The notes under the pieces: generated by a model
Told to the model about the DNA's origin: nothing
What the model saw: the letters and a program-made list of their open reading frames with translations, nothing else
The model's database searches: none
Program-made: the position numbers and the translations under genes
Part shown: positions 1 to 64,000 of the stretch, piece after piece
Position numbering within the stretch: position 1 is the first letter of the stretch
Layout of the letters: each line of letters begins with the position of its first letter
Assembly: GCA_905178155.1 (NCBI GenBank)
Contig: CAJINV010000008.1
Location: forward strand, 2,467,207 to 2,531,206
DNA from: Amoebophrya sp. A120
Lineage: Eukaryota; Protista; Dinoflagellata
Direction of reading: 5' to 3'
Length of the DNA stretch: 64,000 nt

Positions 1-2134
1 TTTCTTGTGAACGAGAATTTCATTTCAGATTTCGAGGGGATCCAAAGGCAAGCAATTGGACGGGAATTGATGTCAACGTCAACCCGGCAATTATAACTGC
101 TGTAGAGCGTTGTACAACTTCGATCACCAGAGGCTAAGGACAAACCTTTGCAAATCAACATATACTGAACCAAAAAGAAAAACCGAAGCGAAGCGAATAA
201 CAAGAAAAAATGAAAATGACTGCTTGCTTAACGTCTCAGCCTTGACAAAAATGAATGTTGGGTTGCAAGATATGATAATAAATACATCGGCATTTCTGCC
301 GTTTTGTAAAGTCAGGCTCTGACTGTTTGTAAAGCGAAATCTGCCGTCTATTGTTTCCACACCACATCAAACCGAAACTCGAAAAAGAGGCAGCACGCGT
401 AGAGACACGAGCTTCACGGGCAAACACAGCATCGCGAGGGGTAAGTTTGTAACATTTCACATGTGATCATCCTAGGTCGAACAACTCGAAGGCCAGCGCT
501 AACAAATTAATACTATATCTGTGTCAATGCGGAAAGACAAACAAGCATGATGAATGAGAATGATCCGAATAATAAAATTGTTGGTAGCTGCTTTCCCTAA
601 TTATTGGAGCTGCCCGTTCCAAAATCATTTTTCCGGTCGGTTTTTTCTTGGAGAGAATCCTGTTGACGTTGACGCAATACACAAACGCAGTCTCATCTCC
701 TCAATTGTCCCGGCGCGTTCTTAACGCTATCCCTGAAATCGCAAAGCTTCCGATGTATATTTAGATTTAGGACCAGGTTCAACTTCAATATCAAAACTTG
801 AACTTGTGCAAAAAATAAACACGCACAAAAAGGTTCTATATGCCGAACAGTTTTAGTCTCTTTTTTAATACAGTGGATGTCCGAGCGAGCCTACAGTCTT
901 CGATTTGTTTTGCCCGTTATCGTTTTTTGTATCCTTGGAAGCTTCGGGGATGGTCCGACAAAGCGGAACTCTCGCGAGTCCGACGCGGGCTGATGTGCTG
1001 GACGGGGATGTGACGTGGATCCAGCGGAAAAATCCGCCTTACAGCGGCTGAAGGTACTCGGCACAAAGAGCTCAGATTTCTTACTCATGCTAGCTGCGCG
1101 TCTGGGCTTCAGCAGCTTCTTAGCCACTTTTCGAAAGTCGAACAAGGTCTTTCCCTGGGCCGCGATTTTCTTGTGGAGCGGATCGGTCGTGGTCTTCTTG
1201 ATGTGGCGCTCGATTCGCATCTGGCGACACGGGTGGTCGACGCGCACGATTTTTGCCATTCTCCACTGCGACAACATCTGATGTATAAATATAGAAAGTA
1301 AAATCCCAAAGGGAAGTTTGAATAGAGCACAGAGCATGTATAGTTCCTTTTCTGTGTAATACACGGAGACGCGGCACTGTAATTCTTGTACTCATTTAAT
1401 AGTGATCGTCACTGCACTTCTCGTTACGGTCATACTCATGACCATCTCCAACTAAATAGTTTTTTGTTTTTACGTTGATCTCCGTGTTGACATCGATATG
1501 ATCATCTGAATATGCTCGACTCTCAGGCTTAGACTGTTCCTGTGCGATTATACTCGTATTGTCCCTCGTCGCATTGGCATTCACTGAAAAGTAATAAATT
1601 CCTTCAAGAGGCATGTGCGTAGTAGCACGTGAATAACTGCTACTTTTATATCTGTATCTTCTAGCAGCAGCTTTTTTGCGGATGCGGAAGTCTGTACATT
1701 ATAATATAGACACCTGAATTATTCCTGCTCTGCGGGCCCGCGTCCGACAGTTTCGCCTCTTAACCCAGACTTTTATTGGCCGTTTCGTGTTCATGTTCAC
1801 GTTGTACTGTCTCAGGATCGCTTTACTGGACCGCGCAAGCTGGCCTACCAGTTTTCCTCGGTCCCACTTGCGTTTCTGCTTCATCGACAACTGGGTAACC
1901 CCTAGCACTCCGGTATTGGACGCCTTTCCACGCCTTCTTGTCATTCCTGGCTGCACTGCTCCATGAACATTCAAAGCAAGCCGTCGAAACACTGTAGTGT
2001 ATTGCTTTAGAGCTGATGAAGGAAGATGGTGGACGTATTGCAAATCGAAAATGGAGTGTGAGTCGATCACTGTAGCCGAGCCGAACTGAGAGGTATATAG
2101 AGATCGTTTGTATCCCTTGACCTATCACTCAGGC

Positions 2135-2834
2135 TCACATGACAGAAAAACCCTGCCGCGGAGGCCTCAAGTCAAAGAGATGCGCGACACTGTCGCGATC
2201 AGTGTACCTCTTCATCTCAACGTCAACTACGAACTCATTTGAAAGCTCTTGTTCTTCTTCTTGCCGAAAGGAATACAATACACTGCGCGTCCTGCAGTGC
2301 TGCTCTCTTTGCATCTCGGCGGGTCGGTGCTGGGAGTCCTTTTTTCGAGGCTGCAGCACGAAGCTTCCGCAACTTTGGTGCGACGAAAAAGTACCTAGTG
2401 CCATTTCGCAAAGAAGCATACTGGTCTTTCGCGCTTCTGCTTCATCAACCAAAGATCGGCGAAGAGATGATCAGCAGCAGCAGCTGTCGACCACTGGGCA
2501 CAAAATTTATATCCGCACCCGTCTACTCACTTATGCAAACACGACAAGAGTGGCAGAATACGAGACGCGCGAAGATCTCGAAAAGTAGACCAATGCGGTA
2601 CCTCTTCATCCTCCGCGTTGTTTTCTTTCCCACTTCCTTGTGCTTAAACTGCACGCGCCAGCAGTCGTACTCCGCTGGATCCGTGGGTGGTACTGGGACT
2701 TTACGCGCGCCGAGCACTCTCTTCTTCATCACGTAGACATTGTCTTGGTCTTCGTAGCTTATCAACCCCCTTCGTGCGTGTTCATCGTCAAGCTTATCCT
2801 TCGAGCTCGCCTTCTCGAGCAAGAACAGCTTCAT
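2135..2834 (-). CDS. Probable exons of a hypothetical protein with weak PARP-catalytic-like motifs
   Basis: ORFs 2523-2834 and 2135-2452. The latter contains LLCEMALG and, about 50 aa later, NEFVV, resembling PARP LLCEVALG and NEY/FxV. No His-Gly motif was seen. These may be the 3' part of the upstream gene. Confidence 0.3.
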
Positions 2835-3712
2835 GTACTTCCAGCCGGGAACGTAAGTGATTCCCTGATTATGTAGGGTAATTATGTATACTTAGTTCCC
2901 GGTTTTATTTTTTTTCTACGAACTTGGCAAACGCAAAATCCAAAAAGGCAAGAAGTGTGGGGACAATCAAAGAACGAAGTAGCTGATCAAACCTGGTGAA
3001 GTACTCCTGACTCAAACTCCTTCAAGTTCTTCAACACATCTACGTACACCAAAGCGCCCAAAATAAGTACCCGCATATCCGGACGGATGTGTGTGCCGCG
3101 AGTGCGAAGGTTCGGGATAGCATGAGGTAGGGGTCGCGGCAGCGGTATGCTGGGCGACCACGCGACATCGCTCTTCGAGGATGGAGACGAGTCATTGCCA
3201 CTGTGACTGTCATTGTCCGCACTGCTGGAGGTCGGAGAATAATCTGGTGATTAGAAAAATTCGTGGACATTGTCCAATCTATTCATGTATGTGTTGTTCT
3301 CATACATATCAACACAAAGAAATACGGCAAAGACATGCTTTGCGATTCTCTGGCTTGAACAGCGCCTTATTTACCGGATGAGCACTCCCTGCTCCGCGCG
3401 TACCGTTTTCCCAAATCCTTCTCGAACGCTCTCCGTAGAGCGCCAAGCGTTGGCGGGAAGGCCACTCCAGATCCGCAACCGATCGTATGGAAGTTGGAAA
3501 ATATCCTACCGCGCTTGCCATCGCGTCGCAACTTGTCAAGTACCAATAGATACCATACTCTGTCTTCTCACTGGGCATTACAACAGCAGCTCAAACAGGA
3601 ATGAGATAGCAGCGATCCTTCCAAATGCATCTTCTATTTTTCCACATGATGCGCGCTGACATAGTTCTCTTGTGGAACACTTGTCTACGCTGGCACAAGC
3701 GAGCGATCACTT

Positions 3713-6700
3713 TCAGTCTGGATATGGTAAGAAGGCTGGTTCGAGCTTGAAAGGCACTGGAAACCAATTGCTACTTGTTGTCGAACAGTGATTTGAGTTC
3801 GAGTCGGCTACATAGACACCGTTCTGCAGTTCTCGACCCCAGTGCTGCTCGTACTCCAATCTCGCCAAAAACTCCTGGTAGACTGACAGTTTATTGGCGT
3901 ATTGCTTGTTCTGTTCACCTCCTTCAGCGCCGCTCTGCAGCTGCATTCTCCTGTACTCGGCGTCCAGAAAGTTCTCAGCAGCCTCCACCTCTTCCACATC
4001 CAAAAAATTGTAGCAGTTCATACCCTGGGGCATCTTTCCGGAATTTCCGAAGCAGGCACGGTGAAGATCGCCATGCACTGCAGTTTTCGCATGCGTGCTC
4101 CTAAAGAATGCACAACAGAGGCAGCAGGAAGCGCCTGTGGTTGCTGCCGGCTTTGCGCGATGAAAACGGTTCTGGTACGAGTCTTCGAAAAATCTGCGAC
4201 AACAGGCACCTGGTGATATGCATTTGCGTTCAAATTTGCGAGTGATGCGCAAGCACAAGGTCTTCTCGTAACCGTCATCAAATCACAAGCACCAACAAAC
4301 CTACGAAAAGTCATCCACCTTGTTTCTTCAGAAACGCGGACAAGAGTCCCTTCGGCACGCCAATCTCTTGATCCGCAGCCGCCGGTGGACCCTCCTCTTT
4401 TCGTTGATGTCCCGGACCGATGACCGTCGGTTTAGGGTGATCAAAAACGGGAAACGTGGAAATTTCTAGAGCAGTGGGAAACGAAACGTCCACGACACAC
4501 GCGCAGCTGTCCGCTATCACGCTGTCCTCGCCCTTTATTGACCACGTCCACGTCATTGTGACAAGATGAGCGGGCGACACGGACCCGGCCCGCGCATTGC
4601 AGCGGCCTTCTAGATTATCAAGGACGAGACAAACCAACTTATCCAAAAACGCTAATAGTCTACTGATACATAGATTGATATATACAGCTTTTAGGAGCCT
4701 GCATGGCTTTCTTTCGGTCGCCTGCGCCGAAAAAGGAAGTGTTGTCCTCGGCGGGGCCGTTCAACTCTCGGCGCCGGCGCTGACCTTTTTTGTGCTCGTC
4801 TGAATCATGCTTGTTCTAGTGATTTTGCAACTTCTTGGACGAGAGGCCCTGTCTCTTTGGATACAGCGTTTTCGTGCCGAGTGGCCCACAAATTCCCCAC
4901 TGCACCAGGTCCACTCCGGCTACTTCATCGCGTCCGGTTTGCGTTGCGCCGAGCGTAAAAACCGGCTTGCCAGTGGCAAGATCCGATTTGTACATCGGGT
5001 AGATCAGGCCCCCGAGCTGCGTCACGGTATGCGTCAGGAAATACCATCCGCTCACCTCCGGATAGTTTTCGCTTTTCAGCAAGACCTTGGCGGGTGGGTG
5101 GGTCGTGTCTTGGATGCAGGATTCGAGCCGCTGATCGGCTTGTTGTTCTTGGGCCTTATCTGCTACCGTGGAAAAGTTGCGGGCTCTTGGCTCAGCCATG
5201 TTGCTCAGCTGACGGCAAGGTATGATCTTTCTCCCTTCTAGTACCTTCGCTGGAAGAAAAGCTAAAACGCCATGATCGCTGCTGGTATCCTCGTGCTCGG
5301 TTTCCAGTGGACGTTCACGCTTAGCTGCGGTCGCGCAGGAGGGAAGCGACGAATCTGATTGCTTTTTTTTGCTTTTCTTGTCACCAACCAAATGCCCGCC
5401 TCCGTTGTGTTGTGTTTCGGATGTCGGTTTGTTTGCAGACCGATTGACGGGAACGGGTGCAACCTCCCGCTTCACTTGTTGCAGTGGATGACCCAAAAAG
5501 CCGATACGTTCTGACTGCGTTTTAGTGCAAGGCGAGTGCTGCTCGTTCTTGATCCGCAGTGTTCGCGTTCCTGCCTCCTCGCGAGAGTTTTGAAAGATGA
5601 GATCTTGCTTGACCCGAAAACGGGGTAATTCCGGCGACGTTGGTGAAGTGGGCTCTTTCTTAATGCGCACAGGATCGCGCTTGCTCGTGCATTCAGGCTC
5701 GCAGTTGACTCGGCTGCGGCGACGATCAGCGGCCCCGGGTGAGGTGGGCTCGCACTTGATTCGGGTCGTGGGAGCGCAGTTCTCTCGCTCTGTGGCCGAA
5801 CTCGTGGTGATCAGCTCTGGGTCCCGCTTGATGGATCTTTCACTCGTCACGTTTTCAGGAGGAGGCACTTCTGCCTTGAATTGAACATCGGGAGAACCAG
5901 AAGACTCAGCTTTCAACAAACCGGATTCGCCTACGATGGGTGACACGGACGACGTTCCCTCTTGCTTGATGCTGGTTTTTCCGCTTTTGTCAAAATCAGG
6001 AACAAAAGACGCTGCTGAATGATGCTGGCTGGACCCGGCCTGCCTGGACAGGGACGCCGATGCGTCCTCACATGCGTCGTCACCAGGATTTTGCTTCTGC
6101 TCTCTCTTGATCCTGGAACGGCCGTCGACTAGTTGTGGCGATTCCGGCTTTTGTTGTTCCTTTACCTGTGAAACACCTGCTCCCGCTGCTGGTTCCGGTT
6201 CGGCAGCGCAGACAACTTGTGCGTTGTTGTGATGCTTGCTTCTCGTGCGTGTAGTCGTGATTTCCGAATGCGAATCCAGATGCTGTTCGAGCATCGCCAA
6301 ACGAGCTGCGCGTTGCATTTCCAACCGTTCTGCTCCTTTTTCGCCCAGCACACGCATGGCGTAGCCGCTCTCGAGCAGAGTCCTTGCACTAGAGCTTGTC
6401 CACTGATTCCCATTCGCGTTATCCGCAGCAGCTTTACTGTTTCTGGCGCTGCCCTGCTCTGCATCTCGAATTCGTCGTAGCAACCACACCAAGACGGCCC
6501 GCTCCTTGAAATAGGTATATAGGCTCTCGGAAATTCATGTGAGAGTCCATTTCTGAAAATTTAAAATTCGCAAACTTCGAAACCCTCTGCGAATCTTATA
6601 ACACGCGCCCAAAACCCGGCCCCGGCGAACCCCATTCAGCTTCCAAAGTCAACAAGGCCCCGAAAAGGGGGCTTCGAGAACTCTGAAAGATACGCGCCGT

Positions 6701-9700
6701 TTTTCTTCCAGAACTCTGGAGCTTCTCTTTTGTGGACTTCGAACAAGCCGGCCCTCGATCCGGAGCCGCTTGATCCCCGAACGCCGAGGTTGGCTCCATT
6801 GCCTAGTCCATGAGGTGCCCACCACGGCTTTGAGGTTCCGAAGCCAACAAATTCGACACACATGAATTTCTCAGGCTCTGAAAGAAAAACGGCGTCTTTC
6901 TTTCAGAGCCTGAGAAATTCATGTGTGTAAATGTTGAGCCAATCCCCTTCCATCAAAAGGGCGGCTGGTCGCCGGCCGTCTGGGCTGGCTTGATTGCCAG
7001 CTCCGGATCACGGCGGCCAAAGGTTCAATCTTTTCAAGTAATCAAATCTGACACACATGAATTTCTCAGGCTCTAAAAGAAAAACGGCGTTTTTCTTCTA
7101 GAGCATGAGAAATTCATGTGTGTAAATGTTGAGCCAATCCCCTTCCATCAAAAGGGCGGCTGGTCGCCGGCCGTCTGGGCTGGCTTGATTGCCAGCTCCG
7201 GATCACGGCGGCCAAAGGTTCAACTTTTTCAACAAATCGAATTTGACACACATGAATTTCTCAGGCTTTAAAAGAAAAACGGCGTTTTTCTTCTACAGCC
7301 TGAGAAATTCATGTGTGTAAATGTTGAACCAATCCGCTTTCGCCAACAAGGCGGTTGGTCGCCGACCGTCGGGGCTGGCTTGATTGCCAGCTCCGGATCA
7401 CGGCGGCCAAAGGTTGAACTTTTTGAAGAAATCGAATTTGACACACATGAATTTCTCAGGCTCTAAAAGAAAAACGCCGCTTTTCTTTTAGAGCCTGAGA
7501 AATTCAAGTGTGTAAATGCCTTTCGCCGGCCCCCGGCTGGTGAAAATCCCCATTGGTAACTGAAACATTTTTCAGCTACCAATGGGGATTTTCACCACTC
7601 GGTGAGTGGCGAAAGCGCTTTCGCCACTCACCGAGTGGCGAAAATCCCCATTGGTAACTGAAAAGCTTTTCAGTTACCAATGAGGATTTTCACCTCTAGG
7701 TGAGAGGCGACAGCGCTTTCGCCTCTCACCTAGAGGTGAAAATGCCCATTGTAAACTGAAAATCTATTCGCCACTGACGAAGGCGACTCCTCCTGGTGGA
7801 AATTAATTCAAGTGTGAAAATTTGTTGGGGCTGTTATTGGTCTCGAAAAACGAGTCGCTTTCAGCACTCTTTTTTTTGCTACCCCCGATGGGTAACAATT
7901 CAAGTGTGAAAATTTAAAAGAGTCACTGGAACGACTCACTGCAATGACTCTTTCAATAGAGTCTCAACTATTTCTCTTCATAATTAAATTTACGCACTTG
8001 AATTTACTGTCTTTTAAATTTACGCACTTGAATTTGTTGCCAATGGCAATAAATTCAAGTGCGTAAATTTAAAAGACTCCTTCGAAGGAGTCCTTGCAAG
8101 GAGTCCCTGCCTGGACTCATTGCAAGGTGTAGCCGGAAGAGTCGAACGCAAATCCAAAACGAAAACGATTCATCCCCAACAATTTGCACTAGCGCCAGCA
8201 GATGTCCCAACTACCTCCTCCCCCAACCCCCGCTACCTCCCCTGGGGCCCGAGCCTTCTCCTTCCCAACCCGGACCACCTCCTCTACAAGTTCAGCCGCC
8301 TACTCCCGGAGCCAGGTCTTCTCCTGTGGGCCCCGGCCCCCTTCACGCGGAACCCAGACCACTTCTTCCACAGCCCAAGCGCCCTCATCCGGAGCCTGGA
8401 CCCCCTCCTTCCAAACCTCCGCCACATTCTTCGGAACCCAGGCGCCCCTCGTCCCAACCCGGAAACGGCCCCGGCCCTCCCGCTGCTTTCTTCTAAATGG
8501 CCAGACCCGAGGCGCTTCAGCTTTGAAGGCAAAGCCCATCGCCCCCTTCTGAGCTGAGGCCGCTCAACCCTTGCAGACCTACCTGCCCCAGAGGCCGAAG
8601 CGGGAGGAGCCTGCCTATGCTGGCATCCACGTGGGGCCGTGTCATTTGTCTCGCCTCGAGCCACCTCGCAGTCGGGGGCGGGTTTTACAAAAATGGCCGG
8701 AGTTGAGGCGCTTCACTTCACGAAGGGCAACCAGCTTGCCGAACCACGGCGAAGGCGCTCAGCTTTGTTGGCTTTGCTTGTCCACGGCCCGAAACCTCTT
8801 GCGCCCTGGCCTATGCGAAGCCGGGCGCGGACCTAATGCCCTTCCTTTTCCGAGCTGGCCCTAGCGTGGCGCCACATCGACGACGACTTAAAACACCCCA
8901 CAAGAGAATGCCTGGAGGGCGCCGGAAGGAGGGCTCGGGCAGCCACCTTCCGGCAAAGCCTTGCAGCTACACACCGCGAGGGGACCACAGAGCGCACCCC
9001 CTGAAAACCGGAGCCGGGCCCCTCACTATTCAGAACATGCCCTAAAGTGGTTCGCAACGCACTCCACTCAGCTGGTTTCTTAGCCACAATCTTCATAGTG
9101 CCAGTGCCGATCGTGAATGCTTGCCGTCTGTAGAGGTGTCGCTCTGCCACTCAGAGGGGCGAACTACAGACGCTCCCGGCGGCCAGAACCCCTATGCCCT
9201 GCCCCCAAATCGCGGCCCCCGATGGCCGACAAAACCGCCGAAAACCGAAAACACGCAGAGCCACCAAACTGAGCCGAAACACCTAAGACCGAGAAACACA
9301 AGCCGGCGACCAGTGCAACTGCTCCAGTTTTTTCTTCGGGCAAAGGCCCCAACGTGGGCGGCAGGCCTGTGCCCGGGCGACGACCACAACAGAGCAGGAT
9401 GCCAGGAGTGAGGTCATAACCCAGAGGGCCGAAGCGCTTAACGTGCGAAATAAAAAGCGCGGCGCCGGCGCTGCCGTCGCTACTTCTTGCAGAACTGTAG
9501 CGGTTCGACTCTGGCAGCAGCTCCGTGGCTGGGCAACTTGCACAAGCAAAGGAGGCGCGCAATGTTTTGCCATTGGCGCTATTCGAAAACTGCGAAATTT
9601 AAATTTTCGAACATGGTACTAGACATGAATTTCTCTGAGCCCATAAGGTAAAAATCTCGTTAAACAAGATATCCTCGCGCGATAGTTCGCTCTCCCCTGA

Positions 9701-9832
9701 ATTTGTACGGGAGGCCGCAGCAAGTAGGTCTCGTTCTCGATCGAAGTAGTTGCGTATCTCGGAAAAACTTCTGCACAACCATGGCGATTCTGGCTGGTTG
9801 TGTGCTGTTATTTCATGAAAAAGAAGCAACAT
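3713..9832 (-). CDS. Multi-exon hypothetical protein interrupted by a 3.1-kb and a 224-bp TAT..ATA insert; both gene ends uncertain
   Basis: ORFs 9599-9832, 4816-6492, 4311-4646 and 3713-4258 join in frame: ...NEIFT|YFKERAVLVWLL... across 6513-9645, ...TKTL|VCLVLDN... across 4635-4863, and ...KKQG|ACCRR... across a GT-AG intron at about 4210-4317. Confidence 0.65.
4640..4863. mobile_element. Degenerate 224-bp TAT..ATA inverted-repeat intron
   Basis: Both ends read TATCCAAA inward. The flanks CAACT/CAGCG match at 3 of 5. Removal joins two ORFs in frame. Confidence 0.6.
6855..7513. repeat. 195-bp tandem repeat, each unit carrying a 73-bp hairpin
   Basis: GACACACATGAATTTCTCAGG starts at 6855, 7050, 7245 and 7440. 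Hairpins lie at 6856-6928, 7051-7123, 7246-7318 and 7441-7513. A degenerate further unit lies at about 6660-6855. Confidence 0.95.
7519..7765. repeat. Chain of overlapping palindromes (49-bp unit alternating with its reverse complement)
   Basis: Symmetry centres fall at 7567/8, 7616/7 (AAAGC|GCTTT), 7665/6 (AAAAG|CTTTT) and 7714/5, exactly 49 bp apart. Confidence 0.92.
8200..8490. repeat. Degenerate C-rich ~21-nt minisatellite inside the 3.1-kb element
   Basis: Units such as CCCGGACCACCTCCTCTACAA, CCCAGACCACTTCTTCCACAG and CCTGGACCCCCTCCTTCCAAA recur and translate as PGPPPxx heptads. Confidence 0.55.
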
Positions 9833-10370
9833 TTGTTGTTGTTTTCAAAAAAATTGCGCATCGGTATCGTAGGTGGGAATGTTTTTCATGCTCGTAGATG
9901 GGCTCCAAGAAATTCACACATCATTATTTACGGTTCGAGTGTTCGGTTTATTCTCGTACAACGCCATGATCAACGATCAAAAAAAAATCCTCTCAAAAAC
10001 AAAAAGCAAAACACACGAAAGTGATAATTACCGGTACCGGATGGATTGCAGACGTTCGCAAATGTCTGTGTCGCACTGTGACTGCCTCTGTACCATTTCA
10101 ACGATTTCAGCAATCCCTTATGGGACCTGTGCGGCTTGTGAAGTTTCGCGACAAATTTAGGAGGCAAAAGGTGGGTTTCTAGATCAATGTCTTGACTCAC
10201 TTATTCCTGTGCAGTTGTTTTCTTTCCGTCGGCTTGTTCTTTTTACGCCTCGAAGCCATGCACGCTGAATTCAACGATCTACACTTACAAAAAAAGGTCT
10301 CGAGGCCATATAAGGCAGTGCAAATGGAAATGCTATCGATCCACGTCCAACCTTGAATGGGCGCATAAAA

Positions 10371-11198
10371 CTACACATAGTTCCTGCCATTTTCATTCCG
10401 ATTATCTAATGGCAGCAACTGTCGCGAGGAAAGAAACTTCTTGACGCGGCATACTACTTCGATGAGCTCGATGCAGCGAACGTCATCCGGAATGTCATTG
10501 CTTGTCGGTGCTGGCACATTCGCCGGCAGCACGAGATCTTCCGCCGAGACAGCCGCGCGTGACATCGTTTTTGCGGTGCGTTGGCCGCAAGCAGCAGATG
10601 ACTTCAACCCGTCCTCGATCGTCCACAGCGGTGGCTTTTCGCCGCTTGGTGTTGGTGCTTGTGCTGAGAAGGCCGAAGAAAAAAACGTCAATGGTTCTGC
10701 CGCGTTTTCACGGGTGTGGCAATGGGCAGGGACTTGCAGGGGGCGCCTACTCGTCGACGAAGAGGAAGATGAAGACGACGCCGATGATGATGCGGAAGCC
10801 CTGCAATTCTGCAGCTGTAGCTGGTACTTTTCTGCCTTCGCGGCTAGTTCTCGCCGCTCGTGATTGTGTTGGGCATGGAGATGGTTCCGCAGTACTTTGG
10901 CCTTTTCCGCAAATTCCGGCACAGCGAGCGGCGCTGCGTGTCGCGAATCGATGGCGACGAGGCCTCCACATGTTCCACCCCCCCGCTTTTCCTGGTACTC
11001 CGTTCTGGCAGGATTCATCCTAGCCCAGTTTTTTTTTCCGCCCTTGCCCACGGCCCACTCGTAGCCATACCAAGGGTGTCTGGTATTCTTTAGAACACCG
11101 ACGTCGACCCACTTGTTCGGGGGAAAAGGGCGCACGACGTTCTTGTTTGAGGGCGTAGGTGGCCCAGAGGGGCCAGCGTTCCTCATGATCTCCGCCAT
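10371..11198 (-). CDS. Hypothetical protein (275-aa ORF, possibly one exon of a larger gene)
   Basis: ATG-initiated long ORF with coding-like composition, a Trp-rich N-terminal segment (KWVDVG...PWYGYEWAVG...NWARM) and a poly-Ser tract. No family recognised. Confidence 0.5.
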   Translation of the reverse strand: MAEIMRNAGPSGPPTPSNKNVVRPFPPNKWVDVGVLKNTRHPWYGYEWAVGKGGKKNWARMNPARTEYQEKRGGGTCGGLVAIDSRHAAPLAVPEFAEKAKVLRNHLHAQHNHERRELAAKAEKYQLQLQNCRASASSSASSSSSSSSTSRRPLQVPAHCHTRENAAEPLTFFSSAFSAQAPTPSGEKPPLWTIEDGLKSSAACGQRTAKTMSRAAVSAEDLVLPANVPAPTSNDIPDDVRCIELIEVVCRVKKFLSSRQLLPLDNRNENGRNYV

Positions 11199-12139
11199 CG
11201 CTTGTTCTTGCCCGAACAGAGTATTCTTTTTCGCCCCACCAAATAGTAGAAATCACGCACAGAGGAAACTCAAAAATGCTAAGATACAGACTGTAGAAGC
11301 CGCTATCTTGTATTCTTGCATCCAATTTCGAGATCGAAAAAAGAACAGAAGCATGGCGAAAGCAGAAAAGCAAGCGGAGAGTGCCAGGTCAGTGGGTCAT
11401 TCGGTATTTCTATTTTTCTGCTCGGTATGAAGCCGAACGTCTTCACCGGCATCAACCTACATGTAAGTACTTACACCCCATACTCGTTTGCCGAAGAGAT
11501 ACAGGTCGATCATGATCTGCGGCTCCAGCCATGTTTTTAGCTTCGCCTGCAGATACATGAACCTGTGGGCGCAAGGCGAGGGCGCGCGCTAGCAATCTTG
11601 GAATAAATACAGAGAATCAGAATGGTCTGACTTCAATTTTCAAGACATCTATGAAATTGAAACCAGCACACTTTGGAGAGTAATTGCAATGGCCGCAGAC
11701 ACAATTAACTTGCAGACGTAGTTCTCTCTCGCTCAACTAACTATGTCGCAGAAGTCAAGGAAGCAGTTTTTTTGATTCTTTCGGTTCTGCCAACATTTTG
11801 ACACGTCCATTTTGAATTCAAAGAATGATGTTGCTGTTGCAGATAATGAAACACGAACATCTGCTGGTGTCGACAGCGACGGTTCATGGTAGACCCACGT
11901 CCAACTTTGAGAGAGATTCAGAGTAGGGACAGCACTCCGCATCAAATGTTTCTTTTTCTTGTTGCTCGGGAGCATTTATTACTACTATTCGATACAAAAC
12001 TACGGAGTTTCATCTTCTGTTGACGAAGATCAACGTGACAAACTGCGCGCACGATCAGAATCGCGCCCGTTCCGAAATCGTTCGATCCCACAGCTCAGGT
12101 CCTGAAGCCTCTTGACCGGAATCCTTGGACCTAAATGCT

Positions 12140-13300
12140 TAGCGCCTAGCCTTAGGATGTTCATGATGATGATGATGAGGGTGATGGAGATGGTGAGAAT
12201 GATGAACATGATCAAGCTCATGGAAATGGTCAAAGGCAAGCCCTAGAGCTTGCAAAGATCCCGAACCTTTGTCATGTCTTTCCCTTGCCTCAGGTTTGTG
12301 GCAGCTCGCGACGCAGTGCGCAATCTCACCCAGTTAGACATTTGACAGAACTCCAGCCCTATCGGCTTAGCCTGTTGACTTGTGTCACTGTGTTCCCCAA
12401 CATCTTCTTTGAATCTGAAGTAAGTAGCTGACTCGAGTTACTCATACCACATACTGCACCAGCGACACAAAGAGCAAGCAAGTTACAATCGAGACGAAGA
12501 GCAGACACGACCACGCAAAGACTGCAGTCATGCGTGCCATGACTATTACCCACAATCCCACGTGCAACAACTTTAGGAACAACATCAACTCCCTCTGCTT
12601 TCCCGCTTCGTCTCCTCCGCAAACGGAGCTCGTCGTCTCAGGCACTTCGAGGAGCAAGATTTGACCTCCTACGAGCAGAGCAAATGCACGCATAGGCATA
12701 GCTCATCACGTCTCCCGATCCCAGAAAAGCGTCGACAACAGAGTCAAGTTGGTCACCACGACCGGGTACCATTCTCAAAGTTCTGCAGCTTCGTCAGCGA
12801 TCACAACTCCGGATCGACTAGAGTGGCACCTTTCTCAGCGGCTTCTGGCGCTTACGTTTTCGTCGACCACGCGTTCGCCAAGCCCAGCGCTCTCGGAAAG
12901 GTGAACGTTGCAGCGGTGAATAACTGAATGTACGCGTCCGTCGTCGTTGCCCGCTGCGGTCCAAGACCCAATGGGTGGCGCAAGCCGACGGCTGTCCGGA
13001 TCGCGTTTGCATCTGCCCACGAACGAGTTCTGCTGCCGAAGATACAGCATCGAGTTTCTGCAAAACTCATTCCCCGCAGCTTGGTAGGCGGTGTAGAAAA
13101 ATGACGGACCCAGTTCCGCAATTATGCCGCTTGTCCTCGCAATTGCAATCTCGCGAGTTCCGCTTCACTTTCCTTTTGATCCGAATCCTTCGTATTCGTG
13201 CTTCGTGAACTTTTCGTTTTAGCTGTAGTCTTGATTTCCGCCACACTTTGGGCGTCATCGTGAACATTCACCGTGTCGGAGTCATCGTCAGATTTATTTG
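12140..13300 (-). CDS. Possible multi-exon hypothetical gene with His-rich C-terminus
   Basis: Charged ORF segment DDAQSVAEIKTTAK...ESEAELARLQLR at about 13130-13290, and a minus-strand frame reading DHFHELDHVHHSHHLHHPHHHHHEHPKARR* at about 12140-12240. Exon structure unresolved. Confidence 0.3.
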
Positions 13301-13785
13301 GCCAAAATCGTGCCAAGCGTGTTTGAAATACTGCTTTGCCATTACTTGTTACAGGCCAGAAAGACAAAGCAGACGCTTGGACTGGTGGCGCATCATATCC
13401 GTTTCTTGGCCTTTCCGTTGTTCTTTCATTTACCGTATATCTGCTTTCAAAGCTCTTTCGTCCTCTCTCTTTTCGTTTACATGTGCCTCTCTCTGTCTCT
13501 CCTGGTCCTGAGGAAGGACGCACGACTCTTGAAATGATGGTCTTGAACACCAAAGCTTGTGAATTATCTTAATAAAGAGAGAGTCAAATCCTCCGCGCGC
13601 AGATCGTAGCGGGGTTTCATTTTGTGTCGTCCTCTCCTGTGAAGATGGTGCTGTGGGAGACATTCATATAATTCATTCATGCGTGAGCTTTGCCTTGGTT
13701 GAGATAACAAACACCACGATAGGGGCTATTGAAATTGCGTCGCCTCGCAATTCGCAGTAGAAGTAGAATTCATTCCTTCGGTTTT

Positions 13786-14516
13786 TCATCTCTTGTAACC
13801 TTTACCCTTTCCTTTCCCACCCTTCCATGCGCCTCCACCTTTGCGATATCGCTTTCTCTTCGGCTTTTTCGTCTTGTCCTTTATTGCTGTGGAAAATAGT
13901 TGGATTTTCGCATTGCTGACAGGTTGAAAACCAAGAAATCAGGATCATCCGCCACAGTAGGTTCTTCACGCATAGGAAAGCGAAAGAGTACCATCGAAAT
14001 CGAACTGTGAGCTCTAGTATGTAAGAATAGAAGCATCCGCGTCAACCAACATTTCAAACAAAAAATACAGTCATCCAGCAGCTTCTTGTCCAAATCGATG
14101 TGCTCCGGAAGAAAAATATAGCGAATATTTGGCCCTCGAACTGTCAGGTGGTCGATCCTCACTGGAATTCTTCTCTTCACTATCATTGTCACTTGCTTCA
14201 GATGCGTGTTCATCGAGGTGTCGCAGCCTGCATTTCGATTGCGATTCGTCGTTTTCTTTTCATTCATTACAACAGCATGGCCACCATATGAAGAGACAGA
14301 CAAGGGATGCTTTTTCGATTTTTTCATTTCCTTGATGAAAAATTAAATTGGTACGGCAAGAAAGACAAAGTAAAAGTTGTAGCTACTAGCGTACTTCAAA
14401 AATGATTTCATAACCCTCAGCTCACCTGTCATTGTCCCTTGAATTACTGTTCCGTTTTTCATCTCCACCTGGACCACCTCATTGTTCAGCTTCATCAAAA
14501 ACTGAACCAACTTCAT
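13786..14516 (-). CDS. SNRPD1: Small nuclear ribonucleoprotein Sm D1 (3 exons: 14516-14426, 14227-14069, 13886-13786; 116 aa)
   Basis: Splices through two GT-AG introns to MKLVQFLMKLNNEVVQVEMKNGTVIQGTMTGCDTSMNTHLKQVTMIVKRRIPVRIDHLTVRGPNIRYIFLPEHIDLDKKLLDDSIKDKTKKPKRKRYRKGGGAWKGGKGKGKGYKR*, which matches the SmD1 Sm1/Sm2 motifs. Confidence 0.93.
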
Positions 14517-16620
14517 CGTGCATTTCGGGGATGTGCTTCTCTTCGCTCTTGTCGCCAGGAAAAAGCGCAGCTATATTGGGTGCTGACGTGAGTTGTCAAC
14601 TACAGGCTCTGGTGTCGCGATGATTGGCTCGATGAGTATGTCATTAAAAACGGTTCCGGCGGACGCAAATGAAGTTGCGCTGCTGCTGCTGCCTCTGTAC
14701 CGCAGGAAGTGGAGGTGGAAGAGACACTGCTAGTACTGCGGGGTGAGAAATATGCTGGCTGATGCTTTTGAAAAATATGTTGCTTGTCGCCTAAAAATGG
14801 GAAAAATTGAAAGGAGAATCAATCTACAGGCAGTTCGTCGTCGTCCAAAATGATATCCAGACAAGCAGGAGTCGATGAAACCTATCACGATCTTGGGACT
14901 AAAATTAAGCCTCAAAGCTTTGTTTTTCCTCGTCCCTGTCATATGCTGTTCTTGGCCAGTGCGTTCCATCACAATCATCGTTGTAACCACAAGAGAAATA
15001 AAGATCGCATGAATAGCAAGCGACGCAGGTATTTACTAGGTCACGGAATATGGAGATCCAGATCGTACGAATAGAGCAGAGAGGTAAAATTTCAGACTTC
15101 ACTGCACTTCTTGCCATCGCCTTCGGTTTCAACAAACTGAGCTTGATCATGAACATGATCCACCTTCGCCTTTATGTTCATAGATCCTGGACAAACTGCA
15201 GCACATCGATGAAAAAAACCAAATTTCGAAGTGGATAAATACGGCGGCTTCTTCGTTCAACATCACCCAGTTTCTTTGCATAAATTCGCTGCACGCTGCA
15301 GAAAGGTAAAAATGCCCCTAACTATGCTTTGCCTGCGCGCATGGAGATGCAGAAGATGGTGATCTCTTTTACGAACAACTTTTCATATTTTTGTAAGTGG
15401 TATGTGCCAAAGTCGAGGATCGCTACAGCAGACCACTTAGCTTAGCTGGAGCTGATATCTCAGGCACAGCATCGTCATGATCCTCATTTTGTATGCAGGA
15501 ATTGGCGAACATGCTCGCGAAGCGCAAATGCTGCCTTTGCCCTTCCAGACGTGAAGGGCTTGACGTTCGTGTCACGAGATACACCGTTCCTCTTGTTCTT
15601 TTGCTTTCGCTATGCGGATCTTATTCATCGGAAAAGCCTTCAAGAACATTGGAGTGGTTTTTGCAGTCATTTATGTTTCTGTCGATAGTCGTGACGCGCA
15701 CGCGGCAGGCGCATAAGCAGCACTTCGGCCTGTCGCCGCGCAAGGTAGTAGTACGGAAGATTCATGATCTTGATCATACAGTAGTTCAGTGCCCTTCTTC
15801 TTGCTGCCCTTTGATACATATCACTTCAACATGAGGTTCTTGGAGTCATCCTCGTAGTGACCATCCACATTTCTTTGCGTCAGCGTCTGTTGCTTGGTGC
15901 TCTTGCTATCGGTTCTTTTTTAGGTAGGTTGTATCTTCTTCGTGCAATGTGGATGCCAATGTCACTCATTTCACTTTCATGCAACACCATGAGGAAAAGA
16001 GTCAACAAATAGATGGCACGTCGTAGCTACGCTTGCAACGTCATCAATACGAATGAACTATCCAATCCCCGTAGATGACGAGGTTCTAGCCGTTCTTGTG
16101 ATCCAACTCATCTATTGATTTAGTTTTTTGCATTTTACAGTCAAAAACGGAATGAAAACTGGACATGCTAACTTGATTTGCATTTTGACAGAAACAAGTT
16201 GTTCAATTGTTATATCATAAAGGTATTGTGATGCCCATGTGATCCACTTCCACTGCCAGGTCATTTACAATTAAGTACATTGTACAGGCGAGGCGCATCC
16301 ATATGTACGCTTACCACAAAAGTCCTGCAAACTAAACCGCAGCTCGGGCTCAGCACAACACCTGTGATCGCGTCAGAATTACGGTTAGCGTGCTTGGATT
16401 GAAAATTGTAGAGCATGCTCGAAGATACTTACAAAAAAACAGCTCTACACCCTCTCATTGAAGCGGATGCACACCCAAAGTCGTTCCTACTTCGCTCCAC
16501 GTCCATATCCCTTCACAGCACTTTCTTGGCCATACTTTGCATTGCTGGAGTTCAACATCAATGGACAGGACGGATTGGGCGTTCTGGGACGAGGCAAGCA
16601 TAATTCTCACCCTGGCTACT

Positions 16621-19600
16621 TCATCCGCGGTTTTGGTTTTTCCGATTCCTCACTTTCCTTGATGCAGCGGATGCATACGGGTCTACTCCCCGTCGCAACC
16701 TGTTCCGGTAGGGACTGTAGGTCGGAGTGGGTTCACCTTTTTTTATCGCTTCAAGCAGCGGCGCATGCGTCATCTCGTCGAGGACGGAAGTACCGGTATT
16801 TGTGTCCTCCATAGAGCCTTTCCACCGTTCATGCCTACTATTGCTTCTCCTCCTTTTCGTTTGCACGGGGGCAGCTCCTGCAGCGAGGGTGTTTGAGGGA
16901 AGCGAGGTCGTGGGGAAGGATTGAGCCGGAGAAGAAAGCTCTGTGCTCGATCCTGGGTTTCGGTGTCGCGATGTTGAAACATTACCATGCGTCAAAAACG
17001 AGACTGTCCCGTCCGTGTCCTCTGCATGGGAATACGGAGCGAAGGCGCCGGGCGGCGTCGCCGGTGGGACAGGGAAACCAATCGGTTCTCGGTCCTGAAG
17101 TTGTCTCGAAAACTCAGCTATTCCCCCTGCTTGCATTAGCGGTGCTGCCGAACCACGTGCGATGTTCCCAAAATTCGAAGTAGATGCTGCAGTCGCAATT
17201 GTGCCAGCCCCTGTGGATTGATTTGGACACATCAGCACTCAATCAACAAATCAAAATCATTCTAGTATTTTATGGTAATGCGTGCCTTTGCCCATAAGTA
17301 CTTAGACTTACTAGACACAACCACAACCGCAGCCAAGCCGGTTCATCTGTTTCCTTCGGTCGTGGGTGGTCGCTTTGTTGCGTCGCAAAAATAGAAATAG
17401 AAATAGAATGACGCGTATGCTTCTCAAGGGGAGCGGAATACGATAAACAACATTTTAATTAAAGCAAAGACACGTCGAAACGAGAATATAGAAAATCGAT
17501 TCTCAAAGAACCCGTCCCTGTCGTTTCGAAACCGGCGCAACGCATCAAACAATGTACCTTGCACTTCTCCCTTGTTGCTTTCATTAGTCATCGTGCCTTC
17601 TTTATTGCCAGGTACATGCTGCAAAATTTTCTCTCGAGAAGCTGGAAGCCCGGTCGCCGCTCCCGTCTCGGATGTAGATGCACTCACGCTCTTGCCCGCG
17701 ATCGAAAGAGCGACTCCTGCCTTCCTATCGACACCGGCACAAGTGGCAGCAGTTGCAGCATCCCCAGGCGCTGCGCCCTCCGTGTCCACGGTTAGCACAT
17801 TAATATCGCTCGCACTGTAGTCGACATCCATAGGATCACCCGGCCTCTCATCCTCTGTCGTATTCGTCTCGCTTTTCTCCTCTTTCCCTGCAGTAGCACC
17901 AGACCCGCCTGCTGCACATGATAATTTGGACTTCTCATTTTCGGCGGCCTTTTTTTCCGCTCCCGGTCCAGCTGCAGACACTCCCGCTTCGGGTTTTTTG
18001 TCCGCTGTTTGTGGCTGCGCTTGTGGTTGAGCTTGATCAGGTGTTCGGCTCCGCATATTGTAAGCAAGCATCGCGGTGGTGGTACCGAGCCCGATGAGTA
18101 ACGTAGGATCCACCGTCATGGGTGTGGGCACGAAATTCCGTGCGTCTTCCTCCATTTTCCATTTCGAGCACAATTCTGACGCCCGACAAGCGGACAGCTC
18201 GGCCGCACTGCAGGTCGCGAGGCCCTCCTTGTTGTGCCGGCAATTCTCCGTGTCGGAACGCCACCAGATCCGCCCGCCGTCACTTATGAGGTCGGCCTGG
18301 GGCGGCACAGCGACTCCCTCATCTGCGTAGCTGACACCGTTCTCAAAGCGCAGTTCGTATGGAAGAAAATAAACAAGGTCGACTTCGTGTCAACGTCTAT
18401 CGGTCTTTCAATTCACTTTCACGCATCTTGCATCATCTTCTGCATGACGCAAGAAAAGGATCCGTTACCAGTGTTTACGCATCGATGCGGTAGAATTACA
18501 GCCATTCGCATTTGTGTGCGCGTTCTGCATCTACTTGTACTTACAATTAGTACACTAGTAAATTAAAAAATACTGACTACGATGCTGCTCTTGCGTCGTG
18601 TGTAAAACACGTTCGCGTATCGTAAGTTCAGTTGTTCAGTACCAGTTTTATCATGCATGATTATGTATAGCACAGCGCAAAAGCAAATACAACCCTGACG
18701 TCAGAAGGTCGGCCTGTTCATCTTTTTGCTGTCGTATATCGCGGTCTAGGTCTTGCTTCAGAGGATCGGCTTCGCCATCTGTCAGAATATTCGGCAAATA
18801 ATCTGTCCACGCAAATCTATTACTCGCAGCGGCACTACTAGCAGTATTTCGATTTTCTCCTTCACGACTTCCGTGCGACGTTTCGAGAAGGTTGTGTCGT
18901 CGCCAAAAGTCGTCGTCTAAACCGTCCAAATCGATGCCGTGTTTCTCGTAGGTATTCGTATTCCGATGTTGAAAATCAGGATTTTCACTCGGGCCGTCTG
19001 AATAAATTTCACCAGCGGTAGCATGCGAAGAATGGAGGCCAGCAACGGAGGGCCGATTTTGGCCAGCCTCAAATGACACTACATTCTCGTCGCCCGGTCC
19101 TGTCCACATTCCGGAACTTACCAATGCTCCGACACCGGCAAGGGCCAGTGCTCGGACGCCGCGATTGGAAGCAAATTTTTGGACAAATGATGGCCTCCTG
19201 CTAGTAGCAGCTGACCCTGAATCTCCGCGGCCGATGAGAGCGAGCTGATTCGCCGGGGCTAGCCTAGACTTTCTATCGGGAAGTGGCTTGTCTTCCACGA
19301 CAACTTCTTTCCGACTGGCTTTTTCTTCACCTGCTCCCACATTTCGATCGCTCTCAATATGCTCCTTCCGACCTGGAACTCCTTCCCTCGTGCTGGCTTT
19401 GGCTACCTGTGAGTTTACGACAACCTGCGCAGGCGGCTGAACTTTTAAAGCTGAGGGCATTGATTCTGCATCGGCAGCAGGCGAAGCAGCAGGAGGACTA
19501 GCTTCTGGAGAAAGAGTAGAACGCGAGGAAATGCTAGCCACCGAGGGCCTCGGAGAAGGTGAAGGCTTCCGAGAACTTGAACTTCTCCTTTTCGAAGTTT

Positions 19601-21448
19601 TAGGGCTCGTTCCAAGAAGATTTTCTTGAGTACGCGGAGGAGATGATACTGCCTCTATCACTCCAGCCCTTTCTTGCGGAGGATCAGCAGGGAGCGCTCG
19701 TCCCGCCCTGCTGCCACTCCGCCCCCGTGCTGCTCTCGCTTCACCAGTATGTGTGGGATGGTGTCCTCTAGGTGGATCGTCCTGGTATAATATCAGCGTG
19801 CTTTGCTGTTCTCCGCCTCTGCCACGACGGTTGGAACCGGTGTATCCTCGGCGGCCACCACGACTGACTTCACTCGACTGCGACATTGGTGTAAGAACCC
19901 TTGCCGTTGGTGAGAGCGAAGCTGCCCTACGAGCAGGACTTTGATCTCCTCCTGCTGGTGGTGGCGATTGTGCGGTGCTTGTCGTCTGTACCTTCTCTGT
20001 ACCACGACTTCTGCGAAGAGGTGAACGTCGGCTGCTTGTAGATGCATCTCGACGAGCATCTCGTCTCAGATCTCCATCTGTCGCAGCCGGATCCTCGCGT
20101 TTCCGTCCGCTTCCAGAGCTTGGTCTCTCGCGGTAGACAACAACAGCAGCAGTGTCTACTTCTGTGGAAAGGTGATGACCAGAAGGCACTGTGCGCGACG
20201 GCCTTAATACTTCAGCGAAGCGAGGTTCATGATGCGGCCCTTTATCACTCTCGCCGGTCTCTAACTCACGAAGAGGACGAGCTCGAACAACATTCGGAGT
20301 ATCTTCAATCTCGTCGTCCGGCGGGTCCGCCGTATTTGCATGGACCGCGTAAACATCAGCTAGATGTAGATGTGCTGCAGTTTCAGATCGCGCCTCGTCC
20401 GAGACGTCAGCGACTACGCCGTCCGTGTTCTTGGAGCTGGCCGGCATTTGCATTTCCGTACCACGTTGTGCCAAGTTGTAGCTAGCATCGGTGCTAGGAT
20501 TGGCATTCTTTTGTACAAGATGAGAACTTGCTGAGGTCCGTTCCGCTGTGGTATTCTTGTTTGCGACGTGGACGTCCTTTTGTTCGGAGCGGAAGCTGCG
20601 CGCAATCCTCTGTGTCACCTGAGACTTCGACCCTTCGTTGTGCTTCTCCCATTTTTTGAGCCACTTGGTTATGACACAAAAGCGAGTGACGATTCTACAT
20701 GTCGCACGTGAGGAATTATGCATGGAGCGCCAAAGACGAGATCGCTCTTTCGTGCAGTAGCGAATTTCGCCGCTACTTTCTTTATACATCATGCCGTGTT
20801 CCGAGTTTCACTGGCATATTAAACAAATCTCTTCATAACACAGATCTTTGTTCTGTCTCCAGAGCACGGCCACTTTCTGGTCTGCGATGCTCACGTTTTC
20901 ATTCGTATCTATGTGGTCCTCGCCCTACAACTTCATGACACAACAAATTTTTGACAGAAAAGGAGAAAGAAACTGTAACTGACACCCTTCTTTATTCGAA
21001 ATGCACACCGCAGCTAGTACTCTTTTTAAATATAATCCCTATTTGGAAATATTTTTTTCTGTGATTCCGTGATTGGGAAAGTCACTCGCTTCCGTCTCTT
21101 ATTCTTTCCTTCAGGCGTGTTCTGCAGCAATTTCCACAATTCCTGCTGGTGGTGCTCTTCAACTTCTTCGGCAGCCTCCGACGACGGTTCGTCGTCCTGT
21201 TCACCGTCCTCTGCTTGATCGGGTCCATCTCCATCGTCAACCGGACTCCCCGCAGGTCCAACGCGCACAGCGAAGGCGAAAGGCGAAATGGAAGTAGATA
21301 CTGCCGTACTAGTTTGCGATCCGCTGTGCGGCACCAAGTAATCCGGAGCGAATGTCAACCACCATAGCTGCACTTCCGATTGTGGGTTCAAGAGCGCAGC
21401 GACGTGCAGGACGAGGGCCCAAATCGGCAACTTGTGGCTCTTTCTCAT
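16621..21448 (-). CDS. Low-complexity hypothetical protein(s), multi-exon, possibly secreted or membrane-bound
   Basis: Co-oriented ORFs 21026-21448 (hydrophobic N-terminus), 18651-20792 (713 aa, Ser/Arg/Pro-rich), 17424-18308 and 16621-17238 are separated by short AT-richer gaps. Junctions are unresolved. Confidence 0.5.
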
Positions 21449-23208
21449 GTTTCTACGTAGTAGTTTCTCCGTTTTTTATTTCTAGCCGCGTACGAGGAGC
21501 CTGCAACATGAACGTCGGAACGACGCAAGCAGCCTCAGAATACAGGAGCAGATCGATGAGAAGACACCACCGTAGTAAAACCGCTGTTTCACGAAGAATA
21601 GCCTCCGGCGTTGTCCTGCTGACGTGGTGTCCGCTTGCAAGTGTCAATTTTGGAAATGAACAGGACAGGGATAACGGGCTCAGGCGCTCTTTGACCACGA
21701 CCGAGCAGGCTAAAAATGAGACTGTAGAGTCCTCAACGTAAATAAATTACTTCATCCGAACTGCAGGCGTGATGACACGGACGATCATCTTGGTTGAACT
21801 TCTAATCTTACAACTTCATTCCATTGGCTTATGCTGAATGCGACACATAAAAAATTATAAATTGATTTGAAAACTGACTCAAGAGATGATTGTACATTTA
21901 CGAACAGAAAGTCGTAAAAAGTCAGAATAATCAAGCTACACCAGAACAACAAGAGTTTCCCGTGGCAGGAATAAATCTTCAAAAAATTATATCTTACAGT
22001 GTCTAATACCTAGCAAAATTTATTGTGGGATTTTGGGACACGCCCGACAGATGACTATGTGAAATTCTTCCGCAAGAAGTCAAAAAAAAGAAGCGATGTG
22101 ATAGAAAACTCCCGTCTTCCGTCAATGCGCAGCTGCGGCAAGGAGGCTGATTTGTTTTATTAGCTGTCGATTAAAATCGGTGGTGCCAGACGAAGTATTC
22201 ACTTGAGGGCACCAAGGAAAAAAGGCAAAATCCGTTTCACTTTGCTATTCTATTTCCCGATCTATCTCGCCCTTAGTAGTATGAAGTAGAATTAGTACAT
22301 GTTCCCTACAATTGCATCAATTTCTATTGCCTGATTTTGGATCCGCACTGTTACTGTTTTCCTTTTTCTTTTTCAACATCTTTTCGTATCACCAGAACCA
22401 TCATGCTGTCCGGCTTTTCAACATCGAAATCGAAAACATTGTGCTGTATGGCCGAAACAAGTAGAGACATTGGCTATGACTATGGAGTGCGCTGGTGATT
22501 TTTGGTCGTGCCTGTCCTTTTGGCTGTTCGTTGTAGTTTAGGAGATCTGTGCTAGCCATCGGTTTTGCACCGTTAACTTGCTTCAGTCACTTAAGTTTAT
22601 TTCTGAGGTACTCGTTTTCGCACTCAGATTCAATCAGATACCATACTTATAGCACGTCAGATCATATGCACGAGCCCTCTCGGTAAAAAAGCGACTGGTG
22701 GCCTCAGCAGTTCCATCGCTTGTCAAAATTAAACAATGGAAAACTCACCTGTGCAGCCTGGACAAAAGGAAAAGTTAAACAAATTCAAATACCAAGAAAG
22801 TAGATATTATAAACTTTTTTACAAAGCCCGGCTGTACTTCTCTACTTCACTAGCACTAGAACGAGACCCATGTAAGCACTGACACGAGTCCTTTGGATAA
22901 AATTTCTGATTTTGTCGCTTAACTGAAGTTTCGTCAAAGTGTATCGTCTATGGAAATGTCGTTGTCGATCGAAGAATGGCAATGCGTTGTAATTAATTCT
23001 TGTCACTGTGCTTCTGCTTGCGCCGCACGACGATGTTTGAGATATTCGTATTGAAACCAAAGACCAAGTACGACCTATGGTTACTAAGTTGTTGCACATA
23101 CGGATAGAAAAAAACACCAGGAGTGAGAAACAGAAAGCGAGCGCTCGAGGAGCAATAAAACCCCAGCCCGCATGCGAAGAAGATAAAAGCACCCTCCACA
23201 AACCATAC

Positions 23209-26200
23209 TTAATCTGGAAGCATCGTGAGCATCGCCGTTCCCTTCAACACCCAGTAGTTCGGTTTCTGGTCGGTGTCAAGCATGACAGACAGCACAAAGT
23301 CCTTCCTGGAAACCGTTTTGTACAGGGGACATGTGTATCGGAAATACAGGTAGTCCTCTTCCTGCTGGTATGAAAACGAAATCCCGAATTTTGGTCATCT
23401 CTTCTCAGCCCTGTTTTTTGGTACTTATTTGGGATACTTTGTTGAGGTACTTGCATCTACCGCTTTCTTTTCCTGGTCTTCGTGTTGCCACGCAGGAACA
23501 AACGTCCAGGCTCACATTGTTTTGTAGACATACCACCAGGCAACAACGCATATGCGGCGGAAGACAGACTTTGCATGTGATTTGCTGTTAGTCTGGTGCA
23601 TGCAAACCCAAATTTGTTGCCTGGTCGCAATCAAAGCCCACACGCAAGTCGTGTGTTTCTGTAGGTGTTCACGACACAGACACACTGACACTACAATAGA
23701 ATAAAAAAAAACGAAGCACACGAATAGCAACGCGTGGTATCAACGAGCTGAGAAAAGCATTTATCTCTTGCTGAAACGCCAACATCTGTTTCGCGATTTC
23801 GTAGATCAGAGTACTTGATCCGCGGGAACGCGGTTGTAGGGATCAAATCAACACTGCCCGGTCGTTCGGCGTCGAACCCATCGCCTACTCCCCGCCCACC
23901 AGCAGGTCCACCTCTGCCGGTCTGATGATTTCTCGTCACCCCGTCACCGGACAGCACCCCGTCTCGCCTTCCCGAGATGACCAGAGTGGGCTGGAATTGA
24001 ATGCACGGCGCCGCACTGTACATGGTCCCGAAGTCCTGGTCTTGCAACAGCAACTGCGCGAAATCCCACTGCGCTGCCTCGAGGAACAGGCCATAGACGA
24101 GGATTCCGCACTCGAAAAAATCCGATTTGATCATCTCCAGCTCGTCTCTCTGGAGCTCCGCCGGATCGGAAAACTCGCCCGGCTGGAACTCAAACACCAA
24201 GTTGTCGATGGATATCATGCTTTGAGGATCAACACGGTGGTGCTGATCATAATTCGGTGAAGATCCGGACTGGTGCAAGGAAGGAGCAGTTCCACCTTGC
24301 ACAGCCGGTCGATTGAAGCTAGTCTTGCTGCTTTCTCTGCTGCTTCTCAGAACCGTCGGCCCGAGGCTGTTATTATTTCCACCTAACGTTGTGCTCGCTG
24401 AAGTCGAATACAACCTGGCACAGGCTTGGAGCACCGCAGTTAGGAACCCTTGGGGAAAGAAGAAAGCGGACAGCCAGAACGCTTTCGGTGTGATCTGGCG
24501 CAAGCTCAAGGCCGCATAATGAAGATGACTACTCTGCGAATTACCAGCACCGCTCTTGTGCTGATTCGCCACTACCTCGCGCAAGTGCTTCTTCACGAGC
24601 GAATTGATCCACTGTTTGCCAAACCAGTCGAGGCGGTCCAAGAAATCGTCGATGAAGGACTCCAACTTTTTGCAAGTCGGGTACGCAATCTTCCGCCACT
24701 GCTCCGGAATTTGGAACAGCGCCAACTCGTTCCCGGTCTGCTCCAGCTCGCTCGTCATGACTTGGTAACCGAGCAGCGCCTTTTGCAGTTGCTGCAGGCT
24801 GGTCCGAATCTCCAGGAAAAGCTTGTTGGCCCTCGTCGCCTCCTGGTACAAGCAGGTCAACAGCGAGGAGATCGCCTTGGACTCGCTGACCGGGTGAGTT
24901 GCGTAGTCGCGAAAAGGCGACTGGTGTGCTGCGCTCGGACTTGATGCAGGACTGTCGTTTATTTTCCCTCCAGTTTTAGCTTGCTTAAAATTCGGTGTGG
25001 CTGCGCTGTTGCCGTTGTGCAGCTTTTTGTCAACTACATTTTGGAGCTGATGCTTTGCATTTTGAAGATTCACACTATCCTTTGCCTTACTCGCAGTTCC
25101 GGTAAGAAGCAGAAGCTCCTGACTTTTTTGATCCTGCCCTGTTCCACTATCACCCCCTCCAGGAGCCGCTGCGGCTGCCATAATCTGACTCCGGCGTCTG
25201 GCGGAAAGCGGCGACGTCGGCGCGGTCAGGGACGGACTTCCCTTCAAACCAGTGTTCAGTCCGGCGCTACCGCGGCGGGGGCTGTTTTTGTTCCCGGGAC
25301 TCGATGTGTCCTTCTCGTTTCTACTTGTGCTGCCGTCGTCAGTTCCAGTAATCCTGTTCCGTACGTTGTTGTTTTTCTCCAGCAGCGCTAGCACGCAGTT
25401 CGTGTCCAACAGCGGCACGTTGGCCAGTTTGTTCTCCAGCAAATGCTCCACGATCCGCAAAACCGGGTTTGCCGCGGGCGCGCCGTCCTTTCGCGATGTG
25501 TCGGAGGTGGAAGGCCCAGGCCCACTGCTGGACTTATTTTGCTCCACATCGTTCTTGCCCTGAACTTCTAGTGCGCTGGTAGTCCCTCCCGTAGTCGCAT
25601 CAGTAGAACTACCACTCGATGTTGCCACGGTGCTAGTTGTACCTCCACCCACACCTTCACTTTGCATTTTCAGAATTGTTTCCAGCAGTAGATCAGACTC
25701 GCGCTGCTGGTACGTGATGACCGCATTCGGGTGCAGTCCAAACATGTCCGGCGTGTCTACGTCCGGAATCTGGGCCTCGATGAAATCCAGGAACTGGGAG
25801 ACACTGTACAGGTGCTGTTGATGTTGACTTGCGGTCTTTTCTGCAGTTTCTTTTGCAGCTTTACTCCCCGAGAGAAGTGCGCCTGCTTTCGAAGCATTTC
25901 TCTCATGCTCACTTGCGGCTGAGTTTGTCGCACCAACCCCTTGTGGCGGCGGCAGCTTGAAAAGTCCGCAGTACTTGTAGTTTGCCTTCAGCAAGCTGGG
26001 AGTCAAATATACCTCCAGAATCGCTTTCAGGAGCCGCAAGTCGAATTCGTCCGTGACCCGCCCACCGTAGTTAATTTCACCGATCACAAACTGCAACGTG
26101 TCCCACGAAATCAGGTTGGACAAGGCGTTCTTTGCGTTCATCGTAGTGTTCATCACAGATGACGCACTACCAGAAGACGCCCCAGTTGATGTTGATGAGG

Positions 26201-29200
26201 CTTTAATATTATTCCCACCTCCCATGTTGATCGCAACATCCGCACACGATAGTAGTTCGTTTTTCACATTGGCCAGTGCGATTTCCAGATCGCTTTCGTT
26301 CCAGTCGTACTTCACGTTCCATCCGAGGGGCCCGAACTTCCTCCGCTCCTGAATCAGGACGTGAAAAAACCGCATGCCCAGCTGCAGCTTCTGCCACAAC
26401 CGGGTGTGTTTCTTCTTCTGGTCGAGCAGCTGGGCCGCGTAGGGACTAGTGGTCGACGTTGCACCATCTACTTCGAGATTTTGTTGCTTCTGCGCGAACA
26501 GGTGCATCTCGGAATTGAGGTCTTTGAACAGCTGCATGTCCAGCTCATCGGACATGGATTTCACCGACCGCTGCAGATTCGCTTTCACGCCCTTCGGCGC
26601 CTCGGTAGTGAGTTTGACCGCATTTTGAAGGAGGCTGACGGGGAAGTAGTCGCACGGCATCGAGGTAAGAAAAAGGCGGAAGTTCGGATCTGTTTATGTT
26701 TTGACTGATGCGACGCAAGAAATTAAGTACTGAAATAAACGCTTGCTTTTCATCGCGCATGCTCGAACTGGTGCATCTGCTTCAATCCTGCTATCCGTGG
26801 GGCCGACAACATCCCCGATGAGATGTGCTAAACAACAAAAAAAAGCGTTGAAAATATCTACCAGTATTCTCCCCGCCGTCTGCCTGGATGACATCCACAA
26901 GCTTTTCCAAACTTGGCATCCAGCTTTTGCACAGGTGGCAGTTTTGCAGCAGTATCCACTTCCCCTCCCTCCGTCCCTGCTCGATCATCCTGTGGGCCCG
27001 CGGCCCCTGTCCCTGCCCGAGGGAAATAACTTCCAACTTCACTTTGTGTGGCTGCAGTTGTGCTGCATTTGCAGTTGCGCTTGAAGTTGGTTTACTCGTC
27101 GTGGTCGTCGTGTGTGGCGGTGTTGTTGTCGCTGCGGCACTAAGCATCGCTGCATACTTGTGCAGCATAGCACTCGGATCCGCCGCGTTCGAGGAAAGCA
27201 CAAAAATGACCGGAGTCGTGCTGGTCGAACCGCTACCAGTCTGCTTCTTACCACCGCTAGAGAGTGGTGGTTGCACTGAAGATGCAAAAGCTGCACGACC
27301 AGCACAACTTCCTGCAGCTTTGTTTTCACCAAACAGCACCTTTTCGAAGTCCACCTGGTAGTTGAGAAAGTCCTCGCCGATCACGTGCTTCACATACTCC
27401 GTACACCCGAAAATCACCATGTCGGGACACAACACTTTCAGCAGCAGCAGCTTCAAGAAGTAGTGCATCTCAAGTTTTTCCTCCAGATCGTCTGGAAGTG
27501 CCACCGCCTGTGGCGTGTCCGATTCGGCCCAGTTGGTCCACGCGTCTGGGTTTTGTCGAAGGGAAGTTAGCAGCTCACTGGAGGCCAGGGTCTGCTGCGA
27601 CGATAAATGCGTTCGGACGATGTTTTGCAGCGCCGCCCACTGTTTGTCTGTGTAGGCATCGGGCTTCGCGTTGGCGCCAGCCTGTTTGATATTGGTGTTG
27701 ATAATGTTCCGTGCGGTCTGCTGTTCCGCTGAAGCTACTTGAGGCTTCCCAACATGTAGTTCGGGATCCTTTGCCTCCTGCTGTGTCGTGGAAGTTGATA
27801 CGCCCACCGCAGAGCTGTTTTCCTCTGTGGACGGCCCTGAGCCTCCTCCTCCTGCGCCAGGAGCTGCCGCAGCCCCACCGACAAATAGATTCCACATTTT
27901 GTCCGGCAGATTTCCACCCTCCCGACGATGTATCGACACCGCGAGGCAAAAGCTGAAGGTCGTCTTGTGCCGTTCGAAAAGGCCTTGTGCAACGTTGGTA
28001 AAAATCGTCGTCGACGTTTTCGCAATCAACTTCGCGAGCCGCTTCGAACTCCGGCTCTTATTTGAAGAAGAAGAGCTAGCAGCTGCAGCGGCCGCACTCG
28101 CAGCAAGCTGTTGGTTCTGCAGCGATTGTCGCCGCTGCACGATGCTCTGCCTCCCATGGTAGGGGGTTGCTGGTGAAGCAGGCTGGCTAGATTTAGTTTC
28201 ACTATTTTCTTCCGCGAGGCTCGTGATCGACTCGGTGAATAACTGCTGGAAGTAGGCTAATGAAAACTGGTACATGGCGTCGATTTTGGCCAAATCGGCG
28301 ATGACAAAATACAACAAACTCCCCCGGATCGCGAGCGGCTTGTAGAACGACATCTCCTTGTCGATCGTCTTGTTCGTCTTTTCGCTTTCCGCCACCCGGA
28401 CTTCGATCTCCGACGAGGTCTGCTTTGACTGCTGCAGTGCGGTAATCAGCTCCACGTCGTCCAGAATGTTGGCGACAGAACTGGAATTATCGTCGGCAGC
28501 TTTGGAGTTACCGCCTGTTCGACTTCCGGCTGGATCGTCAAACTCGTCCTCGTCGTCTTCTTCGGCACCAAACATCGACTCCATGTTCCTCCCACTACCG
28601 CTTCCAGATGACGTCAAAAACAGCAACACTTTCTCCTCCAGATTTTCCAGCGCCTGCTTGTCCTCCTGGAGGGAAACGTTCAAGTTCAGCTTTTTCAGCA
28701 TCAAATCTGACGATTCGCACTCCACGACCAGATTCAACAGCTGCTCTTCCAGCCCTTCCGGCGTGATGGAGAAGTTCACCAAAAGCAGTTTCATCGCCAC
28801 CTCCGGGTGGTAGTGCGGATTGGGTAATTTCGTAGTGAAATAGATCGCGAACCGCTCGAAATCGTAGTCGATCTCCTGGTCGCCAAGACGGATCTTGATT
28901 TGGTCGAAGGCCGAAGCCGGGGTTGAGGTGAATTTATTTCCCGTTGTCCCTGCAGTCGGACTTGTTGCGCTGGTTCGATAATAGGCTTTGGACAAAATTG
29001 GCTCCAGCACTGGGTCCAGTTGTTCAAAAACGTCCTCGACCAGCAGCTCGTAACCATTTTTCACGCAATTTTCCAAAAGCACAAGCAACTTCGGATGACT
29101 CGCCTTGATCACCTTAAACTCGGACTGCATCTTCGCGCTGGCTGCGTTTCCAGCGGCAGTATTTGTTGTTGTTTTCCGGCTCTTCGTGCTCGTGGCTGCT

Positions 29201-32200
29201 GTTCTGCCCGTGCTACTACCTGTGGTTCCCTGTTGGCCTTGCTTTGTCTTCCGAGTCTTCTCTTTGTCTGCGGCATTAAAAGTTGTCCCAGCTCCACCCC
29301 CTGAGGACTTTGACGAGGACGAAGCGAACCTTGCTTTCATCCACTTGTTTGCCTGGAACTGCGGGTCGATCATCAGTGGCCATTTCCGCTTGCCCTGCTC
29401 CGTCACGAGTATTCCGTTGCAGATCGAGACGCTGTCCGCTGGCAGTTGGCAATTCTGCCAGTGCCGAAGAATTTTCGCGTCGCCGAGAATTTCTTCTAAT
29501 GCGAAGTTGAACAAAGGAGAATTCAACAATTTTTCTCCCTCGCTAGTATTATTCTCATGCTCTTTAGTTCCAAAGGTATCCCTATCCACCAACACAAACT
29601 GCACCCATTTCTGGACCAGCTCCTCGCGGAAGGATTTCGTGAACGGGCCGTAGTAGCTCAAACAGGAGGAAGACAGAAACACGTTCGTTTCCAAGTACTT
29701 TTCCTCCACGTCCACAATCTTTTGCAGTGACTCGCGCCACCGTTTATCTTCCGACATGAGCGACTTCGTGAGAATGTCCGCTCGTTCTAACCGTTTCTCC
29801 GTCAACAACGACTCGTTGATCAACTTCTCCTTTTCCCTTTCCATCTTGCTCAACTTCTCCTGCAGGGCGTTGACCTCGTCCAGCACCTGCTTCAATTTGC
29901 CCTGCTTGTCCTGCAGGATGCTGTTCGCATTCTCCAGTTCGACGTTCATAATTTTCACCTTTTCCTTTTTCGGCTCGACCTCCTTCGCAACCACGGAATA
30001 GGTGTGGATCGCGTGCGTCCAGAGACACAACGATTTGCACGCCTTCGACTGGTTTCCCACCACATCGGGCTGGTATTCCGGTTTTTTCACGTACTGCTCG
30101 AGCTTCTTCAAGACGTTCGGCTGAATGTTATCCTTGTCGAAGTGCTTCAGCTGCTGGATGAAAGCGTTGTTGTCCGCGAGAAGCGTTTTCCGTGCGTGGT
30201 CCCAGTCGGTTTTCTCGTTCAACAACGTAGAGACCACCTCCATCGTCAGGAGGACCAGAGAAGGGGGTTTGACAAAGGACCGGATTTCCGTGATGTCCTT
30301 CTTGTCCAGCGCGTCAAGGGCTTTGATCGCGTTATTCAGAGCCGGAAGAGCGGTGTTCAGATCCTGCTCCGCCTCCTTCTGCAACGCCGCGACTTTAGAT
30401 TGTTGCTCCTCGACGATTGTGGCGTCTTTCGAAACTTTTTCCTGGATTTTGTCCGCGTTCTGCTTCTCTTTCGAGACAAACGGAATCAGCTGCTCCGTTT
30501 CTTCGATCTTTTTCTTGATTCCCGGCCGGATTTTCTCGTCCAACTGCTGCTGCAGGTTGATCACAAGCTTGTTCGCTTCCTTGATTTTTTCCACCCCGAG
30601 CGTGAGTCGCTGTGAGGACTTCTGCAGCTTTTTCGTCTTTTTCGCCAGCAGGTCTTTGAAAGTCTGCAACAGATCCAGGAAGCTGCTTGGCGTGATGTAC
30701 ACATGTCGCTGCTGCTGCTGCAAAAACGTCACTGCCGTCCTCTCGACGGCCTTGTGGACAAAAACGCAGGCGTCGCAGAATTTATGCGCTTTGATATTCT
30801 CGGACCTTGATGTTTTCGTCTGTTTGTGCGGCGAGCTAGTACTGGCGCCAGGAGAGCGAGCGTTCTGCTGCTGAATATTGGTCGTGGTGGGCAAGTTGAC
30901 TGCTGCACTGCTGGTGTGCAGCGACGGCAGGTTCGCCGCACAGTACTGCTCCGCCACCAGAAACAGAGCCTCCTCGGGCCAAGGGAAAAACCAGTCTACC
31001 GTCGTGCAGTTGATCAAACTCGGAAACAGCCGAATTCGGGTCCGCAGCTTTTCCCCGACCGGGCTCATCGCAAGGACGATGTGGAGGTTTGCTTGGACTT
31101 TCTGCTTGAAAAAGTCCCAGACGTCTTCCTTCGAAACCACAGGTAGGGGCGAAGCCGCTGCTGAGCCGTTGCCACCATAACCGGCGCTCGTCGAATCCTG
31201 TTGAGCGGAAGTGGCGGCCCGGTCGTTGGTCGTAGCGCTGTGTACAACTTGCACGATCGGCTTCAGTGTTTGCGTGATCTCCTCGAGTTGGTCTGTTTGG
31301 TACAGATTCGGCACTTCGCCGGAGTTCAGCAGTGAATTAACGTCTTCGAGAAACGACTCAGACAGGATCTGGCTGTCCGTCAGCAAGAAGCAAGTCTTTG
31401 TGCCGAGAAACTGAAAATTATCGGCTTGGTTCGCTGATTTCGACGTGCCAGCATCTGAACCAACAGCGGAGGTCGAATTCCCTGCTTGCTTGTTTCCACC
31501 CTGCTGGGAGATGGAATTCGGCTGCTTCGTCTTGCTGGATCCGGAAGCTGCAGTGGCTGCTCCTGCTGAACCCTTACCACCTGCAGTTGCTCCTGCGGCT
31601 ATACCAGCACCAACGTCGCCGTGCAGCACGGCGTTCACGCCACTGACCATCCGCAGTAACTCCTGCTCTGCCTCGCGGAACTGCACCAAACCGAAGTTCT
31701 TCGTCATTTCCAACTCAAACTTGACCATCGGATTTACCGGCAACTGTTCGTAAAAGAAGCAACAGAGCTTCGTCAACGAGCTTCGGCCACTGCCGCCGAC
31801 GCCGACGAGAAGCAAAGAGCCGCGCGGCTGGGAAAGAACCCGGGAAATGCGGACGATGTGCGAAATGGCGTCGCCGAAAAACACCAATTGCATCGGCGTG
31901 TTGCTTATCAAATGTAAAAGTGTCTGGGTCTGGAAGAATGCAACTTGTCATGCTAAATCTGAATCAGGCAAAAAACTATGTTGCATGATTGCCAAAAGTT
32001 GTGCATTTTTGACCTAATCGGGAGGCAGTTTCTCATGCAGGATAGGCATTGGAAAGGTTTCGCAGAATCTGTCATGCTATGTCCTACATACCAGACCTCA
32101 TGGGTTATGGAAAACGTGCATGACAAATCTGGCAATCTTCCAGACCCAGACATTTTTGCAATCCATATTGCTGTCGTTGTACTCGTAGTTGTACTGCTGG

Positions 32201-35200
32201 AGCAGGTGTTTCAACTTGCTCAGGTCCTTGATCTCCTCGTAGTTCCCAAATCCTGCGGGGTTAGTGGCGCTCGTCCCACCGCCCGCTCTACTTCGGGAGG
32301 ACGGCGAAGCCGCGGACTGCGACAACGATGCAAAGTTGCCCCAGTACACCGGGAAGGCCACCGGCAAGGAGGAAGCGCTGTTTCCATCGTCCAAGCCTGT
32401 GCCTGGAGAAGCTGAGCGTCCATAATCCGTGGACGATTTTGTTGAACCCATCGTCTTTGTTTTTCCGTCCATCGAATCCAGAAAAACCTCCACATTCCAG
32501 GCCTCCGCCCGGTATTTCTGCTTCATGATTTTCGACAGCTTGTGGAAGAACCACACTTGGTCCTGCTTTGAATTCAAACGGTCGTGGAACACGCGACACA
32601 TCTCGTGAATCCACAGCCGATGGAAGGCTTCCTTGTTGGGGCAGTGTAGCGATTTCACGGAGAGAATTCCCTGGAACACCCGGGCCACGTCCCGGAGATT
32701 GAACAAGTAGTGCGGCTTCGAGGGGGTTGGAAGTAGTTTCGAGACGATGTCCGTGTAGAGCTCAATCGTCGAGGAAACGCAGACGTTGCCGATGATCTGG
32801 ATTTCCTGCTTGAAAGTCTGCAAAAACTGTCCGAGAATCTGGCCGAAAATCTGCTGCATCTGCGTCGCCGAAGTCTGTGGCATGACGAGCAGGTTCGAAT
32901 GCCGCATGAACCTCGGGGAGAGGACTCTTCGGCCGCCGCCGGGAAGGCCGGCGGAGTAGACGAACGTGCAGTTCTGGACGTTCTTCCAGAAGAGCTTCTC
33001 CCGGTCGTAAAAGCCGTGGAAATCCTGGAGGAAGCGGAGCAGCTCGATCACCGGCTGCGCTCCGTACTGCTCCGGCGTCGGCATGTTCACGTCGTCGATC
33101 AAAATGATAGCTTTGGGCTTCAACTGGAATTGCTTCGTCGTCGGAGAAGTGGATGCGGGAGAACCCCCGACGTGCACCGCCACATTCATCCCTTTTTTGA
33201 CGTTCCCGAAGGGGCCGAGAACATTTTTCCGCTTCTTTTCCAATTTCGTTTCGAGGCACAGCTGCGTCTTGCTCGCGGTCGTCTGCGCGCTGAAGATCAG
33301 CTGCGCGAGCGGCTGGAGCAGCGAGCTCGCCGACGCAGGAGTGGCGCCACCGTCGGGACTGCCGCTGTTCTTCTCCTTCAGGCTGCGCATGAGCTTGGTC
33401 AGCAAAAGACTTTTCCCCACGCCCGCTTCGCCCGCGAGAAAGGCAGACTTGTTCGCGGTAATCAAACGGTCGAGAAGGTAGGAGTAGCGGATCGAATCGA
33501 CGGTCGGGACAAAAAGCTGGTGGAAGAAATCCGGCTGTCGCTGCTTCGGGAACTGCCACTCCGGGGCGAGAGACTCCCAAGGGATCAACTGGGGGGCGGT
33601 GGAAGCGCTAGCTCCGGCGGCCGAAGTAGAAGACGCCGCATTCGTAGAACTACCTCCCTGCGCCGTCGTGCTAGTTCCCGCAGTGGCAATCGCGGTGCTG
33701 CTGGCTTGCTGCGCGTGAAGATGTTGCCCACTTGCACTTCCGACCGTCTGCATGGCGATCGCCTGCAAATCAAACCAGCCACTGTCCAAAGTGGTGCACT
33801 GCCGGTTCACATACTTTTCCCCCATCTTCTGCGTCAAGTGCGCCAAGAAGGCACTGCGCGTCTTCGGCTCAGTCAGGACACACCCAATTGACCAGGTCAA
33901 CGCGAACGCAAAGATCGGCTGCAGAAATTGCTCCAACTGCTTCTCTGAAAGCGTTTGGAGGAAGGAAAACACGTGAAACTGGTTTGAATCTTCGAGAAAT
34001 AGCTGAGCGTCTTGATCACCGTGCTGTGTTCCACCTCTCCTGCTGCTCTCCTCGGTGTTCAGACTCGACGTCCCGCCCAGGTAGTTGCCCCCAACACTGG
34101 ACTCCTTGCTCGCGGACCGCGCGGAGGCCTTGCTTCCCTGCCCGCGGCTTGCGTGCAAGCTCTGCTGCGTTACGCGGTCGGCTGCGTGATGAGACTTGCT
34201 GCCTCCTGTCATCATGGTCGTGCTGTTTCTGTGCCCGCCCCCGCTCGACGGAGACAAGGAGAAACTTGACGTCGAGAACCCGCCGCCACCCTCTGTCACG
34301 CAGCTCCGGGCGTTCTTGGTCGTGCAGCCGTACGCGGTTAGTGCATCAGGGTTATCCAGAATGGCGGAAAAGATGTTGCAAAGGGAAATCACCAGTTGCG
34401 TGTTTTCCGTCGGTACGGCTTCCACACTGCTGGTGGAAGAGAAAGAGCTCTGAGGGCCACTAGCGCCTCCAGATCCTGAAGATGCACCGCCACCGGATGC
34501 TGGGCCGCTCGCGCTTGTCGCTGGTCCTGAGCTAGAACTGCCTGATGCTGAGCCTCCGATGACCGCGCGCAAGACCTTCAAACTCTCGTCAACGTGCTGC
34601 TCGAAGAAGCGCCACAGTTTCTCTCGAAGGCTACTGGCACTGTTCGATTGTAGTTGACCTTGGTCCACACTTGTTGGACTCGCTCGCTCTACTTGCGAAA
34701 ACACCTGCAGTCCCGCAATCCATCTTCTCACGTACGGTCGCCACCCCAGGTCGCCACCGCTTAGGTACACCATCCCAAGACGCGACACCGTTGCTGGACT
34801 GGCCTCCCGCAGAGTGTCGCACTCGAAGAGCAGGCGGATTCTCTCCGGCTTCAGCTTGATCCGTTCCCCAGAAGCCAGGCACAGCATCATGCTGTCGTCC
34901 AGCACCGTGTTCATGTTCTCGATCCAAAGGGCGTCTATCGGACCGTCGAAAACAATCCAGTGCTGCATGGCCGCGGATGCATTGTTCATCCCGTCAGCTT
35001 GCTGCTGATGCGCGGTGGCTGCGACCTCGTTACTTGTTCCCGCAGGAGCTTCTGTAGCACCATGCAGCGCGGCACCAACTTCTGCGGTCGTTGCAGCCGT
35101 GCTGCCTGGTGTCACACCAGCTCCACCAATCGTCGTCATTCGGATGAGGCTGCTCCCTAGCCCGTCCTGCCACTCCTGCGTGAGCTCGGAGAATTCGCCG

Positions 35201-38200
35201 TACAGCTCGCCCATGCTGATGCACTTTGGATTCAGAACATGCGTTTTAATCTCTTTCTGCACGTACTTCTGGACACTAGAAGTAAACATCCTCAGCCGCT
35301 GCTTAGAGCTAGATACACTGCCAGCTCGGAGGTTCCGCGCGAGACCGCGACTTCCCCGGCGTTGGTCAAAGGTGGAAATAATTGCGCCGCCGCCCTCTTT
35401 GCTCATGCTTCTCCTTCTGGTTTCTCCAGTCTTGCTGTTCCGCCTCTGATGACTTTCTGCCACCACCTCCTTCACAGCTCCGGAAAACAAACTGGCACGC
35501 CGGGTACGCGACTTGCTCGCGGTGCGCGCCGTGCCGCTATTTATGCTGACCGACGTGTCCTCTTCGTCGAAGTCCAGAAAGTCGGCATCGTCATCGACGA
35601 AGTCTTTGTGATGTGCCCCACTGCTTGTTCCCCCTTGATGAAACATGCTTTTCCGCTTGGAGCCGCCCCGGTTGCTGCCCATCATCCCCGCGCCGGCCCT
35701 TCCTGCGCTGCTTTTCCGTCCTTCTCCGTGGAAAGCATGTTGCTGCTCCACGAGAAACTGATCACGCAGCAACGTCAAACTTTTCGCCAAAGTCTCGTAG
35801 CACACGGTCTTGCCGCTCAGCGTCTGGCCGACAAGTGAAACACCGATCCGCAGCTGCAACGTCTCGAACAGTTGCACGATCTTCGAGATTTGCGCAGGGA
35901 CGGGTGTGAGGCCAGGTGAAGATGAAAATAAGTTGTCGCCTGTGGTCGCATCGTGGTAGGAGCCCTTTATTGCTGTGTTTATTGTGGTTCCGCGCAACAC
36001 TTCTTCGATTCCCGCTTTTAGGAGGTCGCTAGAACCTCCTTCCGCTAAAGAGCCACCATCTCCCTTTTGCGCGTTCGACGGAAACAGATCTTGCACGATG
36101 TCACTGAACAGCGGAACGTCATCCGCGACAAATTTTGGCACGTTCGCGTCCCGCATCGCAGCCAATAACAGCCGGTGCTCCAGCTCCTCCTCCGTTTCCT
36201 CGTGGTGCGGCGACTGCGAACGCATACTGGGTGCTGCAGCAGGTTGATGATAAACCCCTCTGTAGTTCGTCGTGCCTGGATCTGCTCTGTGCAAGGGATC
36301 AAGATTCTCGTCGTCCATACTCTCTCCCGCAAGAACCTCACTCATGTGTTTTTTTAGCAGGTTCCCTGCCATAAGCAACACCGACTTCACCGCCCGCATC
36401 CCGAAGTCGTAGTGGTCCTGCTGCGACAGCTGCTCGCTGCAGAGCTTGAACAGGTAGGTGAACTTTTTCGACAATTTCCGCGCCGTCGCAAATCCCTCCG
36501 CGAACAGCATCACCTCCGCGATCAAGGTGAAGTCGGGGACCATCATGCTTATCGGGCGAAAGAGAATTTTCAAGTTATCGGGGAGCTCCGTCCTCCCCGC
36601 GTACCCCGGGTTCATCGTGATGCAAACGAGGCACGTCGGCTTCAACTTCAGCAGCACGTTGCCCTCGAAGAAGAACTCAGACAAACATTGCAACAGCGCC
36701 TGCCGGATCGCGGTCAGCTGCTGCGCGATCACGGACAAGACTTCGATGGAAATGCGGTTAAACTCGTCCAAACACGTCCACGACCCGCAACTCACCACGC
36801 CCGAGTACAATTTTGCCATCATCTTGTAGTCGATCTGCTCGGAGCAGTTGAACACCACGCAGTGCCGGGCGAGCTGCTTCGCGAGGTCTTTGGTACTTTC
36901 CGTCTTCCCGGTCCCCGCCGGCCCGCTCGGGTTCGCGCCAAGTTTCAAGTGAAGGGCGCCGGTGATGGTGAGAAAGCAACGGTCGGTCAGGGGGGTGATC
37001 ACCAACCGGGTCGTGTTCCCCGTGTACTCGTAGCCATACTTCACCACGGCGTCAACCTGTCTGACCAAAACTTCGTTCAGGTTCGGGTCCACGGAAGCAG
37101 AGCCGGTGCCCGCGCCGCCCGTTGGTTGGTGCTGCTTGCTGTTCAAGTTCGATTGTTCGCCAGCGCTGTTACTTGTCTCGACGAAGTTATCGTAGTAAAA
37201 CCGCAGCTGCTGTTGCCACTTGAAAGATTTTGCACTGGTGATTTTTTCCTGAGCTAAATTCTCCGTGATGTCCCGGTAATGCACGTCCTGCGTAATCAGC
37301 GCGACGATGGAGAGTCTCTGGAGCCTCGTCAAATTTGGAAAAGTCTTCAGAAGATCGGTCAGCTCCTTCAGCTGCTGCATTTGGATCTGAAACCACTTGG
37401 ACAGAAGCGTGATACTGATCGCGTTTTGCTGCTGCAGCTCCGAAGAAAGGGCAGCCTGCGCCGCTGTTCTCGGAGAAGCACTTGGGGAGTCGGACGTCTT
37501 GTTTGTGGATGTTGCACTTGCGGCGGACGAACTAGCGTTTGTTCTCGCAGTGTTGGAAAAACACTCTTCGGTAATTTTGCACCACAGAATCGCGTCAACT
37601 GTCATGACCACCTGCATGTGCTTTTCCAAAACGAAGCGCGCTCTGGTGTAGTAGCTCCGCTTTTTCGATTCGCGGATTTGCTCGGTGAGCAGCGCCAGTC
37701 TGCTGTGTTCGGCCCTCAAGCCGTGCTGATCCTCGATCATGGCATTATTCCCACGGCCGCTCTTCACAGCACTCCTTGAGGTCGACAGCAGCCGCTGCTT
37801 TCCCTCCAACTCCGACAGTATCGCGTCGGTCGTGGCGAGCTTGCTCCGCACCATGGCCGCGGTCGCTTGGTCCGAAGCAGGGCTATCACCATCGCCGGAC
37901 ACGCTCACGCCCCGCCCGCCGGTCGACCCTGCTTTCGACCCGTGTCGCTGCTTGCTGTGCGACCGCACGTCGTCCTGGTCGAAAAAGTTCTGCCAGGGCG
38001 CTGGGTTGTAAACCGAGTTACTAGCGGCAGTTGTTCCGGGGTGGCTGTAAAAAACACCGTTGCCGATGATATTCGCAAAGTAGTCCCGCAGTCCTCTCCT
38101 CACCAGGGTCCAAATAGACTTTGTCATGGTTTCCTCCACCTCGTTTAACCACCTTTCCACATTCCCGCTCCTCGCTTTCAACGTGCGGTAGAAGTAAACT

Positions 38201-41200
38201 TCTTCCTTCTCCTCCGACTCCATGCCCAGAATCTCCGCGCTGTTTCGGTCGACATTCGCAAATTTGAGCGTGTACAGGCCATCAAAGCACTTCCGTAAGT
38301 GCGGCCGCACCGCCTCAATCTTCCGGGCCTGCGCCAATATTTCCAGCAGCTCGTCGTTGGAGAGAAAGAAGAACCGGGGAAAGGAGAGTCTTTTCGACTG
38401 CAGGTAGTCTTCGAGGGATTTCTGGATCGTATCCAGCGTCGTATTCCACTTCCGGAAAAGCTCCAACCGGGCGGCGTTGCTGTGCTGCTGTTGGTGCTGG
38501 TGTTGTTGGCCTCCTCCAGTTGTAGTTGTTCCCATCTGTTCGGCAGACGGTGGCCCACCAACCGGTGCTGTAGGTCCGGTACCGGGAGACGAAGCTGCTG
38601 CTGGCGCAACACCTACAACACCAGCTCCGATACTATGTTCCTTCCCGCCGGGTCCACCAGCACCGCCTGCTCCTCCGTGCTGCAGCAGCTGCAAGCCGCA
38701 GGCGTGGTACGCGAGGTTGTTCCCCTCGGAGCACTCGCGCATGATCATCTTCCAGTGCGTGTCGATTTCCGCGAATTTCGCGTTCTCCGTCGGGAGCTGC
38801 TTCTTTATGTCCACCGCGTGGAAAATCGACTCCAGGTACATCCAATTCTTCTGCAGGAACTGCCACTCCTCCAGGCAGTCGAAGAGAATGTTCAGGTCGG
38901 TCTGCCACCGTTCCACCTCCTCCTTCAGCGTGGGGTACAGGTACCGCGAGGAAAGAATGGTGCTGATCTGCACCAAGCTGTCCTCTAAACTCGGGATCAC
39001 GTCCTCCGCCAAGTCGTTCAGAATGTAGACTTCTTTGCTGTCCTTGTAGGGGAGAAACGGCAGCTCCTTCTGGTACAGCCACAGCTCCTTGATCTTCGCA
39101 AACAACTGCTCCAGTTCCGCCTCCTGCGTCGCACGGTTGCTGATCTCGGAGAGAGGCTCCAGCTGTTCATCCATCCTCTTGTCCAGTGCGTGCTGGAGGC
39201 TGAGGGAGGCCAAAAAAGAACTCGCGGAGTCGTGATAGCTGGAAGAGGCCGTCGTGTTGAAGGCGGCCGTGCTGGAACCGCCAGCCGCGGCTACAGCACT
39301 GTCGTGTTGTTGCAACTCCAGGGTTGAGGGGGCAGCAGCCGCTGCGGCTGCGGCGACAGCTGCTGCTGTGCCTGCGGTAGTTCCAGGAGGGCCGGATCCT
39401 TGCGGTGGTCCCGCGGTACTTGTTCCAACGTCCAATTTGTTTTGGACAAAAATCTGCTGGATTTGCTCCCAGTGGCGCTTTTTCAAATTTGGATTGCGCA
39501 GGGCGAGAACGACGGGGAGCAGGTTTTTCACCTTCTGCACTTCCTGTTTGAAAGCGACGACACAGGGGTTGCTGTCGACAGTCGTCGTCGTCGTCGTCGA
39601 AATTTCGGCGCCACCAGCTCCTTGCGTCGTGGACGAAGAAGTGCCACTTTTCTTGTGCACGAACACAAAGGGCCCGAGATTGCAGTAGTTCCGCATGCTC
39701 GCTACAGCGACCTGGAAAAACCCGCCCACCTGCTGCGTCATGCTCTCGATGTCGATTTTGTCAAAGAAAATCCCCTGCAGCGTCTCGCGCTTCCCGATGG
39801 TTTTTTTCCACTTCTCCACCGCGCGCCAAAAATTCGCCACTTCCAAAATACGCTGCTCCAGCTCGTCTACCTCTTCGAACGGGATTTATGAAATTGACAA
39901 ATGCCTGGACTCTACAGCGTTCTTGGGAGGAAATGTTCGTGATGCAACGTCCCCCTCCTGGAGCAAAGCAAGCATTGCCAGTGTTTGTAGATCGGCATCA
40001 TGTTTGCCTATCTTTCTAGATCTAGAATAGCGAAAGTTTATGCTGCACCACGAAAGTGCTGCGCTTCTGTATCGAGCGATGTCTACCTAGCGCCCTGTTG
40101 ATGAAGCTGCTGCTGCAAATGCTGGCTTAGAATCCGCAGCCAGCTAAATGCATCCACTGGATTTTCGTCATCATCATCTCCTCATGAAATACAAAATCGT
40201 CGCACTGGAGCTGCGGTCGGGGCACTTTTCAACATGATACAGTTGTCTCCACATTCAGCGTCCTTTGGTACCGATTGTACTTCTCCGCATTTTCGATGTG
40301 CTGCCGACACCGCTGCTCGTACTGCTGCAACTTTGCGAGAATGTCGTCCAGCGATTTCGGATCGTGCAGCATGTCAGCGGTTTGTTCTGTTGTAACGGTG
40401 TAAAAGTCCGCAGTAGATTTGTCACCGGACGAGTTGGACACCACGTAGCGCACGTCCGAGAACTCGTTCTGCATGTCCTTGTCCAGTTTCTGAAACTCGT
40501 CCCGGCACTTGTACTGCAGTTGCGGAATGTCCCGGGCAAGTTCCGTGGTGAACCTGGTTACGTTCGCCTCCACGGTCTCAGTCGACTGGGTAATCTGCGA
40601 CCGTAGAGAGTCGCCCACCATCTCCAGCTCCAAAAACAAAGAGCGCGCCCGCACGTCCATCGTAAGGGTGTGCTTTTTTGCGATCTCGAAGAGGTCCAGA
40701 ATGTAGTTGATTTTCCGCTGCACCAAGTCGGAGTTAAGCGACTGCAAAAAGTTGACGAACAGGATGTACTCATCGACGTTCTGGGGAAGTTTTGCCAGGC
40801 GGGCGTGCGCGTGCTTGCACTCCGCGACCAACTCTGTCGCGAGTTGCACGGAATTCGTCGGGAGGAAGTCGGCCAGCAGGTCGTAGCACCGTTTCTGCAT
40901 CGGTTGCAGCAGCTGTTTGAACTGCGCGGTGTGCAGTTGGAAAAAGTTCAAGTTCGAGGTCAGCGGCAGCTTCTTCCGGCAAGTCTCCTGCTGGTGCTCG
41001 TATTTCTGAAGCAGCCGGTTGTAGTCGGCGACGCGGTCCGCTTTCTGGCCGCGGTCGTTGATGGCAGCCGTGTTTGGACTCTTCTTCATCATCCGCGCAG
41101 CTCCCTGCTGGTTGTGATGCGCAGCGAGGACCTGCGGGAGCCGAACAGGAACATACTTCTTCGTCGCGGACAGGAGTTGCTCCGCAGCGGCGGTCGTGTT

Positions 41201-44200
41201 TGATGAACTTTTCGCGTTTATTGTTAAAAACTGCTTTTCACTTGCCCCTCCGAGCGCACCTAGCGCAGACCCCCTGCGCTGTTTGTTCTTGAGGCTTTGC
41301 AGCATCAGCATCTGGTCTTGGTCGTCCCGAATTTTTGCGGCCTCCGAATCTGGGTCGTAGCTTTCCTCCAAGTCCAGTTCGATGCGGACCTGCTCCATCG
41401 CGGCCGCGGACTCCAGAAGTGGCAAATCTAGCATCGCGTTCTCTTTGTACTCGATCACGTAGGGCGTCAACTCCACGTTCAAATACGCCTCCACCCCCAG
41501 ATATGCATCGCAAAACTATCATAACATTGACATAGACATATTTGGCTTTGGCAATTGCATAATTGCTACAAGCTTCATCCCCGAGCAGCAGTATTGTGAA
41601 AAAGGTCGCAAAGAAAGCAACATGCCTGTCATGCATCATTGCAGCCAGTACGGGCACGACACTTTTGCACAGGATACGAGCTCGAACAACTCGGGCAGCT
41701 CCTCATCGAGCAGCTTGTCCAGCAATATTTGGAAGAACGACCCGGATTCCGCGTGCACGATTGTCTGGAAAAACTGGTTCGCTTCCGCCACCTCCTGTTT
41801 ATTTTTCTGCTGGAGTTGTTGTGCGGAGATCTTCGCCAGCACAGTAGAAGCTGCAGGAGTGGCACCCGAAGCTGCAGATTGATGCTCGGTGGCGCCATTC
41901 AGGAGTTGTGGTTGTGCAGAAGTAGGAGCAGCCCCCGAGGCGTTCTTGTTGCCTGCAGATGATATTAAAGTGCCACTATCTAGTACTACGCCTGCTGTTC
42001 TGGAGGCTGCACTAGAAGTAGTTGCACCTTGCTCGATTCCGAACTTCTCCAGAAATGCTTCCAAGTACTGAAACCGCGGAAAGCTCGTGACGAAAGAGAC
42101 CGCGTTGTAAATGCTCTGTTCGATCTGGTCCTGGAACTCGACGAGGCTGGGAGTAAGCTCCAGCTCCAAATCGTGTTGGTCGGCCGGTGTCGAAGAATTT
42201 GTATTTGACAGAAAAACGCAATCGATCTTAAACAGTGGGCGATTGTTCTTCGGCCCACCTCGCAGAAACAATTTTTCTGCACCAGAATTGTCAGCTCCAA
42301 ACTTCCCGGCTCCAATACTCGTCGCTGGAGAGTGCAACAGCATCGGACCTCCAGCACCGCCCGCGACGCCAGCGCCCCCCAGCAAGTTCCCGAACCCACT
42401 TTTGTTTAACGCCGTGAAACCCTGTGCTGCGGTCTTCCGGGGGCTGTGCATCGGAGAACGAACCCCTCCTGCGGCGGTTTTGCGCTTGTTTTGCTGCTGA
42501 TGCGAAGCAGCACTCGCCATCTGCTCCTCATGCAGCTGCTGCTGCTCCTCTGCCTGCCGCTTGATCTCCAGTTCGTACTGCTGCTGAATCTCCCGGTCCT
42601 TTCTTTCCAGCGATTCCAAGTCGTGGGGTAAGTCCGCGATGATCGCCTTAGGACACCAGTAGGCAAAAACGCCTCCGGGCGAACCTGGAGTCATCGGAAT
42701 CCCAACCTGTAGATTCCTACCGTACTTGCGCAAAATGTTGAACAAGTGCTTCACCGTGTTTGTGCAGATGTTCAAAACCGTTCCGTCATACACGAGCTGG
42801 ACCAACCGGATGAAGCGAAATATTCGCCGGCACTGCGTGCGGCGAGTCGCGCGCTCCGTGTACGACTGGTTCTGGCTCGCCTCCTCCCGCATTTGCTGCA
42901 AAGCCTGCGGCGAAAAATCCGGCTCGACCACAGCGAGCGAGGAGGAATTCATATTCTTGCCTTGTTGTTGATACTTGTTACCAATATTGTTGTTCGTGTT
43001 CCTCTGCGGATGAGCGACATCTTCCTCTTCTTGAAGATCCTCGTTGTTCTCTTTCACATTGTTCGACGTCCCCGCTGGTACTATCGAGCCACTCGCAAAT
43101 CCGTTCTGCTCCAGAAAGCGCTGCAGGGAAAATTCACAACAGCCTTCCATCTCGTCCTTTAAGAACACCCAGAGCTGCTCGAGCTCCTCCCGCACCGTGG
43201 TTCGGAGAAACTCCTCTTGCTTCCGCTTCCACTCCTCCAAACTCCAAATGCCCGCCTTCTCGTCATCCGCCGAAAGGTACGCGCTCTGTTTGTAATTACT
43301 CCGCTATCGGGTGGAAAAACGTACGCAAGTACTTACCCATATACCATCATGAGCGTATCAGCATCTTGCGGATTTGCATTTATTGCATATGACATTATCT
43401 TAGAGCGCCCTCATACGCTTTCGCAAGAGAAGTCAAAATGGCTTTGTGATTGTGATACAGCTGCGCTCCTTGACGTGGTCACGTGTGACTCTCAAATAAA
43501 TATCTAGGATTTTAGGGTGTAAGTAGTTACAGCGTTTGCCTCACAATATCCGTTGCGACTTTGTCTTGGTCGCGAAACTGGCCGGGAAAAACGCAGCCGC
43601 CTGCGTCGCTCGACCTGCAGCTCCTCCTGGAGAGGAAGGAACAAAACCTCCAGCTCCTCCGGTTCCCCCGAAGGCCACAGCGCTAGTATTGACAGCGCCG
43701 GCAGGAGCCGCAGTGGCCCGTCCAGCATTATTCAACATTCCGCCAAGAAACGATCCGGCGGCCGTGTTGGTCTTGAAAAGCGAGGAGGACATTGTGGTGC
43801 CACCAGCTCCGCTCCCACTTTGGTGTGTTGTGGTCAGCATCTGCGGATACAAGAAGTTCGGGTTCCCGGTCTCCGGAAACGCCAGCAGGCACAGACTTTC
43901 CTCCACCATGCTGCAGGCCGCTCGGATGCGCAGCAACGCCGGCTGGAAGCAGTCCGCGTCGAGAGAGAACAGAGCGCTTTTTACCCGCCGCTGGTTGCGC
44001 TCAAACTGCTCCCTTTTCGAGATCTTCTTCCACAACCGGAACTGGCGCCACTTCTTGAATTTCTGCACGAACGGGATCTTCTGCAGCTGCGCGTACTGAA
44101 ACTGCTCCCGTTTCCACTCCTCGATGGTCAGAAACTCCTTCTCTGTCGTCATCACGTTCGACGTGGCTGAAGAGGACGACGCGGCGGATGATGAAATTGC

Positions 44201-45637
44201 TGGTCCGCCGCGGCCGGCGCTTCTCGGCGTGCGAGACGTGGCCGACGCGCTCGCCGCGGCACGACCAGTTCCAGAGGAGGTCGTGCCCCGGTCCATGTCC
44301 CCGAGGTTGTTTTCTTCACCAACATCCCCCAGCACGTGATCCGCTTCCACCATCTCCACCTTCCGCGTGTGCACGACCCCGCGCAGGCTCAACGTGAGGA
44401 AATCACAGGGGTTGATCTCGGAGTAGGGCACAACCTCGTACCGGTACGGCTCGTCCGGGAGCCGGTTCAAGTAACAGAACTCGTCCTTCAGGTCCTCGTG
44501 GCGCTCTAGAAAGGCCACGAAGTGCAGCGGGTCCACGTCGAATACTCGTTTTGGAGGGGCGGAGGGGGCTGCAGAGGAAGCTCCGGAAGCTTGGCCTTCA
44601 GTTCCTCCACGGCCGGATCTAGTGTTGTGCCTACCACTACGCGCTCGTCGCGGGGATCCATTTGCATGATCTGCACTCGTGGAGGCCACGTGCTCCTGCA
44701 GCGGACTAGATGCTGCATAGCTTTTCGCTTTCGTTTTATTTCCCCCCACAGGACTCCTCGCATCTTCCTCTTCGCGTGCCAACGATGAAAGCAGCGTTGG
44801 GTTATTTTTCATCTTCCTTCTCGCGAAGGCAGTGCTGTCGCCAGGTCTAGTACTCGGCGACAGAGGAGACGACGGCTCCTGGAACTGCAGCCCACGCGGC
44901 CCCTTGTCCACCGAAGGGCTCGTCGCGTCATGACGGTGCTGGTGGCTCCTACTCTCCCCACCTCCACCTGCAGATGGTCCTGCCACTGGAGGCGGATGGT
45001 AATTGTCCCCGGCGAAGTGCAAATAATGCGCATTCTTGACGCTCGCCGCACTCACGGGTCGTTTTTGCGGCGAAATAATCCGCCTCGTCGCCAAGGAGGC
45101 CGTGCCCGGTCGCGAAATATACCCCGAGGTAGACGGTCGGGAATTGCTGCCGCCTGCTGCAGCAGGCTGGTGCGCGCCAAGACCTCCAGGTATGAAAGTA
45201 GTGCTGCCAATGCCTTGTTCTTGAGGCTGATCATTTGTAACATCGGTCCTTGCATAATTCGCTTGATTGGTTGTCGTGTTCCCTCCGGTGTTCCTTTCCT
45301 GCGCGCTTGGTGGAGATGCAGCACCAGCGACAGAAGAGACAAACGGCGCTACGTTCGTGTGAGGGCGCAAAAAGGCTGTCCCGTTCGCAGCCCGTGTTCC
45401 CGGAGGCGGTCTTGGTGTGCGGCGGGGTGTAAGCTTCGCACCGGCGTCTTCGCCTCGACCAGTTCTCGGCGTTGCAACCAAGGGTGGCTGGTCACCTTGC
45501 CGGTACAAGCGGCTTTGCAACCCCTTAGCCTCAATATCCTCAAACGAGAGCGCGGGAAGCTGAAATTTTGTTTTATCTCCAGGGGTCGCCATTTTGATTT
45601 TTTCGATGGCATTTCTATAGAAAGGGCAAAGATCCAC
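23209..45637 (-). CDS. Axonemal dynein heavy chain, inner-arm DNAH6-like, about 6,900 aa, at least 6 introns; 5' end uncertain
   Basis: Linker FPRFFFLSNDELLEIL; P-loops GPAGTGKT, GQTLSGKT, GEAGVGKS and GVGGSGRS; coiled-coil stalk with MTBD; ILLQNCHL; C-terminal exon YTCPLYKT...YWVLKGTAML with stop at 23209-23211. The N-terminal block EFLTIEEWKRE...IPFVQKFKKWRQFRLWKK resembles DNAH6-type tails. Introns lie at about 43304-43549, 41501-41644, 39886-40240, 31906-32172, 26694-26860 and 23368-23815. Confidence 0.96.
31906..32167. mobile_element. 262-bp TIR introner, copy 1 (in dynein)
   Basis: TSD TTGCT at 31901-31905 and 32168-32172, with about 32-bp TIR TATCAAATGTAAAAGTGTCTGGGTCTGGAAGA. Removal gives the conserved YNDSNTPMQLVFFGDAISH. 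Confidence 0.95.
39887..40239. mobile_element. Degenerate 353-bp TAT..ATA intron (dynein)
   Basis: Ends TATGAAATTGACAA and TATCATGTTGAAAA match at 10 of 14. GT..AA removal of 39886-40240 gives ETT|IPFEEVDEL in frame. The TSD is eroded. Confidence 0.6.
43305..43548. mobile_element. Degenerate 244-bp TAT..ATA intron (dynein)
   Basis: Flanks TCCGC/TCCGT match at 4 of 5. Removal gives KSQR|SNYKQSAYL in frame. Confidence 0.7.
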
Positions 45638-46486
45638 ACAGCAGCAGCATATCGACCTGCTTCTGTCTGTGGTCTTCTCCGGCAGAAGCTTACAACTTCA
45701 TCGCCAACCGCAAAGCAATACGAGACTCTTCGGTTTCTTTCGCTGCACTCTCTTGCGCGTGAAGGTGAACGCGAGCCAGGCTGCTCTGCAAAGCAATTAT
45801 ATCTCTCGAGGGCAGGAGAAGGCACGACTTAGACTTACAACAGGCTGCAAGCGCAAACACCCTTCCCGCCAACGAAGCAAGGCCGCGGCTTCCACGGCCA
45901 TCGGCAACTCCAGTCCCTTCGCTGCTGGCTTTTCCGCCGGACGAACAAAACCCAAAGTCGGTGACCAGAATTTCGTTTGCTCCCTGCCGTATCTTTGATC
46001 GAAAGCTTGGGTTGGCGGAGACGGCTGCCGCGTATGGCTCTTTTCGTTTCTACATGCCAAAACAGCTGCGGTAGCTGGTGACACTTCACAAATTAATTGA
46101 GATTCATTCTGTCACCGCACAGAACGGTCACATGCCACGGTAATGCCGTTCTGAAAAAAGCGTGTAGACCACATCATACAGAAATGAAACCTTATCTTTG
46201 GGAACGACTCCTGTGTCTTCCTGTGAAACTCCGGCTCCGCATTTTTTTGTTGCCGCGCATCATTTTATCAACAAGTTTCGCTTCGCGGTAGGGAGAAGCA
46301 CTTTTGAATTTAGGGATAGATGATTCAACACGTGACTGGTTTTCACAACCGTCTTCTATCGATAAACCACTGTAACTGGATGTAAAATTGAAATCATGTA
46401 GCTTGCGTCTAATCGTCGTTCTTGGCTTGCTCGACATACGATACTTCCAGTTGCGATAAAAAAATCATAAAACTGATCCACTTCGC

Positions 46487-49400
46487 CTAATTCCCCGGCG
46501 CCCCTGTCGTCCCGGCAGCAGTAAATGCGAAGCGAAACTGTGGCCGTGCGGGCGCAGCGGAGAATGCCATGGGAGATTGACGTCCGATCGTGGGAGAAAG
46601 TGCACCGGGCCGGGCAAAATTCCCGATGCCAAATTTCACTGGGGAGGCGAAACCAATCTGTGTTGTATGATAGAGGTTGGGTTTGAGATTACATTTACAA
46701 CGAATGGCTGGACAGCTTTATGTATCTGTATGCTCGCCTTGTTATGCACTCACACTCACACTCACGCAGCAAGCAGAAATAGGAAGAGCAGGTCGGAGAT
46801 CCTACCCTCATCTATTTTTCCAACCCGTTAGATTTATTCCCACACTATGTATACATTTACCATACTTCATGCAACAGAACCAGCAGCGTTCCTTTCTGTA
46901 CCGAGGGCTGAAACTGCGTCCCGACCCGTATCGAGGGCTGCGTGTAGGTTGCATTCCCCTGCTGCTGCTGCGTAGGATTCGCCGCGGACCCACCCGGGCC
47001 GTAATTTGGATTTCGCCCTTGCGTGGAAATTCCTGGAAAATAGAACCCCACAGAGGACTGCTGCTGTTGCTGCGGCGGGTTCCCTGCAGTCATCCCCGAA
47101 ACGCGCGGTGGCTGCTGGGCCGGTGGTCCTCGTGACCCCTGTTGCGAAGAGGATGACTCTGCTCGCTTCACTTCAAACGTGATAGTATTGGTTCCCGGTG
47201 TAGTATCCGGTTGTTGCACTGCTTTCTTGCTCCCGTCCAAACCCGCAGTACTGTCTTCAATGACTGCACCTGCGGGGTGGAACCGTGGAAATAAAAGGTG
47301 AGCAGATCGATATTTTCTTTTTCACCGACTGCAGAAATGACATTGGATGCGAAAACCAACGCACAGCTAAAGCTGTGGCAGCAGCAAAAGCATTGCCACT
47401 AAACTACTACAAACAATACGACACGATCACGTCCTGCTCGTACCTGGCACATCACTGTCACTACTGCATCTGCAAAATAATCATCTTCATCGAGAGAGTC
47501 AGTTATTTTCCAATCCTTCTGCTTCTAAAGAGAGCGTAAAACTTGCACCCTCTCGTCAAGAAATAGCAGTAGCTTTAACTTCATACTGGAAAGCATCGCG
47601 CCACTGGTCCGCGGTTTCGTCGCGCCGTAGCCCGGAATAGTTCTGTCTAGCCCCGGACTCCGCATCCGTGGGTTACTGTCGCTCAGCATTGTTCGCTCCA
47701 TGTTGTTATCCCGCACCGCTGGTGGAGGCACCGCAGGTCGGGAGGGCTTGCTGTGATATTCACAGAACAGGTAAACATACACTTTCCGGATCCCTCCTAC
47801 GTACGCATCTCCATCGCGGAAACCGATTTACAATATCGAAAGACCACAGTTGTGCCTTTCCACCCCTTCTGTACTGTCATACATGAACGTGAAGGACAAA
47901 TTCAAAGATGAAATTCTACCTGGTATAACATCACATATCAAGAAGTCTCTGTCGGTTGTTGTACCTGGCAAAATTTCCGGGAGACTGTGGCAAGTAGGAC
48001 GCCTCGAATGCGTTCGGATTCAAAGTCATGCCCTTCGCTTTGCTGCTGGCACGTGATCCCCCCGTCGAATCCTCCATGCTGGCCCTGACAAAATTCATGT
48101 TTCGAAAACATCACTCGAAGCGCTCTTCTGTCGTCGTGCAAGAAACTGCTCGGCTTGGTATCTATATGCTCGAGTGGTACCCTCGCTGTTGCAGCTCAAC
48201 CTACTGCTTGCGCTGCTGCTGCTGAATAGTACTACTACTATACATACTCGGGTGGCTCGCAAACATGCAGCACCTTCACTGAGCATCGCTGTGCTCCTGT
48301 TGCGTCAGGACAACATTGACTTATGGATGAAAACAAAACGAGGAACAAGCCCTTCTTCGAAGTATCATACTTCTTCGACTGCAAGCCGCTTGCCGTTCCT
48401 GTAGACGGCGGCACTGTAGTACCCGTGATCAAGTCAACAGGAGCTCCTGCTCCAGGTGCAGCTGCTCCCGAGGTGGTGCTGTACGCCCCACCGTAGCCAA
48501 CCGCGCTGCTCCCCGCGGTGGACATTGCTGCACCGTAGCCGTACCCACTCGTTGAAGCACTTCCGATGCTAGCATGATACCCCGTCGGCACGTTCTTCAA
48601 AAAGTCGACCTTGCCCGATCGGAAACGGAGGTTCTGGTGCGAGTTCAGGATGCCGAACGCTTTCCAACTTGCGTTATACAGTCCGTGCTTGTCCCGCACG
48701 TTCTTCCAGGTGTAGATCGCGGTCGCGACCACCGAAATCAGAGCGTATGGGGCGGACAGAGAAAAGACACGCAGCGTGACAAGTGTGGTTCTACTGTAGT
48801 GATTGGTCGTGCTGCAGTCCAGCACCCCGCATCAACAACAAGACCTCAACCGGACCGCGGGAGGTTCTTGTCATCCTAGTAGTACCCACATGAGCGATTG
48901 AATTCATCTGCATGAAGATGGACATGCAGTAAAGTAGATTTATTGCCACAGCCAGGACGGTGTAGCATTTTTCCGCTGCTCCTCCTGCTTAGTCTTTAGA
49001 AAAAGGAATAGTCAAACGAAGAAGCACGTAATCAAAAAGCGCCAGGTGTTGCCGTTCTGCGCAGTATTTCTCTCTTCGTACGTCCTCCAATTTTTCCAGC
49101 TTGTCAGTCATCACGTTCACGTCGCTGCACCTGCAATGATTGTGTTTCGTGAATAAATATGCATCGCAAAGAACATGTCTGGGTCTGGATGACTGCAGGA
49201 CCTGTACATGCTAGGCCGAGGTGGCTGTGGAGAGCGTAACGCATGTTGGGAAAGTAGAGCGTCGCTTCTTTCTAATGTGCAAATGCTAGTAATTTCTAAC
49301 ACAGAATTTACGTAACGCGCAGCTCCCCAGAAACTTCAACTTGTTATTCTCGGCTATCTGCTCCTGCAGGAAAATCTACCACAAGTAGATCGGGCCGTAC

Positions 49401-51703
49401 TAATGTCAGCCCTGCCAGTATGCTAATGTGGTGAATGAGGTGTAGTGCGTATGTATCTTCTATACATGACTCCCATCGCTTCCGCGACCTGCATGATGAT
49501 ACTGGACGGTAGCTTTGCAGCAAGCTTCCCGGACTGTGTGTTTACTACCAGCAACTGCGGGATCCCTGCACAGCTCATGCCGAATTTCTGTGCGGCGAGT
49601 GTCTGGAAATCGTAGACCCGTTGAAAGTATGCATTGCAAAACCATCGCTCTCGGAGCACAAATTATGGCGGAACGACATGACAAGAAACCCCACTTCATT
49701 CACTTTCCATTCCTTCCATTCAGAAAAATTCGATTCTTCACTCATTCAACATGCTGAGAAAAATCGTTCGGCGCTTTGTACTTATGTGCAAGTGCGATAC
49801 CTACTTTGGTTGCAATGCATAGAAAGCTGTCAACGGAGGACCCATCCGCTACGTACAGGATGGCGTCGCAGTTTTCCTGATTCAGGATTTTGTTTAACTG
49901 AACCTTGTCCGGCGCCAGTTGCGTTTCCTGTCCCGACCCCTCAAAAAACTCGAGATGGACCTGCTTGTCCTTGTGCTCCAGCACCAGATTCACAAAAGTC
50001 TTCGAATGTTTCACAACCTCGCGCGTCGCGGAATAGGAACTGGACCGGGACCCAGCTGAGGGGGGAGAAACATGGCATCAAGATGTGTCGTGCTGGGGCT
50101 ACTCACTACTTTTGGTGCATCATTGAAGAATAAACTTGACCCGGTGCATCTGCAGCTACAAAATTCAAGTAATTTCCATCCTTAACCTCCTTAGTAATCT
50201 TCATCATAAACGAAAGTTGTACACACAGATACAACACAGCAAAGCGAAGAAGACGAAAGCATCGTGGGTACTTACCCGAGGAGCCGCACAGCTTCTGCAA
50301 GAAAGCACTTTTCCCCGCTTCTGCTGGCCCGAGCACTCCAATGCGGTACGTTGGCGGCCCTTGCTGTTTCGACGCCGGCGGAATGATCATGCTGCTCTGC
50401 GCTGGGCGCGCCGCCCCGTAAAACGACGAAGAGGTTGACGCCGAGAGATTTTGCGCGGTCAGGCCCGGCTGCTTCATACCCTGCCCCCCACCCGCCGTGC
50501 TGCTTGCCAGTTGCGATGCTGCGGCAGTCGCCGCTCCTACCGCCGCAGAACTTGATGTGACGCCGCCCGAGATAGTACCGCTGTTCTCAACATTTTGTCC
50601 TGCTACAGAAGATACAAGGCCGGCCGTCTGCTGCTGGTTGAGGCTGAGGGCCATGCGGGTGATTTTGTCCAGCAAGACGTCCACACCCGCGCCGGTCTTT
50701 GCGGACACGCGGAACTGCGGCACGTTGTGCTTTTTCGCGTACTGCTCCGCGATTTCCTCGGTGACCTCCTCGTGGTGCGTGACATCGGACCGCGTGCCCA
50801 CGATCACGAACTGGCAGTTCGGACACTCCTCCGGCGTGCTCAGCATCTGCTGGTGCCAGTGTTTTACCCCTTCGAAGCTGTCCGCCAAAGTCATGTCGTA
50901 CACCAAGAGCGCGATGTGCGCATTCTTGAAAAACCCCTTCAGTACCAGTGCGGCGTCCGGGCCGCCGAACCCACAGTCGTACAGACACAGCCGCACGCTC
51001 TGGTTCGTGGCGGGTAGCACCTGGTCCAACCAGATGAACTCCGAGGCCGGGGTTGCCTCGTATTTTACCGGGAACGGCCGCTTCGTCAGCGCGCACGACA
51101 CCGCCGTTTTGCCGACCTGCGGGTCCCCGACCAGAATCACCTTGCGGGGCTGGTGCTGCTGCAGACCCGGCCCGGGCGCGAGCAACCGGTGGCCGGAAGA
51201 CGAGGCCGCCTATCCGAGTGCGCAACGGGCTCCCCTCCACCTCATTTATTGTGCAAAGTACTTTCTGTAAGTAGTTACGAACCCAGTTGTTGCACTTGCC
51301 TTTTAGTACTGTTCGCATGACAAGCACAAGTTGCACAACTCCGAACGATGTTTTACGGTTCGTGTGCAGGTTTGTCATGCGGGTATTAAAGCTGCAATGT
51401 TGTCGCTGCTTCCGCTGCTGCTCATGCCCGTCTTTATCAAAGGGGCGGGAGAGAAAAATTTGTGCACTCTCATACCGCTGTGGTGGTTGAGATCACCGTG
51501 GGTGCGGCCGTCGGAGGCGGGTGGGTCTGGTGCTGTGGCACTGCATTGCTAGTGGACGTATACGGCGCCGACGAAGCTGCACCAGAGTGTTGGTAGCTCG
51601 CCACGATGGGTGCCTGTGCGCTGTAGTCCTGCTGCGCACTTGTCGTGGTTGCTGGCGCCACATTCGTCGTCTGCGTCGGGCTGCCGAACCACGCGGAAAA
51701 CAT
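46487..51703 (-). CDS. Multi-exon protein with two tandem Ras/Rab-like GTPase domains and low-complexity termini
   Basis: Domain 1 has GDPQVGKT, YDCG, LLVYD, VGTRSD and VSAKTG. Domain 2 has GPAEAGKS, LEFFEGSG, AILYVAD and PQLLVVN. In-frame junctions were found at 51210-51475, 50056-50275 (GT-AG), 49628-49826 and several further GT-starting introns. The 3' exons are less certain. Confidence 0.75.
49628..49821. mobile_element. 194-bp TIR introner
   Basis: Perfect 12-bp TIR TATGCATTGCAA and perfect TSD GAAAG (49623-49627, 49822-49826). Removal gives VDSF|QRVYDF. Confidence 0.9.
51211..51474. mobile_element. 264-bp TIR introner with canonical GT-AG-compatible ends
   Basis: TIR matches at 12 of 15 (TATCCGAGTGCGCAA/TATGAGAGTGCACAA), with flanks CCGCC/CCGCT. 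On the sense strand it reads GTAT...ATAG and is in frame. Confidence 0.8.
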
Positions 51704-52894
51704 GACGACGGAGATGAAAGATTTTCGATCAATACTTCAGGCCAGATTTTGACTGACGAAGGAGAAAACGAGGGGTAATGGCAGCTTCCGTAAGTGATTT
51801 TGTCGCCGCCCGATTCCGCTGGAAGGGCGGGGCTCACTCAGCATACCATATCGTCTGACTTCTGGTGCTTGTCACTTTTTAGACCCTTGTTGGGCTGCAT
51901 TGTCACCAGGTGTTACAAGGCGCAAAAGCCCCTAAAAGAGGCAAAAGCAAATCAGAGTACTCCGACGCTGTGCACGAATCTAAGCATTCGTCGCGCATCA
52001 CAGGTAGACAGCAAGGAGCCGGAGCAAGTGGTCGCGCCACCGCATTCACTCCTTCGTCACCAAACTTGAATGGCACCCAATCGCGCGGCCTTGATGTCGC
52101 TCCAGTCATACAAAATGGACTATTTGACCATACAAGATAAGAGGAGGGCAAAGTAAACCTGTCCTCCAGGAGAAAAGCACCGAAGCGGTTTACGGCTTCA
52201 TCAACATTTCATCTATCTTGGCGTTGGCACCCGTTTTTGTATTTAGTGCTACGCATGATTTTTCTTCGTATCGTCTTCGTCCAAGTCACTTAAAAATAAA
52301 GAGTAAAAACTCGATTGCGGGAGTCGTGTCTTTTGTCTTAGCCTCGTTCTTGCGGCTATTTGCAGCCATTTGAGTATCGAGATCGACATCAACTTGTTGT
52401 ACCATAATAAAAATAAACTAGTATGTAATGCTCACTAAAATAACGGAAAACACCCCGGCCAGAAACTTTGATGTCACTGTGAACTGTGTAACAGTATGCA
52501 CATTTATAGAAAATCCTACAGCAACAACTTTTCGTGTATTTTGTACATTCGGGGCCTATTATGCAATCCTCTCTCTTTCAGGATCACGAAACGTTGATAA
52601 ACGGAAACCAAACGAAAATGTATACATACTCACATCATCATTCCTAGATACAACACTCGCGAAACGAAAAACTGCTCGCGATAAACCTATTGATTTTCTG
52701 TTGAAGAATGTTGCTTGCTTTTCACGACTGTGACCCAAAAAACTATTTGATTTTTAACGCAGCTTTTTCTCGCTGTCATCTTCATACCAGCATCGGTTGA
52801 TTTTGTGCTGCAGCATAGTACGTTTTTACTCCATCCTCCATCCTCGAGCTCAGCGTGGGCATAGAGAAGAAATCTCCGCCGTTCCAGCACCATC

Positions 52895-55800
52895 CTACCA
52901 CCGTTCCCGGTCGGCGGCGATTTCCTGTAATGCGTTCACCAGCAACTGGTGCCCTTTGTCGCTCCAAACCGCGTCCATAACGTGCACAAACGTGGTCTTT
53001 CCGTCGGTCCTATCAAATGTAAAAGTGTCTGGGTCTGGAAGATTGCCAGGTTTGTCATGCACATTTTGCATGACTCCTGATGTCTGTGATGCATGCCCTA
53101 GCATCACAGATTTTGTGAGGGTTTCCTGATGCCTATACCGCATGACAAATGCTCTTTCCGTGTAGCAAAACTTGGACTCTCGTTGCTGCTCATGCAATAC
53201 AAATTTTTTTAGAATCCAAAATCAGCATGACAAGGTGGATTCTTCCAGACCCAGACATTTTTACATTTGATAGGTCCCGTCCTGCTCCACCCACTTCGTC
53301 ACGTCGTAGTTCTCCACCCACTTATTGATGTAGAACATCTCCTATCAACTGTAAAAATGTCTGGGTCTGGAAGAATGCCAGACTTGTCATGCTGGTTTTG
53401 CATGACCGATGCGGCCTGGCATGTAGGACATAGCATGACAGATTCTGTGAGAGTGCTATCATGCCTATCCTGCATGAGAAACCGCCTCTCGATTAGGTCA
53501 AAAGTGGACAGCTTTGGGCAATCATGCAACACAGATTTTTACATAATTCAGATTTAGCATGACAAGTTGCTTTCTTCCAGACCCAGACATTTTTACACTT
53601 GATATCTCCTGCCCGGTGTATCCTGTGTCAGCAAATAACCCAGATACAACCCATAGAAGTACGGCGACATAGTTGAGTTCCGACTGTGAAGTGTGAACGG
53701 GACTTCAACTTTTGCAACAAGAATGAAGCAACTTTAGAAGCTACGCATCTTCACTGGCGTGAGTGAGACCGCAGGACTATTACCTTTGAACCAAGCGACT
53801 TTGCTTGGCTCGCGCGACTACATTACATACCTATCAAACACGCACTGTAGAGTAGTCCCATTTTGTTGATTCCAACGGCACAAAATCAAACACCAATACG
53901 AAAATGCCTCTCAGTATGCAAGGTCGCATCAACAGATTCAGACGCATCGCGAAAATGCAAAATTTTTATGCCGAGTCTCGTCTGGGTTATGGGTGCGTTT
54001 TTTCCGCAAAATACGGTATCGTGTTTCTTCTTGATCCAGTAGTTGAACCAGCCGTGGAAGCCCTCCTTCTTATCCCGCTTGCGCACAACTGTGTCCCACC
54101 CTCTTTCTCATGCATATCTTCCCAGCGACGACAACCTTTGGCAAGGGTTCTTGCATCATCGGGATTTGATGTGCTGTAGTCGCCGATGCCGGAACAGTAG
54201 GTATGAAGGTCGCGCCCGGAGGGCGATATTGGTAACCAAATGCGTGCGCGAAATTCTAACCAGCGCGAAAGCCTAACCAGCCGCGCGGCGAAAGCGCGGC
54301 CCAGCGGGCCGCGCTTTGGCGCTATTTATTTTTGATTACAGCCCCACTCCTTCTTCTGCAAGCCCCCTGCATGAGAAACTGGCCCCCTGGCCAGGAAGGT
54401 ATCTGGGTCATCGGGGGCTTCCGGATTCGCATTCAAAGCTTATGGGCCGCGGGGAAGTGGTGGAGCCCGCGGCGGCCCGCAGGCTCCTGCGATAAGCATT
54501 GAAGGCGAAATCCGGTCTGCTATTTCGCAGCGGGGCATCCTCTCTAGCCCCCTGCGTGACAAACTGGCCCCCTGGCCAGGAAGGTATGCGGAAAGCCGAA
54601 AACCCGCGAACCCTTCCGGGCAACCAAAATCGNNNNNNNNNNNNNNNNNNNNNNNNNNNNNNNNNNNNNNNNNNNNNNNNNNNNNNNNNNNNNNNNNNNN
54701 NNNNNNNNNNNNNNNNNNNNNNNNNNNNNNNNNNNNNNNNNNNNNNNNNNNNNNNNNNNNNNNNNNNNNNNNNNNNNNNNNNNNNNNNNNNNNNNNNNNN
54801 NNNNNNNNNNNNNNNNNNNNNNNNNNNNNNNNNNNNNNNNNNNNNNNNNNNNNNNNNNNNNNNNNNNNNNNNNNNNNNNNNNNNNNNNNNNNNNNNNNNN
54901 NNNNNNNNNNNNNNNNNNNNNNNNNNNNNNNNNNNNNNNNNNNNNNNNNNNNNNNNNNNNNNNNNNNNNNNNNNNNNNNNNNNNNNNNNNNNNNNNNNNN
55001 NNNNNNNNNNNNNNNNNNNNNNNNNNNNNNNNNNNNNNNNNNNNNNNNNNNNNNNNNNNNNNNNNNNNNNNNNNNNNNNNNNNNNNNNNNNNNNNNNNNN
55101 NNNNNNNNNNNNNNNNNNNNNNNNNNNNNNNNNNNNNNNNNNNNNNNNNNNNNNNNNNNNNNNNNNNNNNNNNNNNNNNNNNNNNNNNNNNNNNNNNNNN
55201 NNNNNNNNNNNNNNNNNNNNNNNNNNNNNNNNNNNNNNNNNNNNNNNNNNNNNNNNNNNNNNNNNNNNNNNNNNNNNNNNNNNNNNNNNNNNNNNNNNNN
55301 NNNNNNNNNNNNNNNNNNNNNNNNNNNNNNNNNNNNNNNNNNNNNNNNNNNNNNNNNNNNNNNNNNNNNNNNNNNNNNNNNNNNNNNNNNNNNNNNNNNN
55401 NNNNNNNNNNNNNNNNNNNNNNNNNNNNNNNNNNNNNNNNNNNNNNNNNNNNNNNNNNNNNNNNNNNNNNNNNNNNNNNNNNNNNNNNNNNNNNNNNNNN
55501 NNNNNNNNNNNNNNNNNNNNNNNNNNNGACCTTCACGCCTCCCGGCGGTTGCCCTATATGGTAACGGCAACTGCCTTCGCGCTGCGTTTGCTAAGCAATA
55601 TCGCAAGCGCGCAGAGCGCGCGCGCCGGCTTCGTGGGCCGGCGCGCGCTCTGCGCGCGCGCGCGCACGCACGCATTTGGTTACCAGATTACTACAGTCTA
55701 CTGCGCGTAAAGGTTTATTGCAATGCAAATGCCGTTTACGTTACCTTCTTTTCTGCTCCTATGAATGCCTTGCGAATGAGAGCAAGCGGCAGCGGGACGA

Positions 55801-58800
55801 GTTGTGCACTCTCATAGTTCAGAATAGACATTTTGAAGCTCTGCTTGTGCATGAGCTCGCACTGGGATAGGCAGCCGGCGACGGTGATCGCGCGAAGCAC
55901 CGAGTACATGCATGTGAAGACCACGTGCTGTAGTTGAATGTTAAGTTCCTACTACATGCTTATAAACTTTATGAACATCTTCCATATTAGTACAGCACAA
56001 GTACTAAGTACACAAAAAATTGCAAAGCGTCAACATCGATCTGTGGCTCGACCAAGACAAGCGTAGCACATAGTTTAATCTACACCGAGCTACATGGTGC
56101 AGGTACACAAAATCAAACATGCCCTGCACAGGCACGTACCTGCACTCCGTCCCTCACCAGCTCCTCAACGAGCGACTCCGGATCGTCCTGAATCGCTCGG
56201 GTCCGCATCTTATGCATTGCAAATCCAAATGTGTATGTGTCTGCTCGTAGTTTTGGAAACACATGATTAGTTGCACTGACACTGAGTACTTCTTTTAATG
56301 GTGCGCAACACAAAGCCTGTGAGTTGTTCTTTAACGCACATTGCTCAAGCGCGCGGGGGTTTCTTTGTCATGCAAAGCCGCGATTCCTCACGCACAGAGA
56401 TGTCGTGCAAGCTCAAGCATGATGATACTTACAGGCGATAGCAAAGTTACCGTGCGTCGCTGTGTACTAGTACTGCTGTCTACTACGACTACCTATCAGT
56501 TCTTATTCACAACAACACGATACGATAGCATAACAACTTTCCTGAGCGTGAGCCAGATCATCGATATAATTACTTAGTTTGCATTTGATATATGTTCCGG
56601 GCTCCCGGGACGTTGCCGCCGCAAAAGTCCCGACCGCGGACATCGATTACCAACAGCCCCGGCTCGTTCCGCTCAATCATCGCGGCCAGCTCCTCGCTAT
56701 GCACTTGAAATATAGTGTTTGGGTCTGGCACAAGAGCGCAAATTGAACTTCCCTAACGAAATCTGTGACGCTAGGGCATCCATCACAGACATCATGGGTC
56801 ATGCAAACATTTTTCCAGACCATTTCCAGACCAAGACATATTTGCAATGGATACTCGTGCGTCAACTGCTCGAAGTTGTTCTTTGTCGGGCTCCCCGGGC
56901 TGGCACCTATGCATTACAAAACGAGATCGCACTACAACTGAGTAAGCATACATTGCAAATTTCAAATTTTTCCTCATGTCGACATGCATCAACTCATCAT
57001 GCTGGTTCTGCTTTGTTTGAAAATGGACTTGTCAAGCTGTATTGCATTTCATGCTCGTACGATAACGGTTTGCACAGGATACTGGCGTCCACGAGCTGAT
57101 TGTCGTGCTCGTCATCCGGGTCCTCGTCGCGCGATCGCGGTATGCATGCCAAATACGCGCGGGTCGCGTGCATAGACCTGACGCAAGATCGCGAGCGAAA
57201 ACAAAGGACAGAGCAAAGCATTAAAATTTTCAGCACGAGCCGGTACCTGTGGTGTCGCTGTGCACTACCACCGTCCTACTCATATGCAGCTCGCTCGTTC
57301 ATTTCTCCGTGCAAAAGACGTCGTAGAGCTCTTCGCTCAGATGCCTTTTTACAGGGCGACGTAAAGGTTACAGTAGGTAGGACCAGCAGCTGCTCCTGCA
57401 GCTCCTGCATCAACATGAAAAATCTTGCCATCTTCCCGACCGAGAGGACGTATTTGCAATGGATACGTAGCTGCTTCTTCAAATTCGCCGAATGACTGGT
57501 GCCCACCAGGGGAAGAAACTGCTTATCCTTTTTTTTCTTCTTCCCACTAGTCGCTGATGACGAGGAAGAGCCCTTGGCGGTTGTACCACTTACGACCACA
57601 TTCTCTAGTACTCCCTTCTCGTGGAGCTTCATGTTGAAATTCATTTCGGTGGACAGCGTGCCCATATTTAGCACTGCCGAGGGATCCTCGGGCATCATTT
57701 GCAGCTCCACCGGACTCTGTTCCTTTTTGCCACTTCTCGAGGGCCCGGATGAAACGATCCCCCCGAGCCCGAGATCAAAGGTTACTGGCGGAACCACCTC
57801 CGAGCAAAAGAGCTCGGCGTCGGGATCGGATGGGACCAGTTCGTGCCCGTCTGCGCCAAGATCAAGAATCCCTCCGTTTGTAACAAGGCCAATCTGCTCT
57901 CCCGCTCCGAGCTGCTGGTGTGTCGCTGGTGGTGGCCCAGCACCTAGAACTCCGTTAGCACTTGAACCTCCCGCTGCTGTGCTACTGTTACCAGCAATGG
58001 GCACCAGGCCACTTTGACCATTCGCGACAATCTGGCTACCCCGCCGACTGTCCTGCGGCGAAGTGTAGTTCGAATCTTCGTTTTCTTCGGGAATTGGTGA
58101 TGTGGGACGCACCTATGGTAGTGGAAAATTCGTTCCCCTCTTCTATTCTCTCTAGTGAACGGTACTTCTAGCAGCAGAAACAGCCATCTTACTTCAGGCT
58201 GCTGAAGCTTTTGCTTCACAATCAAAAATCCACTCGTCCCAGACTGCAGTGCAGTTGAGGCTTCCGGAATTTCTCCTGTCACCGGTTTTTAAACCGGGCC
58301 AAAGGTACTTCTAAAGGTTAACACGGGAAGTATGTTCATGATCATGTTGTACTTTGGCATATTGCATGACAAATGACGGGGAGTGAGTCGGGGGCTGTGG
58401 CTGTCCACTAGCATATCATCATCATATTCTTCTGAATCCTCTTAAACTTGTTCTTCTGCTTTTTTAAATTGACTTTCTTTGGCGATTTCGATGAAGAGGA
58501 CTTGCTTCCCCCGCTGGGTGAAGTAGCGCTTGCGGCACTGCCCCCTCCCGGAGGTTGGAACATCATCGGAGTGGCTGAAGAAGCACCACCTGCTCCACCC
58601 GCGGATGCAGAGGAACCTCCGCCGGCCGTCGCCGACGCCCCGCTCGGGGAACCGGGCGCACTGCTACTCGCACTGTTCGCGTTGCTGGAGCTCGACGAGC
58701 TGGGCTTCTCCTCGAGCAGGTGGGTGGATATCGTGGAAGTATCTTCCGCGGCGGGGGAAAGGGTGCGAGCGGTTACTTCAGCCCTGTCGCCAATAGAGGA

Positions 58801-61710
58801 GGACGGCGAGCTATCTTCCTCCGGGACTACGCTCGGTATGGGATTCTCAAACGTTACATTCTCAACTGTTACATGGATTTGTCATGCAAAATTGCCATTG
58901 CCCTCCACTTGATCAAGGTGCTTAGCATGACAAATTTTCGAAAGGCTAAACAGCATGATACTCTGTGGAAAATCTGTGATGCGAAAGTTGCAACCTTGCC
59001 ACTTTCACTGTTGCTGTTCTTGCGTTACAAATCCATGTAACAGTTGAGAATGTAACATTTGAGAACGCCATACTCGGATTGCTGAAATTGTACTGCACCG
59101 TGTACTTGTACCTTTCATTTGTTCAAATCATCTTTTACACCGACAACTATGGTGTCTATTAATTTAATTTCTGTAGCACGACATTAGGTGTGGTGACCTG
59201 CTCGAACCAATAGTCTTGTTGTAGTACGAGATCGGTGTACAAATATTTTGCACGTTCACATCTCGCGATGTCGCGTATTATACCGCGCACTGCTGGTTGA
59301 TACGAAGCCTACAACAAAATCACACAGTCACCAGTACGTTTTTTCAACATGCAATCTTCGATTATCCATAGAGTTTTAGCGGCGCTCCTGCACACGACCT
59401 GGGTGCGACTCTAGCGCTAGGAGATCAGACATCAAACTAACACTAACAATTGCGTTCGCTCCTGTGACAAGCTCTTGAATCAAAGTTGTACTTTGGACTC
59501 TTCATTTTTCCCTTCTTCAAACTGCCCCGCTGCGACCTGCTCTTTCCGCCGGACGTCGCGGACCCGCCGTTGTTCCACACCTCCTCTTCCTCCTCCTCGC
59601 TGTCGCTGTTGTCGCGGCTCTGCGAAATGCTCGCGACTTGCGACTGGTGCAGCGAACGGCCCCACAGTGGCGTGTTTATCATGCTCTGCACTTCGCTCGT
59701 CATCGGGCTCATACAAGTATGAATGTTGCCCTTGCAGTATACAAAAAAAAATGAAATGTGCTCCGGGTAAGTAGTGTAATTCTCGACAACTACTCCAAGG
59801 TGTCACCTCGTTTTCATCTACCAACGTGCGAAAATTTTTGTGCTAAACACTAGAGACAACAAAAATCGGGATCATTTTTTCGGGTCGCCAAGCGAAGCGG
59901 GCCGTAGCTTCAGCGTGGCAGCAACATCGCCAAAATTGCGAATTAATAGACATCGAAACTTTAAAAACTGTCCCATACTATGCATGGAGCAAAGCACGAA
60001 GAGAGCAGCCCGCTGCGAATGCAAATGCTGTGTTCATGTAAAGCGGAAACAGGCCGCAGATTATAGTAGACCAATCAGAATGGAGGCACATGATGAGTTG
60101 GTTTCCTGCCGATATGCAATTGCACTTCCTGAAGGGAATCCCGGCGTTGATCACGCGCCCCCGCATCATCGCAGTGTCGTAGCTCGGTCTGCGCAGCACC
60201 GGCCTTCCAGTGGGGTCCAGGAAGTTCTTATCTGACCCCCCGGGCGTGGACGACACCGGGATCATCGGCTGCAGCGGGAAATTGTTCAGTCCCGGCAGCT
60301 ATAAATCGCAAATATGTCTGATGAGTGACAAACGGAGCACGTTTCTACGCAACCGCGCATGACAAGTTTATAGTGAGGCTCTGTGGTGCCTTACGCGCAT
60401 CGTGACAGCGAAGCAGTGCTATTCCGCAACATACATGACGGAGCTCAGGTTGTGCGGGCGTTCAGGATTACAAGTCTTGCAAGAAAATTTCTTCTCAAAC
60501 CCAGGTCGATATTTGCACTGGATAGCAGCGCCGCATTCTCCTGAATATGTGTGAACAGCTCCATCAAACTCATTTGCCCCAGCGCGCTGTTTTCCTTTGC
60601 GATGTCGTAAATCGAAACATTCGGACAGGAGGAGAGCAATTGGTTGATGTCTAGCCCCTCCTGCTGGGCGGCTTTGGAGGAATGCTGCCTGTTCATCCCG
60701 CCCGGACTGTCGGCTGATGCAGCTGCGATCATCTCCTCGCCGACGCCCGTGTTTTCCACGTTGATCGTCACAGTGCCCACACTTCCGGCCAGCTTACTCG
60801 GACTCAGAACCTTGGCGGCGATCGCCCCCTTTGCAGCTCGGCCTTGTTCCAGCGCACCACCAAGGGCGGGGTCCGTAGAGTCACTGACTCCCGTGTTGTC
60901 CCCGTCGGTGGACGAAGTCGAGACCTCTAGTCCGACCCCCGCAACCGCTCCCTTACTGCCCTTCTTGCCGTCGCCAGGACCACCTGATGAACCAGTCTGC
61001 TGGTGCGCAAGTAAAGCTTGTACTTCCCCTTGTTCATCGCCCTCCTCCTCATTCGTGGCAGAAATTTGCGACGCGTTGTCTTCGTCTTCAGAGCCTGCGC
61101 CACCTCCTCCCTTGATGTTCACAAGACCCGGCAACGCACTCACCGCGGGGATCATCAAGCTCAGCCGGTGTTCGTTGTGACGGATGAGTGGCACCGGGGC
61201 CGCGGCCGCAGAAGTCGCCGTGCCACTGCTCGTCGGCCCGGGCGAATTCGGGGCGTTCAAGTCGCCGGTTTCTAGAACCAAATTGTTGTTCGCCGCTGCA
61301 AAATTGATCTGGGCGCGGTCCTCATCGTCCTGCTCTTCCTCCCCCTATGCATCTTTTGCAAATATCGATCTGGGTCTGAACTAAAATGTTCGTTTGTCCC
61401 TTGCCCTCTTGCAAATAAAAAGTGGATCATAAATTCGGTCTTACCTCCATTACAACCTGGTCGTGCCAGCATCGTCCAGCACGACAAGAAAACTCGCGAA
61501 TTTCCTCCAACTAGTAAAGTTCTGGTTCTCCTTCATCACCTTGAGAAATCCAGAGGACCCAGACCACAACATATGTGCAATCCATACCTCCTCCTCCTCG
61601 TCGCTATCGGTTTCGTCGCTGTCCTCCTCCTCGGTGTCGTCCTGGGTAAAAACGTCCCTGCTCCCGCATTTGTGATGCAAATTTGCATGCCCAGAAGAGT
61701 ATGCTCTCAA
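52895..61710 (-). CDS. Highly interrupted gene: long acidic/low-complexity N-terminus plus C-terminal Cdc25/Acr2-like rhodanese domain; 5' end and some junctions uncertain
   Basis: Reassembled exons read FEQLTHEELAAMIERNEPGLLVIDVRGRDFCGGNVPGARNI-RTRAIQDDPESLVEELVRDGVQ-HVVFTCMYSVLRA (CX5R) ... EGFHGWFNYW ... WVENYDVTKWV...ERW*. Linking the 52895-54085 exons across the gap is inferred from motif order. Confidence 0.75.
53011..53272. mobile_element. 262-bp TIR introner, copy 2
   Basis: TSD GGTCC (53006-53010, 53273-53277) and TIR matching at 31 of 32. Removal gives EQDGT|DGKTTF in frame. Confidence 0.95.
53343..53604. mobile_element. 262-bp TIR introner, copy 3
   Basis: TSD TCTCC (53338-53342, 53605-53609) and the same TIR. 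Removal gives YTGQE|MFYINK in frame. Confidence 0.95.
54230..55685. mobile_element. GC-rich inverted-repeat-bounded element spanning an assembly gap
   Basis: A 19-bp inverted repeat TGGTAACCAAATGCGTGCG lies at 54230-54248 and 55667-55685. An internal direct repeat AAACTGGCCCCCTGGCCAGGAAGGTAT occurs at about 54376 and 54561. The flanks GATAT/GATTA match only partly. Confidence 0.6.
54633..55527. other. Assembly gap (895 N)
   Basis: Run of N bases. Confidence 1.
56211..56590. mobile_element. Degenerate 380-bp TAT..ATA intron
   Basis: Ends TATGCATTGCAAA/TATCAAATGCAAA match at 10 of 13, and the flanks match at 3 of 5. Removal joins PGARNI to RTRAIQ in frame. Confidence 0.75.
56698..56853. mobile_element. 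156-bp internally deleted relative of the 262-bp family
   Basis: It shares the GGGTCTGG/CCAGACC TIR cores and the interior block TGATGTCTGTGATG-ATGCCCTAGC-TCACAGATTT with copy 2, in reverse orientation. Flanks are CTCGC/CTCGT. The sense strand reads GTAT...ATAG. Confidence 0.85.
56908..57081. mobile_element. 174-bp TAT..ATA intron with canonical GT-AG reading
   Basis: The sense strand reads GTATCC...GCATAG, and removal gives LVDAS|ASPGSPTK in frame. The inverted repeat is weak. Confidence 0.6.
57141..57465. mobile_element. 325-bp TIR introner
   Basis: TIR matches at 14 of 17 (TATGCATGCCAAATACG/TATCCATTGCAAATACG), with flanks CGCGG/CGTAG. Removal gives KKQLR|SRDEDPDD in frame. Confidence 0.8.
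58837..59072. mobile_element. 236-bp TIR introner of a second family
   Basis: About 46-bp near-perfect TIR (TATGG..TTCTCAAA.GTTACATTCTCAACTGTTACATGGATTTGT) and perfect TSD CTCGG. Removal gives FSNPS|VVPEED. Confidence 0.93.
60300..60524. mobile_element. 225-bp TIR introner
   Basis: Perfect TSD GCAGC, with ends TATAAATCGCAAATAT/TATCCAGTGCAAATAT. Removal gives ENAAL|PGLNNFP in frame. Confidence 0.85.
61346..61586. mobile_element. 241-bp degenerate introner related to the 262-bp family
   Basis: It retains TCTGGGTC/GACCCAGA cores, with flanks CCCCC/CCTCC. The sense strand reads GTATGG...GCATAG, and both possible removals are in frame. Confidence 0.8.
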
Positions 61711-62768
61711 CAGTGCGCTAATCCGGAACAGCGGATTTGAGATGCGCCTGGACTAGCTACGCACGACTGCACCGCAACTACATAGCCGAACTCGATAGAT
61801 GTCTCGCGTGACTTAGATTTTCGAAATTTCTGGAGTTGTGTACGAAATTAAGTCTCCTTTTTTGGAGAAAGTGCTATCCTTGTCGGAGGAGGTGATCGCG
61901 CCTCACTCACCATCGTTAATATGGACACAACATCGGGACGTTTTCACTGAGCATAGCTGTCGTCCGAGTCGCCCTCCTCGCGCATTCAGGGAGATCAAGA
62001 AATTTCAAACCCCCAGCTGATCTCCCTGTCTGTCGCTTCCAGGAGATCTCCCTGTCCGACTAGGCTTTCGGTGTCGGATTCAGCGCCGATGTCGAGCACA
62101 ACTGAGTTGCCCTCGACGTCGTGCAGTTGATCGAGGACATCACGAACCATGGCGGAAGTGCAACAGCCACGAGCTGCATGCGTGCCCGCTGGGATCTGTC
62201 GTGCGTCTTTCAATGAAAGACGCGTGACAGATCCAAACTTTTAAGATCTCCCAGGCACACAAAATCCAGGCACACAGATTGCCCGCGCCGCCACTGTTGC
62301 AGACATCGCACAAGGAGCGGGCCCGCCAAATCGATCTTGCGCCCCTCGGGTGAACCCGCAGACGGCGGAGCCGCGTACCTAGAGATTCCACGCGCCTAAC
62401 ATTTAGGCGCCCCTCCGAGGTTATTGTGGCCCCGCCCGAGGATGAGGCATCTTCGAGATCGAGATGCGTGCCCGAAGGGTGCGCACAAAATCGAATCTAT
62501 CCGCGGGTACTCACAAAATCGATTTTGTGAGCACCGCCCGCCGGAATATGACAACCCGGCGTCCTCAAATTGCGACAGGTTTGTCGCGCACAAAGACACG
62601 GGAGTTGAGGCAGTTGCCTCAACTCCAAAATTCCCAGGCTTTCAGACTTTTCAAGAGTAGCTTACGCGCCACTTATTTTGAACTTACACGCCCGATATCT
62701 TAACAGCCTGGCAAGCTTTAAAATGGTATCCTTGTCGGAGGTGATCGCGCCTTATTATATATAACTCC

Positions 62769-64000
62769 TATTGCTGAGCGGTGTGAGTTAAAATTTTGCG
62801 ACGGGGAGGAAAATCGTCCACGCCGAAAATTTTTTGACAATTTTCAAACTTTCCAAAGCTGTCGCGATTTGCGAGATCGCTCACCGCCCAACGGCCAACG
62901 GCAGCCGGCCAAATCGCAAACGGCCAACGGCCAACGGTTAACGGCCAAATCGCAAACGGCCAACGGTTAACGGCCAAATCGCAAACGGCCAACGGCCAAA
63001 TCGCAAACGGCCAACGGCCAGCGGTCATATCGCAAACGGCCAGCGGCCATGCCGCAACTCGCAAAATAGTTTGCAACGCGACGCCAAGTATTCTGTAGCT
63101 TCAAAGATTTTGCGACAGACTCAAAATAATTCGCGAGTCCAAATATTTTGCAACGCAAAAAGTGTCTCAATGAGCTGCGCGCGTTAAAACTTTGCGACGG
63201 GGAGGAAAATCGCCCACGCCGGCAATTTTTTGAAAGTTTTGAAACTTTCCAAAGCTGTCGCGATTTGCGAAATCGCTCACCGCCCAACGGCCAACGGCAA
63301 CCGGCCAAATCGCAAACGGCCAACGGCCAAATCGCACACGGCCAATGGCCAACGGCCAAATCGCAAACGGCCAATGGCCAGCGGCCAAATCACAAACGGC
63401 CGCCGCTTAGCGGCCAAATCGCAAACGGCCAACGGTTAACGGCCACCGGCCAAATCGCAAACGGCCAACGGCCAGCGGTCAAATCGCAAACGGCCAGCGG
63501 CCAAGCCGCAACTCGCGAAATATTTTGCAACTCCAAACATTCTGTAGCTTCAGAGATTTTGCGACAGAAAAAAAATACTCCGCAAGTCCAAACATTTTGC
63601 ACAGCATAACACTTCTCAACCCAAAACATTTCGCGACTCCAGAGATTCTGTAGCTTCAAAGATTTTGCGACTCAGAATATTTCGCAAGTCCAAATATTTT
63701 GCAACGCAAAACATTTCTCAACCCAAAGCATTTCGCAACTCCAAACATTTTGCAGCTTCAAATATTCTATCGCCAACGGGAAACGGCCAACGGGAAGCGG
63801 CCAACGGGAAACGGCCAACGGGAAACGGCCAACGGGAAACGGCCAACGGGAAACGGCCAACGGGAAGCGGCCAACGGGAAACGGCCAACTGGAAACGGCC
63901 AACGGGAACCGGCCAACGGGAACCGGCCACCGGGAAACGGCCAACGGGAAACGTACGGCCAACGGGAAACATACGGCCAACGGGAAACGGCCAACGGGAA
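62769..64000. repeat. Complex hierarchical satellite running off the window end
   Basis: About 396-bp higher-order units (GTTAAAA.TTTGCGACGGGGAGGAAAATCG at about 62787 and 63183) contain ACGGCCA/AATCGCAA subrepeats. TTCTGTAGCTTCA spacers recur, and a 14-bp tandem GCCAACGGGAAACG begins at about 63772. Confidence 0.92.

Follow-up and report, generated by a model that had tools for sequence, protein, structure and literature searches.

An exon of a gene in Amoebophrya sp. A120 contains a recently copied, non-coding terminal inverted repeat (TIR) element of 3,128 nt, which is likely removed from the pre-mRNA, together with one copy of the duplication that borders it, as a non-canonical intron. 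The most probable reading, based on the ends and duplication of the element, its near-identical copies, a joint found only in RNA-like data and the lack of a sense-strand GT-AG, is that of a young, non-autonomous TIR transposon which undergoes splicing in the manner of a non-canonical introner. All positions refer to the window, the whole 64,000-nt stretch that was analysed. The features of the locus are:

4816–6517, minus strand: exon 4 of the host gene, with a boundary free to slide inside the duplication
6513–6517, unstranded: target-site duplication (TSD) AGGTA, left copy
6518–9645, unstranded: non-autonomous, multi-copy TIR element TAT...ATA (end, TSD and copy evidence)
6518–6581, unstranded: left TIR arm, the intron 3' end in sense orientation (64 nt, 73%)
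6848–7518, unstranded: tandem array of 195-nt units, 3.4 copies, 92% matches
7538–7769, unstranded: tandem array of 98-nt palindromic units, 2.4 copies
7787–8127, unstranded: short hairpins plus direct repeats, carrying a variant core motif
8130–9580, unstranded: GC-rich interior without detectable coding remnant
9582–9645, unstranded: right TIR arm, the intron 5' end in sense orientation
9646–9650, unstranded: TSD AGGTA, right copy
9651–9804, minus strand: exon 3 (contig joints, frame, protein P0001)
9805–10037, minus strand: canonical GT-AG intron of 233 nt (joints and frame)
10038–10197, minus strand: exon 2 (joints, frame, P0001)
10198–10454, minus strand: intron of 257 nt reading GT..TG (joints and frame)
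10455–11198, minus strand: exon 1, coding portion, with the first Met near 11198 (frame and P0001)

The element starts with TAT, finishes with ATA and is bordered by a perfect 5-bp duplication. Its 64-nt TIR is imperfect (73% complementarity), and 16 of the 20 outermost nucleotides match as an inverted repeat. These termini, the TIR (given there as about 63 bp) and the duplication agree with a preliminary description of the locus. When the whole window was scanned for TAT...ATA elements that have a perfect 5-bp duplication and match at 13 or more of 20 end positions, six came out, this one among them, while each of 10 shuffles gave none. GT-AG, GC-AG or AT-AC is present in none of the six sense-strand registers of the element. 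The lack of a sense GT-AG had already been noted, but not that the plus (antisense) strand has a GT..AG register, at 6515–9647.

Eight small elements in the window measure 156–264 nt, so that the large one is 12–20 fold longer, rather than the 8–20 times first estimated. The TSD is 5 bp both here and in the six small elements with a perfect TSD. Five of those six show the spacing TAT-N7-AAA on at least one end, whereas the 3,128-nt element has AAA at positions 14–16 of both ends. The idea that it obeys the same end rules as the small introners therefore stands for TAT and the 5-bp duplication but not for this spacing. With its non-canonical sense ends, terminal inverted repeat, 5-nt direct repeat, repetition and joined RNA-like form, the element fits the broad definition of an introner element only, and not the TAT-N7-AAA motif families. 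A 57-nt inverted pair at 53065/56751 was considered as a second giant element and rejected, its arms falling inside two small elements; a looser search for TA...TA ends, covering lengths up to 12 kb, gave no further large element above shuffle level.

The interior is only in part packed with palindromes, as it had been described: the hairpin arrays are confined to about 6655–8130, while the GC-rich part at 8130–9580 has none of these tandem arrays. A degenerate unit of the 195-nt type precedes the first array, from 6655, and every 195-nt unit is a hairpin made of the TIR core motif. This 11-nt core has seven internal and two terminal copies in the element and none in the rest of the window. 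The earlier statement that no transposase is recognisable holds. Pfam gave no family at cut-off in the six frames of the element (best E 0.0047, DUF5466), and Rfam no family at gathering score in the window. Codon-usage scores over 8000–9650 revealed no sustained coding frame, with a weak control (exon 4 scored only 0.038), and the P-rich ORF at 8018–8554 had no longer homolog among 881 candidates, which is weak evidence.

The element is repeated elsewhere. In the DNA-like run X1 its contigs have depths of 218–256, against 28–34 for the flank contigs (ratio about 7–9), contain no other letters across 697 and 931 nt and have loose ends at 6518, 9645 and 9646. This points to roughly 7–9 near-identical copies with other flanks, contig depth being a poor gauge of copy number or expression. 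Run X9, an estuary metagenome, contains five pieces of the element and no piece of the host gene. A search with the TIR pattern gave one match in metagenome_contigs and none in viral_contigs or genome_contigs; the internal-unit pattern had no match in viral_contigs. On metagenome contig L001 a second copy, with an identical TAT start and 99.7% identity over the 348 nt available, has a different flank, with an ORF some 600 nt downstream of it. The proposal that the element is a mobile, non-autonomous member of the same TAT/5-bp-TSD system as the small introners is supported by these copies and by its non-coding TIR structure.

Removal of the element and one duplicate joins the host exons in frame on the minus strand (EIFT|YFKERAV), as predicted. 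The upstream partner, reported as ORF 9599–9832, does fuse in frame but proved to be merely one exon (9651–9804) of a four-exon gene. The four-exon model is open over 937 codons and matches the public protein P0001 (GSA120T00006138001), which already reads across the junction and has no Pfam family at cut-off; an unspliced message meets a stop 14 codons in. Three other A120 proteins (P0002, P0003 and P0005) are amino-acid-identical around the junction, and there are four A120 paralogs in all. P0004 seems to be a genomic ORF extending from the upstream intron across the insertion site; judged from its N-terminus, it would represent an empty homologous site.

The joined form that had been anticipated in RNA, between about 9646 and 6512, was found as an exact skip of 3,133 nt (6512 to 9646) in contigs of X3, whereas no contig of the DNA-like X1 has this joint. 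X3 was classed as RNA-like from its own skip pattern and depth, no run being recorded as RNA; it also skips two minus-strand GT-AG introns (4206 to 4316 and 9804 to 10038), neither of which X1 skips, and its depth is 0 in four bins across 6971–8038, in the middle of the element. Support for the joint comes from this one RNA-like run, as assembled contigs without strand. Four of 12 listed runs were analysed; the single raw RNA run among them, X10, yielded no reads and has no bearing on the joint. One joint contig has a depth of 14.8, with 53 letters on its shorter side and five sliding letters. X3 contigs identical to the element-bearing paralog have similar depths, 12.3 upstream (10823–11313) and 15.4, 20 and 23.3 downstream. 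A second joint contig, deeper (48.3) and with three sliding letters, most likely stems from a paralog, since its sequence agrees with a difference at 6514, which is a third codon position.

Because the junction amino acids are identical in P0002, P0003 and P0005, joined contigs can originate from paralogs. The insertion might then have inactivated or mostly silenced one member of a redundant set of four paralogs, the joined RNA coming from the empty-site copies and the public model having borrowed their transcripts. We consider this unlikely. All four A120 paralogs are protein-identical over the junction, paralog alleles dominate X3 (depth about 92 at 9712, against about 15 for the element-bearing copy), one class of paralog reaches a comparable depth (19.5 at 9706), a young element is in line with a knocked-out paralog, and the demonstrated reach of the depth-14.8 contig stops short of 9712–9713, which are diagnostic for the element-bearing paralog. 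However, X3 contains zero-difference contigs of the element-bearing copy (219–491 nt) on both sides, at matching depth, and none from the middle of the element; one joint contig agrees with that copy at all five bases of the duplication and over no fewer than 53 nt to either side; and the host reading frame is otherwise intact. The absence of an empty-site joint from X1 also speaks against a silenced paralog, but it extends even to the paralogs, and the blank in X1 is therefore weak.

The same blank, with no joined contig in X1, argues against precise excision from the DNA of certain cells or stages, and against a polymorphism of the culture, with transcripts derived from an empty allele. After cut-and-paste excision, moreover, both duplicates or a footprint usually remain. 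We hold such an origin to be very improbable, even though a young TIR element is involved, X1 and X3 are different samples and contigs lose rare variants. Equally slight is the chance that the joined form arises by ordinary GT-AG splicing of an antisense transcript, with AG|GT inside the duplication. The plus-strand register at 6515–9647 does read GT..AG and the contigs are strandless, but within the tested flanks the plus strand, once joined, stays open for 33 codons only, against 631 on the minus strand. The other two canonical joints of X3 are minus-sense, as are all seven long ORFs (more than 420 codons) in the interval 18.6–45.7 kb, and a plus-strand GT..AG register occurs in two of nine elements, which is compatible with chance given six registers.

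For splicing of the element from the sense pre-mRNA, the preferred reading, it is plausible, as Farhat 2021 had already proposed, that excision is specified by the structure of the ends and not by dinucleotides. The TIR duplex is predicted at −60.7 kcal/mol, a z of −11.9 relative to 200 shuffles, compared with −38.9 kcal/mol for the best internal alternative, and in the minimum free energy structure of the 3,238-nt sense RNA, a prediction over 3 kb, TIR pairs with TIR end to end. We propose that pairing between the two TIRs in the RNA draws the duplicates together, so that the altered splicing route used for the ~250-nt introners would cut within the duplication at any length. The internal core copies, possibly transposase-binding sites or by-products of amplification, would fold on themselves and therefore not act as decoy ends; they apparently go unused. 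The element would have moved by cut-and-paste, with a transposase encoded elsewhere, probably an integrase-like DDE enzyme, given TA...TA ends as in IS3EU/GingerRoot, though with a TSD of 5 bp and not 6. A wider proposal, tentative and rather doubtful, is that A120 splices any stem-closed TAT...ATA insert with a 5-nt duplication, whatever its length or dinucleotides and ignoring internal cores, and that an undescribed transposase of IS3EU/GingerRoot type, producing a 5-bp TSD, mobilises the entire system of TAT introners in trans. If true, even multi-kilobase transposons become splice-neutral.

At stake is how Amoebophrya splices out the more than 60% of its introns that lack GT-AG when no U1 snRNA is detectable. 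The 3.1-kb case suggests that intron length is not limiting. Its internal copies of the TIR core make it possible to ask if true termini or mere hairpins set the cut, the seven internal decoy arms and the empty-site paralogs as controls making the element a natural test of such a splicing rule. Its TA...TA ends suggest a transposase family to seek.

Two transposon types were rejected as assignments. Ginger2/TDD elements require TG..CA termini (TGTNR), whereas the element has TAT..ATA, although its 5-bp TSD does match TDD-4/5. The preliminary description had called the element foldback-type; it shares tandem repeats and a strong fold-back potential with Foldback elements, but in these the tandem repeats form composite TIRs at both ends, and Tm1 has a 9-bp TSD (PMC3169594). 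In the element the arrays lie inside, close to one end only (6655–8130), the TIR is a simple one of 64 nt and the TSD has 5 bp; the term does not apply. IS3EU/GingerRoot DDE transposons have TA..TA termini, as here, long TIRs and a TSD of usually 6 bp, against 5 bp here, and membership is defined by the transposase, which the element lacks (PMC10045372, PMC6839031, PMC12730594). Of the fungal IS3EU ends TAYGG..CCRTA described in the same sources, the right end of the element matches exactly and the left end with one mismatch. No published link between Amoebophrya and IS3EU was found, and PMC12130899 mentions neither IS3EU nor GingerRoot. Euglenid nonconventional introns resemble the element in that TIR pairing unites their ends, in TSD-like repeats and in lengths up to several thousand nucleotides, but belong to an unrelated lineage with its own CAG/CTG signature (PMC11282704, PMC12501133).

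The closest comparison is with introners of the same genus. Farhat 2021 (PMC7789003) describes non-canonical introns, or introner elements, in Amoebophrya A25 and A120 that are repeated and without transposase, reports that U1 was not detected in the spliceosome and already puts forward hairpin-guided splicing. The element resembles these introners, from the same genome, in its non-GT-AG ends, its terminal inverted repeat from TAT, a boundary direct repeat (3–5 nt there), its repetition and its lack of a transposase. It differs in length (3.1 kb against a mean of 240 nt, analysed at 40–1000 bp), in its inverted repeat (64 against 8–20 nt), in the placement of AAA (position 14 rather than after TAT-N7) and in its internal arrays of TIR-core hairpins. 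Gozashti 2025 (PMC12130899) describes the A120 introners as TIR DNA-type and mostly non-autonomous, and lists family 38 ("5-bp TSD, TA/TA Termini", ~808 bp, TIR ~50, integrase-like homology), family 86 (1,619 bp, 84-bp TIR, satellites), families 103, 135 and 25 (1.1–1.5 kb) and family 200 (~2.5 kb by alignment columns, in our own reading). None of the 58 rows of its A120 family table has a length near 3,130, in a comparison of table entries, and the figures and sequence files of the Farhat and Gozashti studies may hold this family; the host-gene identifier is absent from all 14 files of that study. The element had been presented as the best lead toward the mobilising enzyme, but it has no Pfam match at cut-off, no coding signal and no longer homolog and, holding no transposase remnant, is a poor one; family 38, whose integrase-like homology it lacks, is the better lead. 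The intron class is thus already published for the A120 genome, with kilobase families catalogued, and what is added here is the size, the seven internal TIR-core copies and the lead to an IS3EU/GingerRoot-type transposase.

The element lies in a host gene on the minus strand (4816-11198) and its ends form an inverted repeat of 64 nt (73% match). The TAT...ATA termini, the perfect AGGTA duplication and the imperfect terminal inverted repeats (TIRs) of about 63 bp reported in the preliminary description were thus found, with this small adjustment of length.

6518-9645, within the minus-strand host gene: the element, 3,128 nt, starting with TAT and ending with ATA, with AGGTA on each flank.
Element interior to about 8130: an array of 195-nt units (3.4 copies), one of 98-nt units (2.4 copies), and short hairpins.

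Beyond these repeats the element is GC-rich for 1.45 kb. The window contains nine copies of an 11-nt TIR core, all inside the element, with two at the ends and seven in the 195-nt array. A scan for TAT...ATA elements with an exact 5-bp duplication whose ends match at 13 or more of 20 positions yielded six in the window against none in each of 10 shuffles, so the arrangement is not due to chance. The true cut within the AGGTA duplication is ambiguous; the six sense-strand registers are TA..CT, TT..CC, CT..AC, CC..TA, AC..AT and TA..TA, and none of them offers GT-AG, as had been noted.

Joined as in X3, an RNA-like run, the host gene consists of four exons with an open frame of 937 codons; the unspliced message reaches a stop 14 codons inside the element. 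The downstream exon has five matches among 7,992 candidates scored: GSA120T00006138001 of Amoebophrya sp. A120 (872 aa, partial; 100% match), the A120 proteins P0002, P0003 and P0005, and an unnamed protein. The first of these reads across the insertion site as EIFT|YFKERAV, and P0002, P0003 and P0005 are identical in amino acids around the junction. A Pfam search of the host protein returned no family; the gene belongs to an A120 family of at least four paralogs, in which the central block is conserved and repeats rich in IKxE occur. Its 257-nt intron at 10198-10454, which the TAT...ATA scan did not catch, reads GT..TG on the sense strand; since its joint is seen in X3 and the frame agrees with GSA120T00006138001, its acceptor is non-canonical.

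Four of 12 runs were aligned to 3500-11500: X1 (DNA-like), X3, X9 (an estuary metagenome) and X10 (raw RNA), the last of which gave 0 reads and hence no data on the joint. X3 consists of assembled contigs, RNA by guess, and is treated as spliced RNA because two minus-strand GT-AG introns are skipped in it and not in X1. Two of its contigs skip exactly 3,133 nt, providing an RNA joint from about 9646 to about 6512 as sought in the preliminary description; such joined contigs can also derive from paralogs.

X3 contig joining 6512 to 9646, depth 14.8: shorter side of 53 letters, all 5 duplicated letters slide.
X3 contig with the same skip, depth 48.3: shorter side of 30 letters, 3 letters slide.

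X3 is dominated by paralog alleles, and the contig of depth 48.3 most probably derives from a paralog carrying a synonymous substitution at 6514. The contig of depth 14.8 fits this gene copy by allele and by depth (contigs identical to this copy have 12.3 upstream and 15.4-23.3 downstream), its demonstrated reach stopping short of a position that tells the copy from its paralogs. The skip is found in no contig of X1 or X9 in this alignment; the blank in X1 is weak evidence, as X1 lacks an empty-site joint even for the paralogs. A GT..AG pair is available on the plus strand at 6515-9647, and contigs give no strand information; once joined, however, that strand has an open frame of just 33 codons. 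No joints to internal copies of the TIR core are listed in X3. The element is real, and it is most likely spliced from the host message. Folding prediction for the 3,238-nt sense RNA has the TIRs paired to the last base, with the two duplicates adjacent, and gives the TIR duplex -60.7 kcal/mol versus -38.9 for the best internal alternative; such TIR-TIR pairing may guide the cut.

The element contigs in X1 have depths of 218-256 versus 28-34 for flank contigs, or roughly 7-9 copies, depth being a rough guide and X1 a possible source of the assembly, hence not independent. These contigs contain 0 other letters across 697 and 931 nt and have loose ends precisely at both termini. X9, from a separate study, contains five fragments nearly identical to the element and no part of the host gene. 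The metagenome contig L001 carries a copy that starts with the same TAT and matches at 99.7% across the 348 nt to the contig end; its flank is different, and it sits some 600 nt upstream of a long ORF. P0004, another protein match to the host gene, appears from its intron-like N-terminus to represent a genomic reading frame that crosses an empty site. Near-identical copies, other flanks and this apparent empty site indicate a young family that also inserts outside coding sequence. The intronless ORF at 2181-7424 of L001, 1,747 codons long and about 600 nt from the copy of the element, has no Pfam match; by eye it seems to encode a signal peptide and, at the C-terminus, a membrane segment. Low-depth X3 contigs (3.5-6.2) cover the element interior at 8286-9142 and 6636-6819 with 2-8 differences, one having 44 unaligned letters; this looks like transcription of diverged relatives, which might point the way to a partner element.

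Under relaxed scan settings, six small elements have an exact duplication and two have one with a single mismatch (156-264 nt); shuffles themselves yield 2-10 matches at the most relaxed setting, so the weakest of these elements are less sure. The one at 31906-32167 (262 nt, TAT...ATA, TTGCT duplication) interrupts a dynein heavy chain gene, whose frame is restored on its removal; 53011-53272 and 53343-53604 have the same length and nearly the same ends. Giant and small elements have TAT and the 5-bp duplication in common, and the TAT-N7-AAA spacing of the A120 families of Farhat et al. is found in small elements but not in the giant. The 236-nt element 58837-59072, which has TATGG at both ends and lacks that spacing, resembles the giant at its ends more closely than any other small element does, its end alignment scoring 34 points out of 40. 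The region 53640-56600 is possibly a further collapsed repeat element; it contains a gap of 895 N and a direct repeat near 54366/54553, and 53710-54632 has no Pfam match in six frames.

The statement that the element holds no recognisable transposase agrees with our searches: six frames gave no Pfam family at cut-off, a codon-usage score with a weak control gave no sustained signal, and the longest ORF had no homolog exceeding it in length, which is weak evidence. Its TIRs and target-site duplication (TSD) suggest that it would be mobilised in trans by a DDE transposase. In the available portions of the sources, IS3EU/GingerRoot elements typically end in TA..TA (PMC10045372, PMC6839031) and fungal IS3EU ends are TAYGG..CCRTA (PMC12730594), with which the element's right end agrees; the TSD there is usually 6 bp, against 5 bp here, making this a lead rather than a membership. 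The lead agrees with A120 family 38, described in the consulted part of PMC12130899 with integrase-like homology, TA/TA ends and a 5-bp TSD. The element falls outside the definition of Ginger and, as far as the consulted text gives it, that of Foldback, so the earlier foldback-type assignment is not supported.

According to the parts of the literature available to us, Farhat et al. (2021) defined introners in A120, proposed hairpin-guided joining, did not detect U1, and limited their analysis to introns of 40-1000 bp, annotated A120 introns reaching 35 kb (PMC7789003); the giant is longer than that range and departs from the TAT-N7-AAA spacing. The 58 A120 families catalogued by Gozashti et al. 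(2025; PMC12130899) include several of 1.1-1.6 kb and one with satellites; one measures about 2.5 kb on our reading of the alignment columns, and none described there, compared by description rather than by sequence, has a length near 3,130. In the A120 fam2 row of supplementary file 8 of that paper, donors (GT 2611, CT 1800) and acceptors (AG 2616, AC 1994) are mirrored, which may mean that aligners settle on any register of the duplication that appears canonical for one strand or the other; if so, published end dinucleotides are not necessarily the true cuts. Such elements are limited to part of the genus Amoebophrya according to PMC12005148, and euglenid nonconventional introns extend to several kb (PMC11282704). 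The element is most likely a large addition to the introner class already described for A120.

Follow-up and report, generated by a model that had tools for sequence, protein, structure and literature searches.

The introner elements of Amoebophrya sp. A120 were reported by Farhat et al. 2021 (PMC7789003) as 29,850 copies in 1954 families whose splice positions are variable or unknown; the commonest A120 repeats are given there as 4 nt, and as 5 bp in the legend of Fig. S19. Gozashti et al. 2025 (PMC12130899) likewise described A120 families of TIR DNA elements of about 260 nt that make introns, and in 22 of the 58 rows of their table most A120 families are assigned to superfamily 'Unknown'. 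Comparable elements are known elsewhere. The introners of Polarella/Symbiodinium and of Fritillaria (bioRxiv 10.1101/2020.10.14.339549, PMC11282704) are TIR/TSD elements with cuts within the duplication, and the spliceosome of Fritillaria can accept non-GT-AG ends (PMC11282704). The euglenid nonconventional introns (PMC12501133, PMC11282704) have complementary end triplets, fixed spacers that are longer at the 3′ end, free terminal bases and a proposed MITE origin, and excised introns of Euglena have been reported as circles. The Roy et al. preprint makes no mention of Amoebophrya.

The inserts studied here, in a window of 64,000 nucleotides of A120 (the whole stretch of DNA that was analyzed), are this published class. 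They share with the introners of Farhat et al. (PMC7789003) the host, inverted repeats that open with TAT followed by seven variable nt and at least three A, the organization in families, direct repeats of 3-5 nt, RNA-supported non-canonical ends, a MITE-like character and an open mechanism. What differs here is a duplication of 5 bp and a single cut register, exon/N-TAT...ATA-NNNN/exon, in which one base before and four bases after the element leave with it on the transcript (hereafter the 1+4 register). In addition, the analyses of Farhat et al. stopped at 1000 nt, whereas two inserts here measure 1.7 and 3.1 kb. The 22 of 58 rows of Gozashti et al. (PMC12130899) differ in giving automated duplications of 2-5 nt and mixed donors, with no common register. 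The euglenid layout described above recurs here with TAT/ATA and spacers of 1 and 4 nt, whereas the euglenid introns have CAG/CTG, spacers of 3 and 5-6 nt and a purine after the 3′ site (PMC12501133); the signature N3-CAG...CTG-N5-6 with an exon-start purine is absent from the window inserts. Polarella/Symbiodinium elements are constrained in their target, since they have to bring along or recruit GT/GC/GA and AG, whereas the window inserts need no particular target base. We did not find the 1+4 register in the accessible parts of the Amoebophrya and introner literature, in which figures S19-S25 of Farhat et al. may bear on it.

The window is eukaryotic, and the genes examined in it lie on the minus strand throughout. 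A protein named Amoebophrya sp. A120 (P0121) is 100% identical to the product of a gene at 4.8-11.2 kb, whose family counts at least four paralogues in A120 and has no Pfam domain. At about 23.2-45.6 kb lies a dynein heavy chain, DNAH6-like and about 6900 aa long, its length inflated by low-complexity Ala/Ser/Gly insertions; a search with aa 4501-5000 returned DNAH6-like proteins and no Amoebophrya orthologue. A Ras-family GTPase gene is found at 46-52 kb. By its motif, the C-terminal part of the product of a further gene, at 52.9-61.7 kb, resembles a rhodanese/Cdc25 domain; two short exons of this gene gave no Pfam match, and no annotated protein was found for it. The 24 TAT..ATA inserts catalogued in the window (68-3128 nt) and one lone TIR end are as follows, with duplications given as matches out of five.

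4640-4863, minus strand: insert; duplication 3/5; predicted GT..TT intron; frame open only with the element plus 5 nt removed
6518-9645, minus strand: insert of 3128 nt; perfect AGGTA duplication; internal repeats; basis, annotated protein junction
10202-10453, minus strand: insert; duplication 3/5; predicted GT..TG; basis, annotated protein
23369-23436, minus strand: candidate insert of 68 nt; GT..AG at the 1+4 register; weak; unjoined to the main dynein frame
31906-32167, minus strand: insert of the 262-nt family, in dynein; perfect TTGCT; predicted AT..CA; basis, frame
39887-40239, minus strand: insert in dynein; duplication 2/5; predicted GT..TC; basis, frame
41502-41676, minus strand: insert in dynein; duplication 3/5; predicted GT..TG; basis, frame only; spanned by 1/30 homologues
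43305-43548, minus strand: insert in dynein; duplication 4/5; predicted AT..GG; basis, frame only
48746-49080, minus strand: old insert; transcript ends TAC..ATA; spliced GT..CT; joint 48741>49082 with a single placement
49158-49190, no strand assigned: lone TIR end, 262-nt family by similarity, within GT-AG intron 49131-49465; joint 49128>49464
49628-49821, minus strand: insert; perfect GAAAG; listed joint with a skip of 199, the element plus 5 nt
51211-51474, minus strand: insert; duplication 4/5; in-frame GT..AG passed over; listed joint with a skip of 269, the element plus 5 nt
53011-53272, minus strand: insert of the 262-nt family; perfect GGTCC; listed joint with a skip of 267
53343-53604, minus strand: insert of the 262-nt family; perfect TCTCC; adjoins a 9-nt exon; joint 53343>54014 with 3 letters between
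53619-54013, minus strand: insert; duplication 4/5; shares joint 53343>54014 with insert 53343-53604
54071-55816, minus strand: insert of 1.75 kb; nested repeat and 895-N gap; piece length 53 and record-length accounting
56211-56590, minus strand: insert; duplication 3/5; AT..AT at the 1+4 register; piece length 67 (X6, X10) or 66 (X5); length accounting
56698-56853, minus strand: insert; duplication 4/5; record-length accounting only
56908-57081, minus strand: insert; duplication 1/5; record-length accounting only
57141-57465, minus strand: insert; duplication 3/5; piece start 57466 and length accounting
58114-58415, minus strand: insert; duplication 3/5; AT..TG at the 1+4 register; consecutive pieces 58109 and 58417, X10 record 2
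58837-59072, minus strand: near-palindromic insert; perfect CTCGG; listed joint with a skip of 241
59738-60114, minus strand: insert; duplication 4/5; X5 piece start 60115 and length accounting
60300-60524, minus strand: insert; perfect GCAGC; piece start 60525 and length accounting
61346-61586, minus strand: insert; duplication 4/5; pieces end at 61340, one boundary only

This list was compiled from a scan, from RNA joints and by inspection and is therefore not an unbiased census. Pairs of TAT..ATA with a perfect 5-bp repeat and at least 8 of 12 TIR matches numbered 8, compared with a mean of 1.18 and a maximum of 5 in 300 shuffles; the eighth such pair, 60113-61784, overlaps exons and is probably due to chance. 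TAT is not the top triplet by raw counts and ranks first of 64 when each triplet is set against its own shuffles (8 versus 0.23, 40 shuffles). Flank identity across the 24 inserts was 0.72 at a repeat length of 5 and 0.21-0.42 when any other length from 2 to 9 was taken. The ends read TAT (47 of 48), seven variable bases and then a run of A, which occupies end positions 11-13 in 30, 38, and 34 of the 48 ends. Three 262-nt copies, 75-87% alike, form a family, several other inserts share a subterminal motif, and most of the older ones are singletons within the window. Rfam returned no match. Extra candidates from a profile scan at 1-17 kb were dropped, being as numerous in shuffles.

The pattern was also scanned for in metagenome contigs, a second assembly, which gave at least 143 loci, with relatives up to 96% alike among the matches listed (for example at locus L050). 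After 18 of the 140 paired ends had been left out for an inner end or a short flank, 122 were scored, and among the matches listed a perfect 5-bp duplication was present in 103 of the 122 and a 6-bp one in none. Targets were near-random, with 97 distinct 5-mers among these 103 listed matches. Using a coding model trained on the window's own frames, the score for removal of the element plus 5 nt exceeded those for plus 4 and plus 6 in 66 of 102 listed copies; 43 of the 102 could be oriented, and opposite orientations were represented by 22 and 18. The base at intron position +1 was G in 13 of 43 young copies and in 37 of 126 in a wider scan, against a coding background of 0.29, and a purine at the exon start (72 of 126) was not in excess over the background of 0.54.

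The MITE features are present: TIRs, a duplication of fixed length and variable sequence, and no coding capacity. From the TIRs and the fixed 5-bp duplication we infer insertion by a DNA transposase with a staggered cut, and the inserts are noncoding elements, likely spread by a transposase acting in trans. No transposase or autonomous partner with the same TIR was found in the window or in the at least 143 loci; Pfam gave no match for 20 ORFs, among them 13 from the 3.1-kb element; an atlas search returned no match for a mobilizer; three long perfect-duplication copies among the listed loci hold no long ORF; viral contigs gave no TIR match; and the 3.1-kb and 1.75-kb inserts had no blastn match in the listed loci. 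One mobilizer candidate, from a weak match, was rejected as a tandem-repeat protein. IS3EU/GingerRoot elements (PMC10045372, PMC6839031) share the TA..TA termini and near-random targets, and their integrase-like DDE enzyme is a candidate mobilizer; membership of that group fails because the usual duplication there is 6 bp, compared with 5 bp here.

These data extend the preliminary description of the window, which had counted at least 16 inserts with TAT/ATA termini in several families, seven of them with perfect and mutually different 5-bp duplications. The 24 inserts, the three-copy family beside the motif-sharing inserts and singletons, and all seven duplications at the inserts named bear this out, and its reading of TIRs plus variable duplications as DNA-transposon insertion is borne out by the 103 perfect duplications at near-random targets. 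It was also right that introners of this kind have been described in Amoebophrya with an open splicing mechanism (PMC7789003). Its statement that the inserts lack GT-AG ends holds for the pair, which at the 1+4 register occurs in 1 of 24 (AG end in 2), and does not hold for the donor alone, as 13 of 24 start with GT. Taking these 13 as selection for GT was rejected as unproven, since G also stands in the downstream copy of 10 of 24 inserts, and its frequency in young copies is that of the background.

Four of ten listed runs (X5, X6, X7, and X10) were compared with positions 42100-62000. X6 and X10 are one sample and X5 is a second sample of the same study; all three consist of contigs, which are presumed to be RNA and which hide retained or minor forms. 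All 16 inserts in two covered transcripts are absent from the spliced contigs, each with the element plus 5 nt removed. The evidence comprises seven listed joints, one pair of consecutive pieces, one boundary for six inserts (five also by length) and length only for two; the joints are those listed, and 29 further joints belong to the same contig comparison. Removal of the element plus 5 nt reproduces exactly the coordinates 772, 1282, 1924, 2801, and 3615 of X6 record 13, with a frame of 1039 aa across 13 inserts, and the length of 3506 of record 12, with a frame of 941 aa across three inserts. The same contigs skip seven listed GT-AG introns and match the exons with 0 other letters. All eight GT-AG introns of the two transcripts (seven from listed joints, one from length) begin with GTA, three of them with GTAT. 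The 9-nt exon 53606-53614, between two neighboring inserts, is kept correctly in all three contig runs.

The other eight inserts, at 3.8-23.7 kb and in the dynein gene, lie outside the covered transcripts and rest on frame or annotation; none of the runs listed for the dynein stretch was recorded as RNA. In the dynein gene, the removal of four inserts with 5 nt each yields a frame of 6926 aa. The site of 31906-32167 is spanned by 29 of 30 homologues, 24 of them with a gap at most 5 aa away, and that of 39887-40239 by 23 of 30, both of these well-spanned sites (two of the four) falling in gap-prone regions; the homologue residues at 39887 (S 6, P 5, and A 4 of 23) do not discriminate between cut positions 4 and 5. 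In the gene at 4.8-11.2 kb, taking the element plus 5 nt out of 6518-9645 gives the junction of the annotated P0121 and of four paralogues, and at 10202-10453 cut positions 0-4 are compatible with the annotated protein, position 5 being excluded. The claim that all inserts interrupt coding frames stands for the frames of 1039, 941, and 6926 aa and is not supported at 4640-4863, where the annotated protein already stops at 4960, or at the weak candidate 23369-23436. The preliminary description had also named retention in mature mRNA and the use of cryptic GT-AG sites as grounds for refutation, and neither was seen: the 16 inserts that could be covered are missing from the spliced contigs, and at the inserts tested no GT-AG pair yields the observed mRNA. 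Its idea of one excision route is strengthened by the 1+4 register common to nine junctions.

Diverged 5-mers reveal from which copy each transcript base came, so that the register can be read. A transcript that takes the first four bases of the duplication from the upstream copy and the fifth from the downstream copy fits 9 of 9 informative junctions; taking 0, 1, 2, 3, or 5 from the upstream copy instead fits 0, 4, 6, 8, and 5 of the nine (p = 0.004 if the position is set beforehand, 0.024 when multiplied by six). The nine junctions come from two genes and two samples of one study, and 48746 is the junction that fixes the register by itself, positions 3 and 4 both fitting without it. In-frame GT..AG pairs within the duplications are unused at 51211 (listed joint), at 61346 (piece end), and at 56698 and 56908 (length only). 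A drift test on 36 degenerate copies gave agreeing signs with no position significant. At 55927>56140, beside 56211, the piece length is 67 in X6 and X10 and 66 in X5, the latter fitting either a shorter contig or a cut at position 5. No cut at +4 is seen for the TIR end at 49158, whose intron closes with a CAG at a distance of 27 nt; this TIR end is perhaps a remnant without a partner end. We consider it probable that a single 1+4 register holds genome-wide in A120, and the cell likely measures from the element ends with no search for GT-AG.

How might such introns arise and leave? The account we favor, with modest confidence, is DNA transposition followed by removal by a relaxed U2-type spliceosome measuring its cuts from the TIR ends. 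A DNA transposase would insert an element with TAT..ATA inverted ends and duplicate 5 bp of target; the spliceosome would cut one base upstream of TAT, whatever that base, reading TAT as intron positions +2 to +4 in the manner of the GTA donors of ordinary host introns, with the demand at +1 relaxed; the 3′ cut would be placed four bases downstream of ATA, by distance and not by AG; and the element would leave with one copy of the duplication, restoring the mRNA exactly. With symmetric ends, both signals would come from the element itself, whichever way round it lies and whatever the 5-mer. The transposase insertion, the reading of TAT, the 3′ distance rule and the spliceosome as catalyst are steps we infer and regard as likely. 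A fixed distance from branch to 3′ site is known in Entamoeba. The spliceosome is favored by the likeness between the GTA of ordinary introns and the NTA of the inserts, by the predicted weak end pairing of most older inserts, which are nevertheless removed, and by the spliceosome parts in Farhat et al. 2021 (PMC7789003), near-complete with U1 not detected. Table S4 of the same paper has T at +2 in 9 of 9 predominant A120 non-canonical motifs, which is what the register predicts; in our 24 inserts, T at +2 follows by construction of the 1+4 register. The absence of a +1 preference in young copies, where G stands at background unlike in a normal donor, counts against the spliceosome.

That absence also speaks for a removal that keeps the same origin and register and dispenses with the spliceosome, pairing of TAT with ATA presenting the ends to a structure-guided nuclease and a ligase, as has been suggested for the euglenid nonconventional introns. 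To this we assign a real but minority chance. Its layout parallels the tested Euglena code of triplet plus spacers (3 and 5-6 nt in Euglena against 1 and 4 nt in A120); AG ends occur in only 2 of 24 inserts and available AGs are ignored; both orientations occur; U1 is undetected (PMC7789003); and young copies are predicted to fold strongly. However, equilibrium folding predicts weak pairing of the ends for most of the older inserts, many with terminal pairing probabilities close to zero, and these inserts are removed all the same; T at +2 and A at +3 are common to the 5′ ends of ordinary GT-AG introns of the same genes; and IR/DR organization is found in 15% of canonical A120 introns (PMC7789003), whereas Euglena hybrids are rare. 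The still broader proposal that tens of thousands of A120 introns follow N-TAT...ATA-NNNN through a ruler pathway without GT, AG or the standard spliceosome strikes us as doubtful; if true, a kind of splicing that makes transposons harmless anywhere and in either orientation would have arisen a second time, in convergence with Euglena.

Two further readings question the register or the splicing itself. Cuts might slide within the duplication, the agreement being a small-sample effect, as the legends of Farhat et al. (PMC7789003) to Fig. 3 (no constant position of the splice sites with respect to the hairpin) and Fig. S23 (repeats 1-5 nt from the sites), the A120 duplications of 2-5 nt with mixed ends of Gozashti et al. 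(PMC12130899) and the X5 piece length of 66 would suggest. Yet one position fits all nine informative junctions and T stands at +2 in the nine predominant motifs; moreover, perfect duplications make aligner placement arbitrary over six positions, which alone would give the published spread. We therefore judge sliding improbable. As the RNA status of X5, X6, and X10 is presumed, the joined contigs could instead derive from DNA or from strains with empty alleles. This is very improbable, given that the same contigs skip GT-AG introns while matching the exons, and that they also lack old inserts with diverged duplications.

The 1+4 register is a modest but useful addition to the published class. 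A single register indicates where to seek the branch point and which bases to mutate, and would guide the re-annotation of some 30,000 introns whose boundaries are now placed arbitrarily by the aligner inside the duplication. The A120 splice sites have so far been described as without signature, and the register makes the splicing question testable. It also explains how coding sequence is invaded at near-random sites without recruiting splice dinucleotides.

Several minor observations accompany these results. X7 (199 reads) matches a related repeat only: over 53522-53606, within the 262-nt family, its raw reads are 90-95% alike and run on into a foreign flank, so that sample has a transcript that still carries a related element. 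At 53011-53272 the duplication makes a GT..AG pair on the plus strand while the gene lies on the minus strand, and at such inserts unstranded aligners would call wrong-strand canonical introns. Subterminal tandem repeats of about 180 nt in 6518-9645 bear copies of the TIR motif, around a GC-rich core with broken frames; this insert may be a decayed larger element. Nested in 54071-55816 is a repeat, 54202-55690, that starts with TAT, has internal inverted ends and crosses the N gap, and contigs from other copies map onto it. Intron 2 of the gene at 4.8-11.2 kb (about 9806-10035) looks GT-AG, has ATA four bases before its end and is possibly an old insert turned canonical. The dynein gene has an intron somewhere between 23440 and 23730. 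Finally, 62200-64000 is a different element, rich in tandem repeats, part of which matches locus L018 of the second assembly at up to 88%.

Follow-up and report, generated by a model that had tools for sequence, protein, structure and literature searches.

The 64,000-nt stretch of DNA analysed here (the window), from Amoebophrya sp. A120, a marine parasite with dinoflagellate affinities, holds four copies of one short repeated element inside genes on its minus strand, and raises the question of how an intron that sits in its host in either orientation could be recognised and removed. The initial annotation set copy 1 and a 156-bp relative (copy 4) against copies 2 and 3, and BLAST strands and alignment bore this out: copies 2 and 3 matched in plus orientation (76% over 269), as did copies 4 and 1 (70% over 97, E ~2e-5), and minus matches joined copy 1 to copy 3 (87% over 257) and to copy 2 (75% over 258), and copy 4 to copy 2 (77% over 112). 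Copies 1 and 3 form a 262-nt inverted pair that is 86% complementary. A 24-mer quoted as the terminal arm is indeed inverted between them (31941-31964, plus; 53546-53569, minus; chance expectation 0), but it is not terminal, as it lies 35 nt inside the element, behind the terminal inverted repeat (TIR), which is about 36 nt long in copy 1. The elements begin with TAT and end with ATA, and 5-nt duplications flank them (Table 1). An Rfam search of the window returned no match.

Table 1. Host genes and elements of the window, with flanking duplications and their matching positions.
Feature	Position	Strand	Details
Axonemal dynein heavy chain gene	23694..45577	-	Host of copy 1; from ORFs and AT5 ortholog (tblastn, 45577-30229); extent approximate
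Rhodanese-like gene	52898..61752	-	Host of copies 2, 3 and 4; A25 and AT5 orthologs align 60687 to 52898; upstream end approximate
Copy 1	31906..32167	+	262 nt, TAT...ATA; antisense to dynein gene; duplication 31901-31905 / 32168-32172, 5/5
Copy 2	53011..53272	-	262 nt; sense; duplication 53006-53010 / 53273-53277, 5/5
Copy 3	53343..53604	-	262 nt; sense; duplication 53338-53342 / 53605-53609, 5/5
Copy 4	56698..56853	+	Relative of 156 nt with an internal deletion; antisense; duplication 56693-56697 / 56854-56858, 4/5
56211 element	56211..56590	-	Older TAT...ATA insertion; duplication 3/5; ortholog residues suggest a cut 1-3 nt 5' of TAT
58114 element	58114..58415	-	Older TAT...ATA insertion; duplication 3/5; ortholog residues suggest a cut 1-3 nt 5' of TAT
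41502 element	41502..41676	-	Older TAT...ATA insertion in dynein gene; end motif retained at both ends; end pairing not predicted

The minus-strand assignment of the hosts also held, by alignment with orthologs from Amoebophrya A25 and AT5, whose proteins are the closest to those of the window (AT5 g1971 and g1974 match two of its genes). The same alignments placed both orientations inside one gene, the rhodanese-like host, which carries seven further TAT...ATA insertions and whose Pfam rhodanese match is weak on its own (E 0.011). Searches for longer relatives of its exon at 57468-58112 found none. Copy 1, if read through, introduces four in-frame stops.

Elements of this kind are present in two genome assemblies, that of the window and a related one, from which we collected loci by a single exact 21-mer, a choice that favours young copies. 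Among the matches listed, these loci contain at least 132 copies of the main family, with the host strand callable in 104, and the sense/antisense tabulation that the initial annotation had proposed gave 52 of each; in two other families the counts were 10/7 and 6/6. The strand model used for these calls was correct in 54/56 held-out dynein windows and, among the matches listed, consistent in 51/54 within-locus pairs. Same-family pairs within a locus were opposed in 10 of 18 cases (among the matches listed), and a gene with a Pfam DAGAT match (L077) carries both orientations. Because 102 of the 104 copies break the reading frame (among the matches listed), the element is probably removed from RNA.

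A branch point and acceptor belonging to each orientation would have spoken against the initial annotation. Among the matches listed, YTRAY, the branch-point consensus, occurred near the 3' end in 2/52 sense and 0/52 antisense copies, and GT and AG were not enriched at the junctions of family copies. The 5-nt duplication was perfect in 97/118 copies, and the 116 perfect duplications allowed GT-AG at 6 and AG at no register at 54 (all among the matches listed). The duplications are random in sequence; G at their first position exceeded expectation without reaching significance (43 vs 35.3, z 1.56). The ends share a TAT-N4-TGYAAA motif; the 3' ends, once reverse-complemented, have the base counts of the transcript 5' ends, and these ends are common to three families whose interiors are unrelated. 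TATG end variants were considered as a mark of the transcript 5' end and rejected, as they follow the element and not the transcript. Overall, the elements have the features of MITEs (TIRs, a fixed-length duplication, a short non-coding interior and many copies) and of A120-type introners (a repeat starting TAT + 7 nt + AAA, a 3-5-nt direct repeat, a repeated family interrupting coding exons, an Amoebophrya host). With U2 (GT/GC-AG) introns or Aureococcus/Polarella-type introners they share occurrence in both orientations, and neither the donor and acceptor nor the branch consensus.

An ordinary two-way introner of the latter type, recruiting GT, GC or GA and AG for each orientation from the repeat or the duplication, is a reading that we regard as very unlikely and already largely refuted. 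Such introners have been described (10.1101/2020.10.14.339549), copies 2 and 3 can be read as GA-AG and copy 4 as GT-AG, each end has a U-run, and TGAC is present at -45 to -47 whichever way the element lies. However, among the matches listed, G[TCA]-AG (GT, GC or GA donor and AG in one register) was possible in only 12/116, and a 77-copy subset gave 9 observed against 7.4 expected, which is chance level (GT-AG, 4 vs 2.4). Copy 1 has no in-frame G[TCA]-AG option within 12 nt of its ends, and the GT-AG option of copy 4 would insert a residue that three orthologs lack.

We then considered what length is removed. Removing the element plus five bases would restore the pre-insertion sequence, and in RPB1 (L063) the positions of yeast residues 830 and 832 are then separated by exactly one residue. 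RPB1 was the only host with both junction sides precisely in one Pfam profile, in scans that named few hosts (242 exon-piece references, covering 127/183 scored elements); PDB searches with the ABC, dehydratase and rhodanese junctions found no match spanning both sides. Orthologs favoured element+5 at copy 2 (the best fit to both A25 and AT5), copy 4 (a better fit to three orthologs than the in-frame GT-AG option), 56211 and 60300, and were uninformative at the copy 3 junction; the AT5 dynein was too divergent to inform at 41502 and 43305. The +5 frame scored best in 14/15 window elements, including those with duplications of 1-3 of 5. At 56211 and 58114, whose duplications have diverged, the cut would fall 1-3 nt before TAT, a placement from two junctions that assumes that the exon retained the ancestral residue. 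Duplication mismatches by codon position (12 third, 8 first and 2 second of 22) are too few for placing the cut. There were exceptions: AT5 preferred +8 at 58114, and neither ortholog preferred +5 at 56908. At copy 1, element+5 leaves a loop of four residues, a length found in only 2 of 108 dyneins (74 of them, and the AT5 ortholog, have five), and element+2 scored higher (237 vs 226).

This better fit to homolog spacing at copy 1 is one argument for a cut one base outside each end, with one codon gained per insertion; the resulting NT-AN form also occurs in 8/9 of the commonest published A120 non-canonical sites, and such a cut would give GT-AG borders to four old elements of the window. We nevertheless find element+2 very unlikely. 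None of the published GT-CG, GC-AG, GA-AG, GG-AG and GT-TG sites follows from it; at 56211 and 58114 the diverged duplications agree with a +5 cut, as do the RPB1 spacing and the orthologs named above, although the last two record the pre-insertion state only. Simulated splice-site frequencies (element+5, aligner sliding, exon 5-mers) came within 0.8 points of the published ones for 12/13 sites under the first rule and for 8-12/13 across 12 rules (mean error 0.37-0.62). Simulation from the 116 real duplications fitted poorly (3-6/13, error 1.06-1.47; among the matches listed), element+5 yielded motifs absent from the published list (TA-AG, AT-AA), and a 30% share of element+2 gave 9/13. The simulation is thus consistent with element+5, not decisive. 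Ciliate internal eliminated sequences are removed from DNA, and a similar DNA-level removal, or polymerase skipping via the repeat, would need no splicing at all. Transposase-like excision would account for symmetric TA-type ends, for orientation blindness and for precise restoration, but the frame is preserved even where the two sides of the duplication agree at just 1-3 of 5 positions, the likely cut lies inside the duplication and not flush with the end, and the elements are present in two assemblies; we hold this to be extremely improbable.

How the ends are recognised is a separate matter. The initial annotation attributed excision to pairing of the symmetric TIR stem and not to interior signals. 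Its second part is supported by the 52/52 balance and by the sparse YTRAY, the lack of GT or AG excess (among the matches listed) and the unrelated interiors with common ends, all of which suggest that interior signals are dispensable. The stem itself does not follow: turning an inverted repeat round leaves its 5' and 3' sequences unchanged, and recognition of mirrored sequence motifs therefore predicts orientation-blindness too, and explains it equally well. A purely structural account, in which the cut is set by the terminal stem and the sequence of the ends serves transposition only (the hairpin model of Farhat et al. 2021), has mixed evidence. Young copies are predicted to fold end-to-end both ways (copy 1, z -5.9; copy 3, z -11.5; mean pairing at positions 8-13 of 0.87 sense and 0.90 antisense; energy difference p 0.12), and the 51211, 58114 and 58837 elements, which lack the motif register, are still predicted to pair. 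Paired ends are also required in Euglena nonconventional introns (PMC12501133). Among the matches listed, positions 10 and 14 paired above shuffled (88 vs 66.4 and 111 vs 94.8 of 136), but this covariation may reflect subfamily ancestry, and pairing at positions 4, 5 and 7 stayed at the shuffled level or below (76 vs 80.0, 84 vs 84.7 and 49 vs 48.5); two mispaired candidates from the window (1290, 56698-57081) entered these counts, whereas the orientation, GT-AG and G-U counts used loci only. On the transcript strand of 133 copies, G-U was not favoured over A-C (61 vs 79 at positions 1-16, 95 vs 100 at 1-25; among the matches listed). Predicted pairing at positions 8-13 was 0.2 or lower in 4/15 window elements at both 37 and 18 C, including copy 4 (z -1.2). 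Pairing tests are weak where stems are long, and we judge the structural account rather unlikely.

Our preferred reading, which the sequence evidence makes probable, is that these are short transposon-like introns, inserted in both orientations about equally, that are likely cut from pre-mRNA as the element plus five bases by way of their mirror-image ends only, without GT, AG or interior signals. They would spread as non-autonomous cut-and-paste elements moved by a transposase. The cut would be staggered and lie within the duplication (1-3 nt before TAT, 4-2 nt after ATA). It would be directed mainly by the mirrored end sequence (the terminal trinucleotide and the A-run/U-run), with pairing helping to bring the ends together, and the remover would most likely be an altered, U1-less spliceosome. 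Against this, the end motifs may be retained for the transposase and not for splicing. A bolder form, possible but doubtful, is a single orientation-blind code, in which a machine that is either non-spliceosomal or radically rebuilt and U1-free would measure from TAT...ATA to these same cuts and erase such transposons from any mRNA without trace, and the published splice-site "diversity" of tens of thousands of introns would reduce to one rule plus aligner sliding. Given the 52:52 orientation (among the matches listed), the random flanks and a cut that falls within the duplication, the signal would be confined to the mirrored ends of ~20-36 nt, which yields two sharply separable models, motif and stem, and exact predicted junctions. 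If true, the protein would be unaffected by an insertion into any gene, and the spread of the elements would be explained.

Earlier publications describe the elements, propose the hairpin and report two-way introners; in the literature searched, we found no description of unbiased orientation without splice dinucleotides. According to the available text of Farhat et al. (2021, PMC7789003), more than 60% of Amoebophrya introns lack GT-AG, RNA-seq supports the A120 introner class, U1 was undetected and apparently absent, and no autonomous transposase is reported for A120; that text contained no orientation analysis of A120 introners that we could find. The introners it describes resemble ours in their inverted repeat (TAT, seven variable bases, at least three A), 3-5-nt direct repeats, non-canonical borders, mean length of ~240 nt and proposed hairpin, but great diversity is reported for their borders, whereas a single rule (element + random 5 nt) would cover the three families here. 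Polarella glacialis and Aureococcus introners (10.1101/2020.10.14.339549) are likewise TIR/TSD elements that make introns in either orientation, but use GT/GC/GA and AG, where ours appear to need no dinucleotide, and the Polarella classes quoted there are all biased to one orientation, unlike the family here. Euglenid and diplonemid nonconventional introns (PMC12501133, PMC12621601, PMC11282704) share the absence of GT-AG, inverted ends able to pair, direct repeats, a probable MITE origin and, on our reading, a cut offset from the paired motif. They belong to an unrelated lineage, have CAG/CTG and a purine as first exon base, and have been tested by knock-in. Excision as circular RNA is a further mark of the euglenid introns; judged from base counts, the euglenid signature (N3CDG ... 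CHG N5-6 followed by R) is absent, the ends being TAT/ATA and the flanks unconstrained. Fritillaria non-canonical introns, as cited in the available text of PMC11282704 and PMC13326754, are also MITE-derived with TIRs and TSDs, and there the spliceosome has adapted to non-GT/AG ends; their borders are fixed as AG-AC/AG-AT, whereas those of the Amoebophrya elements are not fixed.

The initial annotation had placed one introner family in both orientations within minus-strand genes, and alignment of the copies upheld this. Copies 1 and 3 form an inverted pair (262 nt, 86% complementary), copy 2 has the orientation of copy 3 and runs opposite to copy 1, and copy 4, the 156-nt relative, is oriented like copy 1, as had been proposed, and opposite to copies 2 and 3. 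All four (4/4) have TAT...ATA ends and 5-nt direct repeats on both sides. The 24-mer previously taken as the terminal arm of copies 1 and 3 does occur on opposite strands (31941, plus; 53546, minus; none expected by chance), but lies 35 nt inside both elements. Copy 1 breaks the dynein gene where the AAA4 region begins and contains in-frame stops. For the rhodanese-like gene, the minus strand between 60687 and 52898 is matched by proteins of two other Amoebophrya, A25 (P0121) and AT5 (P0122), confirming the host strand; as this alignment spans copies 4, 3 and 2, both orientations occur in one gene. AT5 g1971 and g1974 are the counterparts of the rhodanese-like and dynein genes, respectively, which identifies the source of the window as a relative of these Amoebophrya. 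Eleven further TAT...ATA insertions lie at 41502–61586, with repeats matching at 1–5 of 5 positions.

Introner family copies, further insertions and other features of the window
Position	Feature	Host gene or remark
31906-32167	Copy 1	Axonemal dynein heavy chain
53011-53272	Copy 2	Rhodanese-like
53343-53604	Copy 3	Rhodanese-like
56698-56853	Copy 4	Rhodanese-like
41502	Insertion	
43305	Insertion	
49628	Insertion	
51211	Insertion	
56211	Insertion	
56908	Insertion	
57141	Insertion	
58114	Insertion	
58837	Insertion	
60300	Insertion	
61346	Insertion	
49156-49213	Single family-like 3' end	Matching partner not found
49400-51600	Ras-family GTPase gene	Apparently second GTPase-like domain
54633-55527	N gap, 895 nt	Rhodanese-like gene intron; IR-like GC-rich segment adjoins
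6655-7770	Tandem units, 195-nt and 98-nt	Internally palindromic
62775-64000	Tandem arrays of 14, 17 and 29 nt	Window end; possibly subtelomeric

The exact 21-nt end pattern was found in at least 144 stretches (L001–L144) of one other, related assembly, and none of those listed matched the window over more than 300 nt. Among the matches listed there were 144 element hits, 126 with both ends and 118 unique, of which 97 had a perfect 5-nt repeat. A motif search of the listed loci yielded two more families (the reversed-sequence control gave no match), and interior clustering of the 183 scored elements, each with a repeat matching at 4–5 of 5 positions, gave families of 136, 23 and 14; the largest had no orientation conflicts among 3692 edges. 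Insertion phase was skewed in the listed loci (phase 1, 52; phase 2, 33; phase 0, 31; n = 116; p 0.03). Identical variants at end positions 4–7 recur there in three families with unrelated interiors, which suggests that ends are exchanged between elements or that few end sequences are allowed.

Sense and antisense copies, whose tabulation had been suggested initially, were counted in the listed loci only, at a margin of at least 8. Host strand was called with a codon model, for which the dynein gene of the window served as training set (correct in 54/56 held-out windows; concordant in 51/54 within-locus pairs among the listed loci). The largest family showed 52 sense and 52 antisense copies (104/132 callable), the others 10/7 (17/23) and 6/6 (12/14), and other thresholds gave agreeing counts. 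Same-family pairs on one host strand were opposite in 10/18 cases, one of them a pair within the L077 DAGAT gene, and retention would break the reading frame in 102/104 copies.

An arrangement in which each orientation carries its own conventional branch point and acceptor, which the initial annotation had named as evidence against its reading, was looked for in the listed loci and not seen. Among elements with perfect repeats, GT-AG was available at any register in 6/116 and G[TCA]-AG in 12/116; AG was absent at all registers in 54/116, and both GT and AG in 31/116. Dinucleotide counts in a 77-copy subset equalled chance, and repeat composition equalled exon background. The branch consensus is YTRAY; it occurred in the last 70 nt of 2/52 sense and 0/52 antisense copies. 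Shared by both orientations is only TGAC at −45 to −47, which belongs to the extended inverted repeat. The base counts of transcript 5' ends were identical to those of 3' ends after reverse complementation, so donor/acceptor specialisation is absent.

Removal of the element plus one repeat (+5) gave the best-scoring frame in 14/15 TAT...ATA elements of the window (10/11 of the further insertions), including elements with repeats matching 1–3 of 5. Orthologs favoured +5 for copy 2 (197 vs 186; 187 vs 184), copy 4 (164 vs 155; 165 vs 154; 88 vs 80) and insertions 56211 and 60300, and gave no preference for copy 3; AT5 favoured removal of +8 at 58114, and neither ortholog favoured +5 at 56908. 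Counting against +5 is the copy 1 site, where the loop has 5 residues in 74/108 dyneins and AT5 and +5 leaves 4 (2/108). Ortholog fit describes the state before insertion; it establishes splice length only at sites that do not tolerate an additional residue. This probably applies to the sense copy in RPB1 (L063), at what we take to be the bridge helix: the upstream exon stops at yeast residue 830, the downstream exon restarts at 832, and +5 provides the missing residue. This insertion (L063:1491-1752) and one in an ABC ATPase (L094:291-558) occupy highly conserved sites, and both repeats have AG at positions 3–4, either by chance or, possibly, through a weak preference for an acceptor.

At 56211 and 58114 the left and right repeat copies differ, and residues common to A25 and AT5 require left position 2 and right position 5, which would place the cut 1–3 nt before TAT and 4–2 nt after ATA in these two cases. 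Simulated +5 removal with aligner sliding approximately fitted the published A120 splice-site table using exon 5-mers; the same simulation using a small set of real repeats did not.

The initial annotation had attributed excision to stem pairing and not interior signals. Its second half agrees with the lack of conventional signals and the 52/52 balance, but orientation cannot single out pairing, because an inverted repeat displays identical end sequence either way. That structure alone suffices, irrespective of motif, seems unlikely: an end-to-end fold is predicted for young copies in both orientations, positions 10 and 14 covary, and predicted pairing persists in three elements with a shifted motif, yet pairing at positions 4, 5 and 7 is no better than shuffled, on the transcript strand G-U is not preferred to A-C (61 vs 79 and 95 vs 100), and in 4/15 window elements, including copy 4, little pairing is predicted although much of the end motif is retained. 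We prefer motif recognition helped by pairing, which is somewhat favoured.

In the portions available of the literature searched (PMC7789003, 10.1101/2020.10.14.339549, PMC12130899, PMC9860276, PMC12005148, PMC12621601, PMC13326754, PMC11282704, PMC12501133; subscription journals largely outside coverage), we found no report on orientation of Amoebophrya elements; supplementary figures S19–S25 of PMC7789003 may bear on orientation or repeat position. Within this literature, unbiased orientation with apparently dispensable dinucleotides, a putative single +5 rule for three families and a probable cut inside the repeat appear new, and on sequence grounds would narrow the open Amoebophrya splicing problem. 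The elements themselves and the hairpin idea are already published, as are two-way introners, with ordinary splice sites, and the ends of the window elements match the published A120 motif of TAT, seven variable bases and at least three A (PMC7789003).
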